Source: a virus (taxonomy: Duplodnaviria; Caudoviricetes). Taken from it: a DNA stretch of 52,475 nucleotides. The notes under the pieces are model-generated. The model was not told where the DNA came from, searched no databases, and saw only the letters and a list, made by a program, of their open reading frames with translations. The position numbers and the translations under genes were made by a program. The DNA lies in IMG/VR virus record IMGVR_UViG_3300024291_000003, positions 1-52,475 of that record. One strand, given 5' to 3'. Below, piece by piece: positions 1 to 52,475 of the stretch. Position 1 is the stretch's first letter. Each line of letters starts with the position of its first letter.

Positions 1-428
1 CCGCCCATAAAATAATTGAACTTTATTACATTCTCGGTTTTACCGGTCTGAGGCATATATTCAGGGCCCTCTCCAATCTTTAGATCGAAGAGAGTTTCCT
101 GAGATATACCACGAGTTTTAAACCACTCAATTACTTGATCGCGTATAGCAAACGACTTATCAGGATGTTCCGGATCAGGCTGCTCAGGTTTAATATATAC
201 CTTTTCAGCTTTACCTTTACGTTGATAAGTATGCAATTGAAATGATGTATTACAATTATGACAAGTACCGAGACCCCGTTCCCAATCGTAAGACGCACAC
301 TTTGCCTTTTGATTCTTGGGTTTTCTATCGTGAGAACATACAGGGCATGTGCCTTGTTTCTTTCCCTCTTCAAGCTTATGTATATTGAACTCGTCAATAA
401 CAAATCCATTGATCTCTAATGTCTGCAT
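1..428 (-). CDS. Primase (probably primase-helicase), N-terminal part; runs off the window
   Basis: Own translation from ATG at 428: MQTLEINGF...TCPVCSHDRK...TCHNCN...WFKTRGISQET. Zn-ribbon (two CxxC) plus RGI motif typical of T7 gp4/Twinkle-like primases. Not in the ORF track because it has no stop in the window. Confidence 0.85.
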   Translation of the reverse strand, partial: MQTLEINGFVIDEFNIHKLEEGKKQGTCPVCSHDRKPKNQKAKCASYDWERGLGTCHNCNTSFQLHTYQRKGKAEKVYIKPEQPDPEHPDKSFAIRDQVIEWFKTRGISQETLFDLKIGEGPEYMPQTGKTENVIKFNYFMG

Positions 429-445
429 TTAATTTAATTTAATTG

Positions 446-556
446 TTAATCCCCGTCTCTGCATTCTGGACATATATCGCAAAAATCTATTTCTTCTTGC
501 GACATACCAGCGTGACACATTTGACACGCCAGTTCGCCGTTGTTTTTATAATGCAT
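446..556 (-). CDS. 36-aa Cys-rich mini-protein
   Basis: MHYKNNGELACQMCHAGMSQEEIDFCDICPECRDGD; start overlaps the upstream stop (TAATG coupling). Confidence 0.55.
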   Translation of the reverse strand: MHYKNNGELACQMCHAGMSQEEIDFCDICPECRDGD

Positions 557-864
557 TAAAACGGTAGATCATCTGCAGGCGCAGGAGCCGGAGCTGCCTG
601 AGCTGGTTGGTCTTGCCTTGGAGCAGCGGGAACATTATCACCGTTAGTCCATACTACTTGAACATTTCCTAAATAAGTTTTACCTTGCTTAGCTTCACGC
701 TCTTCCTTTGTTTGTGCTACAACAATCGGACCTTGATTCCCAAATTGATCTACTTCATCATTGATAGTAATAGTCACAGGTAAATACTTACCTTTCTTTC
801 CAATAATGATTTTGTCTTTTGGTATCTCGTTTAGATTGATACTCGCTTTAATAATACTTGCCAT
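556..864 (-). CDS. Single-stranded DNA-binding-like protein
   Basis: Beta-rich core, Pro/Ala linker and acidic C-terminal DDLPF tail typical of SSBs; lies between recombination genes and primase. Confidence 0.65.
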   Translation of the reverse strand: MASIIKASINLNEIPKDKIIIGKKGKYLPVTITINDEVDQFGNQGPIVVAQTKEEREAKQGKTYLGNVQVVWTNGDNVPAAPRQDQPAQAAPAPAPADDLPF

Positions 865-866
865 TC

Positions 867-1043
867 TTAATATTGATTTACTTGATTAAACATTCTTTGC
901 AACTGTTGTTTGGTTGCGCCGCTATTCCGCCTTAAGTTGTCTACGGCTTTTACATGGTTTTGGTTTGTGTAAAAGTTTGTAATTTCAGTTCTTAATCCCG
1001 TTACGGTACATACTTTTGTTACTGGTTTTCTGGTTCTTCCCAT
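867..1043 (-). CDS. 58-aa hypothetical protein
   Basis: Own translation MGRTRKPVTKVCTVTG...NQY; fills the gap in the operon. Confidence 0.6.
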   Translation of the reverse strand: MGRTRKPVTKVCTVTGLRTEITNFYTNQNHVKAVDNLRRNSGATKQQLQRMFNQVNQY

Positions 1044-1054
1044 TTTGTTTAAGT

Positions 1055-1786
1055 TTAAAGGGTTTTGTTAATAAAATAATTGTTTGGATCGAAATCCGGG
1101 TTATTGTAAAACAGCTTGTATTGTTCTGCTGCCTGTTGAACTTTGTCTGCTCCACGCTGATAAAACTCAGGAGAGCAATCAAATATTCCTATTTGATGAG
1201 TTGTTTTATCCATTACTATGAATAACATCTCGTAGCCAAATAGTTTACTATAAATATAAGCTTGCGAGTCATAATTGTATCTCCATGCTGAGCTACGGAA
1301 TTTTGTAATATCTCCGGTGGTTTTTAAATCAATTACTAAACCTTCTTCGTGATTTACAATATCCGCTTTGCCTTTCCATTTCAATCCCTCTAACTCAGTA
1401 ATCCCAGGCTGTTCATAATCTACTTTGGAGCCTCTTATTAATCCTCTGCAGACATCGTTTTCCATTAACTTGTCCGTCATTAAATCAATTTGATCTACCT
1501 CTTTTTGTAGAAGACATAGCTCTCCGCCTGAGATCTCTCTATACGCTTTAGTATTCCTTGTTGAACTTTCTACTATCCTATACTTCTTTAACTTGTCTGG
1601 TTCAAGAATAGCCGTGTGAAAGTAACCACCAACTAAAAATGCTGATGATGGTTTCATTGGAGTACCTAGCGCTAAAGGATTTGTCATTAAGGTTGAGATG
1701 TCGCTATTTGATAAGTATTGTTTTCCAAACTTACCATAGTAGTTTTCATCTTCTCTTAATTTTTCAATAGCTACTTTATCGTCCAT
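1055..1786 (-). CDS. PD-(D/E)XK RecE-like exonuclease
   Basis: LSNSDI, G.YFHTAILEP, KGKADI, IDLKTT and YDSQAYIY motifs; adjacent to ERF. Confidence 0.85.
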   Translation of the reverse strand: MDDKVAIEKLREDENYYGKFGKQYLSNSDISTLMTNPLALGTPMKPSSAFLVGGYFHTAILEPDKLKKYRIVESSTRNTKAYREISGGELCLLQKEVDQIDLMTDKLMENDVCRGLIRGSKVDYEQPGITELEGLKWKGKADIVNHEEGLVIDLKTTGDITKFRSSAWRYNYDSQAYIYSKLFGYEMLFIVMDKTTHQIGIFDCSPEFYQRGADKVQQAAEQYKLFYNNPDFDPNNYFINKTL

Positions 1787-2341
1787 TTATAGTGTTTTTA
1801 ATTCTGCCTCTATTTCTTTTGATAGAGAATACTTAGCTTTTATGGCTTCAATTTTACCACCTGCTTTTACATAATCGATCGCTTTGCTAAAAGCTGGATC
1901 TTTCTTAGAGGTTAAGGTTTCTTTGTTTTTAGCCGCGGAAGCTTTTCCGTGTGAGTTTGTAGCATCACTATCTGCAGTATCGTCGATTAGAAATAAATTC
2001 CCAAGAGCATACTTTTTCCCATAACTAGAAGCACTACCAAACTTTTGAGGCATTTGCATACCTTTTTGTTGAAGATCAATACCAACAATGGCTTTAGCGT
2101 GTATAGCAAGATCTGCATCGCCGTCACTTATTGTAGCTGTTGATTCCAATATAGGGAATGGGTCGCTAGCAATTAACTTTTCATTAATTGTAACAGTTAC
2201 TCCTAACTCTAATAGATAGGGTTTTGTTGCTTCTAGGATGTCTTCGGCTGATCTGAAGTTGTATTTGCCGAATGAATTAAATCTACTTTTTTTCGATTTA
2301 AACTTTGTCTGGATAGTTGCCAGTTTTTTATTTAAGGTCAT
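1787..2341 (-). CDS. ERF-family single-strand annealing protein
   Basis: FNSFGKYNFRSAEDI and QKFGSASSYGKKYALGNLFLIDD..D.D signature. Confidence 0.9.
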   Translation of the reverse strand: MTLNKKLATIQTKFKSKKSRFNSFGKYNFRSAEDILEATKPYLLELGVTVTINEKLIASDPFPILESTATISDGDADLAIHAKAIVGIDLQQKGMQMPQKFGSASSYGKKYALGNLFLIDDTADSDATNSHGKASAAKNKETLTSKKDPAFSKAIDYVKAGGKIEAIKAKYSLSKEIEAELKTL

Positions 2342-2390
2342 AAGGTTTTTGTTTTGGTATATTAATATAATTACACATTTTATTCATAAG

Positions 2391-3149
2391 TTAAAGATAA
2401 TCAATCACTTGGTTTGCGTCAGTGTTAGCGATTAGTTTATCTATTGCCTCTTTTTTAATCTGAGAAACACGCACATTTGCAGTGTCCATACTCATACCTA
2501 AAAACTTAGCTATATCATTAGCAGACATTTTATCGGTATCTAAACCAAAGCTTAAACGTAGTACATGATATTGTTGCTCGTTCAAATGTTGCTTCATTAA
2601 ACTTAGCAAGTAAGTATTTAGTATAGCTATGTTATAAGGCTCTGATTCGTCTGGTACTTGAAACAAAGGGTTTTCTTCGTTAGTATTAAAGTTAACGTCA
2701 ATACTAGAAAATATCGAATTAAAAAACATTGTAACGATTTTTTCGTCTTTTGGATTTTTTCTAATTTCATTTAGTTTATGTTCAGGTATACGTATATCAC
2801 CTCTGTTAATATCTATTGCACGTCTAATTGCTCCTTTAATTCTTTTACTAAAAAAGCTTTTAAGTGTTTTTTCAATATCTTCAGAGTCATTAAGTTTAGT
2901 CCATTCTAATTTGTCAACCGCTAGCACTAAACCTCTACTACCTTCTTGTATTAAGTCGTTAATACTTAAGACACCGGATGCTTGGTCACTCGTGGAAAAC
3001 TTTCTAGCTAGATTCTCTACTAATGGTAAAAACTTTACAATTAATTCATCTCTAGTATATTCGTCATAAAACTTACCCTCTAGGTTACATATAGAAGTCT
3101 TTAGATCCTCTTTGTATCTTATGTAGTTTTGTATGTTATATTTTTTCAT
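2391..3149 (-). CDS. Phage sigma-70-family RNA polymerase sigma factor
   Basis: Region 2 (LPLVENLARKF, DLIQEG..GL..AVDK, IKGAIRRAI, IRIPEH) and region-4 HTH (VLRLSFGL...DIAKFLG...RVSQIKKEAIDKL). Confidence 0.9.
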   Translation of the reverse strand: MKKYNIQNYIRYKEDLKTSICNLEGKFYDEYTRDELIVKFLPLVENLARKFSTSDQASGVLSINDLIQEGSRGLVLAVDKLEWTKLNDSEDIEKTLKSFFSKRIKGAIRRAIDINRGDIRIPEHKLNEIRKNPKDEKIVTMFFNSIFSSIDVNFNTNEENPLFQVPDESEPYNIAILNTYLLSLMKQHLNEQQYHVLRLSFGLDTDKMSANDIAKFLGMSMDTANVRVSQIKKEAIDKLIANTDANQVIDYL

Positions 3150-3154
3150 ATTTT

Positions 3155-3187
3155 TATTATCGAAACAAGATCGTGTTTATTTTGTAA
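3155..3187 (-). promoter_or_regulatory. Conserved phage promoter, copy upstream of the sigma gene
   Basis: TTACAA-N4-AACACGA-N8-CGATAATA. Confidence 0.7.
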
Positions 3188-3812
3188 ACGGATCCGCTTG
3201 TTGATTAAGTAGTTCTTTTTCTTTTTTAAGTTCATTGCCCATGTTTCTATATATAGTTCTAGTGGAACAACCTAAATTTTCTGCAAGTCTAGCTACTGTT
3301 ATTTTAATGCCATAATCGTTAATTAATAGCATAGCGTCATATATTTCATTTTCGGTTATACTTTTACGACCGATCAACTTTCCTACTATAGATAGCTTTT
3401 GTCGCATATCAAGTCCTGTAAAGTCTTTAAATATTACTTTACGTAGCTTGTTTGGCGGAGGTCGCTCTAAATCCATAAGAGATACATCGTATACCATGCT
3501 TTGCATTAGATTGTTTGAAACTTTAAAAGTAACAAATCCCGATCTCTTGTTGCACACGTGTTCTGCGATAGAATTAAAGCTCTCTTGGTCCAGTTGTGGA
3601 TTAAGATACCATAATACATACAAATGCCATTTAAGACTCTTATATGTAGTTATTTTAGCGCGCGAGTTGAATAGTGTATAGCATTGGTGCGTTCCGTTTT
3701 CATAGTGCCAACCCCATTCATAGGTTTTTGTTGGCTTGTCTGACCACGGAAAACATCTATATATTATACGATGCTTATCTAGGTATTTGGTATTTCGGTC
3801 GTAGTATGACAT
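3177..3812 (-). CDS. DNA-binding protein with C-terminal HTH
   Basis: C-terminal KITVARLAENLGCSTRTIYR helix-turn-helix; start codon overlaps an inverted-repeat element. Confidence 0.7.
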   Translation of the reverse strand: MSYYDRNTKYLDKHRIIYRCFPWSDKPTKTYEWGWHYENGTHQCYTLFNSRAKITTYKSLKWHLYVLWYLNPQLDQESFNSIAEHVCNKRSGFVTFKVSNNLMQSMVYDVSLMDLERPPPNKLRKVIFKDFTGLDMRQKLSIVGKLIGRKSITENEIYDAMLLINDYGIKITVARLAENLGCSTRTIYRNMGNELKKEKELLNQQADPFTK

Positions 3813-3850
3813 TAGGTTCTTACTATTAATTATATATTAGCTATCGTCAC
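3806..3850. repeat. Inverted-repeat element, copy 1
   Basis: ATGACATTAGG-23 nt AT-rich-GCTATCGTCAC. Confidence 0.75.
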
Positions 3851-3851
3851 A

Positions 3852-4073
3852 TTAGTAGATTAAAATCTTTAATCTTCTGTTGTACTTTCTTAAAAGCTTT
3901 GCTTTATTTTCTATGTTGCCATACAAAACAGTTATGTTTTTATTATAACTATATTCTCCTTTGAATGACGCAGTCACTATCTCATTATGAAGTAGTAGTA
4001 TTCTGTTTTCTAGAAACTTTACGTGCTTTACTTTTCTTCTGTTCTTTTTTAATTTTCGTATTAATGTTCGCAT
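3852..4073 (-). CDS. Basic hypothetical protein
   Basis: 73-aa ORF coupled to its neighbours. Confidence 0.55.
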   Translation of the reverse strand: MRTLIRKLKKNRRKVKHVKFLENRILLLHNEIVTASFKGEYSYNKNITVLYGNIENKAKLLRKYNRRLKILIY

Positions 4074-4552
4074 AATTCGTTGATGTAATGTGGTCGTATA
4101 ATTTTTTGCTCATTTTTATTTTTTACTTTATGTTTGTCTTGTTCGTAATAATTCCAGTACGCAGCTAAGCTACTAGATTCTTTGTATTCGTCGGGCATAC
4201 ATTGTGGTGGTTCAACAAATCCGTTGTCCGGGATTCCACTTGGTGGATACATTAAAGCCTCACGACACTTAGCAATGCTGAGGTGATGTTTATTGTATCT
4301 GTTTGTATATTCCCGACCGAGTGCAAGCATGTGATCATAGAGCCAGTTGTAATGGTGTACACTTTCTCTTACCCATATAGTACTTGGGTGATTAAGATGC
4401 GCTTTTTTGTATGGTACATTATCACCGTTGTTAAATACGTGGTGAGCTGTGCATAACATTTGAGCTGACTCTAAGATCATTTTTACTTTGTGCTTGTCAT
4501 AAAAGAAACTAGCAGCTTTAGCGGGGTCTGGGTGTAAATAAAATATATTCAT
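4061..4552 (-). CDS. Pyrimidine-dimer DNA glycosylase (endonuclease V-like family)
   Basis: MNIFYL...DKHKVKMILESAQML...HLNHPSTIW...EYT.RY.K.H motifs. Confidence 0.75.
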   Translation of the reverse strand: MNIFYLHPDPAKAASFFYDKHKVKMILESAQMLCTAHHVFNNGDNVPYKKAHLNHPSTIWVRESVHHYNWLYDHMLALGREYTNRYNKHHLSIAKCREALMYPPSGIPDNGFVEPPQCMPDEYKESSSLAAYWNYYEQDKHKVKNKNEQKIIRPHYINELCEH

Positions 4553-4663
4553 CTATTTATATCTTTTATTATTAACTCTATTATAATGTTTGTCTAATAA
4601 GAGGTGGGCTACTTCCTCGCTTATTCTGTTTTCGTTGTATAGTTGCCATATTAATTTATTCAT
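4553..4663 (-). CDS. Small hypothetical protein (MNKLIWQLY...)
   Basis: Internal ATG of track ORF 4553..4762 that overlaps the end of the ligase gene. Confidence 0.5.
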   Translation of the reverse strand: MNKLIWQLYNENRISEEVAHLLLDKHYNRVNNKRYK

Positions 4664-5483
4664 AGTTACGTAAAGTTTTATACAGAGGGTGGCGATAACT
4701 ATTAGCTTTAGTACGCTCGAAATAAGTGAACGTTGCACGTTTGCCAATATAGTCGTCAACATTGTTTAGTATGTCACGGCGGTCTTGAAAGTTGTAGCCT
4801 TTGCCGATAGGGCAGCCGAACTCAATACCATCGTCGTCACACATTAGAAACTTACCGATTAAGCCAGTAAATTTGCCTTTACCGGGTACATAGCCTACTA
4901 TTGTCGCCTCGGTATCGTGAAAATCTTTAAACTTTTGTAGGTTATAAGATCGTTTACACTCGTAAACACCGTTTAAACGCAAAATAGAGCCTTCGTAGCC
5001 TTCGTCAAGCCAGTTTTCGTGTATAGCATTCGCTAGATCACGGGTTGCAACAGGATGTGTTGGTACATACTTAACACAATAAGAATACAATGCTGCAGTA
5101 GACAAAAATTTCATACGCTCTTCAAACTTAGCTGAGGTATCGATATAATCGTAGCAATGGAATTGCACGAGATCACAGGATTCGACACGATCAACAGCGG
5201 TTGGTTTGGTTTTACGAACAAGTGAAATGATTTTTTCGAAATCACTTTTTAGGTCGTGGTTGTATAATTCGCCGTCGAGTATTAAATCAGGGTATTGCTT
5301 AAACACTGGCTTAAGATTGGATAATATGTGGTCAATGTTTAGCCACGGTTTGCCTGTACGCGAGAACGCACCGTCTTTAGAGATTACGCAACGTACGCCG
5401 TCAAGCTTAGGTTGCATGAATACTTTCTCGGACCAGTCGACAGGTTTTTTGTCTACTTTGTATGCGAGCATTGGTTTTATCAT
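4656..5483 (-). CDS. ATP-dependent DNA ligase
   Basis: KPMLA, motif I QPKLDGVRC, LDGELY, YEGSILR, KRS..LQKFK and OB domain. Confidence 0.95.
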   Translation of the reverse strand: MIKPMLAYKVDKKPVDWSEKVFMQPKLDGVRCVISKDGAFSRTGKPWLNIDHILSNLKPVFKQYPDLILDGELYNHDLKSDFEKIISLVRKTKPTAVDRVESCDLVQFHCYDYIDTSAKFEERMKFLSTAALYSYCVKYVPTHPVATRDLANAIHENWLDEGYEGSILRLNGVYECKRSYNLQKFKDFHDTEATIVGYVPGKGKFTGLIGKFLMCDDDGIEFGCPIGKGYNFQDRRDILNNVDDYIGKRATFTYFERTKANSYRHPLYKTLRNYE

Positions 5484-5764
5484 AATTTATTTAGTTTAGT
5501 TTCTATTTTTTTTATTTTATTATTTATTATTGCTGCTTTTTCATATTGTTCGCGCTCTTCATACTGCGTTAAAAGAGTCATAAGTCTAGCTAATTCAGCT
5601 AATAACAACTCTTCTTCTGACGCATGTAGTAAGTCATTGCCCGAAAACATAGTATTTACATCGTTAGTAAACTGCAGATCCCATTCTTTTTGCTTTTCAA
5701 TTAAAGCGTTAAAAACGAGATCCGCAATCTTAACTGCTAGTTTATCTAGCTCGCCTTCACTCAT
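5480..5764 (-). CDS. Hypothetical protein with UVR-like C-terminal coiled coil
   Basis: EQYEKAAIINNKI resembles the UvrB/UvrC motif. Confidence 0.55.
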   Translation of the reverse strand: MSEGELDKLAVKIADLVFNALIEKQKEWDLQFTNDVNTMFSGNDLLHASEEELLLAELARLMTLLTQYEEREQYEKAAIINNKIKKIETKLNKL

Positions 5765-5994
5765 TAAGCGTAAGAGAATTTATATACAGGTAGTACATAC
5801 TTGTTAATAAATTTACCCTTAGACTCAGAAGTACGTAGGCCTTCGAACACGTGGTTCGGCACTTTGTGGTAATTGTACGATTGACCGTTGTTAAACTGTA
5901 GTTTTAAACGATAACTTGAATACTCATAGATAGCGTTTTGAATTGCAGTGGAGTTAACCTGTACAATTTGTTTTGGTAGAATTAATTTGTTCAT
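5764..5994 (-). CDS. KTSC-domain protein
   Basis: VNSTAI...Y...L.LQF.NG..Y.Y..VP..VF..L..SESKGKFIN. Confidence 0.9.
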   Translation of the reverse strand: MNKLILPKQIVQVNSTAIQNAIYEYSSYRLKLQFNNGQSYNYHKVPNHVFEGLRTSESKGKFINKYVLPVYKFSYA

Positions 5995-6019
5995 AAATTT
6001 AATTGTTTTTATTTGTTAT

Positions 6020-6052
6020 TATTATCGTTTTACATTCGTGTTTATTTTGTAA
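6020..6052 (-). promoter_or_regulatory. Conserved phage promoter
   Basis: TTACAA-N4-AACACGA-N8-CGATAATA upstream of KTSC. Confidence 0.8.
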
Positions 6053-6053
6053 G

Positions 6054-6659
6054 TTAATGAAATACTAAACCTACTTTATTTGTTTTATTAAACCACCTAG
6101 TAGCATACAAATCTACTGAAGAAGCGTCAGTATAACCAGCAGATATAAGATCGCTATTACTAGAAAATATTTTGGTGTGTCGGTGTTTTCTTTCATTTAT
6201 TAAATGTTTTTGTTTACCTGAATCACTGAATATAATATCGTAATTGTCTGGTAATGAAGTTTTTAAGATCATATCTACCATATTGGTGTAACTGTAAAAC
6301 CGTACGTCTGGGTTGTGTATAGCAATTTGAATCCACTTTTTTAGATATGCGGGTGAGTAGTAGTCTCCGCTATCATGGACTCTTACGTAATCTGGTTTTT
6401 TACGTTTTATCTCAGTATTCATTGCATCAATAAACTCATCGGTCTTGGTTAGCTCGTATCGTTTCTCAAACGCCGGCTTTACGTTACTCCATATATATGC
6501 TCCTTTCTTAGCATAACAGAATTTAACACAGGCATCCGCCATAGGGCACGTTAATTTACCGCTCGCAGATTTATATGCGGGAATGCCGAAATTAAATACC
6601 CTTAGATTAAGGCTTTTGGATGTTTTCTTTAGTTTAGAGTTTTGTGTTAGTAAATTCAT
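6054..6659 (-). CDS. gp88-like Cys-cluster protein
   Basis: NSKL, TCP.A.AC..FCYA, VRVHDSGDYYS and FYSYT motifs. Confidence 0.75.
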   Translation of the reverse strand: MNLLTQNSKLKKTSKSLNLRVFNFGIPAYKSASGKLTCPMADACVKFCYAKKGAYIWSNVKPAFEKRYELTKTDEFIDAMNTEIKRKKPDYVRVHDSGDYYSPAYLKKWIQIAIHNPDVRFYSYTNMVDMILKTSLPDNYDIIFSDSGKQKHLINERKHRHTKIFSSNSDLISAGYTDASSVDLYATRWFNKTNKVGLVFH

Positions 6660-6660
6660 A

Positions 6661-6933
6661 TTAGTCTAATAATACCATATAAGCTTCAACATTGTTCTTG
6701 CGAAACCAGTTGAGTGCTTTATGGAAGTCGTTAATTTGTTTTGTTGTTACCGTCTTAGGTGCTACTTCAAACACGTATTGGCTACCCATTATAAAATCAT
6801 ACATAGATAGCTCAATACCGTTTAGGTTAAAGCTTTCGCCACTAAATTTATTAGTAACTTCTTCACCTTTATCGTAGATCATACCTTTAAACCATTTAGG
6901 TATTGTTTGTTCTTTAATCTTCGTCATCGCCAT
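6661..6933 (-). CDS. Hypothetical protein
   Basis: 90-aa ORF ending AYMVLLD, in operon. Confidence 0.7.
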   Translation of the reverse strand: MAMTKIKEQTIPKWFKGMIYDKGEEVTNKFSGESFNLNGIELSMYDFIMGSQYVFEVAPKTVTTKQINDFHKALNWFRKNNVEAYMVLLD

Positions 6934-7270
6934 CTATTCTGAATAAGTCTTCAATTTCACTGCAAATGTTTTCTTCAAGATCATCTGTGTAGTTGAATTC
7001 TATGTTAGACACTTCTACTCTATTATCGTAGTTTAATTCAAAGTCAATATCGTAGTTGTCGGCATTATCGAATTGATAGCCTCGTATACCTTCGCACACG
7101 GCTTCACGTATTTGATCTCGTATTTCTACAGATATTACAGGTTTGTTTACATCAGCGAGCTGTACTTTAGCTTCTTGTAATTGCTTAGCAAGTGCTGTTT
7201 GATCGGTTTCGAATTGCGTTAACGCAGCGGTTAACTCTTTTACTTTTAATTCTAATTGTTCTTTAGTCAT
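6914..7270 (-). CDS. Hypothetical protein, coiled-coil N-terminus, acidic C-terminus
   Basis: 118-aa ORF in operon. Confidence 0.7.
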   Translation of the reverse strand: MTKEQLELKVKELTAALTQFETDQTALAKQLQEAKVQLADVNKPVISVEIRDQIREAVCEGIRGYQFDNADNYDIDFELNYDNRVEVSNIEFNYTDDLEENICSEIEDLFRIDGDDED

Positions 7271-7271
7271 A

Positions 7272-7517
7272 TTATTCTTGTTTTATTAAAATGTTTTCAC
7301 CATATTTGAAATCCCACGCTGAAACTTTATAAAATTCTAGATGGGTAAATGTGTATAGCGAGCTAACGTCGCTAATTTTTAATTCACTATAGAACTCAGT
7401 ACTTGATAAAGCGTTGACTATAGAGTCTATACTTGCTTGATACTTTTCGTTTTCAGGTGAATGTAATGCTTCTTTGATTTCTGGCTTTAGCCTTTGATAA
7501 ATTGTTAGTCTACTCAT
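7272..7517 (-). CDS. Hypothetical protein
   Basis: First ORF after the promoter at 7536-7568. Confidence 0.7.
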   Translation of the reverse strand: MSRLTIYQRLKPEIKEALHSPENEKYQASIDSIVNALSSTEFYSELKISDVSSLYTFTHLEFYKVSAWDFKYGENILIKQE

Positions 7518-7535
7518 AATTGTTTTTGTTTATTA

Positions 7536-7568
7536 TATTATCGTTTATTGTTCGTGTTTTGTTTGTAA
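7536..7568 (-). promoter_or_regulatory. Conserved phage promoter
   Basis: TTACAA-N4-AACACGA-N8-CGATAATA. Confidence 0.8.
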
Positions 7569-7750
7569 ATGTCTTCAAAGTTTTCTAAGGCTAATTTGTA
7601 GCCAAAGTTTTTCGCCATTTGCATTAGTAAAAAGTCGTTTGTACCGTTATTTGCCTTAGTGAAGGCTTCTAAATAATCTTCGGTAGGCGTAGCCACAATA
7701 CCTCGATCGAGCATTTGATACTCTTGTTTAATGAAATTCTTTATATCCAT
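7538..7750 (-). CDS. Hypothetical protein
   Basis: 70-aa ORF with AT-rich leader, just downstream of the mini-tmRNA. Confidence 0.65.
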   Translation of the reverse strand: MDIKNFIKQEYQMLDRGIVATPTEDYLEAFTKANNGTNDFLLMQMAKNFGYKLALENFEDIYKQNTNNKR

Positions 7751-7769
7751 AATATTTAATTTTAATTAG

Positions 7770-7849
7770 TGGAGGTGGAGAGATTCGAACTCTCTTCCGC
7801 AGTGTTTCCCATATAGGGCTTTACACCACGTCAATACCAGGTCACCCCC
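7770..7849 (-). ncRNA. Miniature tmRNA-like RNA (tRNA-like domain only)
   Basis: GGGGGUG/CACCUCC acceptor with G3-U70 and A discriminator; stemless D-loop ending UUGAC; P2 GUGGUGU/ACACUGC capped by a short hairpin; GGAA linker; T-arm GAGAG-UUCGAAU-CUCUC. Confidence 0.85.
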
Positions 7850-7853
7850 TGTT

Positions 7854-8035
7854 GTAACTAGTGAGGATTCGAACCTCATACTCGTCAGTAGTAAACCTAC
7901 CTAGTTGCCGCTAGAATCGGCCTCTGAAAACAACCGCATGAACTTATCGCCGCGATTGCCCTCCTGCCTTGCCATCTAGCATCGGTTTTCGTATTTTCTA
8001 TAGAGCCATATACCGTAAAACTCTGCCACTAGCTA
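7854..8035 (-). ncRNA. 182-nt tRNA-like RNA with a large internal insertion
   Basis: Acceptor UAGCUAG/CUAGUUA, then UGGCAGAG D-arm start; T-arm UGAGG-UUCGAAU-CCUCA; no canonical anticodon arm identifiable. Confidence 0.7.
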
Positions 8036-8096
8036 TTCACTTATGTACACACGTATCTCCTCCCTGAGTTCCTATGTGTCTAATTAAGCTACTCGT

Positions 8097-8285
8097 CTAG
8101 CGTCTTCGCCAAGATTTATGCACTAAGGCACTTAGTTCTTGACTAACTATCTGTATTGTATTACCAGTTTTATGTTCTATTATTGGTACATAACTATAAT
8201 CTTGAACAGTGCTACAAGGTACACATGTTTTATAACCATACTCTATCCTGATCGGATGAACTTCAACTCCGCATTTACAATACAT
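8097..8285 (-). CDS. Small zinc-finger protein
   Basis: MYCKCG...HPIR...GYKTCVPCS; resembles DksA/TraR-type C4 finger; first gene after the promoter at 8314. Confidence 0.7.
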   Translation of the reverse strand: MYCKCGVEVHPIRIEYGYKTCVPCSTVQDYSYVPIIEHKTGNTIQIVSQELSALVHKSWRRR

Positions 8286-8310
8286 AATATTTTATTTTTA
8301 TTTGTTACAT

Positions 8311-8751
8311 TTATATTATCGATAATGCTTCGTGTTGCTTTTGTAAATAATTTAATACACTTGTCCAATCAGGAAATTTATCAGTACCGAATTGTATAAG
8401 TTCACCACCGAACTCACCAGCGCCGTTAGCCGTTCTGTCGTCGATCAAATAATCGCCACTTAATAAGTTTTTGTGGTTAGATAGGATCAACTTTTTATAA
8501 GCGTGTTTACCTAAGTGTTTACTTACCCACATTCTCTTATGAGTCCAAGATTTAGGCATACCCCACGGCGCAGTGGATAATATATATACATCAAGACCGT
8601 CGGTTTCGCATAACTTTTTAAATGCCTCAACCGCATAACCTATGGGTTGTAAGTCTTTAAATATGTGTTGGTGCCAACCTGTTCTATTTAGTTCGGTTTG
8701 TAGATCAACCAGGACGCCGTCCATGTCTATATATATTATCTTATTCTTCAT
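8311..8751 (-). CDS. 5'(3')-deoxyribonucleotidase (NT5C, HAD family)
   Basis: IYIDMDGVLVD, ILSTAPW, K..W...H, GDYLIDD; probable start is ATG 8751 (MKNKII), not 8844. Confidence 0.9.
   Translation of the reverse strand: MKNKIIYIDMDGVLVDLQTELNRTGWHQHIFKDLQPIGYAVEAFKKLCETDGLDVYILSTAPWGMPKSWTHKRMWVSKHLGKHAYKKLILSNHKNLLSGDYLIDDRTANGAGEFGGELIQFGTDKFPDWTSVLNYLQKQHEALSII
8314..8346 (-). promoter_or_regulatory. Conserved phage promoter, upstream of the zinc-finger gene and both ncRNAs
   Basis: TTACAA-N4-AACACGA-N8-CGATAATA. Confidence 0.8.
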
Positions 8752-8941
8752 AATAATTCTTTTTAATAGCGAAGTACATTTTCTCGATCGCTCGGAACAT
8801 AACTTCACCGTGTATAGCATTGTAGTCATCACCTTCTTGATCAAAGTCCGCTAATTGCCAGTCAATACTGTCATACATTAATTCCATAGTGACGTCCGCT
8901 ATTCCTTCAGCGATATCGTCTAATTCTTTCATTTTACCCAT
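8741..8941 (-). CDS. Acidic hypothetical protein
   Basis: MGKMKEL...; coupled to neighbours. Confidence 0.65.
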   Translation of the reverse strand: MGKMKELDDIAEGIADVTMELMYDSIDWQLADFDQEGDDYNAIHGEVMFRAIEKMYFAIKKNYYEE

Positions 8942-9116
8942 ACATATAATCTTCCATTGCGTTAATAAAGTCTTCTCTATCTATTATTTGTCTATCGTAG
9001 CATTCAAGGTTGAACAAGAAAGCTTCGTGTAGTTCTCGCTTACTTACTGGTACAGCGGGGAATCCACCGTCCTCTAGTATTTCGTAATACTTTTTTACTG
9101 AATCACTCATTACCAC
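8934..9116 (-). CDS. Hypothetical protein
   Basis: 60-aa ORF in operon. Confidence 0.6.
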   Translation of the reverse strand: MVMSDSVKKYYEILEDGGFPAVPVSKRELHEAFLFNLECYDRQIIDREDFINAMEDYMYG

Positions 9117-9216
9117 TTAGTTTCATTAGGCATAGGACCCATAAATTCATAAAACGCTTTGTGGTACTTAGTTATTTTTGCGATAACTAAATGACTAAAT
9201 TTTCTTACTTTTTTCA

Positions 9217-9492
9217 TTACTTACAGTTTTTATTGTTAAATTCTAATAATCTTCTTATGCGATCGGAATGATTAGGTATTAATGATCTTACCCAATTGTA
9301 GCCGTATTCGCTGTTTGGTTTATACCAATGCTTTGTTTGCTTGGTTATTTGGTACATTAGCGGTTTTTTATGGTAATAGTTATCTTGTTTGGTAGATACT
9401 CTTACGTGACCGCTAGGATAGGTTGCACCAATTCGTCCATCACTCAATTTAAAATGTAGAGCTCCATCTTTAGTTACTTTAATTAATTCCAT
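9217..9492 (-). CDS. Hypothetical protein
   Basis: 91-aa ORF in operon. Confidence 0.65.
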   Translation of the reverse strand: MELIKVTKDGALHFKLSDGRIGATYPSGHVRVSTKQDNYYHKKPLMYQITKQTKHWYKPNSEYGYNWVRSLIPNHSDRIRRLLEFNNKNCK

Positions 9493-9773
9493 GTGTTACT
9501 TAATGGTTTAGTATAATAATTTACATTTGTATTTGCACCTATACTTTTAGCGACATTTTGTCGTAGTTGCCACTCGCGTTTGCGGTACTCCGGATCGGTA
9601 CACCATTTACGCCACGCTGTTGACGTTGTATTAGGTTTATATTTTTTCTCGAATTCATCTATCTGCGCCAGTTTCGCTGCGATCTGGTCGGCAGGGTAGT
9701 CTTTAAACTTGGACATAAGTAAGGCCTTTATAGTTAAACCATTGGTATATACCGTCTTTATCGGTTTCTTCAT
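9483..9773 (-). CDS. Hypothetical protein
   Basis: 96-aa ORF in operon. Confidence 0.65.
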   Translation of the reverse strand: MKKPIKTVYTNGLTIKALLMSKFKDYPADQIAAKLAQIDEFEKKYKPNTTSTAWRKWCTDPEYRKREWQLRQNVAKSIGANTNVNYYTKPLSNTWN

Positions 9774-9905
9774 TGTATTTGAAGGCGAATAGTGGAGGCA
9801 AATTACCGACTGTATAGCATTTGTACTTTACATTACCTAGTTTAATAGTTTTGTCAGTGGATATTTTAAATTTCTGCATATATATTATTTTATTTGTTAC
9901 ATTTA

Positions 9906-9938
9906 TATTATCGTTTGTAGGTCGTATTGACTTTGTAA
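9906..9938 (-). promoter_or_regulatory. Conserved phage promoter
   Basis: TTACAA-N4-AATACGA-N8-CGATAATA. Confidence 0.8.
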
Positions 9939-9940
9939 AT

Positions 9941-10180
9941 TTATCTACTATGATAGAAAGTATGAATACGTTCCGATCTGTTCTGAGCTTCCCAGAGCTT
10001 AGTGTGAGAGTAAGATCTACCCTTACTACCCGCTCCTTTGGCTTTTACTTGGTACTTTTTGTACTCTTTATCGGTTAATCCGCTACATAGATCACCTCTA
10101 GTTACTTCTATTCTATGCTTTTTAGCTTTCGCTATTCGGGCGTTTTTAACGTATTCACACGCTTCTTTCATTGTCATCAT
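9941..10180 (-). CDS. Basic hypothetical protein
   Basis: 79-aa ORF ending just before the next promoter. Confidence 0.65.
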   Translation of the reverse strand: MMTMKEACEYVKNARIAKAKKHRIEVTRGDLCSGLTDKEYKKYQVKAKGAGSKGRSYSHTKLWEAQNRSERIHTFYHSR

Positions 10181-10379
10181 AGTATTCGTTTTAATTGTTC
10201 TTTAATTGCTAGTATATCTTCGTCACTGACTTCAACTTCTTCGTCACTCTCCCGTTGCCATATAACATTGTACATAGCGTCGTGGAAATTGTTACCTATT
10301 ATCTCATCTAAGCGATTAGCGATTTCTTTAGTTTCGTCCCAAGTTAAATTCATTGTTAGTTATTTATTTATTACAATTA

Positions 10380-10412
10380 TATTATCGTTAAGTGATCGTA
10401 TTAGTATTGTAT
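10380..10412 (-). promoter_or_regulatory. Conserved phage promoter
   Basis: ATACAA-N4-AATACGA-N8-CGATAATA. Confidence 0.8.
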
Positions 10413-10598
10413 ATTATTTTCAATTTGAGTCATTAGAGAAGCAAATAATTGCTCAGTGGTTTCGCCATCTTCTAAACTACATTCGTTAGTTACAAAGTCT
10501 AGTACTCTTATAGCAACGGAAGCAAAGCCGTTGAGGTCATATAGGTCGACATAGTATTCGATTGTTTCGGGATTCCAGTAGAATTTAGTATTTTTCAT
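10401..10598 (-). CDS. Hypothetical protein
   Basis: 65-aa ORF with AT-rich leader. Confidence 0.6.
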   Translation of the reverse strand: MKNTKFYWNPETIEYYVDLYDLNGFASVAIRVLDFVTNECSLEDGETTEQLFASLMTQIENNIQY

Positions 10599-10735
10599 AT
10601 TATTTAAATTTATTTGCTACTTCGTATATTTCTTCTTTATCGTCCTGATCCAAATTGTCTGTTTGATTAGCGTACATTCTTAGTACATAGTGTACAAAGG
10701 TACAATCACCGTCGGTAAGTTTTATATTTCTCATA

Positions 10736-10984
10736 TTACTTGTTCATATTTATTGTTACTTCAACCCAGCCTTTCTCACTGTGACCGGCATATACTTTTA
10801 ATCCGTCTTTAGTTAGTATTTCTTCTAACCGTTCCGCTGCTCGCCAAAGACTTGGTTCTGGCATTTCATCGTGTTCGTCGTCGTACATTACTTCGCCTCT
10901 ACATTGGTAGAACACATCGTCTACGTCATTCTCTACTAGTTCAAAATCCCAACCGTTTACGGTAATATTTTCACATAATTCCAT
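10736..10984 (-). CDS. Acidic hypothetical protein
   Basis: 82-aa ORF in operon. Confidence 0.7.
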   Translation of the reverse strand: MELCENITVNGWDFELVENDVDDVFYQCRGEVMYDDEHDEMPEPSLWRAAERLEEILTKDGLKVYAGHSEKGWVEVTINMNK

Positions 10985-10986
10985 AT

Positions 10987-11190
10987 CTATTCAGTTGTAA
11001 AGGTTGATGGAAATTTTGACACCATAAACTTAGCTAACCCAAGTCCGTCATTTGCACTGTTTGCAATGTGTTTCGCTATCCGATCTTGCATTTCGAATAA
11101 GTCATCTTGGCAATACTGATCACACAAGAAGAATCGGTCACCACCCATTAGTTCGCATAGGTCATCGATGAATTGTACATTTTTACTCAT
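10987..11190 (-). CDS. Hypothetical protein
   Basis: 67-aa ORF in operon. Confidence 0.65.
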   Translation of the reverse strand: MSKNVQFIDDLCELMGGDRFFLCDQYCQDDLFEMQDRIAKHIANSANDGLGLAKFMVSKFPSTFTTE

Positions 11191-11278
11191 ATTTCTTTAT
11201 TTATTATTATTTATTAACCACATTAACTGTGCGTATTCTTCATATTCTTGTTCGCTATTAAATCCGTGTTCACTCATA

Positions 11279-11416
11279 TTATTTAGTATTTGTAGATTTA
11301 TAAAATTCAATTCTTTCGTTGACTTCGTCTCGAGTTATTTCACCCGTCATTTGCCGTAATACATCGGTAGACATATCGATCCGTTTTCCGTTAGGACATT
11401 TTAGTATAAATTGCAT
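11279..11416 (-). CDS. Small hypothetical protein (MQFILKCPNG...)
   Basis: Probable start is the internal ATG of track ORF 11279..11461. Confidence 0.55.
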   Translation of the reverse strand: MQFILKCPNGKRIDMSTDVLRQMTGEITRDEVNERIEFYKSTNTK

Positions 11417-11433
11417 AATTAGTATTTTTAAGA

Positions 11434-11553
11434 TTAATAGAAATCGTAGTAGATATCCCATACTTTAGAACGCTGTTCGTCGGTTAATTTAGTATAGTGT
11501 TTATCGAATAGATTATAAGATATTTTTAGTAAGTCGGTAGATTGTGTAGACAT
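11434..11553 (-). CDS. 39-aa early mini-protein
   Basis: MSTQSTDLLKISYNLFDKHYTKLTDEQRSKVWDIYYDFY, downstream of the promoter at 11582. Confidence 0.55.
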   Translation of the reverse strand: MSTQSTDLLKISYNLFDKHYTKLTDEQRSKVWDIYYDFY

Positions 11554-11581
11554 TGTTATTAGTATTTTTATTATTCATATA

Positions 11582-11614
11582 TATTATCGTTTGGTATTCG
11601 TATTTATATTGTAA
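11582..11614 (-). promoter_or_regulatory. Conserved phage promoter
   Basis: TTACAA-N4-AATACGA-N8-CGATAATA. Confidence 0.8.
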
Positions 11615-11704
11615 AAAGTATATACTTTGTTTGTGAGTTAAAATAGTAGTACAGGTATTGTCCTCAACCTCTAAGTACCTAAATAAATTATTTTCAAAAA
11701 TAGT

Positions 11705-11749
11705 GTGACAATAGGGTATTAAGTAAATATAATAAGAAGCTATCGTCGC
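11705..11749. repeat. Inverted-repeat element, copy 2
   Basis: GTGACAATAGG-23 nt AT-rich-GCTATCGTCGC. Confidence 0.75.
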
Positions 11750-11806
11750 ATACCGATTTAAGATCAAATACCTAAAATTTGACTGTGTTATAGGTGGTTG
11801 CTATAC

Positions 11807-11910
11807 ACCTCAGTTACGATGCGTATTAAGTGGTGGATCCCTCAGTGTATTTACCCTGCCCAGTTAAGCCTGCTTCAAAGCCATAGGTTCGGACAGTCAC
11901 CCGTTGAGGT
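11807..11910 (-). ncRNA. Putative structured RNA
   Basis: GC-rich intergenic segment closed by ACCUCA/UGAGGU, with inner GGUG/CACC and UCC/GGA pairings. Confidence 0.4.
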
Positions 11911-11920
11911 TAGACTTAGA

Positions 11921-12235
11921 TTACTTTACTTCCTCTAAGTCAATTCTTTCAATTACTGTATTTCTAACATTAGATGGCATATCGGTAGATTGAGACCAAT
12001 AACCTCTTTTAATCCAACAAGGCATGATGTTTAGTTTAGGTAACATTACTTTAAGTACTTCATCATGATTGTAAGTAATCTTTTGATTTTTGTTGTTAAC
12101 AAAGGTTATAATTTGATTACGACCATACCAAGATTTTCTTACTACAAAGTTTTTTCTTTCAATAGGTGGGAAGATTTCATTTAGTTCTTCTTTAGATAGT
12201 TTAGAAATTGTTTCATTTAGTTTAATAGAATTCAT
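11921..12235 (-). CDS. Early hypothetical protein
   Basis: 104-aa ORF downstream of the promoter at 12279. Confidence 0.75.
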   Translation of the reverse strand: MNSIKLNETISKLSKEELNEIFPPIERKNFVVRKSWYGRNQIITFVNNKNQKITYNHDEVLKVMLPKLNIMPCWIKRGYWSQSTDMPSNVRNTVIERIDLEEVK

Positions 12236-12278
12236 AAGATTTTATATTTATTAAGTTATTATTTATTTGTTACATTTA

Positions 12279-12311
12279 TATTATCGTATACTAGACGTGT
12301 TAAGTTTGTAA
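12279..12311 (-). promoter_or_regulatory. Conserved phage promoter
   Basis: TTACAA-N4-AACACGT-N8-CGATAATA. Confidence 0.8.
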
Positions 12312-12317
12312 GTTTAT

Positions 12318-12473
12318 TTAGATTATATCTAATTCAAGTAGTATACTTTCAAGTATATCCTCCTCGAGGAATTGTTCCTGGTCGTAGTCCAGTTTCATGA
12401 TCTCGATCTGATCTAGGATCTCGGATAAATGTCCAGGATATCTGGATACTATTAGTTGTTCAATTCTGTTCAT
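12318..12473 (-). CDS. 51-aa acidic mini-protein
   Basis: MNRIEQLIVSRYPGHLSEILDQIEIMKLDYDQEQFLEEDILESILLELDII (13 D/E, 3 K/R). Confidence 0.6.
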   Translation of the reverse strand: MNRIEQLIVSRYPGHLSEILDQIEIMKLDYDQEQFLEEDILESILLELDII

Positions 12474-12484
12474 ATTATTTTGTT

Positions 12485-12652
12485 TTATTTATATTGTTGT
12501 ATTAATTTGTTTATATCATTTAGATTTGAAAAGTGGTAATGATAGATAACTTCTTTTGTGTTTGAATTGAATATTGTAAAATCATACATTTTGTGATTTG
12601 AGCAATAATAAATTTGAAAGAAAGTTTTGTTTTTAAAGATTGTATTAGACAT
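12485..12652 (-). CDS. 55-aa early mini-protein
   Basis: MSNTIFKNKTFFQIYYCS...QQYK, first ORF after the promoter at 12682. Confidence 0.55.
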   Translation of the reverse strand: MSNTIFKNKTFFQIYYCSNHKMYDFTIFNSNTKEVIYHYHFSNLNDINKLIQQYK

Positions 12653-12681
12653 TTTATATTTGTTTTTATTTGTTACATATA

Positions 12682-12714
12682 TATTATCGTTTTGATATCG
12701 TATTAAGTTTGTAG
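12682..12714 (-). promoter_or_regulatory. Conserved phage promoter
   Basis: CTACAA-N4-AATACGA-N8-CGATAATA. Confidence 0.8.
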
Positions 12715-12875
12715 AGTATTGTAAGTGCTATACATGCTATACACGGTGTGACGGAGTATACTCTTCCGATCGTATCACAGGATCAGGCCGTAAAGCTGTT
12801 GGTTCCGACTTACGAGTAAAGCTCACGCAGTCTAAATGCAATGCAGAACCAGGATCAGATCAGGTCATGATCAGT

Positions 12876-13031
12876 TCAGCGCTCCAGGATCTCGGTCCCG
12901 ATGACTTTGCTCGTGGACTCATCACGATAGCACACGCGCAGATAATTGCTGAGGTGCTGATCAGTTTTGAATTCGAGCACGCGACTGTTGTAATTGCCGC
13001 GCCAGTTCTTTGTATCTATTCTTACAAGCAT
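12876..13031 (-). CDS. 51-aa early mini-protein
   Basis: MLVRIDTKNWRGNYNSRVLEFKTDQHLSNYLRVCYRDESTSKVIGTEILER. Confidence 0.6.
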   Translation of the reverse strand: MLVRIDTKNWRGNYNSRVLEFKTDQHLSNYLRVCYRDESTSKVIGTEILER

Positions 13032-13047
13032 GTTAAAAGGTTTAAGG

Positions 13048-13149
13048 TTAATGTTTATTCTGTTTGTTGGACTGTACTGTCATGTAGCCAGCAGCCAGCA
13101 GCAAGACCGCGAATATGATCCCGATCCCGATGTCTGTGATCTGTGTCAT
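13048..13149 (-). CDS. 33-aa single-TM peptide
   Basis: MTQITDIGIGIIFAVLLLAAGYMTVQSNKQNKH. Confidence 0.55.
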   Translation of the reverse strand: MTQITDIGIGIIFAVLLLAAGYMTVQSNKQNKH

Positions 13150-13153
13150 CAGG

Positions 13154-13309
13154 CTATCCATAGATCCCGAATGATGTTGGCACGTTACCCATGATCAGAT
13201 TGGTTACGATCGCAAGGATCCCGATCCCGACTGCTGTTGTCATTGTTACAGCGTAAACGTTTAGCGCTAGATTGATCCATACATTGTGGTGAAATTTAAT
13301 TTGTCTCAT
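13154..13309 (-). CDS. 51-aa membrane peptide, first gene of the early arm
   Basis: MRQIKFHHNVWINLALNVYAVTMTTAVGIGILAIVTNLIMGNVPTSFGIYG, downstream of the promoter at 13354. Confidence 0.6.
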   Translation of the reverse strand: MRQIKFHHNVWINLALNVYAVTMTTAVGIGILAIVTNLIMGNVPTSFGIYG

Positions 13310-13353
13310 AGTTATTATTGTTATTGTTATTGTTATTATTTGTTATTCATATA

Positions 13354-13386
13354 TATTATCGTAGGTGTATCGTAACAATACCGTAA
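13354..13386 (-). promoter_or_regulatory. Conserved phage promoter, most upstream and most divergent copy
   Basis: TTACGG-N4-GTTACGA-N8-CGATAATA. Confidence 0.7.
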
Positions 13387-13674
13387 GAAACAACTGAGCG
13401 CGAGATCATGCTGGACTGGATCAGGATCAGATGCTGTGCCGCGCTGTGGCCTGGAGCTGTGGCTGTGCTGGACCTGGATAAGCGCAATCCCGAGCCAGGA
13501 TCCTGTGAGCTGTGCTGATGTTAATGCTATACGCAAAGCTGGGATCATACAAACGTAAACGTGAAACGTGGGCGGGGCTGGGAAAACAAAAGCGCTTTTA
13601 CTTTTAGTGGTAGACAGTGAATTGATAGTAGCAACCCATTACCTCTATATATCTAAGTATTTTTTAAATATTTT

Positions 13675-13718
13675 GCGACGGTAGGTTGTTATATATAATA
13701 GTAGCTAGCTATCGTCAC
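13675..13718. repeat. Inverted-repeat element, copy 3
   Basis: GCGACGGTAGG-22 nt AT-rich-GCTATCGTCAC. Confidence 0.75.
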
Positions 13719-13774
13719 TTTTAATAAACCAGAAAACAGCGTAATCATACAAAGTATGTCACTAAAATAAGATT

Positions 13775-14011
13775 ATGCCACAAAAATTATCTCCTGCAGC
13801 GCGTCGTAGAAAGGCCGCTAGGGACAAAGCTTACGCGATGACCCCACGGAGGAGAAAAATGAAAGCTGAAAACCAAAAACGTCGTCGAGCCGCTGGCAGT
13901 AAAGCCAAAGGTAAGGACTGGGACCACAAGAATAAGAGGTGGGAGACCCCTAAACAGAACAGAGGGAACGATGGGTTAGGCACAAAGAGAGAATCAGGCA
14001 AAAAATACTAA
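13775..14011 (+). CDS. Small highly basic protein, possibly a degenerate HNH
   Basis: R/K-rich; KDWDH...PKQNRG resembles the D.DH...NR HNH pattern. Confidence 0.6.
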   Translation: MPQKLSPAARRRKAARDKAYAMTPRRRKMKAENQKRRRAAGSKAKGKDWDHKNKRWETPKQNRGNDGLGTKRESGKKY

Positions 14012-14054
14012 AAAAAACTCGTAAACGAGTATAATAAACAAACAACCGACCAAA

Positions 14055-15326
14055 ATGGCTAGAATACCTACTTATCATGCTGATACTAATGTATCCGATT
14101 TAGACAGAATAATTGGAACAGACGGAGATAGTCCAGACTTAACTACAAAAAACTTCTTTTTAGGAGATATTGCATCGTATGTTATAGATAAATTTATTGA
14201 ACCAGACGGTAGTGATTACTATTTACCTGTTTTTCGAGCAGAAGGGACAAGAATTACTAACTCTATAATATCTCAAGACATTGCCCCACTGGGCGGCGCT
14301 ATAACCATAGCAGGTAATACTACAATAAATAAGGATCTCGCTGTGTTAGGCAAATCTACTTTAGTTGGAGATGTTGTTTGTAGTAATAACCTAGACATTG
14401 GTAACGAATTGGATGTAGCAGGCGCTACAACACTTAGAAGTTCACTAGTTGCTGAGAACGCAGAGTTCAAACAGCAAGTAATCATGCGGGATAAGCTGGA
14501 TGTATATGGGAGAACAAACATATACAGTCCGTTAATTGTGCATGAAGAGTTAACAGTAAGAGGTGTAGCAGAGTTTCAAGATAGAGTAACCATACAGGAT
14601 CAACTACTAGTACAGGATGATGCCACTTTTGAGCAGAGTATAGGTGTTAAAGGTAAAATTATTGGGCAAGATGAAATATCAATTGACGGTGCAGGATTTT
14701 TTGGCGGCACAGTTAGTGTAGAGGGTGAATTAAACGTGCTTGAAGCAATAAGTCTACAAAACGGAGACATGACCCTAAATTACGGTGGACAAATAAAGAA
14801 AGTTAATGATCCAACTGCAGGCCAAGACGTAGTTACTTTAAATTATTTACGAAACTACACTAAGTTTGGAAACTTTATAGTTTTAAATGGATTAGTTAAC
14901 AATATAGCGTCCCAAGGCGGTGGTTATGACTATATGGAGTGGACAAGCAATGTAACAGGACCTACTCAAATACCTATATTTAAAACCGGTAATGATCTAA
15001 GGTTAATAAGTGTTACTTGGGCTTTTATGGGAGGGCAAGCGTTAAGCATACAGCCAGGAGAAAGTATAGATTTTGGTATAGGAGTAGTTAAACAAGGAGT
15101 TTCATCCGACATAACCAACTACACAGAAGATAAAAAGCTGTTTTCTATAACAGATGTAGATAACGGTACATTCCCGCACGGTATAGTAAAATTTGACGAG
15201 CAGAAGGCTTTGTGGTATAGAGGAGAGCACTTAGCTGTAGTAGGAACAGAAGCAGGGGCTATAACGCCGATAGACGGAGAACTAGCTTTATCCTTCACAT
15301 TTGAGATAGTAGAAATAGAACAGTAA
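14055..15326 (+). CDS. Virion structural protein with beta-repeat shaft (tail fibre/spike-like)
   Basis: MARI.TY...D..IGTD N-terminus shared with the next gene; about 18-aa repeats (L.V.G.......); DPTAGQDVVTLNY. Confidence 0.65.
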   Translation: MARIPTYHADTNVSDLDRIIGTDGDSPDLTTKNFFLGDIASYVIDKFIEPDGSDYYLPVFRAEGTRITNSIISQDIAPLGGAITIAGNTTINKDLAVLGKSTLVGDVVCSNNLDIGNELDVAGATTLRSSLVAENAEFKQQVIMRDKLDVYGRTNIYSPLIVHEELTVRGVAEFQDRVTIQDQLLVQDDATFEQSIGVKGKIIGQDEISIDGAGFFGGTVSVEGELNVLEAISLQNGDMTLNYGGQIKKVNDPTAGQDVVTLNYLRNYTKFGNFIVLNGLVNNIASQGGGYDYMEWTSNVTGPTQIPIFKTGNDLRLISVTWAFMGGQALSIQPGESIDFGIGVVKQGVSSDITNYTEDKKLFSITDVDNGTFPHGIVKFDEQKALWYRGEHLAVVGTEAGAITPIDGELALSFTFEIVEIEQ

Positions 15327-15335
15327 AATAACAAC

Positions 15336-16025
15336 ATGGCTAGAATAGGATCGTATAAGTTAGACAAAAATATTACTAGCGCAGATAAAGTAGTAGGAAC
15401 AGACTCTTCAGGAGCGGTAACAAAAAACTTTAATCTAGCAGACCTAGGAGGATTCTTTTCAGAGGGCTTTGTTAACGTAAATGGACAACACGCTTGGAAG
15501 TTTAAGGACAAAACAGAAATGGGTTGCTTTACTGGCCCTAAAGATAGTCAGTCTTTAAGCACGGTTACTTCTATAGAATTAAACAGACGTACGCTAGCTC
15601 ATAAAGATGTTAAACACTTTTTGTCAGAGTATGAAGGCAAACGGGTGTTATTAGTAGATGTTGCAACCCCGGACGTTTATGGTGTATTTGATGTATCATC
15701 ATTGAACGAGAATCCAAAGAAAAAAGACAACTTCACAGTTGGGCTAAGTCCTGTGTCAAGTAACGGTGTTATATCTTATGATAAAGTATATGCCATCTCG
15801 GTGTATGCACAAACTAGAACCTATGCGTGGAGGCAAAATTCAGCATCAACCACATGGACTATACCTCACAACCTAGGTAAATTCCCTAGTGTTAGCTTAA
15901 AATTTTCAAGCAGCGACAAAGTATATGAAAACGTAGGAGCCTTCGCTGGGGTGGACTACGTAGATAAAAACAACTTAACCATTAATCTCGCGGCCGCAGA
16001 AAGCGGATACGCTTATTTAAACTAA
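15336..16025 (+). CDS. Virion structural protein (tail-associated)
   Basis: Paralogous N-terminus MARI.SY...DKVVGTD; C-terminal W.I.HNLGKFPSV...G.AYLN domain. Confidence 0.65.
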   Translation: MARIGSYKLDKNITSADKVVGTDSSGAVTKNFNLADLGGFFSEGFVNVNGQHAWKFKDKTEMGCFTGPKDSQSLSTVTSIELNRRTLAHKDVKHFLSEYEGKRVLLVDVATPDVYGVFDVSSLNENPKKKDNFTVGLSPVSSNGVISYDKVYAISVYAQTRTYAWRQNSASTTWTIPHNLGKFPSVSLKFSSSDKVYENVGAFAGVDYVDKNNLTINLAAAESGYAYLN

Positions 16026-16029
16026 AAAC

Positions 16030-17961
16030 ATGGCAATACCATTTTTAAATCACTTAGACTTAAGGAGTGTATCGGAATTACAAAACGCGATCCTTCACAA
16101 AACAACAGCATCTTCAGCGTCAAATGTTGAAGGTAAGATAATTTACGACACAGGATCAAACACTGTTAAATATTACGACGGAGGATCTTGGGTTAGTGTT
16201 TCAGGTAACGCTGGAGATATTACGGCAGTAAACACCTCAAGCACTTCAGGTTTATCTGGGGGAACAACTTCAGGAGCAGCGAATTTACAAGTTAATGTAG
16301 ATAATAGTACAATAAGAATAACCAGCAACAAGTTAGCAGCTAAAACCGCAGCTATAGTAAATGGTGGAGGTGGATTAGCAACAGCTGACCAAATTCACAC
16401 TTTTGTAACACAACAAAGAGATACAATAGCCGCTGATACTACAGGTAACGCCGCTACAGCAACAAACGTAGCCTACTCTGGTTTAACTGGTACTGTTCCA
16501 ACTTGGAACCAAAACACAACTGGTACTGCTGCAAATGTTACAGGAACGGTAGCAATTGCTAATGGTGGTACAGGTGCTACAACAGCTTCACAAGCTAGAA
16601 CTAATTTAGGAGTTGTAAATGATACTGGTACACCTGCTATTTTATCTAACGGTAGTGCACCATCTCTTAATTCAGGAATTACCGCTACGGAAATAAGAAA
16701 TTTAATTGGAGCAGGTACTGGAAACGGTAACGGAGATATAACAGCGGTATTAACGCCAGCAGCTGGTGGTTTATCAGGAGGTGTAAGTTCTGGTAGTGCT
16801 AGTTTGAGTCTTAAGAACTCAGGATCTCTTACATCTAATAATATAGTTAAGTGGGATAATTCAAATAACCAATTAGCTCCTAGTAAGATTACTGACGATG
16901 GGACAACTGTATTCATAAACGGTAACTTAGACGTAGCTGGTACAACTACAACCATAGATTCTACCACAGTAGCTATTGGTGATAACATGATGGAGTATGC
17001 TAAAGACAACTCATCAAATGTTAGCGATATAGGTTGGTTTGGTAAGATAGTATCAAGTGGTACAAAGTATCCTACAATGTACTACGACGCGAGCTCAGGT
17101 GTTTCAACTCCAACTTTTATGGTTGGGCTTGCAACAACAAAACCAGGGTCAACCGCAGCTATAGTTACAAAAGGTACGGTTAATGCGAACTTAGTAGGTA
17201 ATGTAACAGGTAACGTGTCAGGGTCTTCTGGATCATGTACAGGTAATGCCGCTACAGCTACGAAATTACAAAACGCAAGAAACTTCTCTATTGGAGGAGA
17301 TATTACTGCTTCTAATGTTTCGTTTAATGGTACAGGAAATGTAGCGCTAAATGCTACCATAGACGCTAATGTTGTTGGAGCTTCAGAACTTAAAGTATCA
17401 TCTAACGGTACAGCTGGCCAAGTACTAGCTTCTGATGGTGATGGAACTTTTAGCTGGACAAATAAAACAGCTGGAGCAAACAATGCTACTGTAAGTATTA
17501 CTACAAGTAACGGTTTGACCGGCGCTACTAGTTTCACACTGAATCAATCAGCTAATAAGACAATTGCTTTATCTGTTGATAACGCATCCAGCGGTGGTAA
17601 AGGTGTTATACGACTTGCGTCAAAAGCAGATGTGCAAGGAGGTACTCAAACAAGTGAGGCTATTACATCAGACACGTTAGCTGCTAAATCTGTTGTGTCT
17701 ACAATCGTAGCCGCGTCAGTTAGCTCTACTTCGTTGTTCGCTGAGATTAATCACGGATTAGGAACTGAGGATGTTATTGTACAGTGTTTTGACGCTACTA
17801 CTAAAGAAACAGTTTTTGCTGAAATCGAAAGAAAAGACAAAGCTGGAACCAATTCAACATCAAAAATAACAGTAAGATTTTCGGGGGTGCCTGCTAATAA
17901 CGTAGAGGTACTTGTAACATCTATAAAAGGAGCGACTAGCACGAACCCATCTTACTCATAA
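16030..17961 (+). CDS. Tail fibre protein
   Basis: G/S/T/A-rich; GNAATAT, GTVAIANGGTGATT.SQARTNLG and INHGLGT fibre motifs. Confidence 0.8.
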   Translation: MAIPFLNHLDLRSVSELQNAILHKTTASSASNVEGKIIYDTGSNTVKYYDGGSWVSVSGNAGDITAVNTSSTSGLSGGTTSGAANLQVNVDNSTIRITSNKLAAKTAAIVNGGGGLATADQIHTFVTQQRDTIAADTTGNAATATNVAYSGLTGTVPTWNQNTTGTAANVTGTVAIANGGTGATTASQARTNLGVVNDTGTPAILSNGSAPSLNSGITATEIRNLIGAGTGNGNGDITAVLTPAAGGLSGGVSSGSASLSLKNSGSLTSNNIVKWDNSNNQLAPSKITDDGTTVFINGNLDVAGTTTTIDSTTVAIGDNMMEYAKDNSSNVSDIGWFGKIVSSGTKYPTMYYDASSGVSTPTFMVGLATTKPGSTAAIVTKGTVNANLVGNVTGNVSGSSGSCTGNAATATKLQNARNFSIGGDITASNVSFNGTGNVALNATIDANVVGASELKVSSNGTAGQVLASDGDGTFSWTNKTAGANNATVSITTSNGLTGATSFTLNQSANKTIALSVDNASSGGKGVIRLASKADVQGGTQTSEAITSDTLAAKSVVSTIVAASVSSTSLFAEINHGLGTEDVIVQCFDATTKETVFAEIERKDKAGTNSTSKITVRFSGVPANNVEVLVTSIKGATSTNPSYS

Positions 17962-17971
17962 AATCTAATTT

Positions 17972-18847
17972 ATGCCAATTGAATTTTTAAAGGACGTAAC
18001 CGTAAATGGGGACGTAAATATACCTGAATACATAAACCATATCGGCGATCCCCATACTAAACTGGGGTTCGTCGCTAATGGTAATTTTGCTGTGTTTACA
18101 CCTTACGGTAATAATACAAGTGCTGAACGCTTTAGAATAACAAATGGTGGATACGTAGGTATATTAAATAAAAACCCAAAAACTGCTTTAGATGTAGCGG
18201 GTACAGCTACTGTGCAGAATAACCTGCATGTTGTTAAAGGTAGTGTAGGGGTAAAAACCGAGTTCCCTCAACATCCTCTCCATGTAAGAGGTGCTGGATA
18301 CCTTGAAGGAGGTATTTTCTTAGGCGGGCAGAGTCAATATAATTTGCTGGATGATTACGAAGAGGGTTTTTGGAATCCTGTAATTGGGATTTATGATTTT
18401 CTGAAGGGGACAACTACTAAGTACGAGACAGAAAAAAGAGCCTCAAACCAATATACAAAGATTGGTAATGTAGTGTATTGCCAATTTATTTTAGAATGGG
18501 AGGGGAGCTTTCCCTGGTATTCAAGTAATACCAATGCTTTTATGATTGATCATAGTTCTTTACCTTTTGATCCAAACGGTAGAGTGTCTAGTTTAACTGG
18601 CACTTACAACACGATCAATAGTAATGGTATTTATAATAGATCAACAAACACTCTAGCAACTCCGAGCCTTTTCCCATATAGATCCGGGAGTGGCTCAGCC
18701 ATGCACGTTGGTTTCTTTGCTAAAAAGGGGCCAGTTCAAAATTTTGAAACAGCGACAACAGACGCGATTACTATAGGTAAAAGTGAAAAATTTACTATTA
18801 CCGGTTCTTTTGCTTACCACTTAGGAACATGGGAAGAGTTAATGTAA
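17972..18847 (+). CDS. Tail fibre-related protein
   Basis: ERFRI..GG.VGI...P...LDV.G repeats; LDDYEEG.W.P and YTKIGN.V motifs. Confidence 0.75.
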   Translation: MPIEFLKDVTVNGDVNIPEYINHIGDPHTKLGFVANGNFAVFTPYGNNTSAERFRITNGGYVGILNKNPKTALDVAGTATVQNNLHVVKGSVGVKTEFPQHPLHVRGAGYLEGGIFLGGQSQYNLLDDYEEGFWNPVIGIYDFLKGTTTKYETEKRASNQYTKIGNVVYCQFILEWEGSFPWYSSNTNAFMIDHSSLPFDPNGRVSSLTGTYNTINSNGIYNRSTNTLATPSLFPYRSGSGSAMHVGFFAKKGPVQNFETATTDAITIGKSEKFTITGSFAYHLGTWEELM

Positions 18848-18859
18848 AAGAAATAAAAA

Positions 18860-19147
18860 ATGGAATTAACAAAAGAGATAGTATTAGATAAAGTAGAGTT
18901 TGTAGGTCCTTGGAAAACTATTCAAGAAAGGCTGAAAACTATTATACGCGAAGGAGAAGTAGTTATAAGTTCTCAAATTAATAGAAAAATATATCCTATA
19001 ACAGAATATACTTCTGTGACAGAACTGCCAGAACGTCTCCATCCTTATGCTTACGGTGTATGGACAGAAGAGTTGTTCATGGCCTCCCAGCAAAAAGAAG
19101 CTGGCTTTATAGAGCAATGGGAAGAAATGCAGGAAACTGAAGATTAA
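18860..19147 (+). CDS. Small fibre-associated protein
   Basis: LTKE...DKVEFVG..K.IQ.R..T.I pattern typical of small partners of LDDYEEG proteins (recalled, not searched). Confidence 0.6.
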   Translation: MELTKEIVLDKVEFVGPWKTIQERLKTIIREGEVVISSQINRKIYPITEYTSVTELPERLHPYAYGVWTEELFMASQQKEAGFIEQWEEMQETED

Positions 19148-19209
19148 TAAGTATAATAAAAGCGTAATATATATAAAGTAAACCGATTATTAATACAAAA
19201 CCAAAACCA

Positions 19210-19500
19210 ATGACAGTTTATTACCAGACTAATTCGTGGAATAGTCAACCACAACCAACAGAAGACCGATTAGAATTATGGAATCACATTGCCGATAAAG
19301 CTAACTGGCGTATAGTTCAATTACCAAATGGATATTACCAAACGGAATATCAAGATCTTAGAAAAGATGATACGTGGGTCGATATAACAAGACGAGAAAC
19401 AATGGAGGCAGCAGAAACCTCTATAGACTCTACTATCGAACACTATAATAAAAAATTAGAATTTATAAAGGGACCTAAAGTAGTTAAAACCTTTAAATAA
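19210..19500 (+). CDS. Conserved-looking hypothetical protein
   Basis: 96-aa ORF (NWRIVQLPNGYYQTEY) upstream of groEL. Confidence 0.75.
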   Translation: MTVYYQTNSWNSQPQPTEDRLELWNHIADKANWRIVQLPNGYYQTEYQDLRKDDTWVDITRRETMEAAETSIDSTIEHYNKKLEFIKGPKVVKTFK

Positions 19501-19504
19501 TAAA

Positions 19505-19569
19505 ATGCGCCGCTTGAGGCCGACCACAGGCAAATACACGTGGGAACCCCAAAGGGATATCCGGCGCAT
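19505..19569 (+). ncRNA. Putative structured RNA or leader upstream of groEL
   Basis: 8-bp closing stem ATGCGCCG/CGGCGCAT enclosing GCC/GGC and CCC/GGG hairpins; possible CCAC:GTGG pseudoknot. Confidence 0.45.
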
Positions 19570-19616
19570 ACCTACACGCTGCTCGCGAAGAGTACAATCA
19601 AATTAAATTAAATTAA

Positions 19617-21170
19617 ATGGAATACAACAATCCAAGTGAGATAGTGAAAACACTCACTTTTGGCGGAGAAGCCAAAGAGCAGATCATGCAAGGTGTCGAA
19701 AAATTATCAAACGCAGTAAAGAGCACATTAGGAGCATCTGGAAAATGCGTAATATACGAAGACGCACTAGGCAGACCGGTGATAACAAAAGATGGTGTAA
19801 CCGTTGCGGAAAGCGTAGTCTTACTACATCCGGTCGAGAACATAGGAGCCACTCTTATAAAAGAAGCGGCAAGTAATACAGTAAAGGAAGCAGGAGACGG
19901 TACAACAACATCAACCGTCCTTGCTCATTCCTTGCTTAAAACAGTTAACAAGCATTTAGATGAAGAAAAAGTTAGAGAACTTAAGAGCGGCATTATTAGC
20001 GGTTCTGAAAAAGTCATGGTTTATCTTGATAAAACCAGTACTGAAGTTAAGGGTGAAATGCTTAAACAAGTTGCAGGGATTTCATGCAATAATGACCAAG
20101 CGCTCGGCGACAAAATTGGAAAAGCTTACGAAAAAGTTGGAAAAAATGGAGTCGTATTAATGGAAGAGTCTGATACAAACGAGACTTATGTTGAGTTTGT
20201 TGACGGCGTTCAATTTGACAGTGGCTTAAAATCACCACATTTATCTACGGATAAAAACAAAGGTACTGCTACATTAGAAGATCCTTATGTACTAATAGTA
20301 TCTTCTCCAATACCAAATATACGAAGAATACAAAACGTATTAGAATTCGTAATCAAAAATAAGAAAAGTTTACTAGTAGTAGCAGACGTGGAACAACAGC
20401 CATATCAAACTCTATTAGCGAACAAGGTAAAAGGAAACATAAAGATAAATATAGTTGACTTACCTGGATTCGGCCCTACTAAACAACAGACACTAGAAGA
20501 TCTAGCTATATTGACAGGGGCTACAATTATAAACGAGGAGTTAGGAGACGATTTAGACTTCATAGAGCCTAATGTATTAGGTAAAGCTTTTAAGTCCGTT
20601 ACGGATGATAAAAACACTGTTCTACAAGTAGCTGAAGCAACTGAAGAAGTAGCTTTAAGAATAATAGATGTAGAAAAGCAAATAGGTGAAGAAACTAATC
20701 CATTTTTTAAGAAACAATTAGAACAACGCTTGTCTATGTTAACTGGTCAAGTTGGCATTATATACGTTGGCGCGGATTCTAAGGTAGAACTTAAAGAGAA
20801 AAAAGATAGGGTTGAAGACGCTATATATGCGACGAAAGCTGCTTATAAGGAAGGAATAGTTGCAGGAGGCGGTGTAGCGTTATTAAATGCTTCTACTATA
20901 ATTAAACCTAAAAACAAAGGAGAGGAAGTGCTGCTTGAAGCAATAAAAGCTCCATACCATACTATATTAGAAAATGCAAACATACCAGTTGTATATCCCT
21001 CAATGAAAAACAGAGGTATAGACGTTAAGACTGGCAAAGATGTTAATATGGTTAAAGCAGGGATAATTGACCCAGTGTTAGTTACAAAGTCTGCTTTAAA
21101 AAATGCAGTAAGTGTTGTTGCTACTATAATATCAGCGGATTGTGTAATCAGTAATAAAAGATTAGCATGA
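19617..21170 (+). CDS. groEL: Phage chaperonin GroEL
   Basis: ITKDGVTVA, AGDGTTT, GVQFDSG, EKKDRVEDA, GIVAGGG and GIIDP motifs; no GGM tail. Confidence 0.97.
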   Translation: MEYNNPSEIVKTLTFGGEAKEQIMQGVEKLSNAVKSTLGASGKCVIYEDALGRPVITKDGVTVAESVVLLHPVENIGATLIKEAASNTVKEAGDGTTTSTVLAHSLLKTVNKHLDEEKVRELKSGIISGSEKVMVYLDKTSTEVKGEMLKQVAGISCNNDQALGDKIGKAYEKVGKNGVVLMEESDTNETYVEFVDGVQFDSGLKSPHLSTDKNKGTATLEDPYVLIVSSPIPNIRRIQNVLEFVIKNKKSLLVVADVEQQPYQTLLANKVKGNIKINIVDLPGFGPTKQQTLEDLAILTGATIINEELGDDLDFIEPNVLGKAFKSVTDDKNTVLQVAEATEEVALRIIDVEKQIGEETNPFFKKQLEQRLSMLTGQVGIIYVGADSKVELKEKKDRVEDAIYATKAAYKEGIVAGGGVALLNASTIIKPKNKGEEVLLEAIKAPYHTILENANIPVVYPSMKNRGIDVKTGKDVNMVKAGIIDPVLVTKSALKNAVSVVATIISADCVISNKRLA

Positions 21171-21424
21171 GAGCAATAAATCATTTTTTAATAGTAGAGA
21201 AAATTAAAGAGGCTCCTAAAAAAGTGGGTGGACTTGAACTTACGGAGAAACAAAATAAAGACGTTAGATATCTTAAAGCTAAAGTCATTAGTGTTGGAGA
21301 TCAAGTGCCTATGCTGAAAAAAGACGACGTAATCTGGTATGATAAACATGCTGGACACGGTATAGAGTGGGATGGCAACTTCTACTTGGTATTAAAAACG
21401 CCTGATATAGTACTTATAGAATGA
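21167..21424 (+). CDS. groES: Co-chaperonin GroES
   Basis: 85 aa; GGLEL mobile loop, AKVISVG, D.I.YDKHAG; overlaps the groEL stop. Confidence 0.85.
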   Translation: MRAINHFLIVEKIKEAPKKVGGLELTEKQNKDVRYLKAKVISVGDQVPMLKKDDVIWYDKHAGHGIEWDGNFYLVLKTPDIVLIE

Positions 21425-21861
21425 AACTAAGTGCTGTTGATTTGCAAGATATGAACTTATTAAAGTATTACAGGCTTATAAGAAAATGGGCTTGCAAAAC
21501 TTATGAGTTAAAAGATGCGGACTTAGAGCTCTTGATATACTTAGATTGCAAGAAGCTTTTTACACGTGATGATTTTATAAATGGCGTGTATACATATAGT
21601 TGGGATAAAAACAGATGGGAAAGATTACGTAGAGAGGGCTGGATAGATGTTTTTAAAGAACGCAATAGAACCACGTCAAAATACGCATTATATAAGACTT
21701 CTTTCAAATGTCAAAAGCTAATAAAGCGCATTTACAAAATAATGCTCGCAGAAGAAGATATGCCGACATCACAGAGAAGTACATTCTATAAGAATAAAAC
21801 ATATACAGATAAAGTTTACAATAAAGCTATTGACGATATGATAAACGATAAAGATCGATGA
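21421..21861 (+). CDS. Hypothetical protein, possibly winged-helix
   Basis: DLELLIYL...W.RLRREGWI pattern. Confidence 0.7.
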   Translation: MKLSAVDLQDMNLLKYYRLIRKWACKTYELKDADLELLIYLDCKKLFTRDDFINGVYTYSWDKNRWERLRREGWIDVFKERNRTTSKYALYKTSFKCQKLIKRIYKIMLAEEDMPTSQRSTFYKNKTYTDKVYNKAIDDMINDKDR

Positions 21862-22232
21862 GTTTCAAACTAAAATCAAAAGGCGAAATATTCGGCATCA
21901 ATGAGGAGTTATCCAAATTTGGTAGACCAGTTTTTGAAAAAGATTTAGGCGATGATATTATTGCAGAGGCTAATCGAGATGGCACTACATTTGTAAATAA
22001 AAATGCGAGCGAAGCTCAAAAGCGCGGCTCTATTAACGAAGAAGACAATCACCACGACCAAATGATGACAGGACGTTTACAGTATACGAACGAAGAGGTT
22101 ATTTGGAAAAAAGACACAAGGTCACCTGCTAGAGTATATCAGCGTATAGGTGGCAGGATAGTAAACAAAACAACCAATGAGCCAGAAGGCGGAAACCTTG
22201 AATGGGAAGCCGAGGCCAAAAAAGAAGACTAA
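21858..22232 (+). CDS. Hypothetical protein, zincin-like layout
   Basis: AN.DGT.FVN...EEDNHHDQM...WEAEA; lacks a canonical HExxH. Confidence 0.6.
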   Translation: MSFKLKSKGEIFGINEELSKFGRPVFEKDLGDDIIAEANRDGTTFVNKNASEAQKRGSINEEDNHHDQMMTGRLQYTNEEVIWKKDTRSPARVYQRIGGRIVNKTTNEPEGGNLEWEAEAKKED

Positions 22233-22236
22233 CATC

Positions 22237-23208
22237 ATGGGAGTAATACCAACCACAGCAAAAGCCTCTCGCTCATGCGCGAAGAACAGTATGCTAAAGC
22301 AAACTGAAAAAGACTTATCTGACGGCCAAAGCACAAAATCAGTAAGTACCGCGGATGAATTCACACCTATAGGCGAAAGCGGATTTTCATCGCAAGGCCT
22401 CGCAACAACAACAACTATTGAAAATGCGGGTACACCAGATCAAATTATCCCTGGTAAAAATGTTGAAAAAATAGAAACAGACAATCAAAAATACTTAGAT
22501 AGTTTTAAAGCTGGTTTTCAAAGAGACAATGAAGGGTTTGATAATATTGATGATTATAGAAAAAACAAAGAAAAGAAATATAAGCCAACTGTAAAGAAAG
22601 GTACACCACCAAAAAAAGAAGAAGATAAAGTAACGGATCCTAATTTTGAAACAGCAAAAGGATTAGAAAACTGGGATGCTCGCCAAGACGTCCGTCAGTC
22701 TAAGTACTTGAACAGAATGGATCGCCAAGCTGAAAGACGCCAAGATAGATACGAAAGAAAGTACAATGCTGATGGCACTAAGAAAAGCAAAGAAGATAGG
22801 AAAGCTATGCGTCAACAGCAAAGAGCTGATAGAGCTGCTAGTAATATAAAGAGACAGCAAGATCTTCAAAATCAAATTAGAGAAAGAAAAAGCTTAAGAG
22901 ATGTGCAAAGATCTCAGGGTAGTTTCGGCGGTGAAAAATATCAAGTTGGTAACGTTAGAGAGAATCAATCTGGTATAGATAACAGAGTAACAAAATCTCT
23001 TTTTACGCCAACACAGATAAGTAAAGCTGTTAAGACACAATCAGAGCAACCTACTACTTTCCAAGAAGTAGCAAATACCTTGGGCACAGTATTCGGCAAA
23101 AAAGAAGGAGGCAGCACAGTAGGTAATATGATACGTAGTGTAATACAGAATCCAGATGGCATGAGAAAAGCAGGGCCAATGAAAAAAGCTTACTTTAAAA
23201 ACAAATAG
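22237..23208 (+). CDS. Low-complexity charged hypothetical protein
   Basis: Probable start MGVIP at 22237; R/Q/E-rich helix. Confidence 0.7.
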   Translation: MGVIPTTAKASRSCAKNSMLKQTEKDLSDGQSTKSVSTADEFTPIGESGFSSQGLATTTTIENAGTPDQIIPGKNVEKIETDNQKYLDSFKAGFQRDNEGFDNIDDYRKNKEKKYKPTVKKGTPPKKEEDKVTDPNFETAKGLENWDARQDVRQSKYLNRMDRQAERRQDRYERKYNADGTKKSKEDRKAMRQQQRADRAASNIKRQQDLQNQIRERKSLRDVQRSQGSFGGEKYQVGNVRENQSGIDNRVTKSLFTPTQISKAVKTQSEQPTTFQEVANTLGTVFGKKEGGSTVGNMIRSVIQNPDGMRKAGPMKKAYFKNK

Positions 23209-23210
23209 TT

Positions 23211-23507
23211 ATGGCAGGATATATACAACCGGAAAGCAGTTCTGCGGTAAAGAAGCTCCGTAAAACAACAAAAGGAAAAGGAAGACATTTCTTAACAGCA
23301 GAAGAAGGAGCAGGTATGACAGCGGCTGGAAGAAAGGCTTATAATAAAAAAACAGGTGGTAATTTAAAAGCGCCACAACCTGGAGGAGGGAAACGAAGAA
23401 CATCTTACTGCGCTAGATCTAAAGGTCAAATGAAGCAACACGGGATAAATTGTTCTAAAACTCCTAAGAAAAGAATTTGTGCTGCACGAAGAAGATGGAA
23501 ATGTTAA
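23211..23507 (+). CDS. Basic hypothetical protein
   Basis: GMTAAGRKAYN...RRTSYCARSKG...RRRWKC. Confidence 0.75.
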   Translation: MAGYIQPESSSAVKKLRKTTKGKGRHFLTAEEGAGMTAAGRKAYNKKTGGNLKAPQPGGGKRRTSYCARSKGQMKQHGINCSKTPKKRICAARRRWKC

Positions 23508-23585
23508 ATCACATACTAGGCAGCTGCGGTGAGAATCATATAAATATATTTCACATAGCTATGCCTTTACTAATAATTTTAATTT

Positions 23586-23741
23586 ATGGAATCAAAAGGA
23601 CTAGGCGATACAGTTGAGAAATTTACAAAAGCAACTGGTATTAAGACTGTTGTAGATAAAGTATCTCAAGGCTTAAATATACCTTGCGGTTGCCAACACA
23701 GAAAAGAAAAGTTAAACAAAATATTTCCTTATAAAAAATAG
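23586..23741 (+). CDS. 51-aa protein (GLGDT...CGC..RKEKLN..FPY)
   Basis: Own translation; below the track length cutoff. Confidence 0.7.
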   Translation: MESKGLGDTVEKFTKATGIKTVVDKVSQGLNIPCGCQHRKEKLNKIFPYKK

Positions 23742-23744
23742 AAA

Positions 23745-24125
23745 ATGAGTTACAATAAACCAATCACATCGAGAATACAACATTCTACCCAAGGCGGAAT
23801 GAAGGTGCAAGAGCCTTTGTTAGACGTAGGTAGCGTAGCTAAGTATAAAGCAGACACATCTTTAATGGGTAAAGATCATTACAAGAAGTTCCAATCAACT
23901 ACCATCGATGCTACAAAATCAGCTGATACAGCTCCTGAACCAGTAGCTAAGCAAACAGCAGGGCAAACTGCAACGTTTGGACCTAAGGGCACAAATCCTA
24001 ATCCAAAGCTCTACGCGGGTATAGTAGCTGAAGGCAAAGGAGTTAAAGACAAAAAAACACCAGCTAAAAGTCTTGGTCCAAAAGCTGTAGGTAAAAACTA
24101 CAAGAACGGGTATTACGGAAAGTAA
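23745..24125 (+). CDS. Hypothetical protein
   Basis: 126-aa ORF coupled to the holin. Confidence 0.7.
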   Translation: MSYNKPITSRIQHSTQGGMKVQEPLLDVGSVAKYKADTSLMGKDHYKKFQSTTIDATKSADTAPEPVAKQTAGQTATFGPKGTNPNPKLYAGIVAEGKGVKDKKTPAKSLGPKAVGKNYKNGYYGK

Positions 24126-24526
24126 TGAAAAAATTATGGCAATGGCTAACAGGTTCTGTTATAAAAGAAGTTGGTAAAGTACTAGATGACTTAACAACAA
24201 CAAAAGAAGAGAAGCTAGAAGCAAAAAGACTTATTACTCAGATTCTTGAGCAAGCAGATAAAGAAGGCCAAGAGCAAGTTACTAGAAGATGGGAATCAGA
24301 TATGAATTCAGATTCTTTCCTTTCTAAAAACATACGCCCTATGGTACTTATATACTTAACGTTTATATTTACTATTTGTGCGTTCTTTGATGGAAACGTT
24401 GGAGAATTTAAAATAGCAGAAGAGTATATCCCAATATTCCAAACTCTTCTTGTGACAGTATATGGTGCGTATTTTGTTGGGCGTACTTGGGAGAAAGCAA
24501 AAAAATCCAGCAACAAAGACAATTAA
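24125..24526 (+). CDS. Holin (3TM/GTA-holin type)
   Basis: RWESDM.SDS.LSKNIRP, two hydrophobic helices, YFVGRTWEK. Confidence 0.8.
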   Translation: MKKLWQWLTGSVIKEVGKVLDDLTTTKEEKLEAKRLITQILEQADKEGQEQVTRRWESDMNSDSFLSKNIRPMVLIYLTFIFTICAFFDGNVGEFKIAEEYIPIFQTLLVTVYGAYFVGRTWEKAKKSSNKDN

Positions 24527-24536
24527 ATATAATAAA

Positions 24537-24779
24537 ATGAAAAAAGTAGAGAAGTTAACAAAAAAAGAATTAGAAGCTTTAACTAACATTATTAAGCAGC
24601 TGAATAGTGTACAATCACAAATTGGTGGCTTAGAATTACAAAAGCATGAATTACTCCACACCTTCGCGCAAGTGAAAGTTAAACTTGATGAGCAGCAAAA
24701 AGAATTGCAAGTTAAGTACGGAGATAAAATTATTGATGTTAATACAGGAGAGTTAAATGAGCCTTCTAAGGAAGATTAG
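24537..24779 (+). CDS. Coiled-coil hypothetical protein
   Basis: Probable start MKKVEK at 24537; ends KYG...D..TGE. Confidence 0.7.
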   Translation: MKKVEKLTKKELEALTNIIKQLNSVQSQIGGLELQKHELLHTFAQVKVKLDEQQKELQVKYGDKIIDVNTGELNEPSKED

Positions 24780-24975
24780 TATAGGGAAAGACTATAAAAA
24801 TGACGCCATGCACTATTCTGTTGGACAGGAAGTGTATGGTGGTCATACTATAGTTAATATTATAGAAGAAGAAGAAAAGTATTCTGTCTATATTAAAAAA
24901 GGATCTGATGTTATTCCCTGGAAAGACTTCAATAAAAATATGGCTATAGCTATAGAATATAATATTGATTATTAA
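24757..24975 (+). CDS. Hypothetical protein
   Basis: LRKISIGKDYKNDAMHYSVGQ. Confidence 0.75.
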   Translation: MSLLRKISIGKDYKNDAMHYSVGQEVYGGHTIVNIIEEEEKYSVYIKKGSDVIPWKDFNKNMAIAIEYNIDY

Positions 24976-25574
24976 TGAAGGGTGTTTTTGATTTTGTTGT
25001 AGTTCCTAAAAGCAGCAGATACACTAATACCAAAGATGTAGACGGTAAAGAATTAATATTAAACACTGAGCTTCAAAACCACAACTTTGTATCTAGAGTA
25101 GGTATTGTAGTTATGGTTCCTAGTGTCAACGACATAGGTGTTAACATAGGAGACGAGGTAATATTACATCACAACGTGTTTAGGAGATTTAGAGACATAC
25201 GTGGTATTGAAAAAAACAGCAAGAGCTTTTACAAAGACAATATGTACTTTGTATCACCTTCCCAAATATTTGCTCGTAAAGCGAAAAAAGAATGGGAGCC
25301 TATAAAAGGATTTAACTTTGTAGCGCCTATAAAAGAGGACAAGATGTTCTCTACCGACTTTGAGAAGCCGTTAATAGGCATACTAAAATACAAAGACACT
25401 AGCTTAAAAGTTATGACCGTTGGTGACTTAGTGGGTTTTAGTCCAGGAACAGAATATGAGTTTTTAATTGAAAAACAAAAAATGTATCGAGTTCCTACCA
25501 ATCAAATTACAATTAAATATGAATATCAAGGAAACGAAGAAGAGTATAATCCTAGCTGGGCAGCGGGCGGTTGA
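24975..25574 (+). CDS. Tandem GroES-like (two cpn10-like halves) protein
   Basis: Two repeats of FV.P...G.V/L...GD.V.(H/F)...y.v. Confidence 0.55.
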   Translation: MKGVFDFVVVPKSSRYTNTKDVDGKELILNTELQNHNFVSRVGIVVMVPSVNDIGVNIGDEVILHHNVFRRFRDIRGIEKNSKSFYKDNMYFVSPSQIFARKAKKEWEPIKGFNFVAPIKEDKMFSTDFEKPLIGILKYKDTSLKVMTVGDLVGFSPGTEYEFLIEKQKMYRVPTNQITIKYEYQGNEEEYNPSWAAGG

Positions 25575-25794
25575 AGAGCTAATAAAAGTAGCTAAGGAAC
25601 CTATTGTAGATTCCGACGATGACATATCAGCTGATAGGCTTAAGAATGCGGCAGCCACTAAAAAGCTGGCTATATTCGACGCGTTCGAAATATTATCAAG
25701 AATACAAGAAGAAGAAGCTATATTAGAAAACAAACCTAAAGAGGAAGAAAAGAAGAAAACTTTTTCAGGGTTCGCAGAAAAAAGAAGCAAGTAA
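25519..25794 (+). CDS. Putative terminase small subunit
   Basis: Helical 91-aa protein (start MNIKETK) coupled to the large subunit. Confidence 0.55.
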   Translation: MNIKETKKSIILAGQRAVEELIKVAKEPIVDSDDDISADRLKNAAATKKLAIFDAFEILSRIQEEEAILENKPKEEEKKKTFSGFAEKRSK

Positions 25795-28004
25795 TGTACG
25801 AGCAGACTTTATATAGCGTAATAACTCCCATAAAGCAAACCACAATATCAAGGTTAAATAAAAGCAAAAAATGGAGGTATGGATACAACAAGGAACACGA
25901 TGTTGTTGTTATAAGTAAGACTGGGCAAATTGGTGAAATATACAATATACAGAATTTAAAAATTGCATTGCCAAAAGAACCAGTCAAAATTAATAAGTCT
26001 AGTGATAAGTGGGTAGCAGATGAATACCCGAAAGAGCTAAAACAAATACAAAGTGTTTTTGATTGGCGAGATTATCCTGAAGACTTCAAAGAAAAATGGG
26101 AACCATATATAGATGAACAATTCAAGCGCAGAGAAGAAGGCCATTGGTTCAATAATAAGAGCATGGCTACTTACATTACTGGCACTCACTTTATGTACTT
26201 GCAGTGGAGCAAGATTGACGTTGGGAAACCAGACTTTAGGGAAGCAAACAGACTATTCTTTTTATTCTGGGAGGCTTGCAAGGCAGACTCACGATGTTAC
26301 GGAATGTGTTACCTTAAGAACCGTCGTTCCGGATTTTCATTTATGTCTTCAGCAGAGACCGTTAATATGGCAACAATTACGTCGGATGCACGGTACGGTA
26401 TCTTGTCTAAGTCTGGAGCCGATGCTAAGAAAATGTTCACTGATAAGGTTGTACCAATATCCGTTAACTACCCCTTCTTTTTCAAACCGATCCAGGACGG
26501 TATGGACAGGCCCAAGACCGAACTTGCCTATAGAATCCCAGCCAGTAGACTCACTAGAAAATCCTTACAGAATAAGAAAGATCAGGAGCTCCTCGAGGGT
26601 CTTGATACCACAATCGACTGGAAGAACACGGGTGACAACTCCTACGATGGGGAGAAACTTAAACTCCTCGTCCACGATGAATCGGGTAAATGGGAAAGGC
26701 CGGACAACATCCTCAACAACTGGAGGGTCACGAAAACAACATTAAGACTAGGGGCTAGAATTATCGGTAAGTGTATGATGGGAAGTACATCAAACGCTTT
26801 AGATAAAGGAGGAGAGAACTTCAAAAAACTATATAATGACTCAGACGTTACAAAACGAAACCGCAATGGACAGACTAAGTCAGGATTATATTCTCTGTTC
26901 GTTCCTATGGAATGGAATTACGAAGGATTCATTGATTCTTATGGAATGCCTGTATTCGAAGATCCATCAGAAGATTGCGTTGGACCACACGGAGAGTCTA
27001 TCGAGGTCGGTGTCATCGAACATTGGGATAATGAAGCGGAAGGTTTAAAAGGCGACCAGGATGCTTTAAATGAGTTCTACAGACAGTTTCCTAGAACAGA
27101 AGAACACGCATTTAGAGACGAAACAAAAAATAGTATATTCAATTTAGTAAAAATATACGAACAAATAGATTATAACGAAGATTTAAAAAGCTCAGCAGTA
27201 GTTACTACGGGTAGTTTTAACTGGGAGCATGGTGTTAAAGATAGCAAAGTTATGTTTTCACCAAATCCAAACGGTAGATTTAAAGTTTCTTGGGTTCCTA
27301 AGATTGCTTTACAAAATAAACAAGTGATTAAAAATGGGGTAAGACACCCCGGCAATGATCACATTGGGGCGTTTGGTTGTGATAGCTATGATATATCAGG
27401 AACAACAGATGGGAGAGGATCGAAGGGTGCTTTGCACGGTTTAACTACTTTTAGTATGGAGGATGCACCTCCTAACACTTTCTTTTTAGAATATGTAGCT
27501 AGGCCACAAACCGCTGAAATGTTTTTTGAAGATGTTTTAATGGCATTGGTATTTTATGGAATGCCTATATTATGTGAAAACAATAAACCTAGATTATTGT
27601 ATTATTTAAAGAGACGAGGGTATAGAGGATACTCTATGAATAGACCTGATAAACTTTATAATAAGTTATCTGTAACAGAAAGAGAAATAGGTGGAATACC
27701 AAACTCGTCAGAAGATATAAAGCAAGCTCACGCAGCTGCTATAGAAACTTATATTCAAAATCACGTAGGTGTAACTAGTGATGGAGAATATGGGTCAATG
27801 TACTTTAATAATACCCTGAATGATTGGGCGAAATTTGATATAAATAAAAGAACAAAATTTGATGCCGCTATTAGTTCAGGTTTAGCTATAATGGCGTGCA
27901 ATAGACATCTATATAGACCAAACCCACGAGTTGAAAAACAAAAGTTAAATTTAAGCATTGCAAGGTACAAAAACAACGGTGCAATTTCGAAAATAATAAA
28001 ATAA
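25794..28004 (+). CDS. Terminase large subunit
   Basis: Walker A-like LKNRRSGFS, Walker B LLVHDESGK, motif III GSTSN, nuclease FGCDSYD...FDAAI. Confidence 0.92.
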   Translation: MYEQTLYSVITPIKQTTISRLNKSKKWRYGYNKEHDVVVISKTGQIGEIYNIQNLKIALPKEPVKINKSSDKWVADEYPKELKQIQSVFDWRDYPEDFKEKWEPYIDEQFKRREEGHWFNNKSMATYITGTHFMYLQWSKIDVGKPDFREANRLFFLFWEACKADSRCYGMCYLKNRRSGFSFMSSAETVNMATITSDARYGILSKSGADAKKMFTDKVVPISVNYPFFFKPIQDGMDRPKTELAYRIPASRLTRKSLQNKKDQELLEGLDTTIDWKNTGDNSYDGEKLKLLVHDESGKWERPDNILNNWRVTKTTLRLGARIIGKCMMGSTSNALDKGGENFKKLYNDSDVTKRNRNGQTKSGLYSLFVPMEWNYEGFIDSYGMPVFEDPSEDCVGPHGESIEVGVIEHWDNEAEGLKGDQDALNEFYRQFPRTEEHAFRDETKNSIFNLVKIYEQIDYNEDLKSSAVVTTGSFNWEHGVKDSKVMFSPNPNGRFKVSWVPKIALQNKQVIKNGVRHPGNDHIGAFGCDSYDISGTTDGRGSKGALHGLTTFSMEDAPPNTFFLEYVARPQTAEMFFEDVLMALVFYGMPILCENNKPRLLYYLKRRGYRGYSMNRPDKLYNKLSVTEREIGGIPNSSEDIKQAHAAAIETYIQNHVGVTSDGEYGSMYFNNTLNDWAKFDINKRTKFDAAISSGLAIMACNRHLYRPNPRVEKQKLNLSIARYKNNGAISKIIK

Positions 28005-28006
28005 GT

Positions 28007-30433
28007 ATGGCTGAGTCAGTTATAAATAGTTTTTTCCCAAGCCAAGTTGCTAGCGACGCAGAGAAAGTGTCACCTGAGTATGGATTGAGAGTTGGTAGAG
28101 CTATTCAAGATGAATGGTTTAAATCCGATTCTGGTAGTAATAGATATAAGAGTAATCAAAATACTTTTCATAAGCTGAGGTTATATGCTAGAGGTGAGCA
28201 ACCAATACAAAAGTACAAAGATGAGCTATCAATTAACGGTGACTTGTCTTACTTAAATATAGACTGGAAGCCTGTTCCTATAATACCTAAGTTTGTAGAC
28301 ATCGTTGTTAACGGAATATCTGAAAGAGCTTTTGATATAAAAGCACACACGCAAGATCCTTATGGTGTTTCAAAAAGAACTAAATATTTAGAAAGTATAA
28401 TAAGAGATATACAAACTAAAGAGATTAATGACTTTGCGCAAGAAAACTTCGGTGTAAATTTATATGAAAACCCACCTGAAATGCTACCAGACTCTAAAGA
28501 AGAGTTGGATGTTCACATGCAGTTAACTTATAAGCAAGCTGTAGAGATCGCTGAAGAGCAAGCAATAAACGTTTTACTGGAGGGTAATCATTACGATTTA
28601 ACAAAGAAAAGAGTTACCTACGATTTAGCAACCATAGGTATTGGTGCTGTGAAAAACAGATTCTCTAAATCCGAAGGAGTTGTAATAGATTATGTAGATC
28701 CTGCTAATTTAGTTTGGTCACACACAGATTCACCTTACTTTGACGATATATATTATTGTGGGGAAGTTAAAGACGTTGCTATTAATGACTTAAAAAAGCA
28801 ATTTCCAGAATTAACAGGTGAAGATTTAAAAAGCATATCAAGACAAGGATACCAGAACAACGGTTTCTATGACAGATCGCTTTCTAATTATAACGAATCA
28901 GATTCAAATACAGTTCAAGTTTTGTATTTCAACTACAAGACATACATGAACGAGGTTTATAAAATAAAAGAAACAGCTACAGGAGCATCTAAAGTTTTAT
29001 TAAGAGATGATACTTTTGATCCACCAGTAGAAGTGCTTGAGCAGCAGTTTGGTAAATTATCAAGGTCTATTGAAGTATTATATGAAGGTGTTTTAATATT
29101 GGGTACAGACTATTTACTTAAATGGGAGTTAGCCAAGAATATGATGCGACCTAAAAGCGACAGCGCTAAAGTATATTTGAATTACAGTATAAACGCACCT
29201 AGAATGTACAAAGGGCGTATAGAATCTTTAGTTAGTAGAATAACTGGGTTTGCTGATATGATACAGCTAACACATTTAAAATTACAGCAAGTGTTATCTA
29301 GAATGGTTCCTGATGGCGTTTATTTAGATGCTGATGGCTTGGCTGAGATTGATTTAGGTAATGGAACAAATTACAATCCCCAAGAGGCTTTAAATATGTT
29401 CTTTCAAACAGGTTCTGTTATCGGTAGATCTTTCACACAAGAAGGAGATATGAATCCGGGCAAAGTACCTATTCAAGAAATAACAAGCGGAAGTGGTGGT
29501 AATAAATTAGGAGCTTTAATTAACACCTATAATTATTACTTACAAATGATACGTGATGTCACTGGGTTAAACGAAGCAAGAGATGGTAGTATGCCTGATT
29601 CTAAATCTTTAGTGGGCATACAAAAAATCGCAGCGGCAAATAGTAATACAGCTACAAGACACATATTAGAAGGAGGACTTTATATAACTGCGCATCTAGC
29701 GGAGTGTCTGTCGCTTAGAATATCAGATATTATAGAATATTCACCAGCCAGGGATGCTTTTATACAAAAGATAGGATCTCATAATGTTGCTACGCTAGCT
29801 GAAATGGGTAATTTACATTTGTATGATTTTGGTATATTCTTAACACTTATGCCAGACGAAGAGCAAAAGCAAATATTAGAGAACAACATACAGACAGCTT
29901 TATCAGCAGGTTTAATAGACTTGGATGATGCTATAGATATAAGAGACGTTCAGAACCTAAAGTTAGCTAATCAATTGCTAAAGGTTAAACGACGTAAGAA
30001 ACAAGAGCGTGATCAATTGATTCAGCAGCAAAACATTCAAGCACAGGCGCAAGCAAACGCTCAAGCTCAACAAGTAGCTGCTCAAGCTGAGATTCAAAAG
30101 AATCAAGCATTAATAGCGCAAAAAGCAGAACTAGTCCAATTAGAAGGCCAACTGGATCTACAAAAACTTCAAGCAGAAGTGGAAGCTAAAAAAGAATTAA
30201 TGGCTCAAGAGTTTCAGTACAACATGCAACTAAAAGGCATGGAAACACAAAATAATAAAAGTAGAGAGTCTCAAAGAGAAGATAGAAAAGACGATAGATC
30301 TAAAATGGAGGCATCTCAACAAAGTGAATTAATAGAACAAAGAAAAAACAATACACCACCAAAAAACTTTGAATCCGGCGGAAACGACATAATTGGCGGT
30401 GGATTTGACTTAGGTACCTTTGATCCTAAGTAA
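28007..30433 (+). CDS. Portal protein
   Basis: 808 aa after TerL; PIIPKFVDIVVNG, DVTGLNEARDG; C-terminal Q-rich barrel coiled coil (podovirus-like). Confidence 0.85.
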   Translation: MAESVINSFFPSQVASDAEKVSPEYGLRVGRAIQDEWFKSDSGSNRYKSNQNTFHKLRLYARGEQPIQKYKDELSINGDLSYLNIDWKPVPIIPKFVDIVVNGISERAFDIKAHTQDPYGVSKRTKYLESIIRDIQTKEINDFAQENFGVNLYENPPEMLPDSKEELDVHMQLTYKQAVEIAEEQAINVLLEGNHYDLTKKRVTYDLATIGIGAVKNRFSKSEGVVIDYVDPANLVWSHTDSPYFDDIYYCGEVKDVAINDLKKQFPELTGEDLKSISRQGYQNNGFYDRSLSNYNESDSNTVQVLYFNYKTYMNEVYKIKETATGASKVLLRDDTFDPPVEVLEQQFGKLSRSIEVLYEGVLILGTDYLLKWELAKNMMRPKSDSAKVYLNYSINAPRMYKGRIESLVSRITGFADMIQLTHLKLQQVLSRMVPDGVYLDADGLAEIDLGNGTNYNPQEALNMFFQTGSVIGRSFTQEGDMNPGKVPIQEITSGSGGNKLGALINTYNYYLQMIRDVTGLNEARDGSMPDSKSLVGIQKIAAANSNTATRHILEGGLYITAHLAECLSLRISDIIEYSPARDAFIQKIGSHNVATLAEMGNLHLYDFGIFLTLMPDEEQKQILENNIQTALSAGLIDLDDAIDIRDVQNLKLANQLLKVKRRKKQERDQLIQQQNIQAQAQANAQAQQVAAQAEIQKNQALIAQKAELVQLEGQLDLQKLQAEVEAKKELMAQEFQYNMQLKGMETQNNKSRESQREDRKDDRSKMEASQQSELIEQRKNNTPPKNFESGGNDIIGGGFDLGTFDPK

Positions 30434-30466
30434 TAATAGTAATGTATAATTATATAATATTTTATC

Positions 30467-31624
30467 ATGTCAGAAAACCTAGAAGAAGTTCTTGACACCC
30501 AAGAGGAAGCGCAAGAACAAACTACCAATGAACAAGAGGTAGTAGAAGAAAAACCCACAGGCCCTATTTCGCAAGACGAAGAGGGAGTTATAAAAGTCAA
30601 TTTAAGTGACTTAAACAAACCAGAAGAACCTGAAGCTGTAGAAGAAGTTGTAGAGCAAGAAGAAACTGAAAATTTAGATACCACAGAAAGCGAGAGTATA
30701 TTAGAGGAGGTAACTGAAGAACAGGTTGAAGCTGTAGCTGAAGAACTTGAAGAACAGGTTGAGCAAGCTATAGTTGAGCAATCAGCAGGTATAGATCTAC
30801 CAGATAATATACAGAAGGTTGTTGAATTCATGAACGAAACAGGGGGTAGCTTACAGGACTACGTCAAGCTAAACACCGACTACGCATCATTAAACGATTC
30901 GCAACTAATACGCGAGTATTACGAAACTACCAAACCTCATTTAGATAAAGAAGATATTGAGGTATTGATGGAAGACTTCTCGTATGACGAAGAGATAGAT
31001 GAGCCTAAAGACATTAGAAAAGCAAAAATAGCTTTTAAAGAAGAGGCTGCAAAAGCAAAGAAGCACTTAGACGGATTAAAGTCTAAATACTACGAAGAAA
31101 TTAAAGCTGGGTCTAGGTTAAACCCTGATCAGTTAAAAGCAGTTGATTTTTTCAACCGCTATAATAAAGAAAACGAAGAGGCTACGAAACTAGCTACTTC
31201 AAAAAAAGAAATATTTTTATCTAAGACCAATAACGTTTTTAACGAGGATTTCAAAGGTTTTGATTATTCAGTTGGAGACAAAAAGTATAGGTTTAAAATT
31301 AAAAATACAAATGACGTAAAGGATACCCAAAGCGACATTAATAATTTCGTCAAGAAGTTCTTGAATGATAAAAACGAAATGTCAGATGCTAAGGGTTACC
31401 ATAAGTCATTATTTACAGCTATGAATGCTGACGCAATAGCGAATCATTTTTACGAGCAAGGTAAAGCCGACGCCGTTAAATCTAGTATGTCACGAAATAA
31501 GAATGTTGATATGGACCCAAGACGGGGACATGATAAGAACTCAGCAACAAATGGGTGGACTGTACGTTCGGTTCCTAGTGATGCGAAAAGCGCAAATAGC
31601 TTTAAGATTAAAAAAAGGAAATAA
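30467..31624 (+). CDS. Capsid scaffolding protein
   Basis: Very acidic N-terminus, helical, located between portal and capsid genes. Confidence 0.7.
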   Translation: MSENLEEVLDTQEEAQEQTTNEQEVVEEKPTGPISQDEEGVIKVNLSDLNKPEEPEAVEEVVEQEETENLDTTESESILEEVTEEQVEAVAEELEEQVEQAIVEQSAGIDLPDNIQKVVEFMNETGGSLQDYVKLNTDYASLNDSQLIREYYETTKPHLDKEDIEVLMEDFSYDEEIDEPKDIRKAKIAFKEEAAKAKKHLDGLKSKYYEEIKAGSRLNPDQLKAVDFFNRYNKENEEATKLATSKKEIFLSKTNNVFNEDFKGFDYSVGDKKYRFKIKNTNDVKDTQSDINNFVKKFLNDKNEMSDAKGYHKSLFTAMNADAIANHFYEQGKADAVKSSMSRNKNVDMDPRRGHDKNSATNGWTVRSVPSDAKSANSFKIKKRK

Positions 31625-31646
31625 TTAACCATTAAAAATTAATAAA

Positions 31647-33068
31647 ATGGGAGACTTTACAGGAAGTGCTTCGGCGCTTCAACACTTAACACCACGACCA
31701 ATTAAAGGATTGTTTGGAGACAATTACCTTTCTGTCGCGGATATGGATTTTACACAACAGTTTTTACCTGAGGTGTATGAAAAAGAAGTAGAAAGATACG
31801 GTAACCGTACGATTTCTGGATTCTTAAGAATGGTAGGAGCGGAAATGCCAATGGCATCTGACGTTATTACATGGTCTGAGCAAGGACGTTTACACATCGC
31901 TTATGATGACGTAACTGCAAATGACGCAACTACTTTAACTTTTCCAGCTGGGCATTTAATCGGGAAAGGAATGACTATCGTTGTTTCTAAAGGATTTGAT
32001 ACTCAAAAGGCTTATGTACAAGATGTAGTAGGAAACGTTGTTACTGTAGATACTTACGGTGCTGCTTCTGGACTTACTGTTACAGGTGCTGATGTAAAAG
32101 TATTTGTATATGGTTCTGAATATGCTAAAGGTACGTCTCAAGCAGGTAATTCTGTTGACGCTTCTTTTACAACTTTCAACAACAAACCAATTATCCTTAG
32201 AGATAAGTATAATGTGAATGGTTCTGATGTTGCTCAAATTGGTTGGGTAGAAGTAACTACTGAAGCTGGAACTTCTGGATACTTATGGTATTTAAAATCT
32301 GAGCACGAAGCTAGAATTCGTTTTGAAGATCAATTAGAAATGGCTATGGTTGAAGCTGAAAAATCAACAGACGGTGCAGGTAACGTAAGAAACATTGCTG
32401 CAGCTGCTGGATTTGGCGGTGGAGCAAACGTAACTGGATCTGAAGGTTTATTTGCTGCTTTAGAAGATAGAGGATTAGTTTATACTAATGCTGACTTTGG
32501 AGCTGCTGGTGGAGCTGGTCTTGCTGATTTCGATACTATTCTTAATGAGCTAGACAAACAAGGAGCTATTGAAGAGAACATGCTTTTCTTAGATAGAGGA
32601 ACTTCTTTAGAGATTGACAATATGCTAGCACAACAAAATTCTTACGGAGCTGGAGGTACATCTTACGGTGTATTCGATAACTCAGAAGATATGGCGTTGA
32701 ACCTAGGATTCTCAGGATTCCGTAGAGGATCTTACGATTTCTATAAAACTGATTGGAAATATCTAAACGATTCTACAACACGTGGATTAGTTGCAGATGT
32801 TGAAGGTGTATTAGTACCAGCAGGAACTTCTACAGTTTACGATCAGCAATTAGGGAAGAACATTTCAAGACCATTCTTACACATCCGTTACAGAGCTTCT
32901 GAAGCTGATGATCGTAGAATGAAATCTTGGGTAACTGGATCAGTAGGAGGTAACTATACTTCTGACGCTGATGAGATGAATGTTCATTTCTTATCTGAGA
33001 GAGCTTTATGTGTACAAGCTGCTAACAACTTTGTATTATTCAAAGGAGCTGCTGCACCACAAGGGTAG
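31647..33068 (+). CDS. Major capsid protein
   Basis: 473 aa after the scaffold; QQFLPEVYEKEVERYGNR, WSEQGRLH; codon bias (GCT/ACT/GGT) suggests high expression; followed by a hairpin. Confidence 0.85.
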   Translation: MGDFTGSASALQHLTPRPIKGLFGDNYLSVADMDFTQQFLPEVYEKEVERYGNRTISGFLRMVGAEMPMASDVITWSEQGRLHIAYDDVTANDATTLTFPAGHLIGKGMTIVVSKGFDTQKAYVQDVVGNVVTVDTYGAASGLTVTGADVKVFVYGSEYAKGTSQAGNSVDASFTTFNNKPIILRDKYNVNGSDVAQIGWVEVTTEAGTSGYLWYLKSEHEARIRFEDQLEMAMVEAEKSTDGAGNVRNIAAAAGFGGGANVTGSEGLFAALEDRGLVYTNADFGAAGGAGLADFDTILNELDKQGAIEENMLFLDRGTSLEIDNMLAQQNSYGAGGTSYGVFDNSEDMALNLGFSGFRRGSYDFYKTDWKYLNDSTTRGLVADVEGVLVPAGTSTVYDQQLGKNISRPFLHIRYRASEADDRRMKSWVTGSVGGNYTSDADEMNVHFLSERALCVQAANNFVLFKGAAAPQG

Positions 33069-33082
33069 ATTACAAGTAATTC

Positions 33083-33109
33083 TTACCCTCGTTGAACTGA
33101 CGGGGGTAA
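33083..33109 (+). terminator. Hairpin/terminator after the capsid gene
   Basis: TTACCCTCGT-TGAACTG-ACGGGGGTAA followed by a T-rich tract. Confidence 0.7.
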
Positions 33110-33142
33110 TTATTACTCTTATTAATTTTATTATATTATATC

Positions 33143-33910
33143 ATGGCAAAAAAAGAAAAAGCTCCAGTACAAGATGTATGGGAAGCAAAAGATAGATTAT
33201 ATACGCTTAAAAATAACAAGCGTCCTCTAGTATTTACCGTACCTTCAAGGCACAGTGCTAAAAAACCTTTATTATGGTTTGACGAAGAAAAGGGATACCA
33301 AAGAGAATTAAAGTACGCAACAAACCAACCTAGTCCATTTGTTGATGAGCACAAAGGAACAGCTACGTTAGGGCGTATAGTTTTTAGAGACGGTGCATTA
33401 ACCGTACCAAAACAAAACCAGGTTTTACAAAAATTACTTTCTTTATATCATCCAATGAAAGAGTTGGTATGGGAAGAGTATAAACCTCAGCAACAAGCTG
33501 CAAGTCAACTAGATTGGATTGAAGCTGAAATAACCGCACTTAACTTAGCTAAATCTCTTGAAGTAGAAGAGCTTGAAGCTATATTAAGAGTTGAATTCGG
33601 TACCAAGGTAAATGATTTATCTAGTAGTGAATTAAAAAGAGACGGTTTAATATTTGCAAAAAGAAACCCAATACTATTTGTTGAATTAGCTAATGACGAT
33701 AACGTCAAGTTAAGAAACTTTGGTATTAAAGCTGTAGAAGCTAAAATAATTAAACTATCACAGAATCAAAGATCATTTACTTACGGAGATGGTGATAGAA
33801 AACTTATGGCTGTACCTTTTGACGAAAACCCATATTCAGCACTAGCTGCATGGTTTAAAACCGACGAAGGAGTAGAAGTTTATAAGGCAATTGAAAAAAG
33901 ACTTAAATAG
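33143..33910 (+). CDS. Conserved hypothetical protein following the capsid gene
   Basis: 255-aa ORF in the structural module. Confidence 0.75.
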   Translation: MAKKEKAPVQDVWEAKDRLYTLKNNKRPLVFTVPSRHSAKKPLLWFDEEKGYQRELKYATNQPSPFVDEHKGTATLGRIVFRDGALTVPKQNQVLQKLLSLYHPMKELVWEEYKPQQQAASQLDWIEAEITALNLAKSLEVEELEAILRVEFGTKVNDLSSSELKRDGLIFAKRNPILFVELANDDNVKLRNFGIKAVEAKIIKLSQNQRSFTYGDGDRKLMAVPFDENPYSALAAWFKTDEGVEVYKAIEKRLK

Positions 33911-33916
33911 TCATTC

Positions 33917-33955
33917 ATAGTGGTTAGGCCATCGTATGGGTGGCCTAATTACTAT
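33917..33955 (+). terminator. Intergenic hairpin (terminator or processing site)
   Basis: ATAGTGGTTAGGCCATC-GTATG-GGTGGCCTAATTACTAT. Confidence 0.6.
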
Positions 33956-33967
33956 AAATAAAGAAAT

Positions 33968-34756
33968 ATGAGCGTAAGTATAGATACTGTTTATCAAAGA
34001 GTACTAGGTATACTCAACAAAGAACAACGAGGGTATGTTACGCCTCAGGAATTTAACTTGTTCGCTAATCAGGCACAGCTTGATTTATTCGAACAATACT
34101 TTTATGATATAAATCAATTTAGCAGAATGCCAGGTAACGACACTGCTTACTCTGACATGCTAACTGTGCTACAGGAAAAAATAGCTATATTCGAAAAAAG
34201 AGCACCTTTGACTTTCCTAAATAGTTCAAATGGAACTTGGACTTACCCCTCGGATATGTACCGAAAGGGTACTGTTATTTATTCTCATAAAACAATAAGA
34301 GATTTATATCCCTCCCCGACGCAAATCGCGAACTATCCATTAAATAATCCAACTGTCTATAGACAAGAGCTAAGTGAAGACATTGAGGTTGAAAGAATAA
34401 ATGCTAATGAGTTTTTATATATCAACTCGTCTCCCCTTACGAAACCAAAAAACATTAGACCAGTATATGTGGCGGATGAAAGAGGGTTTAAAGCTTATGG
34501 CGATGCAGAATTGAAAACCAATATAGATTTAATTTATATAAAAGAACCTGTCAAAGTAGAGTGGAGATACCAAATGGTATACGGTGAGGCTTTGTACGAT
34601 GCTACCTATTCTGTAGATTTTGAACTACACCCATCTGAAGAGACGGAGTTGGTTATTAAAATATTAGAACTGGCTGGCTTGTTAGTTAAAGATATACAAA
34701 TGTATCAAATAGCTGCAGGAGAAGAGGTTAGAAACACACAACAAGAAAAAGCTTAA
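33968..34756 (+). CDS. Tail ring/adaptor protein
   Basis: LNKEQRGY.TPQEFN.FANQAQ; position typical of tail tubular/ring proteins. Confidence 0.65.
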   Translation: MSVSIDTVYQRVLGILNKEQRGYVTPQEFNLFANQAQLDLFEQYFYDINQFSRMPGNDTAYSDMLTVLQEKIAIFEKRAPLTFLNSSNGTWTYPSDMYRKGTVIYSHKTIRDLYPSPTQIANYPLNNPTVYRQELSEDIEVERINANEFLYINSSPLTKPKNIRPVYVADERGFKAYGDAELKTNIDLIYIKEPVKVEWRYQMVYGEALYDATYSVDFELHPSEETELVIKILELAGLLVKDIQMYQIAAGEEVRNTQQEKA

Positions 34757-34759
34757 CAG

Positions 34760-35671
34760 ATGGGATTACTATATCAAAATAACGAACAATACTACTTAGG
34801 ACCGGATGGTATTTGGAACAGCTACGACGAAAACTACGGTGATTATCAAGCCATAACCATAAAGGATATAGTAAACAATTTTATAATATCTTATGTAGGC
34901 GAAGGTAAACTTATAAGTAAGATAAAAAGAACTGATGTAGCTTTTCATGCTCAGCGTGGATTAGCTGAAATGAGTTTCGATATATTACCTAGTTCTAAAT
35001 ATATAGAAGTTGAAGTAGGACCATCATTATCAGTTCCATTGCCGCAAGATTTTGTAGGCTATATTAAAATAGCAACTGTAGATGATTCAGGAATCGAAAG
35101 AATATTATACCCAGCTAGAAAGACAGGAGATCCTTTGCCTTATGTGCAGGATTACAATTATGAATACATATTCGACGAGCAAAGTCGAGAAATAGTAACA
35201 GCAACCCCATCCGAAAGTTTTAAAAGATTTAGAGGAGATGGAGCACCGCTTGAATCAGAATACCAAGGTTTAAGTAATCCAGACTTAATACAGAGCGGAG
35301 CAAAAGGCGGTAGATACGGATTAGATCCACAATATTCACAAACCAACGGGGTATTCTTTATAGACCCTATAAAAGGTTTAATGCATTTTAGCTCTAACGT
35401 ATGCGGTCAAATTATAACTATTAGATATGTTTCAGATGGATTAGCTACAGATGCAGAAAGCAAGATACATAAGTTTGCGGAAGAAGCTCTGTATAAGTAT
35501 ATAGCTTACGCTATATTATCTACACGCCCACAAATACCAGAATATGTAGTATTAAGATACAAGAAAGAAGCGAGAGCAGCTAAAAGAAACGCTAAACTAA
35601 GACTATCTAATTTTAAACTTGAAGAATTTACTCAAATATTAAGAGGCAAGTCTAAGCAAATAAAACACTAA
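34760..35671 (+). CDS. Tail ring/adaptor protein
   Basis: LPQDFVGY.KI, I.YVSDG, KFAEEALYKYI. Confidence 0.65.
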   Translation: MGLLYQNNEQYYLGPDGIWNSYDENYGDYQAITIKDIVNNFIISYVGEGKLISKIKRTDVAFHAQRGLAEMSFDILPSSKYIEVEVGPSLSVPLPQDFVGYIKIATVDDSGIERILYPARKTGDPLPYVQDYNYEYIFDEQSREIVTATPSESFKRFRGDGAPLESEYQGLSNPDLIQSGAKGGRYGLDPQYSQTNGVFFIDPIKGLMHFSSNVCGQIITIRYVSDGLATDAESKIHKFAEEALYKYIAYAILSTRPQIPEYVVLRYKKEARAAKRNAKLRLSNFKLEEFTQILRGKSKQIKH

Positions 35672-35674
35672 AAT

Positions 35675-38600
35675 ATGCCAGAATTTTTACACACGTTCCT
35701 CAAGGGTAAAATGAACAAAGACCTTGATGAGCGTCTAGTTCCAAATGGCGAGTACAGAGATGCTTTAAACCTAGAGGTGGCTACATCTGAAGGCTCAGAC
35801 GTGGGTGCGTTGCAAACACTTATCGGTAACGTTCAAAAAGAAAATCGTAGTTTAAACGACATAACAACTTTACATACTACATGGCAAGCATCTGGACTAG
35901 CATATATACCGGTTGATTCTAAATGTATAGGTACTGTTAAAGATCCTACTACTGAAAAAATATACTGGTTTATTGCTGCAAGTAGTATAAACGCTATTAT
36001 AGAATACGACCAAATAAGAGATGTTGTATATCCAATATTAGTTGAAAAAAAATCAGATTCTAACTTCTTAAAATTTAGTCCTGATCATTTAATAACAGGA
36101 GTAAATATATTAGAGGGATTCTTATTCTTTACTGATAACCAAACAGAACCTAAAAAAGTTGAAATTGAAAAATTTAAAGAAGGTTCAACAAGCTTCGACC
36201 AGACTACACAGATATTCGGTAGAAATATTGAAGAAGCAGATATAACTGTTATTAAAAAATCACCCTTACTGAAGCCTACTATATACAAAAAAGAATCTGT
36301 AAGAGACGGTGAGATTAGAACAACTACAAGTTTTGAATTTAATACCTTATCAACAGATCCTGAAGATGACCCGGATGAGGTTATCTCTATGGATTTTGGT
36401 ACTGTTATAACATTAGACTGGGCCGATCCTGCGGATTATATAGCGGGTGACTTTCTACTATTAAGCATACAAGATCCAGATGACAACTTTAATAGAAGCT
36501 TTCAAGCTAGAGTTAAAGTAACTCAAGTTGTTTCTGAATTGCAATGTATATGTGAACTACAAAGTGTAGGAGAAGACTTACCTCCTGGCGTACAAGGTTT
36601 TGACGTTGAGTTAGAACTTGACGATCCATTATTTGAGTTCAAATTCCCTAGGTTCGCATACAGATATAAGTATGACGACAACCAATTCTCAGCATTTTCT
36701 CCATTTACGGAAGTAGCTTTTATACCTGGTCAAGAATTTGAATACACGGGAGCAGATGGTTATAATCTAGCTATGACTAATAATATTAGGGTTTTAGAGG
36801 TAAGAGATTTTATATCTTCTGATATACCTGACGATGTTATAGCGGTAGATATACTTTATAAAGAATCCAGTAGCACTAATGTATACAGGGTTGATACTAT
36901 AGAAAAAAGTGCTCCTAACTTACCTGGTAAAGATTACAACCAATGGTACGATACGTCTTACCAAGGGCCCGCTAGCACAGGCTTTAGCGGTAGAATTAAA
37001 ATAGAAACAGAGCTAATATCTTCGTTGCTTCCATCAAATCAATTGCTAAGACCTTATGACAACGTGCCTTTAAAAGCGCTCGCACAAGAGATAACAGGTA
37101 ATAGGCTAGTATATGGTAACTACACGCAGAACTTTAACATGGTTGACTTTGCGGATAACGAGGTTATACCTAACTTTGAATTTAGTATAGTACATGATCC
37201 AAGCAAGAACGAGGATATAGACCCTGATACCGGTTTAAATAGCCAATCAGATCCTATAGCGGGTGTACCAATAGAATCTCTAAAGTCTATGCGTACATAC
37301 CAGATGGGTATCGTATATTTAGATGAGTACGGTAGACAAACACCTGTATTTACAAATGACTCTGGTGGTAGATCATTAGCAAAAGAATTCGCAGATCTTT
37401 ATAATACTATTGAGATCGGCATGTTATCGAACCCTCCTAAGTGGGCTACACATTACAAATTCTACGTAAAAGAAACTTCCAACGAATACTACAATATAGC
37501 TTTAGACAGATTTTATTTACCTGATGATGGTAGTGTTTGGTTGTCTTTCCCATCTGCTGATAGAAATAAAGTAGATGAAGAAACATTCTTAGAACTTAAG
37601 AAGGAACATGACAATGACGTATTTATAGCTGAGACAGCTAGGTACAAAATACTATCTATATCTAATGAAGCGCCTGATGCTGTTAAAATAAGAAGATCTC
37701 AAGTAGGTAGACAATCTACTCCGTTTACAGCCTCCGGTTATCCGCAAGTAAACAAAGGTTTCTTTGAGGTGCCAAAAGATGATTTTGAAGGTACTGACAC
37801 AGGTGGCGGTGGATTAGCCGATCTAAATAAAGAAAATAATCTTTCTTGTAGAATAATAATGGGAGGTAGAATATCCGATTATTTTGAAATAGAATGGATA
37901 AAAAAACAAGGAGCTGTATACAGAATACAATTAAGGTTCCCTACTGACGATAGTATAGATTTTGTACCGGAAGGACAAACTACAGGCAATATGGATATAG
38001 CCATATACCAATCGAAAGCAGAAAACAAGCCTGAATACCAAGGTAGATTTTTCGTAAAAATATATAAAGACAACGCTTTAGAACAAAGAATAATAAAGCT
38101 AGCGGAAGATGCTCAACTAACTGTTGAATATACAGCACAGGTTGCTTATATACAAAAAGACGGTAAGACAAGTTGGTGGAGAGACAGTGATCCTCGCGTG
38201 TCTAAAAAGTGGTTTTGGGATAAAGTACATCCGTTAGATGTAAGGAGAAGAGCGTCCCCTGATGTAAAATTCCAAAATGGTAATCAATTAGAAAGACCAT
38301 ATACTGGTTTAGGTATACAGACGGGCTCTAGGGATCTAACTATATCTTATCATGGTTTTGGTAACCCTTGGAAACAAAGTAGAGCTTTTTACAACCGCAA
38401 AGGAATTTGGTGGAATTGGCCAACTAACACACCCTCTGATGCTCATCATATAGGGTTTGCTAAATCGCTAGATACAACTGGTAGTGTATTTAGAGTAGCT
38501 GAAGATCCTGATAAAGAATTAGATGACCATACATACACAATAACCAAGAGTTATAGATCTGCTTATTGTGTTGCAAGCAGAAGAACAGGTAGACACGGAT

Positions 38601-41434
38601 CTGGTAAATATGGATCTAGGAGAGTCGTTAGATGGAATATTAAAATAGATAAACCTATAGCTTCAGCCGCTGGTCTACCAACACCAACTGGCAGTTCTAA
38701 TCCACCACAAAAGCCAATTGAATTTCTAAGGCTATACGCTGTCGACGCAGATACTTATACTTCTACAAACCCAGCTATATTTGAGACTTACCCAAAAGAA
38801 GCTATTGATTTAGATTTATATTATTCCGCAAGTGATATATATAGTATAGAGAATCCCGGCACAACAGAAGCAGCTCACCAACCTATCAAGAAGCTTGGTT
38901 GGTTTAATTGCTATACATTCGGTAACGGTGTTGAATCAGATCGTATACGTGACGATTTTAACGCTGTCCGTATAGACAAAGGTCCTGTTGTTTCTACTGT
39001 ACTAGATGAGGCATACGGTGAAGAGTTAAAAGCAACTGGTTTAATATTTTCTCAAATATTTAACTCAAGGTCTGGTATTAATAGACTTAATCAGTTTATT
39101 ATGGCTGAGCCAATAACAAAAGACTTAAACCCATATTACACTAGTGTTCAAAAACTACATTCAAGAGATACCGATTTAATAGCTCTATGTGAAGATAAAA
39201 TATTAAAAATATTAGCAAACAAAGATGCCTTATTCAATGCAGATGGTAATACAAACGTTGTTGGTAACACCGCTGTTCTTGGACAGTCTATCCCGTTTAT
39301 AGGGGAGTATGGTATATCTAAGAATCCTGAGAGTTTTGCTTCTTATGGGTTTAGAGCTTATTTTACAGATAAAAACAGAGGAGTTGTATTAAGGTTGTCT
39401 AGAAATGGATTAGAGGAAATATCGTCAGCAAATATGCGTGATTTCTTTGCTGATAACTTATACTCATCTTCTGTCTTATTAGGCTCATACGATGACGATA
39501 AGAACGTTTATAATCTTACTCTTAATAAACTTACTGATGAGTGGCAAAGCAAGCTTAAACTCGGCGAAAACAGATCGCAGGGTCGAGTTAATGAAAAAGC
39601 TATACAGCTTCCGCCTCACACAGGTACAACTGTTTCTTTTAAAGAAGATGTAAAAGGTTGGACATCCCGTAAAGACTTTATACCAGAAGGAGCTATATCT
39701 TTAAACAATGTTTATTATAGTATAAAAAAGGGTAGAATATGGGAGCACGGGGCTACTAATGCTACTAGAAATAATTTTTACGGTGTTCAATATGATAGTG
39801 CAGTGCGCTTCATGATAAATGAGCAACCTAATAGCGTTAAAAAATATAAGACTTTAAACTATAACGGTACAGAATCAAAAGAATACAGGTATAAAGTAGA
39901 AGGTTTCCCAGAAGTTCAAACATTTAGTTTAGCTGAACTACAAGCTAACCCATCTTATGTTCCTATTAGCGAAGTTTCTACACCTGGATGGTATTCAAGT
40001 TTAATACAAACCAATTTACAAGAAGGTAGTATTAAAGAATTCTTAGACAAAGAAGGGAAGTACTTTAATTATATAAAAGGTATTGGAACAAAATTTGAAT
40101 CAAACCATGATAATAACCTAGATAGCTCAGAGTTTTCAATGCAGGGAATTGGGCGAGCTGTTGTTTCAGGAGACGTACAATCGTCATTTATTATGCATGT
40201 AGAAGTTGATCCTACTTGTTATATAAGCAGGGTAGCTCCAGTAGTTGTAAATGGTAATTTAGATATATACGAAGACTGTTCTTCATGCGGCTCGATCGAC
40301 TTAGCTAATTTAACAACAAATAGTAATAGCCCAGCCGGCAATGTAACATATCAAATAGTTCAAGATAATACAAATGATGTATTAGCTATACTTAGCGGTA
40401 GTGTAATGCAATACCAATCTGTTACACCTAATTTTAATGGAAGCGCTGGCTCGTTTAACTTTACAGCAACAGACACTCTTAATGGATCCTCTTTAGTGAG
40501 CAACGTGGGCACTGTTACTGTTAATGTTATACCTGTTCCAGATGTACCTTACTTTGTAACAACTCCGCCAAATACTTCTCAGGCTGTAGGGGATCTTTAT
40601 ATGTACAATTTCCAAGTTGATGATGCAGATCACGCAGCTGGTGACTTAATTATAACGTCCAACAACTTACCTAGTTGGTTAACAATTGCCCATCAAATTG
40701 ATGGTAACTACGTGGTTAGTGGTATAATACCAGACACAAACACTTATAATTTTGATTTAATCGTAAGCGATACAGATAATCCACCAAATACAGCAACACA
40801 AAATGTTGAAACATCTAGTGCGTTAGCTAATCTTTTAAGCAATTTAGATATAATAGGTAGATACGTTAAAACAGCGGAACCAGCAGGAGTTTGGGTAAAT
40901 CCAAGTACAGGCGTTTCAACCCAAGTATGCGCGTCAACAGCTAACGGTAGTCACACTTGTAACTACGGTACATTCAATATATTAGCTAAAGGAGATTTAA
41001 TGTCTGCCCCTTTAGAAATTGGTAGAGTGTCTATATCGAATTCTGGTGGTGGTGGAAATAACGGAAGCGCGTCGACGGTTGTTGATGATGATGGCAACTA
41101 CACTCTTGATCTAGGGGTTCCTAGTGGTAATGAGAAATACTATACTCCACAAGGTACAGTTAGAAGTGATAAAGATAGATACGATGGTTTTCAAATAAGT
41201 GCTGCGGATGCTCAAACTTTAGCTAATGGATCTAGCAATGGACACATCACGTTCACAATGGAATGTGGAAGCACTAAGGTTTTGAGCAACGGAACAGTTG
41301 AACCACTATGTCATGCAGATGCATTATGGTTTCAGATATTTGATTTAAACGGACAACAAATACTATGTAGCGCTTTTACTGTTCAATCTTTAATAACAAT
41401 TGACATATACACAGGCCAACCTGTCGAAGACTAA
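35675..41434 (+). CDS. Tail nozzle/stabilization protein with Ig/cadherin-like C-terminal extension
   Basis: GKMNKDLDERL.P.GEYRDALN N-terminus, GEYGISKNPESFA, GWTS; C-terminal F.FTATD...VTVNV.PV.D.P.F and LPSWL modules. Confidence 0.75.
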   Translation: MPEFLHTFLKGKMNKDLDERLVPNGEYRDALNLEVATSEGSDVGALQTLIGNVQKENRSLNDITTLHTTWQASGLAYIPVDSKCIGTVKDPTTEKIYWFIAASSINAIIEYDQIRDVVYPILVEKKSDSNFLKFSPDHLITGVNILEGFLFFTDNQTEPKKVEIEKFKEGSTSFDQTTQIFGRNIEEADITVIKKSPLLKPTIYKKESVRDGEIRTTTSFEFNTLSTDPEDDPDEVISMDFGTVITLDWADPADYIAGDFLLLSIQDPDDNFNRSFQARVKVTQVVSELQCICELQSVGEDLPPGVQGFDVELELDDPLFEFKFPRFAYRYKYDDNQFSAFSPFTEVAFIPGQEFEYTGADGYNLAMTNNIRVLEVRDFISSDIPDDVIAVDILYKESSSTNVYRVDTIEKSAPNLPGKDYNQWYDTSYQGPASTGFSGRIKIETELISSLLPSNQLLRPYDNVPLKALAQEITGNRLVYGNYTQNFNMVDFADNEVIPNFEFSIVHDPSKNEDIDPDTGLNSQSDPIAGVPIESLKSMRTYQMGIVYLDEYGRQTPVFTNDSGGRSLAKEFADLYNTIEIGMLSNPPKWATHYKFYVKETSNEYYNIALDRFYLPDDGSVWLSFPSADRNKVDEETFLELKKEHDNDVFIAETARYKILSISNEAPDAVKIRRSQVGRQSTPFTASGYPQVNKGFFEVPKDDFEGTDTGGGGLADLNKENNLSCRIIMGGRISDYFEIEWIKKQGAVYRIQLRFPTDDSIDFVPEGQTTGNMDIAIYQSKAENKPEYQGRFFVKIYKDNALEQRIIKLAEDAQLTVEYTAQVAYIQKDGKTSWWRDSDPRVSKKWFWDKVHPLDVRRRASPDVKFQNGNQLERPYTGLGIQTGSRDLTISYHGFGNPWKQSRAFYNRKGIWWNWPTNTPSDAHHIGFAKSLDTTGSVFRVAEDPDKELDDHTYTITKSYRSAYCVASRRTGRHGSGKYGSRRVVRWNIKIDKPIASAAGLPTPTGSSNPPQKPIEFLRLYAVDADTYTSTNPAIFETYPKEAIDLDLYYSASDIYSIENPGTTEAAHQPIKKLGWFNCYTFGNGVESDRIRDDFNAVRIDKGPVVSTVLDEAYGEELKATGLIFSQIFNSRSGINRLNQFIMAEPITKDLNPYYTSVQKLHSRDTDLIALCEDKILKILANKDALFNADGNTNVVGNTAVLGQSIPFIGEYGISKNPESFASYGFRAYFTDKNRGVVLRLSRNGLEEISSANMRDFFADNLYSSSVLLGSYDDDKNVYNLTLNKLTDEWQSKLKLGENRSQGRVNEKAIQLPPHTGTTVSFKEDVKGWTSRKDFIPEGAISLNNVYYSIKKGRIWEHGATNATRNNFYGVQYDSAVRFMINEQPNSVKKYKTLNYNGTESKEYRYKVEGFPEVQTFSLAELQANPSYVPISEVSTPGWYSSLIQTNLQEGSIKEFLDKEGKYFNYIKGIGTKFESNHDNNLDSSEFSMQGIGRAVVSGDVQSSFIMHVEVDPTCYISRVAPVVVNGNLDIYEDCSSCGSIDLANLTTNSNSPAGNVTYQIVQDNTNDVLAILSGSVMQYQSVTPNFNGSAGSFNFTATDTLNGSSLVSNVGTVTVNVIPVPDVPYFVTTPPNTSQAVGDLYMYNFQVDDADHAAGDLIITSNNLPSWLTIAHQIDGNYVVSGIIPDTNTYNFDLIVSDTDNPPNTATQNVETSSALANLLSNLDIIGRYVKTAEPAGVWVNPSTGVSTQVCASTANGSHTCNYGTFNILAKGDLMSAPLEIGRVSISNSGGGGNNGSASTVVDDDGNYTLDLGVPSGNEKYYTPQGTVRSDKDRYDGFQISAADAQTLANGSSNGHITFTMECGSTKVLSNGTVEPLCHADALWFQIFDLNGQQILCSAFTVQSLITIDIYTGQPVED

Positions 41435-41439
41435 TAAAT

Positions 41440-42996
41440 ATGAGTAATACAACGGCAATAGACAATTTTACGGTAACCTCAACAGAGCATATAATACCAG
41501 GTGGAGAACTAATAGTTGACCACACTCAAGCTACGGTTCTTACTATATCTCCTAATCAGGGATACCAAGTAAATGCAACTGACTTTTTTATCAACTCAGC
41601 AAGCCCGGAGGTAGATGTACCTAATTCTTTTTTCTCTCAATCAGGAAGTGATGTTAAGCTGAATGTACTGTTTCTTGCTAATGCAGTAATGCCTTTTTCT
41701 AATTTAGAGATAAAGATATGCATGCGAGGCGGAGCAGGAGAAATTGGAGCTGTGGTAGGTGGGGTTATTTATTTCGACACCGCTAATGCATCACCACCAT
41801 TTGGCACTGCGACATTTTCAAACGAAGGACCCGCAGATACAACTGAAACCGTTATATCCGAGTTGATAGTAGCAGACGCGGATTATTACTTCCAACAAAC
41901 ACCAACTATATCTTTAAGATCTGGCGAGGCTGATAATTATAATTTTTATACAACCGGCTCTGTGTTTAACGCAGAGGGTAGATTAACAGCAATAAGAGTT
42001 AATGCCGATTATACTTATCCGTTTGCAAACGCGCAAGGTGATGAAATTGATATATACGGTCACGCTATAATTATACCGGTTATTAACGAGATAGTTACAG
42101 CATGGGGAATAAACACCTCTGTACCCGCTACGGTCGCGTCTAATAGAGACTTAGCTATATTTGGTGGTACTGGAGCACAATACAGTTTAAGTATAGACAA
42201 TGGGGCAACGTTCAGTAATAACCAAGCCACAATACAGGGGACTATACCGGTTGGACAAGCTCTTGAAAATATAAATTTTCCATCAGTAAAGGGCGGCGTG
42301 GTACATACTTTACAGTTTAATTTGAATTACCCTGCCGGGGATTCCGACTTAGACCCTGCGCGACCTGCAGAATATTGGACAATAGTATTCGATAGATCAA
42401 TTCCAGTTAATATAGAATTATCAGGAACAATAGGATCTTTTGATGGTATTCAAATATCAGACAACGGCCCAACCACTTGGCAAGGTCAGTCAACCAGCAA
42501 TCAATTAAGCAGCATAATGTTTACATTAGTTGGTCCAATAGGTACAACACTGGAGTGGAACGATACTTTACAAATACCTGAAAGCGCATTCACTAAGAAC
42601 GAAGATTTACCAGATGGAATATTTACAATAGCAGGTGCTAATAAAAACACAGATGGACCCAACCAGGTTGCTACATTGACTGTGCAATCAAGTACAGGAA
42701 ATACCGGTGTAAACGATATGAGTTTCTCTATGTCGGCTCTTACATTGCAAAGCTACTTAACTATTAATTATGAATGCCAGCGATATGATCTAACGGCAGG
42801 GCAACAAGAAGACGGTGTTTTTGAATATTATGACTGTGGTGATTTGTCGCCAACATTAGTAACAGTAAATATTGGTACAGTTAATCAAGTGTGTGCATCG
42901 ACAGTATTCCCACCAACATTAGTTAACGGTCAAGGTACTGTTGTGATAACACAAACACCTTGTGTGCCAGGGCCAGACTTACCGCCACCGGATTAA
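41440..42996 (+). CDS. Beta-rich virion structural protein
   Basis: Acidic, T/G-rich, LTISPNQGY motif; in tail module. Confidence 0.6.
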   Translation: MSNTTAIDNFTVTSTEHIIPGGELIVDHTQATVLTISPNQGYQVNATDFFINSASPEVDVPNSFFSQSGSDVKLNVLFLANAVMPFSNLEIKICMRGGAGEIGAVVGGVIYFDTANASPPFGTATFSNEGPADTTETVISELIVADADYYFQQTPTISLRSGEADNYNFYTTGSVFNAEGRLTAIRVNADYTYPFANAQGDEIDIYGHAIIIPVINEIVTAWGINTSVPATVASNRDLAIFGGTGAQYSLSIDNGATFSNNQATIQGTIPVGQALENINFPSVKGGVVHTLQFNLNYPAGDSDLDPARPAEYWTIVFDRSIPVNIELSGTIGSFDGIQISDNGPTTWQGQSTSNQLSSIMFTLVGPIGTTLEWNDTLQIPESAFTKNEDLPDGIFTIAGANKNTDGPNQVATLTVQSSTGNTGVNDMSFSMSALTLQSYLTINYECQRYDLTAGQQEDGVFEYYDCGDLSPTLVTVNIGTVNQVCASTVFPPTLVNGQGTVVITQTPCVPGPDLPPPD

Positions 42997-43007
42997 AATA
43001 AATAAAT

Positions 43008-43340
43008 ATGGATCAAATAACTTTAACTTTTCCCAACCCAATACAAGTGTCTGTGCAGATAGGAGATATTGCTTATTATACTAATGATCCTATGGGGTCA
43101 GAGGTTGTAAAAATAGGTGATGTAATTAACATAGACTATGGAGCAAGAACCATTAAATGCAATATTCCAGCATGGGCAATTAGACCCACTAATTCGTCTT
43201 TCATATTATTTACAAAAGACAACAAGGTTAACACTAGCGGTATTTTAGGATACTTTGCAGAGGTTGAGCTTAGGAATGATTCTTTAAACAAAGCAGAGCT
43301 GTTTTCAGTGGGTTCAGAGATATTTGAGAGCAGCAAATAA
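43008..43340 (+). CDS. Small structural protein
   Basis: SVQIGDIAYY...GYFAEV.L.N...AELFSVGSE..ESS. Confidence 0.65.
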   Translation: MDQITLTFPNPIQVSVQIGDIAYYTNDPMGSEVVKIGDVINIDYGARTIKCNIPAWAIRPTNSSFILFTKDNKVNTSGILGYFAEVELRNDSLNKAELFSVGSEIFESSK

Positions 43341-43357
43341 CATGTAATAATAATTAT

Positions 43358-43846
43358 ATGTCAAAAAATGAAATTAAATCCAATGAAAGCAAGCTTAGTA
43401 ACTTTGTACATCAATTAGAAGATTTACAAAATACTATGATTGAAAACAACCATTTAGAAAACGTATTTGGAGACGGCAAAAATCTCGTGAATAATGAAAT
43501 ATTCAAAATAGAAAGCGAGTTTTCAGATCAATTATACATGCGTAAAATGTATATGCCTAAGGAATGCGTAGTAGTAAGTGCAATGCACCACACTGAGCAT
43601 TTTTGGTTTTTATTAAAAGGACGAATACTGGTTACTACAGATGGCAACGAAGTAGAACACATAGCTCCTTGTTATGAAAAATCTATGAAGGGGGCAAAAA
43701 GATTAATATTATCTTTAGAAGATTCCTTATTCATAAACGTTCATAAAAACCCAACAAATACTAAAGACATGAAAGAGGTTGAAGAGTCTTTGTACTCTAT
43801 AACACTCGAAGAATATAATAAAAAAGAAAAACTATGGCAGGAATAG
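43358..43846 (+). CDS. Cupin-fold protein
   Basis: LYMRKMYMPK..VVVSAMH.TEH...LLKG...AP.....G.KR. Confidence 0.7.
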   Translation: MSKNEIKSNESKLSNFVHQLEDLQNTMIENNHLENVFGDGKNLVNNEIFKIESEFSDQLYMRKMYMPKECVVVSAMHHTEHFWFLLKGRILVTTDGNEVEHIAPCYEKSMKGAKRLILSLEDSLFINVHKNPTNTKDMKEVEESLYSITLEEYNKKEKLWQE

Positions 43847-44514
43847 CGAGCGCATTAGCAATCGGAGGCGCTGTAAAAGGACTCACCGGTATAGCCGGAG
43901 GAATTATAGGTAGTGGTAAAAGGAAAAGAGAACAAGCAGCAGCTCAAGAGGAGTATGATATGTTTAAAACCCAATACCAAGAACTAGATACCTCTAACTT
44001 ATATGCTAATTTAGAAAACACCATGGAAGACTTAACAGTCGACCAAAGAGCTGCAGAGTTCCAGTTGCAAGCACAGCAACAGGGGCAAGCTAATATTATG
44101 GAGCAAATGTCTGGAGCCGCTGGTGGTTCGGGAATTGCAGCACTAGCTCAAGCTATGGCTAATCAACAAACTTCTAATGCAGCGGGTGCAGCAGCAAACA
44201 TAGGCCAACAAGAGAGAGCTAATCAAATGGCTAAGGCAAGTCAAGCAGCTACTCTACAAAACCTAGAAGCACAAGGAGCTGAGCAAGCTAGATCTTTAGA
44301 ATACAGTAAAACAAGTACTCAACTAGGAATGGCTCAACAAAGATTGGGCGCAGCTAACCAAGCTAGACAACAAGCTACTCAAAGCATATTGGGTGGTGTT
44401 GGAGACCTAGTGGGATCAGCAGCAGGGGCTGCATCAGCGGGAGCTGGAGGTGGTAATATGCTGAGAGGGGGTCTTGGTCAAAACCTATTAAAAGGCTTCG
44501 GCTTAGCAGGTTAA
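43834..44514 (+). CDS. Internal virion (ejection) protein
   Basis: G/A-rich hydrophobic ends, Q/A-rich coiled coil. Confidence 0.65.
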   Translation: MAGIASALAIGGAVKGLTGIAGGIIGSGKRKREQAAAQEEYDMFKTQYQELDTSNLYANLENTMEDLTVDQRAAEFQLQAQQQGQANIMEQMSGAAGGSGIAALAQAMANQQTSNAAGAAANIGQQERANQMAKASQAATLQNLEAQGAEQARSLEYSKTSTQLGMAQQRLGAANQARQQATQSILGGVGDLVGSAAGAASAGAGGGNMLRGGLGQNLLKGFGLAG

Positions 44515-44526
44515 ATATAATAAACT

Positions 44527-45753
44527 ATGGCAAAAAAAGCAACAGCAGCACGTAATTACGGCGCGGACAATGCCCTTATTCAAGGAGAGGCTAACATGCG
44601 TAAGACCACCGGATTTCAAAACATAGCAGCAGCGTTTGATGCTCCTATGAATAGAATGAAGGAGATGGCGTCTGTTATAAGTCGTAAAAACCAAGCTAGG
44701 AATGCTAAGGTAGAATCCTATATGAGTGCATTGAATGCGAATATAGATGTAACTGCTTTAACAGAAAATGATCAAAAAGAAGTTAATAATTACTTGATGC
44801 AGTCTAAAGACGAATATGCAGAAGCAGCATCGGCTATAACTAATTTTACAGCAGGTACTCCAGAATATATGGAGCAATTAGATATAATGAATGGTGTTAA
44901 AAACGGTTTAGCAAATTTAAAAACTGAATTAGACGGTTTTGAGCAATCCAAAGGCACTTACTTAGAGGAATTTAAAGACTTATCTTTAGGTAACAATACT
45001 AACAGATCAGACACAGCTGCAAACATTTTTACGGGAGAAACTAGGTTTTCTATAGGCACTGGTGGTCATTTGCATTTTACTGGTAGCGATGGAACTTCTA
45101 TACCCTATTCTAAGCTAAAAATGCCATTTAAAAAAGATTACAAGCAAGCAATGGGTTTCAATGATCTATTCACTCCTATATATAATTCAGGACTGTACGA
45201 TAACAATAAAAAGAAGACGTTCGAAGATAGGATAAGAATTATTGCAGAATCTAATCCTGACGGTATGAAATCAATAATAGCTGATGGTTTGACAAGCTAC
45301 GGTGATTATCAATCATTAGTACCTCTATTAGAGGATCCATCAAGGCAAGATGAGCTTACAGATAAGTTTATAGCTATAGCATCAGGGGCAGCAAGCGAGG
45401 CTGCTAGAGAAGGCAAAATACAAAAGGACAAAAAGAATAGAGGCAATGGATCAGGCGAAAGTGCAACCCATTACGCTCCTCAATATTACACGGATCTTCA
45501 AGGGCGTAAGGTTTCTTTTAGAGAATCTAAAATGCCGGGTAAATATGAAGACATAACTAAATACCTTCCAATGGGTTCTGATAGTACTCCTGATTCAGGT
45601 GATGCAGAAAAGCCTGATGGTAAGTTAACTAGACAGGAAATTATAGCTCAAGGAGCTAAAGAAGCAAGGGAAGCCAACCTTACTGAAGCTGGAACCATGG
45701 ATGCCATAAACAAAAAGTTAGAGGCAGCAGGTATGGAGCCTATGAGTAAGTAA
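44527..45753 (+). CDS. Internal virion (ejection) protein
   Basis: Helical 408-aa protein between the pilot-like gene and the giant gene. Confidence 0.55.
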   Translation: MAKKATAARNYGADNALIQGEANMRKTTGFQNIAAAFDAPMNRMKEMASVISRKNQARNAKVESYMSALNANIDVTALTENDQKEVNNYLMQSKDEYAEAASAITNFTAGTPEYMEQLDIMNGVKNGLANLKTELDGFEQSKGTYLEEFKDLSLGNNTNRSDTAANIFTGETRFSIGTGGHLHFTGSDGTSIPYSKLKMPFKKDYKQAMGFNDLFTPIYNSGLYDNNKKKTFEDRIRIIAESNPDGMKSIIADGLTSYGDYQSLVPLLEDPSRQDELTDKFIAIASGAASEAAREGKIQKDKKNRGNGSGESATHYAPQYYTDLQGRKVSFRESKMPGKYEDITKYLPMGSDSTPDSGDAEKPDGKLTRQEIIAQGAKEAREANLTEAGTMDAINKKLEAAGMEPMSK

Positions 45754-45768
45754 TTAAAATAAAATAAT

Positions 45769-48700
45769 ATGCCAAAGTATAAAACTAAAGACGGTGTCAT
45801 TGACACTACTGACTACACTGAAACACAGATGGTTAGTTTTAATTTTAACTATCCAGACGCTACAATTGTAGAGGAGGATTTTCAAGACGGAGCTGCGGGG
45901 CCGGATGCGCCTGTAACTCCAGTAATGCCAAACAGAGCGTCCATAATAGCGGGGACTCAGCCAAAAGATACGGAATTACCATCGGAAGACACTTCTTCGG
46001 ATTTATCAGTGGGTGACGAAGGATACTTAGAACAAGAAAGAAAGAAAGGTAGAGCTGTAAGTGATATTGAAAGGGAAATTAGAAACCCTAAGAAGTATAA
46101 AGAATATACATGGTTGTATAATTCTAGCCAGCAAAAAAAGGAGGAAAAAGCTCAACGTATTCGTGAAAAAAACTTAGCCAGGTTAAACAAGACTCCAGAG
46201 GAAACCCAAAGCTATAAAGACAGAGCTACTTTAATGCAGGCGTCAGTAGAGGCTGTTACTGCTGAGACGGAAAAAAACGAGATATTAAGCGAAACCTTTA
46301 GAATAAAAGACTTAGACCGTAGAAACGCAACTACAAAATTTGGCTCAGGTAAGTATGTGGAATATCTACCTAAATATAAAACAGACGAGGACTACGAAAA
46401 ATACTTGAAAGAAAGTCTAGGTAACAAATATGATAGGTATAAAGAATTGTCTGACGCTGCTAGCAAAGACAACCTATACTTAACAACATCGAACATTTCA
46501 GATTATGCTACTTTAGACGATGCCGATGCCAATGTGGCAAATGCAGTCGTTTATAAAAACCAAACAGAGGCTAATCAGGTGTATTTAAGAGATGTAGACG
46601 AGGAAGACCAAACCTACGTTGAATTATATACTGGGACAAAAGACACACAAAAAAAGAAACAAGCTGCGTATAAAGCAGAGGTCGATAGAGCGTTAGGCGA
46701 TCAAGAAAAATACAAGGCTGCTACAGGTGATCCACTATTAGAAAAGACTACTTATAATGGTGTAACTTACGATCCAGTTGTTAATGCAGAATTAGCAATG
46801 GATAAAGTTGAAGAGCAAACCCAGATACAGTTAGGGAAAGATCTAGAAGCATTCCAAAATAATAGCGTAGATATACAAGGTGACATAAAAAAGTTAGAGG
46901 ATATTCAAAAGCAAATGAAAGAATACTCCACTACTGATTTTGAAAACCCAGACCAAGTAAAATATAGAGAAGGGCTTATAGAAAAAGAGTCTAGCCTACT
47001 TAATAAAATAAACGCGCAAATTATAGTTTTAAACGCGGAATCTACATCTTTAACTAATAGAGTTAAGAAAGGAAGGATTGCACAAGCTACAGATGCTGCG
47101 TTGGTTAAGTCTTATAAAACAATGGACAAATTAGCCAACGTATGGGACAGTGCGTTTGTGGGTAGCACCAAAATGGTAATAGGCGGTATCGCTAGAGCTT
47201 TTGGAGACGAAGAAACGTATAACGCAGCGGTTGACTATAACCAGCAGTTACAGGAGTATAGTGAAAAGTATTTACCAGCTGCATTGACAATGGACGACAG
47301 CAGTTCCGCTTGGCAATATGCCGGGGATATGTTAGTTAATAATTCTCCTTCAATAGCGGTAGCTTTAGCCACTGTAGGTACTGGAGGAATAGCAGCAGCT
47401 GGAGGTGGAGCGGTAGCAAGAGCAGCGGCAACCAGAACAGCCTCGAGATACGCTAGTGGTTTATTTTTTACAATGGAGGCTGGTGGTCAATTATCCAACC
47501 TTGAAATTGCAGAACGCGGAGCTGACGAAGCATTAGCGTCTTTAAGAGAAGAGCTTAAGATAGCAGAACAATCTGGTGCTGGAAGTATTGTAATTAATGA
47601 TATTAAAGATCAAATACAAGTACAAGAAGAAAATAAAAGCAAATCATTCACGCAAAAAGCGTTTAATAGTATAATATACGGAGGTATTGCCGCAGGTGCT
47701 GAGAGACTAGGAACATTAGGTTTTATAAGTAACTTTCAAAAGTATTCAAAATCAGTTGGAGGTAATAAGTTTAGAAAATTATTTGGGGATGCTGTTGGAT
47801 CTAGAGTTGCTAAGAATGTTGGTTTATTAAACGCAACAGGAATTGGGGCCGGTATTGAAAACATAGAAGAAGGTTTTACTCTTATAGGACAAAACATAGC
47901 CGATAACGCAATATTTCAACCAGATAAACCAAAAAGTATTATAGAGGGCTTAGACGGAGAATTTGTTAGGAATACTTTAACATCGTCTTTTGCTATATCT
48001 GGCCCTAGCGTAAGCCAAAATATATATAGTCAAGTAGCAAATGTAGTCAAAACTAGAAAGCAATCTAGAGAGGAAGGAGCTATAAGAGATGAGTTAATAT
48101 CTATACAAGCAGAACTGGACGGGTTAGATAAAAGAACTAAAAAAGCAAGATCATTAGCCACTAAAAGAGATGAGCTTATTAATAAGTCTGCCATGGAAAA
48201 TACTGGGATTATGCTTAATCTTAAGAATTTAACAGGCAGCGAAATAGAAACTGTTTTTGAGAACGATGCTGAAATGCGCAGGCTAAAGCTAGAAGCGCAG
48301 GATTTAGACGTTACGGATAACTCACCAAGAACAAGAGCGGAATTTAACCGTTTAAAAAATAAAGCTCAAGAATTATTTAATGCCAACCAGACTTTATTAA
48401 GTAGAGGAGAAGTTGATATTGAAAAATTTGCAAAAAATACAGCAAACCCAGTTGAGGCTGAGTTTAACGCTAGACGATACAATACATTTAAGTACATCGC
48501 TGAAAACAATCCTAACACCAATACTGTAATAATTAAGGACGAAGCCGATGCCCAAGCTTATGCAAACTCTAGATTTGGAGAAGACAGCCAAGCTAACAAG
48601 GACTTCATGGAGGACTACGCTAGTAGAGGATCTAATGCAGAATTTGACGCTAATGGAGATTTATTATTATATGAAGATGTTATTTTAAATCAAATAGCAG

Positions 48701-51700
48701 GTGGAGGTATAAATGCAGAAATAGCTTCGGTATCACCTTTGCACGAAATTGGCCACCAACAAATAAAAGCGGCTGGTATAATAAAAAATGATGCTCTAAC
48801 GACTTCGTCAGCTAACGACTTAGTTAAGAGTATTCTCGCAGATGTACAGTCTAGATTTGAACAAGGCAAGATCACGCAGGAAGAGATGGATATTTTCAAT
48901 CAACGTATGGCTTTTTACAAAAAGCAAGGTGAAGGAATGTATACAGAAACAGAAGGTGTAGACGCAGATGAGCTTATACAACTGGTTGGTGATTTTACAG
49001 CATTAGGTATATTGCCAAAGAGTAGTTACAATACTTTGTTTGGTGCCAAAACGCTTATCAATAACTTATTAAAAAGATTCAACGGAGATAGCGCTCCATA
49101 TTTTAATGTAAACAATGCAAATGACGTTTACTCTTTTGTGGCTAATTTTCAAAACAAAGCCGCCGCATTTGAATTAAAGAAAGGAGTAGCTGGCAAAGGA
49201 GCAACAAAGAAATCTATAAGTGCAGCAGCAGAGAAAAGTAATGCTAGAGTAAATCTTATAACTAAAGAGCAATTGTCTAGTCCGAGATCGCAGTCTATAT
49301 TGTTTGAGGAAATTTCAAATATGGCAGCTGCTCAGATAGCTGGTAGATATTCTTTACCTCCACAAACATTAGAGGATTTTACTAACGACGTAGTTGGTAG
49401 GATATATCTTGCTAAAGAAAACGAGAAGTGGGACGGTAAAGGTACACTAAGTGGATTCTTAGGTGGTAGAATTAGTTTCCGTATTGAGGATGTTGTTCGT
49501 AAAGAATATAAGCTTAACCCAGCAGAAAGACAGTATTTAAGTACTGTAGAGAACTTAAGACCGGAAGATCAAAAAGATCTAATGACAGAAGAAGTTGCTC
49601 CTGCGGTACAAGAAAAACCTAAGTACAGAACATTAGTAGAAAGCAAACTATTGCCTCCCGCTCAAGTTAAGTCAGTTAAGCAAAAAATAGTATCAATAGC
49701 TCGTGTTTTAAAAAGCAGGCTAGATGCCCCTATGGGTAAGAATGCTTCTGTAACACCTATAATTAATGAACTAAAGAAAAATTTAGGTAAGCAGATAGAC
49801 ATTGAGTTTAAGACTATGTTGGGTAAGAAAAAAGGTGGCGAGCTAAAAGAAAATGTACTGAAGCATAAGAAAGCTATCTTAGAGAACATGACCACTACTT
49901 GGTTAATGCAAGCTATGCCGTTTGCTATTGAAAAGTCTGTTGGTGGTAAATACAAAGTAGATGAAGAAGGTAAAAGAGTAAAAGATACTAATGGTGATTT
50001 TATTTTTATACCAAACTATACTAGAGAATGGGAAGGTAAAGATATAGACCGAGCTAAAACATCTACACAACAACAAGGTAAAACATCTGGCCCTGAGATA
50101 TCAAGAAGATTAACTAATGCATCGTCAAAAATCAGTGACGATCAATTCCTTAGTTACTTATTTAAAGACGGGGAAGTTATAAGAGGTCGTAAAGAATCCC
50201 TATCTAAAGCATTAGCGGAAGAGTACGGTTTTGATATGATAAATAGAGAGCTAAAAGATCCAGATAGTGATATAAGTAAAGCGTTTGAGAATAACCAAGA
50301 AATGCTTGGTATGGTTATAGCTGACAATTTTGTTGCCGAGGTATCAAAGCAAAGCGAAAGAGGTCTTGTTAAAAGAAGCGCAATTGTAAATCCGCAAGTT
50401 GTATTTAGAGATGCTTTAGCTTTAGAGATTGATGGTGATTTAGACGGGTCATTAGCATTGCTTGAAACATTGTCTCCAGAAGATAGAGCAGCGTATGAAG
50501 ACATTACAGCTAATATAAAGGTTGATACTGCTAGGTATAAGCAATCTCTTAAGAAATGGAAAGGCGCACCTAAAAATATCAAAGCTCTTATCAATCAGTA
50601 TTTTGAAAATAACTCTGCTCGCGACAATAAGCAGGCTATGAAGGAATACTATCAGTTCAGTGTAGATATGATAGATGCTTTGCCAAATGCTTTAGTGAAA
50701 GCCTTGGGAGCAGATTTCTTTGGAGCACACTATAGATATTTAAATCCTAAAGAAGCAAAGTCATTAGGAGCTAAGATAAGATCTAAAATAGATGCATTAC
50801 CTAATATAAACGAAGACATAGGATTTAATCCTGAAGACATGCGTTTAATTCAAGCAGGTTCTGGTATTGTTGCTACTATAACAAAAGATATATTAAACAA
50901 AGAATTTAAAACCGCTCAAGATAAGGTTGACGCTTTTATGGATAAGTATGGTAGCGAGGTTGATGCTTTAAATGTAGCAAACAAAAAAGCTATAGAGAAA
51001 GTAGTTTCCACCGCGTTGGATATATCTATGAAGAAGCCTCAGCAAGCTGTAGGATTTTTAAGAATGTTAGAATCCACAACTAATATAGGTAAGTCACTTA
51101 GATCTTTAACTGGTATTAGTGATATACAAATGACAGCAGCTTCTCAAGCTGTATACGTTAACACTAAAACTGGAAAAGGGTACAGTAACACTTTGAACGC
51201 TGGTCAAAAAGCAAAAGTTGAATCCGGAGAAATTGTTCTTAATGAAAAACATCCAAACTATAAAGAAGCTAAAAAGTTTATAGCTGATGGATCAAAACAA
51301 ACAATACCCCAGTTAATAAGAATTAAAGGAGAACACGCTACTCCTTCTTCTAACTTTAATGTAAGTGTAGCTAAAGAGTTTTTAACATCTTTAAGTATTG
51401 CAATGGAGAACCCAGGAGGTAAGCAAATTGTAAAAGATGCTTTAATCGCTAAGGTTAATGAGTTAACTATAGAGTTCAACCAGCAATTAAACACAAAAGT
51501 GTTATCTGATTTACAAGACGCTAAATTAGGAGCAACAAGTGATATAGGTGATTTAAGATTATTAGCTATACCATTGGAAAGTCAAAACGCTTTTTACGAT
51601 ATGAAAGGCTTACAGACTATTGGTAGAGTACAATCATTAATGAATACAATGTTTAGCCCTAAAAACGTTGCTGAGCGTGCTAAAATAGCTACAGAACAAA

Positions 51701-52475
51701 AAGCTATAAACAACGCCAGAAAGAAATCTTATGCGGCTAACCCTAAAGGAATAAGCGTATATGACTTTGATGATACATTGGCTACAACTAAGTCTAATGT
51801 TATGTACTCCGTGCCAAATAGTGAAGGCGGATTTAGTGATGGTACTACAAAACTTAAAGCTATCTTTATGGTTGGTGGCCCTGGTGCTGGTAAAACAAAT
51901 GTTGGTAAAGGTTTACAACTTGGGAGACGCGGATATAAAGTTGTTAATCAAGATATAGCTTTAGAGGCTATGAAAACAGAAGTGGGACTGCCAAACAACG
52001 AATCTGATTATACAGCAGAGCAAAGATCTATGAGATCGAAATTAGGAGCAGCAGCAAGGAAAGCCGCTGTAGCTAAGTTTGATAAATATGCGGAAGCTGG
52101 TAATGGTATGGTTATTGACGGTACAGGCGCTTCTTATAATGCCACAACTAAAAAAATAAAAGCATTAGAAGAACAAGGCTTTGAGGTACACATGGTTGTA
52201 GCTACGACTCCTCTTTCCACGGCATTAGAAAGAAACAGAGCTAGAAAAGAAAGATCGTTAAAAGATTTTGTAGTAGAGAAAACTTATAATCAAGTGCAAG
52301 AAAGCTTAGCACAATACAGAAAAGATTTTGGGGATCGCTTATACGAAATAAACACAGAGACTATAGAATACGGTAAACCTTTGCCTAATGACTTTTTACA
52401 AGAAGTTTATGCTGGTATTAATAAAAATAAGGTTAACAAGATTGACGCTACTCAATTCGCAAAACAAGGGGAAAG
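45769..52475 (+). CDS. Giant multidomain internal virion protein (>2230 aa, runs off the window)
   Basis: ATG at 45769 (MPKYKTKDG); frame open at every position spot-checked; in-frame HEIGH (48742), YDFDDTL (51760) and GGPGAGKT (51874). Absent from the track, consistent with no stop in the window. Confidence 0.85.
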   Translation, partial: MPKYKTKDGVIDTTDYTETQMVSFNFNYPDATIVEEDFQDGAAGPDAPVTPVMPNRASIIAGTQPKDTELPSEDTSSDLSVGDEGYLEQERKKGRAVSDIEREIRNPKKYKEYTWLYNSSQQKKEEKAQRIREKNLARLNKTPEETQSYKDRATLMQASVEAVTAETEKNEILSETFRIKDLDRRNATTKFGSGKYVEYLPKYKTDEDYEKYLKESLGNKYDRYKELSDAASKDNLYLTTSNISDYATLDDADANVANAVVYKNQTEANQVYLRDVDEEDQTYVELYTGTKDTQKKKQAAYKAEVDRALGDQEKYKAATGDPLLEKTTYNGVTYDPVVNAELAMDKVEEQTQIQLGKDLEAFQNNSVDIQGDIKKLEDIQKQMKEYSTTDFENPDQVKYREGLIEKESSLLNKINAQIIVLNAESTSLTNRVKKGRIAQATDAALVKSYKTMDKLANVWDSAFVGSTKMVIGGIARAFGDEETYNAAVDYNQQLQEYSEKYLPAALTMDDSSSAWQYAGDMLVNNSPSIAVALATVGTGGIAAAGGGAVARAAATRTASRYASGLFFTMEAGGQLSNLEIAERGADEALASLREELKIAEQSGAGSIVINDIKDQIQVQEENKSKSFTQKAFNSIIYGGIAAGAERLGTLGFISNFQKYSKSVGGNKFRKLFGDAVGSRVAKNVGLLNATGIGAGIENIEEGFTLIGQNIADNAIFQPDKPKSIIEGLDGEFVRNTLTSSFAISGPSVSQNIYSQVANVVKTRKQSREEGAIRDELISIQAELDGLDKRTKKARSLATKRDELINKSAMENTGIMLNLKNLTGSEIETVFENDAEMRRLKLEAQDLDVTDNSPRTRAEFNRLKNKAQELFNANQTLLSRGEVDIEKFAKNTANPVEAEFNARRYNTFKYIAENNPNTNTVIIKDEADAQAYANSRFGEDSQANKDFMEDYASRGSNAEFDANGDLLLYEDVILNQIAGGGINAEIASVSPLHEIGHQQIKAAGIIKNDALTTSSANDLVKSILADVQSRFEQGKITQEEMDIFNQRMAFYKKQGEGMYTETEGVDADELIQLVGDFTALGILPKSSYNTLFGAKTLINNLLKRFNGDSAPYFNVNNANDVYSFVANFQNKAAAFELKKGVAGKGATKKSISAAAEKSNARVNLITKEQLSSPRSQSILFEEISNMAAAQIAGRYSLPPQTLEDFTNDVVGRIYLAKENEKWDGKGTLSGFLGGRISFRIEDVVRKEYKLNPAERQYLSTVENLRPEDQKDLMTEEVAPAVQEKPKYRTLVESKLLPPAQVKSVKQKIVSIARVLKSRLDAPMGKNASVTPIINELKKNLGKQIDIEFKTMLGKKKGGELKENVLKHKKAILENMTTTWLMQAMPFAIEKSVGGKYKVDEEGKRVKDTNGDFIFIPNYTREWEGKDIDRAKTSTQQQGKTSGPEISRRLTNASSKISDDQFLSYLFKDGEVIRGRKESLSKALAEEYGFDMINRELKDPDSDISKAFENNQEMLGMVIADNFVAEVSKQSERGLVKRSAIVNPQVVFRDALALEIDGDLDGSLALLETLSPEDRAAYEDITANIKVDTARYKQSLKKWKGAPKNIKALINQYFENNSARDNKQAMKEYYQFSVDMIDALPNALVKALGADFFGAHYRYLNPKEAKSLGAKIRSKIDALPNINEDIGFNPEDMRLIQAGSGIVATITKDILNKEFKTAQDKVDAFMDKYGSEVDALNVANKKAIEKVVSTALDISMKKPQQAVGFLRMLESTTNIGKSLRSLTGISDIQMTAASQAVYVNTKTGKGYSNTLNAGQKAKVESGEIVLNEKHPNYKEAKKFIADGSKQTIPQLIRIKGEHATPSSNFNVSVAKEFLTSLSIAMENPGGKQIVKDALIAKVNELTIEFNQQLNTKVLSDLQDAKLGATSDIGDLRLLAIPLESQNAFYDMKGLQTIGRVQSLMNTMFSPKNVAERAKIATEQKAINNARKKSYAANPKGISVYDFDDTLATTKSNVMYSVPNSEGGFSDGTTKLKAIFMVGGPGAGKTNVGKGLQLGRRGYKVVNQDIALEAMKTEVGLPNNESDYTAEQRSMRSKLGAAARKAAVAKFDKYAEAGNGMVIDGTGASYNATTKKIKALEEQGFEVHMVVATTPLSTALERNRARKERSLKDFVVEKTYNQVQESLAQYRKDFGDRLYEINTETIEYGKPLPNDFLQEVYAGINKNKVNKIDATQFAKQGE

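Follow-up and report, generated by a model that had tools for sequence, protein, structure and literature searches.

What might a short asymmetric word do when it recurs along the early arm of a phage genome? The question is raised by the window analyzed here, a stretch of 52,475 bases that represents an incomplete genome (relatives are 58–66 kb). Scanning both strands of the whole window for the 10-mer TGCTATACAC reveals seven exact and six one-mismatch copies (Table 1). In 100 dinucleotide shuffles exact copies average 0.13 (maximum 2) and copies with up to one mismatch average 3.9 (maximum 10), and the observed counts are reached in none of the 100. By composition the word is the top over-represented 10-mer of the window, and against a third-order Markov background it ranks second, behind only the early-promoter core. 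The 39-kb late arm has a single one-mismatch copy, at 38909, which is probably there by chance given the number of such copies expected.

An earlier note on this DNA listed 13 sites, and our recount reproduces all of their coordinates, strands and mismatch states, as well as the near-empty late arm; the three reading frames that it gave for the word (AIH, CYT and LYT) agree with the ORF coordinates. Its claim that the signal lies at the nucleotide level is borne out by synonymous-codon shuffling of 29 minus-strand ORFs, which contain five exact copies (mean 0.25 when shuffled) and seven with up to one mismatch (mean 1.7), neither count being equaled in any of 1000 shuffles.

Table 1. Copies of the word and associated elements in the window.
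Feature	Coordinates	Strand
Gene-body copy TGCTATACGC, one mismatch, primase-helicase fragment	141..150	-
Gene-body copy, exact, ERF gene, frame AIH	2099..2108	-
Gene-body copy, exact, HTH-protein gene, frame CYT	3674..3683	-
Gene-body copy, exact, ATP-dependent ligase gene, frame AIH	5019..5028	-
Gene-body copy, exact, GP88-family gene; position common to many relatives	6315..6324	-
Gene-body copy CGCTATACAC, one mismatch, ORF 7272-7517, frame LYT	7351..7360	-
Gene-body copy, exact, where ORFs 8741-8941 and 8311-8844 overlap	8810..8819	-
Copy TGCTATACAG, one mismatch, ~90 nt downstream of the early-promoter core at 9906	9810..9819	-
GTGACA-17-TATAAT, best sigma-70-like match in 1-14200 (11/12)	11705..11733	+
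Reversed copy, exact, between minus-strand ORFs	11799..11808	+
Tandem array of two overlapping-adjacent copies, TGCTATACAT (one mismatch) at 12726 and TGCTATACAC (exact) at 12735	12726..12744	+
Imperfect palindrome CGGAGTATACTCTTCCG adjoining the array	12752..12768	no strand
Reversed copy TGCTATACGC, one mismatch, control region	13525..13534	+
Isolated one-mismatch copy, late arm	38909..38918	+
Early-promoter family ahead of minus-strand genes	3141..13385	-
Early-promoter repeat units 1-5	3141-3187, 5995-6052, 7499-7568, 8277-8346, 9869-9938	-
Early-promoter repeat units 6-10	10343-10412, 11557-11614, 12242-12311, 12645-12714, 13329-13385	-

Related IMG/VR loci share the word, which was found in 61 of the 80 as 333 exact copies within 1.28 Mb of sequence, and in whole relatives the early arm is the only location of the copies. 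Several features stand out. First, the word is strict, with change tolerated at three positions only, 10, 9 (A>G) and 1 (T>C), the commonest changes being C>T at position 10 and A>G at position 9; from the tolerated substitutions we estimate its information at ~18–19 bits. Second, the flanks are uninformative, with at most 0.3 bit at every position within 40 nt (150 independent contexts). Third, the 222 dereplicated gene-body sites of the relatives are divided 143/49/30 among the reading frames. Fourth, in GP88 proteins 74–92% identical to that of the window the exact word is kept while neighboring synonymous sites vary, and GP88 of relatives without the word has AKS, ANS, ANQ or ALL at that position.

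Orientation is equally marked. The early arm and control region of the window have eight copies on the minus strand and four on the plus strand, and all four control-region copies point toward the late arm. In early genes of the relatives 220 gene-body copies are co-oriented with transcription and only 6 are opposed, which upholds the earlier claim of an oriented and conserved signal; control-region copies are mostly reversed (38 co-oriented, 133 opposite). An operator model gives no account of this opposite orientation of the two classes. The gene-body copies, 8–14 in number, are spaced at ~1.4 kb and fairly evenly (mean CV 0.48 against 0.80 simulated), with p<=0.05 in 16 of 35 related loci that are not independent of one another. 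They are scarcer over the 200 nt that follow a promoter (0.055 versus 0.126), commoner 0–300 nt before the next early promoter (0.44 versus 0.26) and 150–400 nt before the next start codon, nearly missing from the last fifth of genes (4 versus 39 expected), and intergenic at chance level (17% versus 16%). Mid-gene locations are not where ordinary operators sit, and a plain operator model does not predict the fairly even spacing; nicking of virion DNA at the copies would yield the same gene-body pattern.

The polarity of the copies in the window is mirror-symmetric about 9.8–11.8 kb, and GC skew turns near 11–12 kb, before gene orientation turns. This arrangement would suit a replication or DNA-tracking signal, whether for lagging-strand priming, as Chi/KOPS-like words about an origin near 10–11.7 kb, or as an entry ratchet; the spacing is Okazaki-like, and a gp4-like primase-helicase is encoded. 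However, primase sites should extend over the whole replicon and the word is missing from about two-thirds of it, the orientation at the same locus differs between relatives, and a sister clade that keeps the primase, ERF, sigma and HTH genes (its T7-gp4-like primase-helicase is 68–78% identical over the 142 N-terminal residues present in the window) has neither arrays nor gene-body copies. There is likewise no enrichment of the word in 201 Flavobacteriaceae genomes, which have 0–12 copies each, similar to a reversed-word control. Lagging-strand priming sites and Chi/KOPS-like host words, both candidates of the earlier note, are disfavored because of the sister clade and the host genomes, and we regard a replication or tracking role as highly improbable.

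The plus-strand copies are a separate class, overlooked in the earlier note, of promoter-linked tandem arrays. Early promoters on the minus strand read TTTRCAAAC..TACGA..CGATAATATAWATG, and among 438 early-promoter cores 61 have a reversed copy no more than 75 nt upstream, 46 of these 61 at 20–29 nt from the GATAATA core. The association is concentrated at the first promoters: by rank, reversed copies accompany 28/54, 13/53, 7/50, 8/46, 3/46, 2/42 and 0/147. The arrays consist of one to three tandem copies, 9–14 bp apart, mostly of the form GCGTATAGCA, and lie at about −42 to −63 by our own assignment of the −10 element; as in an operator array, the sites are repeated and keep a constant position with respect to promoters. 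This linkage is a new observation. In the window, the array at 12726 is directly upstream of the early promoter with repeat unit 12645-12714, and the palindrome beside it also adjoins motif copies in four relatives (L001, L003, L004 and L027). The 13525 copy falls in the stretch that separates the last minus-strand promoter from the late arm. The plus-strand GTGACA-17-TATAAT element, ~60 nt upstream of the 11799 copy, sits within the interval where motif polarity flips and contains GTGACAATAG, which in relatives forms one half of an inverted repeat. A rule that this element would make every copy sense in some transcript holds in the subclade of the window (eight loci) and partly elsewhere, and fails in L001–L003, where copies downstream of the w11921 homologue have the opposite orientation. 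Intrinsic terminators in the early arm do not exceed the number expected from shuffling.

The reversed arrays, at a fixed distance from the first early promoters, tie the word to the control of transcription, and less to a generic DNA-tracking process; the oriented sites of the earlier proposal stand. What is established for the word is its anatomy, polarity and conservation, selection on it at the nucleotide level and its linkage to promoters. As the best explanation we tentatively propose, with somewhat less than even confidence, that one sequence-specific factor controlling early-arm transcription recognizes TGCTATAC(A/g)(C/t) as its site; both a protein that reads the word and an effect of its binding are what we infer. 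Immediately upstream of the first (immediate-early) promoters, the reversed tandem copies occupy positions at which an activator or repressor would contact RNA polymerase. The single bare copies on the coding (non-template) strand of early genes, which tend to precede the next promoter, could be bound as DNA, as exposed non-template strand or as nascent RNA, and the factor would there act on the elongating polymerase, the site being a polar roadblock, a pause or an antitermination signal. It is possible, though doubtful, that one factor uses the two orientations differently, the reversed arrays switching immediate-early promoters and the co-oriented copies, every 1–2 kb, marking the whole early arm in a polar way, as a protein roadblock or pause system for RNA polymerase or as a programmed non-template nick. 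If true, early transcription would be under a phage-wide control coded by orientation, without a described counterpart in Bacteroidota phages.

The position of the gene-body copies ahead of start codons and early promoters also invites comparison with promoters themselves. The extended −10 consensus is TGnTATAAT, and the word, as TGcTATAca, has the TG-n-TATA spacing; it could be an extended −10-like promoter or pause element on the non-template strand, read by a host sigma or by the sigma factor of the phage (2391-3149, encoding regions 2 and 4), and giving middle-mode starts or sigma-dependent pauses, with starts directed into the late arm from the control region, whose copies all face that way. 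T4 late promoters are likewise a bare 8-mer. Yet position −7 would be A rather than T, there is no start-site or discriminator signal downstream of the word, the copies show no intergenic excess and avoid gene ends, and no late operon is preceded by one. Moreover, sigma region 2.4 has one fixed difference between motif-rich and motif-poor clades (A/R in IRRxID), at a position that we take, by alignment to E. coli sigma-70, to make no −10 contact; the fixed differences cluster in region 4.2. We consider this reading distinctly unlikely.

Another possibility is that the word acts as RNA, UGCUAUACAC in early mRNAs being a linear box (boxA- or nut-like) or a seed target. Gene-body copies are almost always in the mRNA sense, and reversed copies would give the complementary GUGUAUAGCA in immediate-early RNAs, so that the two classes could pair; reversal in the control region with unchanged direction of transcription fits such complementarity, and the two commonest substitutions would keep G-U pairing. 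Control-region units are followed by GC-rich hairpin-forming stretches, and the early arm is seen as assembled contigs in six seawater metatranscriptome runs. But the excess of the hairpins over shuffles is small (mean −5.8 kcal versus −4.9; gene-body sites average −3.0 kcal), the array form of the word mismatches its target at position 9, and the constant distance to promoters belongs to the level of DNA. An arginine-rich basic 78-aa protein, the most attractive candidate reader, shows no correlation with the word and is also encoded in motif-poor L009 and L025. All 12 host copies examined, in two Flavobacteriaceae genomes, are chance matches in unrelated ORFs and not in rrn leaders, which rules out mimicry of host rrn boxA in these two genomes. 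An RNA-level signal thus appears decidedly improbable. The 22 runs listed consist of assembled contigs, and the metatranscriptome contigs on 1-16000 mark neither starts nor ends nor strands of RNA. Two of their listed ends fall inside copies, at 6317 and 11803, which is not significant because ~0.7 of ~55 is expected by chance on a rough estimate; recurrent contig breakpoints look like strain branching.

Which protein might read the word? The absence of the system from a sister clade that retains the primase, ERF, sigma and HTH genes suggests an add-on regulatory layer. None of the candidate genes compared across motif-rich and motif-poor clades proved to be a reader: the recognition helix of the HTH protein is identical in the two, and this protein has no match among solved structures. 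The genes found only in motif-rich genomes (small unknowns, thyA and tail genes) reflect a single evolutionary split, and the correlation of word with gene content has no statistical power because all motif-poor genomes belong to one clade or to two closely related ones. No substitute for the word turned up in the motif-poor genomes except for a changed promoter core and a palindrome, GTAGCTAC, in G006 and G007. For the giant ORF (45769-end) no solved structure gave a match and no DFDxD motif is present, leaving it unsupported as a crAss-type virion RNA polymerase; Pfam detects only an AAA_33/zeta-toxin-like domain in it, and only a weak sub-threshold match in a 2940-aa homologue. The word may be read by a small phage protein specific to the clade, by one domain of a giant virion protein or by a factor from the host.

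The gene content also bears on programmed single-strand nicks, in which a phage nickase would cut packaged DNA on the strand that carries the motif. The word is short, strict, asymmetric and free of flank information, like the 9-mer of Pseudomonas phage tf; the copies are strand-specific and clustered in one arm, they come and go among relatives, and the sister clade has none; and the window encodes an ATP-dependent ligase. Against this, just 11 of the 54 motif-rich loci (some of which are truncated) gave a ligase homologue, no nuclease gene was found among the motif-rich-confined genes or giant proteins, the copies do not keep to one strand of the window, and tandem copies 9–14 bp apart at a fixed promoter distance would be unexpected. 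We think such nicks unlikely.

Every cultured relative with a named host infects Flavobacteriaceae, and we infer the same host family for this phage. The single bacterial genome with 12 copies (G011) has them on misbinned phage contig(s), and the phage GroEL was discarded as a pointer to the host, its matches being phage contigs binned into MAGs of many taxa. Neither early- and late-arm DNA nor ORF 14055-15326 (not a terminase) as a protein query matched cultured phages. Cultured Elemovirus shares the two-arm layout of the window and has no copy of the word, nor any comparable word in its first 32 kb. Among the 20 papers listed, out of 33 that contain the word, in a literature search covering the main text of papers, none concerns a phage, and in a search of the same scope no paper was found that links nicks with Cellulophaga phages.

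To our knowledge, little is known of the timing of early gene expression in Bacteroidota phages. The strand-specific, fairly evenly spaced word in early genes, together with its promoter arrays, points to an undescribed signal for control of early transcription in an abundant, uncultured group of ~62-kb marine podoviruses. Its exact conservation across relatives, paid for in amino-acid choice, is a strong and previously undescribed constraint, and whether operator or roadblock, nick or RNA signal, it offers a testable handle on that timing.

Four known systems resemble this one in part. Like the present word, T4 late promoters (TATAAATA) are bare and have no −35 partner, the words being 8–10 bases long; they are sometimes located in upstream genes and are read by a phage sigma. 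The copies of the present word, in contrast, are not in front of late genes, and sigma region 2.4 has just one fixed clade difference. The lambda nut site (boxA plus boxB) and the ops element of RfaH are short strand-specific elements that reprogram elongating RNA polymerase, and are promoter-proximal and present once per operon. The gene-body copies are similarly linear, strand-specific, in transcribed DNA and in sense orientation, and small GC hairpins follow the control-region units; in contrast, there are 8–14 of them, scarcer just after promoters, and the genes yielded no N-, Q- or NusG-like factor. In excerpts of the report on phage tf (PMC3517423), the nick word is given as the 9-mer 5′-TACT/RTGMC-3′, with 14 nicks on one strand (11 of them in the left half) and variation of the word among relatives. 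Like our word, the nick words of tf/LUZ24-like phages, T5 and phiKMV-like phages are, in the same excerpts, short, strict, asymmetric and strand-specific, lie inside genes, are clustered in part of the genome, and differ or are absent in relatives (PMC3517423). Here, however, the strand flips within the genome, tandem arrays are fixed to promoters, no nickase was found, and the sites are known from sequence alone. Finally, the C1 repressor of phage P1 is one reader protein for asymmetric operators at many genome sites, located at promoters. The word described here is similarly asymmetric and scattered over a phage genome, whereas most of its copies are mid-gene, polar and evenly spaced.

The 10-mer TGCTATACAC is present in the window in seven exact copies, and in 13 when one mismatch is permitted, with eight on the minus strand between 141 and 9819, four on the plus strand between 11799 and 13534 and one at 38909, just as the earlier note had placed them; the reading frames that it named for copies within genes also agree with the ORF coordinates. 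Dinucleotide shuffles of the window give a mean of 0.13 exact copies and 3.9 at up to one mismatch, and none of 100 matches the observed counts. In the codon-preserving comparison that the earlier note had proposed, permuting synonymous codons within each of 29 minus-strand ORFs (10260 nt), five exact copies are observed against 0.25 and seven at up to one mismatch against 1.7, and no shuffle of 1000 attains either. By composition the word is the highest-ranking 10-mer in the window, and against a third-order Markov background only the early-promoter core stands above it.

The window is itself the IMG/VR record and is incomplete; the genomes of its relatives are 58–66 kb long with two converging arms, the early arm extending to a full gp4-like primase-helicase, thyA, MazG, DUF1064 and ribonucleotide reductase. 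Cultured phages include 87 relatives of the terminase, and all named hosts are Flavobacteriaceae (Flavobacterium 68, Cellulophaga 15, Tenacibaculum 2 and Maribacter 1). The word is absent from cultured Elemovirus, the nearest cultured relatives, despite the same genome layout. The thyA-like, MazG-like, NT5C-like and ribonucleotide reductase genes possibly serve nucleotide-pool or base-modification functions; the thyA-like gene of motif-rich relatives had no detected counterpart in the four motif-poor genomes. Of 22 sequencing runs listed, all as assembled contigs, six are RNA runs that contain the stretch, and aligning the contigs of four RNA runs gave no usable ends. The Rfam tmRNA match covers model positions 1–374 with only 83 nt and looks like the tRNA-like domain alone, and ARAGORN reports neither a tRNA nor a tmRNA in the window. 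Two records, G011:C7 (a 117-kb contig of a Flavobacteriaceae MAG) and IMGVR_UViG_3300047157_000162 (129.5 kb; loci L028 and L033), have about double the genome length and contain either two GP88 loci or a motif-spacing pattern that repeats, which suggests concatemers, or related phages wrongly assembled together, that have been binned into bacterial MAGs.

Locations of features in the window and, where named, in the related loci L001, L003 and L027
Feature	Position	Strand	Description
Minus-strand arm genes	1 to ~13.4 kb	-	Primase-helicase fragment, PDDEXK exonuclease, ERF, sigma factor (regions 2 and 4), HTH protein
Minus-strand arm genes, others	1 to ~13.4 kb	-	Pyr_excise-like protein, ATP-dependent ligase, GP88-family protein, NT5C-like nucleotidase
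Plus-strand arm genes		+	GroEL, large terminase, portal, protein with crAss muzzle C-terminal domain, giant ORF
Sigma factor gene	2391-3149	-	
Early-promoter family	3141-13385	-	Ten units; conserved blocks TTTRCAAAC, TACGA, CGATAATATAWATG
tmRNA Rfam match	7767-7849	-	63.9 bits (gathering score 47); intergenic gap of early arm
thyA-like, MazG-like, NT5C-like and ribonucleotide reductase genes	L001 17283-19612; window 8311-8844		Early arm
Inverted repeat	~11700-11745; L001 5790-5860; L003 3790-3840; L027 6045-6100		Half-sites like TGTGACAATAG, AT-rich core, adjoining motif copies
GTGACA-17-TATAAT	11705-11733	+	Top sigma-70-like match in 1-14200; within polarity-flip interval
Reversed array	12726-12744		36 nt from core of promoter 12645-12714
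Four GC-rich repeats	12888-13515		GATCCCGATCCCGA...; control region; small ORFs encoding hydrophobic peptides overlap them
Low metatranscriptome contig depth	13351-13884		Far lower than both flanks
First late-arm protein	13775-14011	+	78 aa, 28 Lys+Arg, arginine-rich stretches

Conservation of the word was examined in 80 IMG/VR loci (1,280,503 nt) collected through the GP88 protein. There are several features of interest. First, exact copies occur in 61 of the 80 loci, 333 in all, and the control word (reversed but not complemented) occurs four times; 17 of the 19 zero-copy loci belong to a more distant lineage sharing only GP88 and the exonuclease. Second, conservation is confined to the word, with no flanking position within 40 nt exceeding 0.3 bit (150 contexts, <70% alike). 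Position 10 is tolerant (C>T 69, C>A 23, C>G 14, over a background of ~2.5 per variant), the only other changes clearly above background being A>G at position 9 (53) and T>C at position 1 (9); C>A at position 3 (9) is the next commonest variant. Third, within the GP88 gene the word is kept exact while synonymous positions beside it vary, and the residues at the site are AIH where the word is present and AKS, ANS, ANQ or ALL in relatives without it. Fourth, site positions turn over among relatives and density stays, the median gap being 1381 nt (220 gaps) with a mean CV of 0.48 versus 0.80 simulated; spacing is more even than simulated at p≤0.05 in 16 of 35 loci, which are akin to one another. 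A distant GP88-sharing lineage (L053, L064, L023) has its own enriched word, GATGAGTGTGAAC, at four copies per locus on both strands.

The polarity of the word that the earlier note described extends to the relatives. Among dereplicated sites placed relative to the GP88 start, 220 are co-oriented with the early genes and six opposite between -3000 and +7499, which spans early gene bodies; in the control region, upstream of -3000, the counts are 38 and 133, and beyond +7500 they are 14 and 10, one opposite copy recurring there inside the conserved thyA gene of several relatives (e.g. L001). In five whole relatives, exact copies are concentrated in the early arm, and 1–3 fall outside it.

The division of the copies into promoter arrays and gene-body copies is new here. 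About ten early promoters form a family ahead of minus-strand genes in the window, and no Shine-Dalgarno sequences were seen ahead of the genes inspected. Reversed copies form tandem arrays of 1–3, spaced at 9–14 bp, directly against the upstream side of early promoters. In motif-bearing loci a reversed copy lies within 75 nt upstream of 61 of 438 promoter cores, ending 20–29 nt from the GATAATA core in 46 of the 61; for promoters taken in order along the arm, the share falls (28/54, 13/53, 7/50, 8/46, 3/46, 2/42, 0/147). The sequence following the arrays on the motif strand is GC-rich, with slightly more stable hairpins (-5.8 kcal) than shuffled sequence (-4.9); the value at gene-body sites is -3.0. 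Because the arrays are fixed to promoters, which is the strongest clue, we tentatively favor a reading in which a putative sequence-specific factor reads the word and would act on early transcription.

For the inverted repeat adjoining motif copies, possible roles are a palindromic operator, a pair of back-to-back promoters or an origin. The GTGACA-17-TATAAT element precedes the 11799 copy by ~60 nt, an arrangement that recurs in seven close relatives. In L001–L003 the copies at this locus are oriented the opposite way, and GTGACA doubles as a half-site of an inverted repeat; we therefore build no argument on this element.

The copies within gene bodies are bare, and 44 of 266 in this class are intergenic (17%, versus 16% by chance). 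They concentrate mid-gene (32, 54, 84, 48 and 4 in successive fifths, versus 48, 45, 45, 46 and 39 expected), are rarer within 200 nt after a promoter (0.055 versus 0.126) and commoner 0–300 nt before the next (0.44 versus 0.26). If a factor does read the arrays, these strand-specific copies may be where it acts in a second, polar way, on polymerase during elongation; the whole proposal is plausible but somewhat short of an even chance. That the word is instead an RNA-level box or an antisense seed seems distinctly improbable.

Whole genomes of a sister clade (G006–G009) have the gene order of the window and only 0–4 copies of the word, and neither arrays nor a replacement word were found when sought there. 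Identity to the window's proteins is 60–78% for the N-terminal segment of the primase and for ERF, sigma and HTH. The clade differs in its tail module, in thyA and in a handful of small genes, differences that represent a single evolutionary split. The motif-rich and motif-poor clades share an identical HTH recognition helix (CSTRTIYRNM). In the sigma factor, fixed differences cluster in region 4.2, where the recognition helix reads TA.V.VSQIK versus SNYVR.SE.K, and region 2.4 has one fixed difference. This near-identity of region 2.4 argues against the word being an extended-minus-10-like promoter or pause element, which the placement of the sites also weakens and which we consider quite unlikely. 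The first late-arm protein belongs to a family (KLSPxARxRKAARD) found in motif-rich relatives and also in motif-poor L009 and L025. The early-promoter core of the motif-poor clade is GGATAATATA; L026 and L029 (records G006 and G007) are enriched in the palindrome GTAGCTAC(A), with six copies per 20-kb locus, and GTAGCTACA has 13 copies in G007.

Replication or tracking signals, among the roles suggested in the earlier note, are very improbable. A host word of the Chi, KOPS or uptake type is not supported by 201 Flavobacteriaceae genomes, which contain 0–12 copies each, like the control word; the 12 copies in G011 sit on phage contigs, and all 12 copies inspected in two genomes are matches within unrelated ORFs. 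Nor does lagging-strand priming fit, as the late arm lacks the word and so does a clade with the same primase.

In our literature search of main texts the word occurs in 33 papers, of which the 20 listed deal with unrelated subjects and none with a phage, and nothing links nicks to Cellulophaga phages. For the crAss-like phage phi14:2, a preprint attributes early transcripts to the virion RNA polymerase, with no common upstream motif, and describes tripartite, sigma-70-like middle promoters (bioRxiv 10.1101/2020.03.07.982082). For phage tf, a 9-mer nick consensus is described, with 14 nicks on one strand, 11 of them in the left half (PMC3517423). Nicking at the word, also raised in the earlier note, has this precedent in its favor, since both phages share a bare, asymmetric, clustered word, but we regard it as unlikely, as the strand flip and promoter-fixed arrays of the window's phage do not match the tf precedent.

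What the first reader, a model, noticed from the sequence alone, without database searches (positions are those of the whole stretch)
7770..7849. 80-nt mini-tmRNA: complete tRNA-like domain, no mRNA-like domain
Seen (- strand): GGGGGUGACCUGGUAUUGAC GUGGUGU AAAG CCC UAUAU GGG AA ACACUGC GGAA GAGAG UUCGAAU CUCUC CACCUCC A. It has every hallmark of the tmRNA tRNA-like domain: 7-bp acceptor with the G3-U70 alanine determinant and A73, a stemless D-loop with GG and ending GAC, helix P2, a GGAN linker and a canonical T-arm. P2 closes on a 17-nt insert instead of the usual ~270 nt of pseudoknots and tag ORF. CCA is not encoded (CUA). Established: this domain binds SmpB and EF-Tu and is charged by AlaRS; tagless tmRNAs are known from some protist mitochondria, and the phage tmRNAs I know of are full length. 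Inference: either a decoy that titrates SmpB and blocks tagging and degradation of phage proteins, or a tag-free rescue RNA that adds Ala to stalled chains. It lies in an early transcript (promoter 8314).
Basis: partly seen in the sequence, partly recalled or inferred. Interest (0 to 1): 0.95.

Follow-up and report, generated by a model that had tools for sequence, protein, structure and literature searches.

The report
Phage mini-tmRNA without tag region
A marine phage carries an 80-base RNA gene that is only the tRNA-like end of the bacterial ribosome-rescue RNA (tmRNA); this kind was reported once before, in a mycobacteriophage, and turns out to be common in uncultured phages.

Summary
Window 7770-7849 (-) is a complete tmRNA tRNA-like domain (TLD) whose P2 helix closes on 17 nt in place of the pseudoknots and tag frame. 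Rfam tmRNA scores it 63.9 bits (threshold 47) end to end; ARAGORN finds nothing.

It is not a one-off or an artefact. One pattern finds 108 viral contigs, and a truncated relaxed scan adds 79 more. That gives at least 187 loci and 100 sequence lineages. Covariation supports the acceptor, P2 and T-arm helices. G3-U70 is invariant when either side is left free.

It is not new in kind. Hudson et al. 2014 list mycobacteriophage DS6A as 'TLD only' and cite Mao et al. 2009 for a similar molecule that strongly inhibits tmRNA, perhaps by titrating SmpB. DS6A's 83-nt element scores 60.4 bits on my family model.

Best reading: a phage RNA that competes with host tmRNA for SmpB and blocks tagging. Tag-free rescue is the main rival. 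The wide spread among uncultured phages appears unreported in the papers I searched. The promoter at 8314 is unsupported.

The parts
7767..7849 (-). Mini-tmRNA gene (TLD-only tmRNA): 80 nt to the discriminator A73 at 7770, followed by CUA (7769-7767)
   Evidence: Sequence; Rfam RF00023 63.9 bits, model 1-374; family model R1 83.8 bits; MFE fold
7843..7849 (-). Acceptor stem 5' strand GGGGGUG, pairing with 7771-7777 (CACCUCC); includes G3-U70
   Evidence: Pairs 5 and 6 covary across the family. G3 and U70 are each invariant in 108 of 108 loci when left free
7830..7842 (-). Stemless D-region ACCUGGUAUUGAC, with GG and a terminal GAC
   Evidence: GG is present in 63 of 65 unique relaxed-scan members where it was not forced
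7799..7829 (-). P2 helix (7823-7829 GUGGUGU with 7799-7805 ACACUGC) enclosing the 17-nt cap AAAG-CCC-UAUAU-GGG-AA (7806-7822)
   Evidence: All 7 P2 pairs change on both sides in each of two alignments. The internal segment is 14-17 nt in 67 of 81 unique sequences
7795..7798 (-). GGAA linker (GGAC in most tmRNAs)
   Evidence: Among 81 unique sequences the linker is GGAC in 35 and GGAA in 26
7778..7794 (-). T-arm GAGAG-UUCGAAU-CUCUC
   Evidence: 4 of 5 stem pairs covary and 100% of cells are paired
7770..7770 (-). Discriminator A73
   Evidence: A in 81 of 81 unique sequences although the pattern did not include this position
7854..7908 (-). Element X: a second, unclassified tRNA-like RNA 4 nt upstream of the mini-tmRNA. 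It has an AACUAG/CUAGUU closing stem, a small hairpin, CUGACGAGUAU, and the T-arm-like hairpin GAGG-UUCGAAU-CCUC
   Evidence: 14 distinct versions: window plus 13 relative loci. No Rfam or ARAGORN call
8029..8046 (-). Conserved single-copy motif at the head of the small-RNA cluster
   Evidence: Unique in the window. Its 11-nt core occurs once each in 9 lineage-0 loci, upstream of the mini in those checked
7538..7750 (-). First ORF downstream (70 aa, no convincing family). It starts 17 nt after the RNA, and no terminator-like site was found between them

Best explanation
It is a phage-encoded, tag-less tmRNA consisting of the tRNA-like domain alone, of the same family as the 'TLD only' element of mycobacteriophage DS6A. 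It sits in the minus-strand arm of small genes of a podovirus-like phage whose closest cultured relatives infect Flavobacteriia. It lies in a small-RNA cluster and is probably cut out of a longer transcript like a tRNA (RNase P at the 5' end; 3' trimming and CCA addition by host enzymes). This processing is inferred. The mature RNA presents everything that host AlaRS, EF-Tu and SmpB recognise on tmRNA but has no resume codon or tag frame. The most likely action is competition with host tmRNA for SmpB, and possibly for the empty A site of stalled ribosomes. That would shut down SsrA tagging and the proteolysis that follows during infection. Shown here: the anatomy, the family, its covariation, its near restriction to viral sequence, and its homology to DS6A. 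Taken from the literature: that such a molecule inhibits tmRNA. Inferred: processing, charging, SmpB binding and the benefit to the phage.
For: Anatomy and score.

Family size: 108 viral contigs match the strict pattern. A further 79 of 100 new loci from a truncated relaxed scan score 44 bits or more on model R1. Together that is 187 loci, 146 unique sequences and 100 lineages at 85% identity, with flanking GC of 27-69%.

Structure is under selection. 93.8% of cells are paired against 44-53% in slid controls, and all 7 P2 pairs and 4 of 5 T-stem pairs change on both sides. This is replicated on the second set, at 93.4% against 44-55%.

Alanine identity is kept: U70 in 108 of 108 when free, G3 in 108 of 108 when free, and A73 in 81 of 81 when unforced.

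Same family as DS6A. Its 83-nt element (JN698994 28478-28560) was not in the training set and fails my pattern, yet it scores 60.4 bits, E 3e-10, over model positions 1-81. It also shares the cap motif.

[quoted passage not shown] A laboratory TLD fragment binds SmpB in the crystal structure (PMC3985003, passages).

The window encodes no SmpB, so the RNA must use the host's.

The form is almost confined to viral sequence: 8 hits in 185,579 prokaryote genomes, all on MAG contigs.

8 of the 60 loci examined have a tRNA gene within 10 nt of the mini, which fits tRNA-like processing.
Against: No experiment exists on this RNA or on any Flavobacteriia phage. The inhibition result is known to me only through two citing papers, because Mao et al. 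2009 is not held. If SmpB titration worked 'whether or not chargeable', the strict conservation of G3-U70 and A73 across about 100 lineages would be more than a pure sponge needs. That points to a step requiring alanylation and favours the rival. Expression is not demonstrated: contigs from four RNA libraries bridge the element, but such libraries can hold DNA and contigs show no ends. G3-U70 was tested only within patterns that fix the other TLD features. The family model was built from pattern-selected sequences.
Confidence: 0.55

Rival explanations
1. Tag-free rescue RNA. Ala-mini-tmRNA with host SmpB and EF-Tu enters stalled ribosomes and accepts the nascent chain. It thereby frees ribosomes from broken mRNAs without marking the protein for degradation. 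The peptidyl-RNA is then resolved by host hydrolases or by drop-off, or further rounds add more alanines. This is the role suggested for the tag-less mitochondrial tmRNAs.
For: The AlaRS identity set is invariant where it was left free, as are the D-loop GG and the T-loop needed for a tRNA-like fold. Peptidyl transfer to a TLD-only tmRNA has been measured in vitro (PMC3895274, passage citing Shimizu and Ueda 2006). Tag-less tmRNAs persist in mitochondria together with SmpB and are thought to help with incomplete mRNAs (PMC11915505).
Against: The window encodes no release or hydrolase activity: no RF-1/ArfB domain and no peptidyl-tRNA hydrolase at E<=1 (the record is about 82% complete). No neighbouring protein family is shared by more than 5 of 58 lineages, so no dedicated partner is apparent. 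The citing papers report inhibition of tmRNA, not rescue. Reviews doubt that tag-less forms can complete trans-translation.
Confidence: 0.25
2. Decoy for a host defence. The RNA mimics tmRNA or tRNA in order to absorb or mislead a defence nuclease or sensor that acts on them, for example systems carrying SmpB-like RNA-binding domains.
For: Defence systems with SmpB-like OB folds that are predicted to bind tmRNA have been described (CoCoNuTs, PMC11090510, passages). The element is nearly confined to viral sequence and lies among early-arm genes next to another tRNA-like RNA.
Against: No link was found to any defence or counter-defence gene. There is no conserved neighbour. Conservation covers the whole TLD, including the AlaRS determinants, which a sensor decoy would not obviously need.
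Confidence: 0.08
3. A tRNA-shaped processing or stabilising signal in a polycistronic early transcript, with no role for the released RNA.
For: It lies 17 nt upstream of an ORF with no terminator-like site between them. In other phages it abuts tRNA genes.
Against: Any tRNA-like fold would serve that purpose. Here the tmRNA-specific features (stemless D region, GAC with GGA(C/A), P2, G3-U70, A73) are kept across about 100 lineages with very different flanks.
Confidence: 0.05
4. A dead remnant: an internal deletion of a full-length ssrA, an assembly artefact, or an attP fragment of a phage that integrates into ssrA.
For: A distant relative, Cellulophaga phage phi38:1, has a full-length 362-nt tmRNA, so deletion from such a gene is a plausible origin.
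Against: At least 187 independent contigs have the same size class, with compensatory changes. The stretch is held by 20 of the 22 listed public runs. Both halves are present and pair, whereas attP sites keep only one end. No integrase was found in the window.
Confidence: 0.02

Closest known systems
'TLD only' tmRNA of Mycobacterium phage DS6A (Mao et al. 2009, as cited; Hudson et al. 2014; tmRNA database paper 2025)
   Same: Same size (83 nt with tail) and same order of parts. It has the same A-rich cap followed by a short hairpin, ends ...CUCCACUA, and is phage-borne. It scores 60.4 bits on the family model built without it.
   Different: The host phylum differs (Actinomycetota against a probable Bacteroidota). 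Its D region is 14 nt with C at position 8, and its linker is GCAC where the window has GGAA. Its Rfam score of 43.2 is below the gathering threshold, whereas the window's is 63.9. DS6A is reported as a single case; here the form is seen in at least 187 viral loci.
Standard one-piece bacterial and phage tmRNA (Rfam RF00023), e.g. the 362-nt gene of Cellulophaga phage phi38:1
   Same: Both ends of the molecule are shared: acceptor with G3-U70, stemless D region, P2, GGA(C/A) linker, T-arm, A73. phi38:1 also has CUA in place of an encoded CCA.
   Different: There are no pseudoknots, resume codon or tag frame. Only 17 nt lie between the P2 strands, where the model has 304 positions.
Mitochondrial tag-less tmRNA of jakobids and oomycetes (Rfam RF02544), and the ~65-bp plastid forms
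   Same: A natural tmRNA reduced to the tRNA-like domain, thought still to work with SmpB (PMC11915505; PMC3985003).
   Different: There is no sequence-level match: RF02544 finds nothing in the window at E<=10. Those forms arose by reduction in an organelle, not in a virus that exploits a host which has its own full tmRNA.
Laboratory TLD constructs used for SmpB co-crystals and in vitro trans-translation
   Same: The design is the same: the 5' and 3' ends of tmRNA joined by a short loop. Such constructs bind SmpB and accept the peptide in vitro.
   Different: Those constructs are engineered. The natural RNA keeps a longer P2 (7 bp) and a conserved A-rich internal loop with a small hairpin, whose role is unknown.

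Membership tests
tmRNA (tRNA-like domain, Rfam RF00023) | Score at or above the curated gathering threshold, with both ends of the model matched | tested here: met
   63.9 bits against 47; model positions 1-374
tmRNA (tRNA-like domain, Rfam RF00023) | 7-bp acceptor stem with G3-U70 and discriminator A73 (AlaRS identity) | tested here: met
   In the family, U70 is 108/108 when free, G3 is 108/108 when free, and A73 is 81/81 when unforced
tmRNA (tRNA-like domain, Rfam RF00023) | D region without a stem, with GG and GAC facing a GGA(C/A) linker; 5-bp T-stem with a 7-nt T-loop; P2 helix | tested here: met
   Covariation in P2 and the T-stem. GG in 63 of 65 when unforced
tmRNA (complete, functional in tagging) | mRNA-like domain: resume codon, tag reading frame with a stop, pseudoknots | tested here: not met
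   Only 17 nt lie between the P2 strands. 304 model positions are deleted. ARAGORN finds no tag peptide
tmRNA (complete, functional in tagging) | Alanylation by AlaRS; binding of SmpB and EF-Tu | not testable with these tools
   Only the sequence determinants could be checked
Phage TLD-only tmRNA (DS6A type) | About 80 nt; the two tmRNA ends in normal order joined by a short cap; phage-borne | tested here: met
Phage TLD-only tmRNA (DS6A type) | Homology to the DS6A element | tested here: met
   On model R1 the window scores 83.8 bits and DS6A 60.4 bits (E 3e-10), both over model positions 1-81; DS6A was not in the training alignment
Phage TLD-only tmRNA (DS6A type) | Inhibits host tmRNA when expressed | not testable with these tools
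   Known only from citing papers, for a similar molecule in E. coli
Mitochondrial tmRNA (Rfam RF02544) | Match to the family model | tested here: not met
   No match at E<=10; 21 candidates scored
Canonical tRNA (e.g. tRNA-Ala) | Cloverleaf with D-stem and anticodon arm | tested here: not met
   ARAGORN finds 0 genes in the window. In the relaxed scan the three ARAGORN-called tRNA-Ala genes that passed the E-value cut (L139, L140, L212) score 34-36 bits on R1, against 44-81 for minis
Two-piece (permuted) tmRNA | The 3' acceptor piece is encoded upstream of the 5' coding piece | tested here: not met
   The 5' strand lies upstream of the 3' strand in one contiguous 80-nt unit

The most novel reading that the evidence does not exclude
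Tag-less mini-tmRNAs are a widespread class of translation-targeting RNAs almost confined to phages: at least 100 sequence lineages, in phages with flanking GC from 27% to 69%. They must be alanylated to work. That would explain why G3-U70 and A73 never vary, although titrating SmpB alone is reported not to need charging. On this reading the RNA enters stalled ribosomes. There it either caps nascent chains with untagged alanine or jams host trans-translation. That would make it a general phage answer to hosts that respond to infection by cutting mRNAs or tRNAs and stalling ribosomes.
Probability: 0.3. Interest if true: 0.75.

Novelty: new member of a known kind. Interest (0 to 1): 0.5.

Why it matters
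Trans-translation is the main ribosome-rescue and protein quality-control route in bacteria, and phages are known to depend on it or interfere with it. A natural RNA that keeps only the SmpB- and AlaRS-binding half of tmRNA is a ready-made inhibitor or modifier of that route. The single published case (DS6A) made it look like a curiosity. The comparative data here suggest a recurrent phage strategy across hosts of very different composition. Standard annotation misses it, because ARAGORN does not call it. The invariant alanine identity elements make one question directly testable: is the RNA a passive SmpB sponge, or does it act on the ribosome?

Tried and rejected
- My first collection pattern had one N too many and found nothing. 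I corrected it.
- megablast of window 7000-9000 and blastn of the 83-nt element against 50,697 phage records gave no match. megablast of relative locus L025 hit only tRNA genes. No cultured phage with this lineage's mini was found that way. These searches are insensitive for an 80-nt RNA.
- Of five cultured relatives chosen by terminase similarity, none has a mini; only phi38:1 has a full tmRNA. Maribacter phage Panino's annotated tmRNA is not a mini.
- RNA evidence: contigs of four metatranscriptome runs bridge the element (X16 7241-8099; X18 and X19 7241-7927; X4 5448-9480). Summed word depth is higher in the 7738-8271 bins in three of the four runs. The tool warns that contig depth cannot rank regions and that RNA libraries can hold DNA, so I do not count this as evidence of expression.
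- The sigma-70 promoter and terminator scan was uninformative.
- The 201 nt upstream of the mini do not fold better than shuffles (z -1.36).
- ORFs within 4 kb of the mini in 117 loci show no shared partner protein.
- SmpB, RF-1/ArfB, peptidyl-tRNA hydrolase and integrase were not found in the window. The record is about 82% complete, so absence is not proven.
Mao et al. 2009 is not held. Supplementary tables of the tmRNA database papers were not seen and may list further phage TLD-only entries.

Full report
**What is there.**
- It has a 7-bp acceptor stem with G3-U70, and a 13-nt D region without a stem that contains GG and ends in GAC.
- A 7-bp P2 helix encloses only 17 nt (AAAG, a CCC/GGG hairpin with a UAUAU loop, then AA).
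- Then follow a GGAA linker, a 5-bp T-stem with loop UUCGAAU, the acceptor 3' strand, A73, and CUA.
- Rfam's tmRNA model matches 7767-7849(-) from its first to its last position at 63.9 bits (gathering 47, E 1e-22). 304 model positions are replaced by 13 nt.
- The minimum-energy fold gives the same helices (-31.4 kcal/mol, z -2.88).
- ARAGORN calls nothing in the whole window. Rfam's mitochondrial tmRNA model finds nothing at E<=10.

**Genome context.**
- The window is a linear viral record of 52,475 bp, estimated about 82% complete, with GC of 32-41%.
- It encodes a GroEL-like chaperonin, large terminase and portal.
- By tblastn the terminase and portal match 87 cultured-phage records: 68 Flavobacterium, 15 Cellulophaga, 2 Tenacibaculum, 1 Maribacter and 1 unclassified. 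The best terminase match has 63.4% identity. The host is therefore probably a marine member of the Flavobacteriia.
- The RNA lies in the minus-strand arm of small genes, 17 nt upstream of a 70-aa ORF, with no terminator-like site between them.
- Neighbours include a GP88-family protein, an ATP-dependent DNA ligase and an NT5C-like nucleotidase.
- The window holds no SmpB, RF-1/ArfB domain, peptidyl-tRNA hydrolase or integrase.
- The sigma-70 scan gives no support for the promoter proposed at 8314. That scan does not model Bacteroidota promoters.

**It is a family, not an accident.**
- A pattern encoding the TLD with a 25-55 nt interior matches once in the window and in 0 of 100 shuffles.
- The same pattern matches 108 contigs of the viral collection. 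It matches only 8 contigs among one genome each of 185,579 prokaryote species, all of them MAG contigs.
- The 108 loci give 81 unique sequences of 67-91 nt, of which 67 are 76-79 nt.
- I aligned 77 of the 81, leaving out four length outliers (L014, L024, L101, L105).
- On that alignment 93.8% of cells form standard pairs, against 44-53% when the 3' partners are slid. All 7 P2 pairs, 4 of 5 T-stem pairs and acceptor pairs 5 and 6 change on both sides. RNAalifold recovers the same three helices.
- Of its 100 new loci, 79 carry a full-length match of 44-81 bits to a covariance model built from the first alignment. Six further matches scored 34-37 bits, and ARAGORN calls three of them (L139, L140, L212) tRNA-Ala.
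- The second set reproduces the covariation: 93.4% paired against 44-55%. That alignment was fitted to the model, so it leans towards the structure.
- Together this makes 187 loci, 146 unique sequences and 100 lineages at 85% identity, with flanking GC from 27% to 69%. This is a lower bound.

**What is conserved when not forced.**
- With position 70 left free the scan returns the same 108 loci. With position 3 left free it again returns 108. G3-U70 therefore has no exception within the pattern-defined set.
- A73 lay outside the pattern and is A in 81 of 81 unique sequences.
- GG in the D region is present in 63 of 65 unique relaxed-scan members.
- CCA is encoded in only 42 of 146 sequences. 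CUA, as in the window, occurs in 30.
- The interior is 14-17 nt in 67 of 81 sequences. It usually starts A-rich (AAAG in 32, AAGG in 8) before a hairpin of 2-5 bp.

**Neighbourhood.**
- ORFs within 4 kb of the element in 117 loci show no protein family shared by more than 5 of 58 lineages. There is no dedicated protein partner.
- Of the 60 loci (out of 108) that I gave to ARAGORN, 21 hold tRNA genes, and in 8 a tRNA gene lies within 10 nt of the mini.
- ARAGORN never called the mini itself. It made three spurious long tmRNA calls, in L002, L006 and L060.
- The element therefore travels like a tRNA gene and is invisible to the usual tmRNA finder. Rfam does score it above threshold, also in relatives.

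**Prior art.** My first literature searches by descriptive phrases found nothing. The tmRNA database papers did.
- Hudson, Lau and Williams 2014 (PMC4131195, passages read) list 'Mycobacterium phage DS6A (TLD only)'. [quoted passage not shown]
- The 2025 database paper (PMC11915505, passages) repeats this. It adds tag-less forms in mitochondria and two plastids. It searched RefSeq viruses only.
- Mao et al. 2009 is not held, so the experiment is known to me only through these citations.
- In the DS6A record the element lies at 28478-28560(+), unannotated, between gp33 and gp34. It scores 43.2 bits on Rfam, below threshold.
- Its sequence has the same order of parts and the same cap motif, and it ends ...CUCCACUA. 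It fails my pattern (14-nt D region, C at position 8), yet it scores 60.4 bits, E 3e-10, end to end on the family model. The window's RNA and DS6A's are the same kind.
- Further searches found no paper describing this form as widespread in phages. Subscription journals and supplementary tables were not visible to me.

**How it most likely works.**
- Established, from reviews read as passages: SmpB binds the TLD and supplies the missing lower half of the tRNA shape. A laboratory TLD fragment closed by a tetraloop binds SmpB in the crystal. G3-U70 is the AlaRS determinant.
- Peptidyl transfer to a TLD-only tmRNA has been measured in vitro.
- The phage RNA offers all of these surfaces but no template. 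The window encodes no SmpB. The RNA must therefore draw on the host's SmpB, and it competes with host tmRNA.
- I give about 0.55 to inhibition of tagging by competition for SmpB, and possibly for the A site.
- The main rival, at about 0.25, is productive tag-free rescue. The invariant alanine identity set is its best argument, because a pure SmpB sponge is reported not to need charging.
- The lack of any release factor or hydrolase in the phage, and of any conserved partner, leaves the release step to the host. The two readings differ in one testable prediction: whether an uncharged G3-C70 mutant keeps activity.
- Minor rivals are a decoy for a defence that senses tmRNA or tRNA (one search gives the precedent of SmpB-like domains in defence systems), a mere processing signal, and a dead remnant. 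The comparative data contradict the last.

**Expression.** The stretch 7400-8400 is held by 20 of the 22 listed public runs, all labelled seawater or marine metagenomes; 6 of them are metatranscriptomes. Contigs of four RNA libraries bridge the element. This shows presence in RNA libraries. It does not show transcription, ends or strand.

**Verdict.** The finding is real and well described, but it is a new member of a known kind. Its added value is the evidence that the kind is common and diverse in uncultured phages, missed by ARAGORN, and under selection for alanine identity.

Noticed in passing
window 7854-7908 (-): Element X, a second tRNA-like RNA 4 nt upstream of the mini-tmRNA. It has an invariant AACUAG/CUAGUU closing stem, a conserved CUGACGAGUAU, and a T-arm-like hairpin that covaries (GAGG/CCUC, GAGAG/CUCUC, GAAGG/CCUUC). 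An internal insert varies so that the whole extracted element is 61 nt in the window and 112 nt in L061. There are 14 distinct versions (window plus 13 relative loci). Neither Rfam nor ARAGORN recognises it.
   Followed up: partly
window 8029-8046 (-); L003, L016, L034, L038, L046, L048, L061, L085, L106: An 18-nt motif is unique in the window. Its 11-nt core occurs once in each of 9 lineage-0 loci. In the six I worked out (L003, L016, L034, L046, L048, L061) it lies about 80-190 nt upstream of the mini-tmRNA on the same strand. It seems to mark the head of a small-RNA cluster, as a promoter or a 5' leader. One further hit, in L069, lies downstream of that locus's mini and is probably chance.
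   Followed up: partly
L025, L034, L037, L051, L061, L081, L085, L098 (upstream of the mini): A third structured element (Y), closed by a UGUGCAG/CUGCACA stem with a variable interior, sits between element X and the mini-tmRNA in many relatives but is absent from the window.
   Followed up: no
L133 / PP540027.1 27557-27889: Maribacter phage Panino's annotated 333-nt tmRNA overlaps tRNA-Asp and tRNA-Thr. In the sequence the 3' TLD half lies upstream of a 5' TLD half. That looks like a permuted two-piece tmRNA gene in a Flavobacteriia phage, and the published annotation is probably wrong in its limits.
   Followed up: partly
L123 / KC821614.1 26803-27164 (-): Cellulophaga phage phi38:1 carries a full-length 362-nt tmRNA (87.6 bits) that also ends ...CCUCCACUA. 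Full-length and mini forms therefore both occur among phages of Flavobacteriia.
   Followed up: partly
L110-L117: All 8 prokaryote-genome hits to the mini pattern are on MAG contigs. They include bins labelled Saccharibacteria and 'archaeon', and they score 64-88 bits on the family model. They are probably phage contigs binned with cellular genomes.
   Followed up: no
L002, L006, L060: ARAGORN makes long tmRNA calls (303, 344 and 652 nt, with tag peptides) that overlap the mini's place. They look like false extensions, and such calls could enter annotations as full-length phage tmRNAs.
   Followed up: no
L063 1859-1932 (-): ARAGORN calls a tRNA with anticodon CUA (labelled tRNA-Pyl), a possible amber suppressor, in a 133-kb viral contig that also carries a mini-tmRNA.
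   Followed up: no
window 7898-8101: Contigs from RNA libraries show loose ends at 7898, 7938, 8000, 8028, 8047 and 8101, with diverged alternative sequence. This suggests co-occurring strain variants that differ in the small-RNA cluster upstream of the mini.
   Followed up: no
window 19617-21170 (+), 35675-41434 (+), 45769-52473 (+): The phage encodes a GroEL-like chaperonin and two very long ORFs, of 1919 aa and more than 2235 aa. I did not examine these.
   Followed up: no

Follow-up and report, generated by a model that had tools for sequence, protein, structure and literature searches.

The window analyzed is a stretch of 52,475 nucleotides (positions 1 to 52,475 of IMG/VR record IMGVR_UViG_3300024291_000003). 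Its source contig is podophage-type, akin to phages of Flavobacterium and Cellulophaga; its podovirus-like traits include a crAss-type muzzle domain and giant virion proteins. The genes at the locus form a leftward, early-type arm and a rightward, structural arm, and the start codon of the first rightward gene was used as the anchor of the arm junction. A dense cluster of GATC sites, referred to as the island, forms the leader of the leftward arm; this agrees with the initial annotation, which had placed it at the head of the early arm. The basic protein encoded by the first rightward gene had an opposite-strand tblastn match in 73 of 80 relatives' loci and matched no Pfam family. The inter-arm region was 72-83% identical to many relatives by blastn, and array A is located between this conserved region and the first promoter-like copy (Table 1). 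Three products encoded in the window are candidates for DNA binding or regulation, namely a protein with an HTH (3177-3812), a sigma factor (2391-3149) and the basic product of 13775-14011. The large terminase gene lies at 25794-28004, 12 kb from the island. GenBank phages gave no DNA match to the island and no tblastn match to the 104-aa product of G104, and in a literature search neither a GATC island nor such arrays turned up for Flavobacteriia phages.

Table 1. Features at the junction of the two arms and in the early-arm leader, in window coordinates
Feature	Positions	Strand	Description	Basis
First gene of rightward (structural) arm	13775..14011	plus	78-aa, very basic protein	ORF list
Inter-arm region	13574..13767		non-coding, conserved, GATC-free	blastn, alignment, GATC list
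Array A	13366..13560	minus	non-coding, 52% GC, upstream of early promoter-like copy 1	
Promoter-like copy 1	13341..13362	minus	ACGATAATATATATGAATAACA on minus strand	repeat family D1
Gene B1	13154..13309	minus	51-aa membrane-type peptide, 6 GATC, all at codon junctions of G with ATC	
Gene B2	13048..13161	minus	37-aa membrane-type peptide, 3 GATC, 8-nt overlap with B1	
Gene C	12876..13031	minus	conserved 51-aa protein, 2 GATC, CCAGGATC at 3' end	
Array D	12701..12875	minus	non-coding, upstream of early promoter-like copy 2	
Promoter-like copy 2	12671..12690	minus		motif match
Gene F55	12485..12652	minus	55-aa, AT-rich, GATC-free; island interrupted here	
Gene E	12318..12473	minus	acidic 51-aa protein, 4 GATC within 22 nt, 2 CCWGG	
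Promoter-like copy 3	12268..12287	minus		motif match
Gene G104	11921..12235	minus	conserved 104-aa early gene, GATC-free, island boundary	

Recounting reproduced the site tallies of the initial annotation, with 25 GATC in 12377-13546, 21 in 12768-13546, a tight group of four (starting at 12399, 12405, 12410 and 12417) and 200 over the whole window. Seven CCWGG, from a window total of 33, were located at 12377, 12433, 12849, 12884, 13450, 13473 and 13495. For 12737-13560, where 21 GATC were observed, 3.1 were expected from mononucleotide composition, 4.6 from a first-order and 11.4 from a second-order Markov model, and 2000 dinucleotide shuffles gave a mean of 4.60 (sd 1.99) with a maximum of 11. 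The 25 GATC of 12377-13546 were reached in none of 2000 shuffles (mean 5.9, maximum 15), nor were the seven CCWGG (0.70 expected). When 16 four-base palindromes were compared, only GATC was strongly enriched in the island (6.7-fold, with GCGC at 3.2-fold and CGCG at 2.7-fold). All sliding 800-nt windows with at least 8 GATC started between 12101 and 13201; elsewhere the maximum was 7 and the mean 3.0. Density was thus far above chance, as in a Dam-type element, and was alike in non-coding DNA (10 sites in ~370 nt) and in the ORFs (15 sites in ~580 nt), while the flanks of the 25 sites were heterogeneous. Outside the island 179 GATC were present against 170.5 expected (1.05), so the general statement that phages avoid such sites did not apply to the window phage. 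It applied strongly to two more distant relatives in which GATC is nearly purged, MW202828.1 (0 against 174 expected in 50 kb) and the elemo phage (38 against 147.5).

Arrays A and D together hold 10 GATC and consist of short repeats of CCAGGA(T/C)C in either orientation. Array A contains five GATC (0.78 in shuffles, 0/2000 reaching five), three CCWGG, the words CCAGGATCCTGG, CCAGGTCC and CTGATCCTGATCC, and a GTATAGCATTAACA box at 13519-13532. Array D contains five GATC (0.83 in shuffles, 0/2000), one CCWGG and two GTATAGCA boxes at 12721-12742, together with a (GATCA)n micro-repeat at 12853-12879. CCWGG and GATC occur together because the array word CCAGGA(T/C)C always includes the first of them and, as the T form, also the second; for six of the seven island CCWGG the next three letters are GAT, GTC or GCC, matching this word. 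All three CCAGGAYC copies of the window fall in the island, as do 6 of 13 CAGGATC copies, of which 3.1 were expected for the whole window. The repeated CCAGGATC word precedes the first promoter-like copies and carries part of the GATC. Allowing up to one mismatch, the promoter-like motif matched 11 times within the early arm of the window, its core CGATAATATA being invariant in 11/11 aligned sequences, and the promoter cores were nearly GATC-free (0.6 per kb in -50..0). A sigma-70 promoter scan remained at shuffle level and a terminator scan showed nothing relevant to the island. Folding z-scores gave no signal in array A (+1.21) or array D (+0.10). A structured RNA was rejected, as an Rfam search (E ≤ 1) returned one chance-level match, no tRNAs were found and folding z-scores were near or above zero.

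Fifteen of the 25 island GATC lie inside ORFs, in genes B1, B2, C and E. In B1 the initial annotation had pointed to Ile codons, and ATC is indeed used for 6/7 Ile, each time after a G-ending codon (TGG, GGG, GGG, GCG, CTG, GGG), giving the six GATC; the two starts it had given for GATCCCGATCCC, 13117 and 13217, were likewise confirmed. GGGATCGGGATC is common to B1 and B2 (repeat D3). B1 homologues comprised five distinct DNA sequences in relatives, with 14 GATC in 714 nt and a GC3 of 0.60, and no B2 homologue was found in the 80 relatives' loci. Gene C belonged to 40 protein clusters (53-100% identity, none named), and ten DNA sequences of its homologues held 25 GATC in 1557 nt at a GC3 of 0.66. 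GC3 was thus 0.60-0.66 in families B1 and C versus 0.22-0.35 in other genes. The gene E cluster encodes SEILDQIEIM, and the seven gene E homologues held 20 GATC in 1023 nt (GC3 0.25), mostly from Asp-Gln pairs. The seven F55 homologues held 2 GATC in 1059 nt.

Resampling of synonymous codons at genome usage gave a mean of 2.28 GATC in the four island ORFs (maximum 6 in 20000 draws), so the 15 observed exceeded a codon shuffle of this kind, a test that the initial annotation had named as a possible refutation (15 versus 2.3). Permutation of each gene's own codons gave 8.7 (1.92 + 1.84 + 1.88 + 3.03), and most of the coding excess was gone once the tiny genes' own codon usage was kept. A residual excess persisted in the families of B1 (14 versus 10.5), C (25 versus 18.4) and E (20 versus 12.3). 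Leader ORFs of relatives carried 1.8-2.4 times the GATC expected from locus usage; over their own-codon permutation the excess was 1.25-1.46-fold, versus 1.13-1.37-fold further along the arm. The preference for ATC persisted after codons not ending in G (0.34 versus 0.13-0.14) and was also found in G104 (287/626 Ile), a gene that is not GATC-rich. A paired Ile-ATC test (36/43 loci) was set aside as confounded by the conserved G104, and sense-strand word enrichment in leader ORFs was uninformative, being dominated by the same 104-aa gene.

Relatives were fetched via G104 (95 found, 80 kept); a 423-aa fibre-like protein yielded just 8 loci, with a single close one, and was dropped as a query. 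The enrichment, whose absence from close relatives had been named as a possible refutation, recurred at about 2-fold across the initial 1.3 kb of the arm. The island/background GATC ratio was at least 2 in 28/55 relatives, with a Poisson P below 0.01 in 16/55, and the summed count was 379 GATC against 188.9 expected after background scaling. The ratio was below 1 in 12/55, six of the 55 had no GATC in 1300 nt, and the spread far exceeded Poisson (chi-square 146.9, 54 df). Among 56 lineages the window ranked highest (5.68), followed by one at 3.96. Family-wide, GATC observed/expected was 1.8-2.0 at +250 to +1500 nt from the junction despite a GC content of 32-34%, 1.0-1.3 further along the early arm and 0.7-1.0 in the structural arm. 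Other words also rose in the leader, CGCG to 1.6-2.6 and CATG from ~0.4 to 1.0-1.4. Background GATC usage showed no link to island strength (rho 0.21, P 0.13) or to the T or C form of the word (rho -0.33, P 0.19, 17 loci), and no purging of GATC from some leaders was detected (6 zero-count loci versus 3.4 expected without enrichment, P 0.11).

Word counts were made in 52 non-redundant arrays, the window included. CAGGATC occurred 50 times in 21/52 arrays, 34 times the body rate, and in both orientations (29 versus 21); CCAGG had 83 copies in 26 arrays, GGATCC 21 in 15 and CCTGGTC 26 in 12. At least three CAGGA(T/C)C were present in the leader of 17/60 relatives, with totals of 70 T-form and 29 C-form copies. 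In the complete relatives G001 and G002, CAGGATC clusters were found in the leader only (3/11 copies within 93 nt and 8/20 within 436 nt, respectively). The leader was the top GATC window of the G002 genome (11); in G001 it held 7, and one window elsewhere held 8. The word upstream of the promoter-like copies is therefore recurrent, clustered and conserved in position, as is a multi-site transcription-factor array, and relatives share both the position and the words of array A. Searching viral contigs for three closely spaced CAGGATC was discarded as too unspecific, with at least 117 matches in unrelated contigs; from their regular spacing, many of these are presumably coding tandem repeats.

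Variation between strains was followed in public runs, comparisons that rest on assembled contigs of short-read data. The phage was near-identical in 20 seawater runs. Between one 2015 run (X8) and the window, the island of the dominant strain differed at only 6 positions in 2.2 kb. A co-occurring variant strain showed 22 differences in 231 nt, altering three of six GATC, and in a co-occurring strain the B2 segment was swapped for 208 other letters. Segment 12483-12852 was 94% identical to relative L022. Cassettes turn over through promoter-to-promoter joints, for example from 12285 to 12665. A weak joint, 12690>13682 (side 22), may derive from another phage.

The reading we tentatively prefer, and hold to be quite possible though short of probable, is that the island combines a multi-copy protein-binding array with a by-product of codon usage. 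The arrays, their word, their position, the way they recur among relatives and the usage of codons are direct observations, from which we infer that a protein binds the arrays and thereby controls transcription. Arrays A and D would be multi-copy sites for a phage or host factor that binds DNA sequence-specifically and whose targets may be the first early promoters and, perhaps, the divergent rightward promoter. In the four cassette-like tiny genes, Ile as ATC together with many G-ending codons would create GATC at codon junctions, as would the residue pairs Gly-Ile, Glu-Ile and Asp-Gln; most coding GATC would then be a by-product, and any methylation of island sites would be the task of the host. 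Several observations count against this reading. The exact CAGGATC word holds only 5/25 island GATC, the 15 sites inside ORFs exceed own-codon permutation, the equal coding and non-coding density looks region-wide and the flanks are heterogeneous. Many relatives build their arrays of quite different words (CGGAGCG, GT-rich words, TTCGGC), and the non-homologous leader ORFs of two other lineages (L042 and L081) are also GATC-rich. The near-purging of GATC in distant relatives indicates, moreover, that 25 neutral by-product sites would be costly in some hosts. Histone-like nucleoprotein complexes form on early-promoter or end regions in phi29 (p6) and SPO1 (TF1). Many weak sites across several hundred bp would resemble these and fit the even GATC density, with the basic 78-aa protein as only a candidate counterpart.

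Alternatively, GATC itself could be the selected unit, as target of a host Dam-type methyltransferase or of a GATC-binding protein, the methylation state marking parental versus new DNA and timing early transcription or the start of replication. We regard this as possible but rather unlikely. It would account for the restriction of strong enrichment to GATC (the other 15 palindromes reach at most 3.2-fold), for the heterogeneous flanks and equal densities, for the codon-level excess over both genome and own usage, and for the GATC-rich leader ORFs of lineages with non-homologous genes. The family-wide leader enrichment and the summed excess over 55 relatives also favor it, and selection on GATC is clear in the phage group from its avoidance in MW202828.1 and the elemo phage. 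Avoidance of restriction sites is well known in phages and includes the site-free first-entering DNA of T7 and T5; here the same tetranucleotide is strongly selected in the group, but the window phage shows the opposite sign, with GATC near expectation overall and concentrated in the leader. Against GATC as the unit, relatives place the C form (29/99 copies) or other words at the same position, 12/55 have a ratio below 1 and six have no GATC at all, with a spread far beyond Poisson, and promoter cores are almost devoid of the site. Own-codon permutation removes most of the coding excess, CGCG and CATG rise in the leader too, the variant strain alters three of six GATC without special conservation, and island strength is not linked to background usage. 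No methyltransferase was matched: PF02086 was absent from the window record and the records of five relatives (G001-G005), PF01555, PF05869 and PF00145 from the window record and four complete relatives, and a Pfam scan of 41 window proteins gave none. Of the proposal that methylation or restriction targets had been selected, the clustering stands, while selection of the targets as such stays hypothetical; the longer array word, the codon usage, the lack of a general palindrome excess in arrays and the negative methyltransferase searches point elsewhere. A further reading makes the leader a methylation-read timer, with host Dam-type methylation of clustered GATC in and around the CCAGGATC words gating binding of the array factor; this is distinctly unlikely in our estimation. 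If true, the phage would tell its injected, fully methylated genome from fresh copies and switch the first early promoters, or the start of replication, off or on. Such a timer would be unprecedented as an epigenetic switch among Bacteroidota phages and would explain why sister lineages amass or lack GATC according to the GATC system of the host. Methylation-sensitive promoter regions with clustered GATC include Mu mom (OxyR), E. coli pap (Lrp) and agn43. As in these, several GATC lie in a longer, here putative, binding word upstream of a promoter; unlike these, which have 2-3 sites in ~100 bp, the island has 25 sites over 1.2 kb, coding DNA included, the host is of Flavobacteriia type and relatives carry a GATC-free form of the word. 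Methylation of GATC and CCWGG is reported in marine Caudovirales MAGs (PMC9516812), which is in keeping with GATC as a target.

The island might also have no dedicated function, arising from slippage micro-repeats, foreign or GC3-rich cassettes and acidic or Ile-rich peptides, and noticed as the extreme of a broad distribution. Micro-tandem repeats in the island (GATCA x5.2, GATCCC x2.5, AGCCAGC x2.4), perfect hexamer or heptamer tandems in relatives, the top rank of the window among 56 lineages, cassette turnover at promoter joints, the high GC3 of all B1 and C homologues and the Asp-Gln origin of most gene E sites are consistent with this. We nonetheless consider it unlikely, as arrays agree in word and place even among lineages too diverged to align, array counts exceed 2000/2000 shuffles, the leader is the GATC peak of G002 and close to it in G001 (7 versus 8), and the dominant strain has hardly changed across the island. 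A DNA-end, entry or packaging element, such as a T7-type left end, a T5-type injection stop or a P1-type pac, appears improbable. In T7-like phages, short-repeat arrays separate the terminal repeat from the early promoters, and T5 has a repeat-rich injection-stop region; the function of these arrays is poorly understood and they vary between relatives. The order of conserved region, short-repeat array and first early promoters is likewise present here in assembled contigs, with 7-8-nt words that vary among relatives directly before those promoters, the four GATC in 22 nt (12399-12420) and a podovirus-like virion. Unlike the T7 and T5 arrays, those of the window run in both orientations at the junction of divergent arms. 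The contigs continue through the junction and complete ones end elsewhere, the ends of G002 abutting inside a 1919-aa gene. In a P1-type, methylation-gated pac, GATC-containing hexamers form two groups on either side of the cut, in or beside the terminase small-subunit gene, but the terminase genes are 12 kb away and the tight group falls in ORF 12318-12473. A replication origin, in which GC-rich repeats would act as initiator sites beside AT-rich promoter and leader DNA where the arms diverge, is if anything even less probable. The cumulative GC skew has its minimum at ~11-13 kb and AT-rich stretches such as (TTATTG)3.8 adjoin array A, but the skew switch is also the switch of coding strand. 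GATC clusters occur at E. coli oriC, with SeqA, and at P1 oriR and P1 pac (7 GATC hexamers in ~160 bp); to our knowledge, SeqA is confined to gamma-proteobacteria. The island resembles these in a local GATC density many-fold above background and in its tight group, but it lacks DnaA boxes, is not in or near terminase genes, and has the tight group inside coding sequence whose homologues owe their GATC to Asp-Gln pairs. DnaA boxes were not in excess (16 versus 14.4 expected, none of them in the island), which counted against a DnaA-box origin. The repeats are 7-8 nt long in both orientations, versus 17-22-nt direct iterons, and neither three or more direct repeats of ~17-22 bp nor an initiator gene was found at the island. 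Least probable is the suggestion that sites on first-entering DNA draw off host restriction nucleases or methyltransferases, as a decoy or sink. Only the site density and the GATC-directed selection in relatives speak for it. In type II systems more sites make cleavage of unmodified DNA likelier, so extra sites would raise that risk, and palindromes in general are not enriched in arrays (4-mers 734 versus 689, 6-mers 213 versus 174). A general cluster of palindromes or restriction sites was accordingly rejected on the evidence of arrays from 51 relatives, and the decoy proposed in the initial annotation found no support.

Marine Flavobacteriia phages are abundant, and the start of their infection is almost uncharted. 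The locus offers a concrete control region, with a strictly conserved promoter-like motif in 11 copies, a CCAGGA(T/C)C array ahead of the first of these and, for the window's lineage, an exceptional GATC load. One phage group spans the range from total avoidance of GATC to a six-fold local excess, and thus provides a natural test case for an influence of host GATC systems on regulatory DNA, besides site avoidance. If the sites are methylated and read, Dam-type epigenetic control would extend to Bacteroidota phages; if they are not, the island is a warning that a longer binding word together with codon usage can mimic a cluster of methylation sites.

The IMG/VR record (52,475 bases) carried a completeness rating of 82%. 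Its genes form two arms (see table), and the leftward arm was regarded as early from its gene content. The initial annotation had placed the island at the head of an arm, and this position proved to be the exact divergence point of the two arms. The large terminase was closest to that of MW202828.1, an uncultured freshwater podovirus (63% identity), followed by those of Flavobacterium 'elemo' phages and Cellulophaga phages (∼45%). Near-identical DNA was present in 20 seawater/marine metagenome runs from 2015 and 2018. In a complete relative (G001), the part absent from the window (40001-49300, locus L097) encodes both chains of ribonucleotide reductase, thymidylate synthase, a MazG-like protein, DUF1064 and an M15 peptidase; a scan of 12 ORFs there gave no DNA polymerase and no methylase.

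Features of the two arms and of the island. From the inter-arm region to the 104-aa gene, rows follow the direction of early transcription.
Feature	Position	Strand	GATC, CCWGG	Description
Leftward arm	∼13,310 to 1			Small ORFs, Erf annealing protein, PDDEXK exonuclease, sigma factor, DNA ligase, nucleotidase
Conserved inter-arm region	13767-13574		GATC-free
Palindrome	13583-13604			AAAAGCGCTTTT-type, conserved; directly precedes the array in most relatives
C-run after palindrome	∼13566-13575			CCAGCCCCG, or GGGGNCCCC in other lineages
Array A	13560-13366		5 GATC, 3 CCWGG	Non-coding short repeats
Promoter copy 1	13362-13341
Gene B1			6 GATC	51-aa membrane-type peptide
Gene B2			3 GATC	37 aa
Gene C			2 GATC	51 aa
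Array D	12875-12701		5 GATC, 1 CCWGG	Non-coding short repeats
Promoter copy 2				After array D
Gene F55			0 GATC
Gene E			4 GATC, 2 CCWGG	51 aa
Promoter copy 3				After gene E
104-aa gene			0 GATC	Conserved
Rightward arm	from 13,775			Fibre-like proteins, GroEL-type chaperonin, large terminase, portal and capsid proteins
First rightward gene	13775-14011	+		78-aa protein, extremely Arg/Lys-rich; in 73/80 relatives' loci
GroEL-type chaperonin gene	19617-21170	+		PHROG 5725, E 1e-136; also in MW202828.1 and elemo phages
Giant ORF, 1919 aa	35675-41434	+		crAss-type muzzle C-terminal domain
Giant ORF, >2235 aa	45769-52473	+		Runs past contig end; zeta-toxin/AAA_33 kinase-like domain, residues ∼2030-2180

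The site counts of the initial annotation were all correct on recount, and the island is confirmed as an observation. Positions 12737-13560 hold 21 GATC against 4.60 ± 1.99 (maximum 11) in 2000 dinucleotide-preserving shuffles; a second-order Markov model raised the expectation to 11.4, still below the observed count. Over 12377-13546 there were 25 GATC (5.9 expected) and 7 CCWGG (0.70 expected), with 0/2000 shuffles as high in either case. GATC was the sole four-base palindrome to stand out in the island (6.7x). It occurred at expectation in the remaining window (179 vs 170.5), where no 800-nt stretch held more than 7. Outside 12737-13560, CATG (83) and TCGA (82) were at about half of expectation (170.5 each); in the early leader of relatives both returned to ∼1.

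Relatives were fetched via the 104-aa gene, yielding 80 of 95 found. A family profile was anchored on the arm junction of 60 relatives, window excluded, with expectation by composition. Observed/expected GATC was 0.7-1.0 in the structural arm, 1.8-2.0 in the early arm between +250 and +1500 nt, where GC is just 32-34%, and 1.0-1.3 beyond +1500 nt. GATC is not alone in this across the family: CGCG and CATG are raised in the leader too. Recurrence of the island in relatives held in part: the island/background ratio was at least 2 in 28/55 lineages (P<0.01 in 16, P<0.001 in 9) and below 1 in 12/55, with no GATC in 1300 nt in 6/55. The spread among lineages was well over Poisson (chi-square 146.9, 54 df), the window being most extreme at 5.68 and the next at 3.96. 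The counts of the zero-GATC leaders fit 'no enrichment' better than a purging of the site. In the complete relative G002 the highest GATC count of any genome window (11) fell in the leader; G001 had 7 in its leader window and 8 in one window elsewhere. Unrelated leader ORFs were likewise GATC-rich in two further loci (L042, L081). Strong avoidance of GATC was seen in more distant relatives, the window phage itself not avoiding it: MW202828.1, the nearest GenBank relative, has 0 GATC in 50 kb (positions 1-50000; 174 expected), and a cultured Flavobacterium elemo phage (NC_055854.1, 1-50000) has 38 (147.5 expected). This avoidance marks GATC as a word on which host-linked selection acts strongly in the phage group.

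In most relatives the DNA ahead of the first early promoter did not align to the window but kept the same array design, with short words repeated in a stretch of raised GC. Word enrichment was assessed in 52 non-redundant arrays, including that of the window. CCAGG (83 copies in 26/52 arrays) was among the most over-represented words, with CAGGA (103 in 29), CAGGATC (50 in 21; 34x the gene-body rate), GGATCC (21 in 15) and CCTGGTC (26 in 12), and array words were present in both orientations. From these words, the array unit is CCAGGA(T/C)C, which contains CCWGG and, with T, GATC. Within the window, 3/3 CCAGGAYC and 6/13 CAGGATC lie inside the island, and GAT, GTC or GCC follows 6/7 island CCWGG, matching the array word. 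At least 3 copies of the word were found in the leader of 17/60 relatives (70 T-form and 29 C-form overall), and its clusters in G001 and G002 occur at the leader only. Other lineages carry CGGAGCG, GT-rich or TTCGGC runs at the same place. The arrays showed no enrichment of palindromes as a class (4-mers 734 vs 689, 6-mers 213 vs 174), and no RNA-structure signal on folding, Rfam family or DnaA box was detected in them. Of the defining features, the direct repeats of ∼17-22 bp with a nearby initiator gene that mark an iteron origin, and the terminase-side location of a P1-type pac site, were not found for the island. The 78-aa basic protein encoded beside the arrays may bind DNA or be an internal protein of the virion.

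A promoter-like motif, ACGATAATATA... (minus strand), had 11 matches with ≤1 mismatch in the early arm of the window (6240-13365), mostly shortly before an ORF start and often with GTATAGCAYTTACA ∼35 nt ahead of it. The core was unchanged in 11/11 aligned sequences. The motif is unlike the Bacteroidota consensus, and may therefore be read by a phage-specific polymerase or sigma factor.

Codon choice was tested by fixing amino-acid sequences and drawing codons from genome usage 20,000 times. The four GATC-bearing island ORFs hold 15 GATC against 2.3 expected, with a maximum of 6 in any draw. The proposal that GATC was imposed through synonymous codons thus stood against genome usage; permuting each gene's own codons raised the expectation to 8.7. 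Over all homologues the same permutation gave 10.5 expected and 14 observed for B1, 18.4 and 25 for C, and 12.3 and 20 for E. Families B1 and C have a GC3 of 0.60-0.66 across their homologues, against 0.22-0.35 in other genes, with ATC, AAC, CAC, CTG, GAG and CAG raised; E is AT-rich and draws its sites largely from Asp-Gln and Glu-Ile pairs. The ATC preference persists after codons without a final G, and the 104-aa gene shares it though not GATC-rich. Among 60 non-redundant relatives, leader ORFs exceeded locus-usage expectation 1.8-2.4x and own-codon permutation 1.25-1.46x (1.13-1.37x further along the arm). On the permutations and the ATC preference outside G context, codon usage carries most of the coding excess, leaving a residue of ∼1.3-1.7x.

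One 2015 contig across 11900-14100 showed 6 differences from the window, 0 in a GATC, where 0.27 was expected, too few to be informative. In a co-occurring variant 3/6 GATC were changed among 22 differences in 231 nt, and special conservation of GATC was not apparent; its B2 segment (window 13035-13179) was swapped for 208 other letters. Co-occurring seawater strains lacked both genes that lie between promoter copies 3 and 2, one copy being joined to the next (12285-12665). Such promoter-to-promoter joints show cassette turnover, the tiny early genes behaving as cassettes flanked by promoters.

The reading preferred, tentatively, is a composite one. The arrays would be putative binding sites of a factor recognising CCAGGA(T/C)C, their GATC and CCWGG being sub-words of that unit, and the remaining GATC would arise from codon usage and residue pairs in the tiny cassette genes. 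The initial annotation had instead read the island as selected methylation or restriction targets; its interpretation is supported in part, by the excess over genome codon usage, the weaker excess in relatives and the position at the arm head. The main rival, selection of GATC itself via host methylation or a GATC-binding protein, is consistent with its equal density in non-coding arrays (10 in ∼370 nt) and tiny ORFs (15 in ∼580 nt), the varied flanks of the sites, the residual codon-context excess and the two-fold family-wide enrichment, but is rendered somewhat unlikely by C-form and other-word arrays, the absence of an excess in 12/55 lineages, promoter cores free of GATC and the lack of a methylase encoded by the phage. 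Neither the window record nor five relatives' records matched PF02086, and searches with PF01555, PF05869 and PF00145 likewise found nothing in the window record and four complete relatives; by Pfam, no methyltransferase was found in 41 window proteins or the 12 proteins of the G001 part absent from the window. One study (PMC9516812) reports that GATC and CCWGG are methylated in MAGs of marine Caudovirales. A literature search found no such island for phages of Flavobacteriia.

That the island is a by-product without function was judged unlikely, and a union of the composite and GATC-selection readings, with methylation-sensitive binding at the arrays, slightly less likely still. An end, entry or packaging element was considered quite improbable, a replication origin very improbable, and a decoy hardly credible. 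Mu mom, pap and agn43 have control regions bearing GATC, and the island layout would work like these; it also resembles the short-repeat arrays that precede the early promoters of T7. The evidence supports the island as a real, position-specific feature of the early leader of this phage family.
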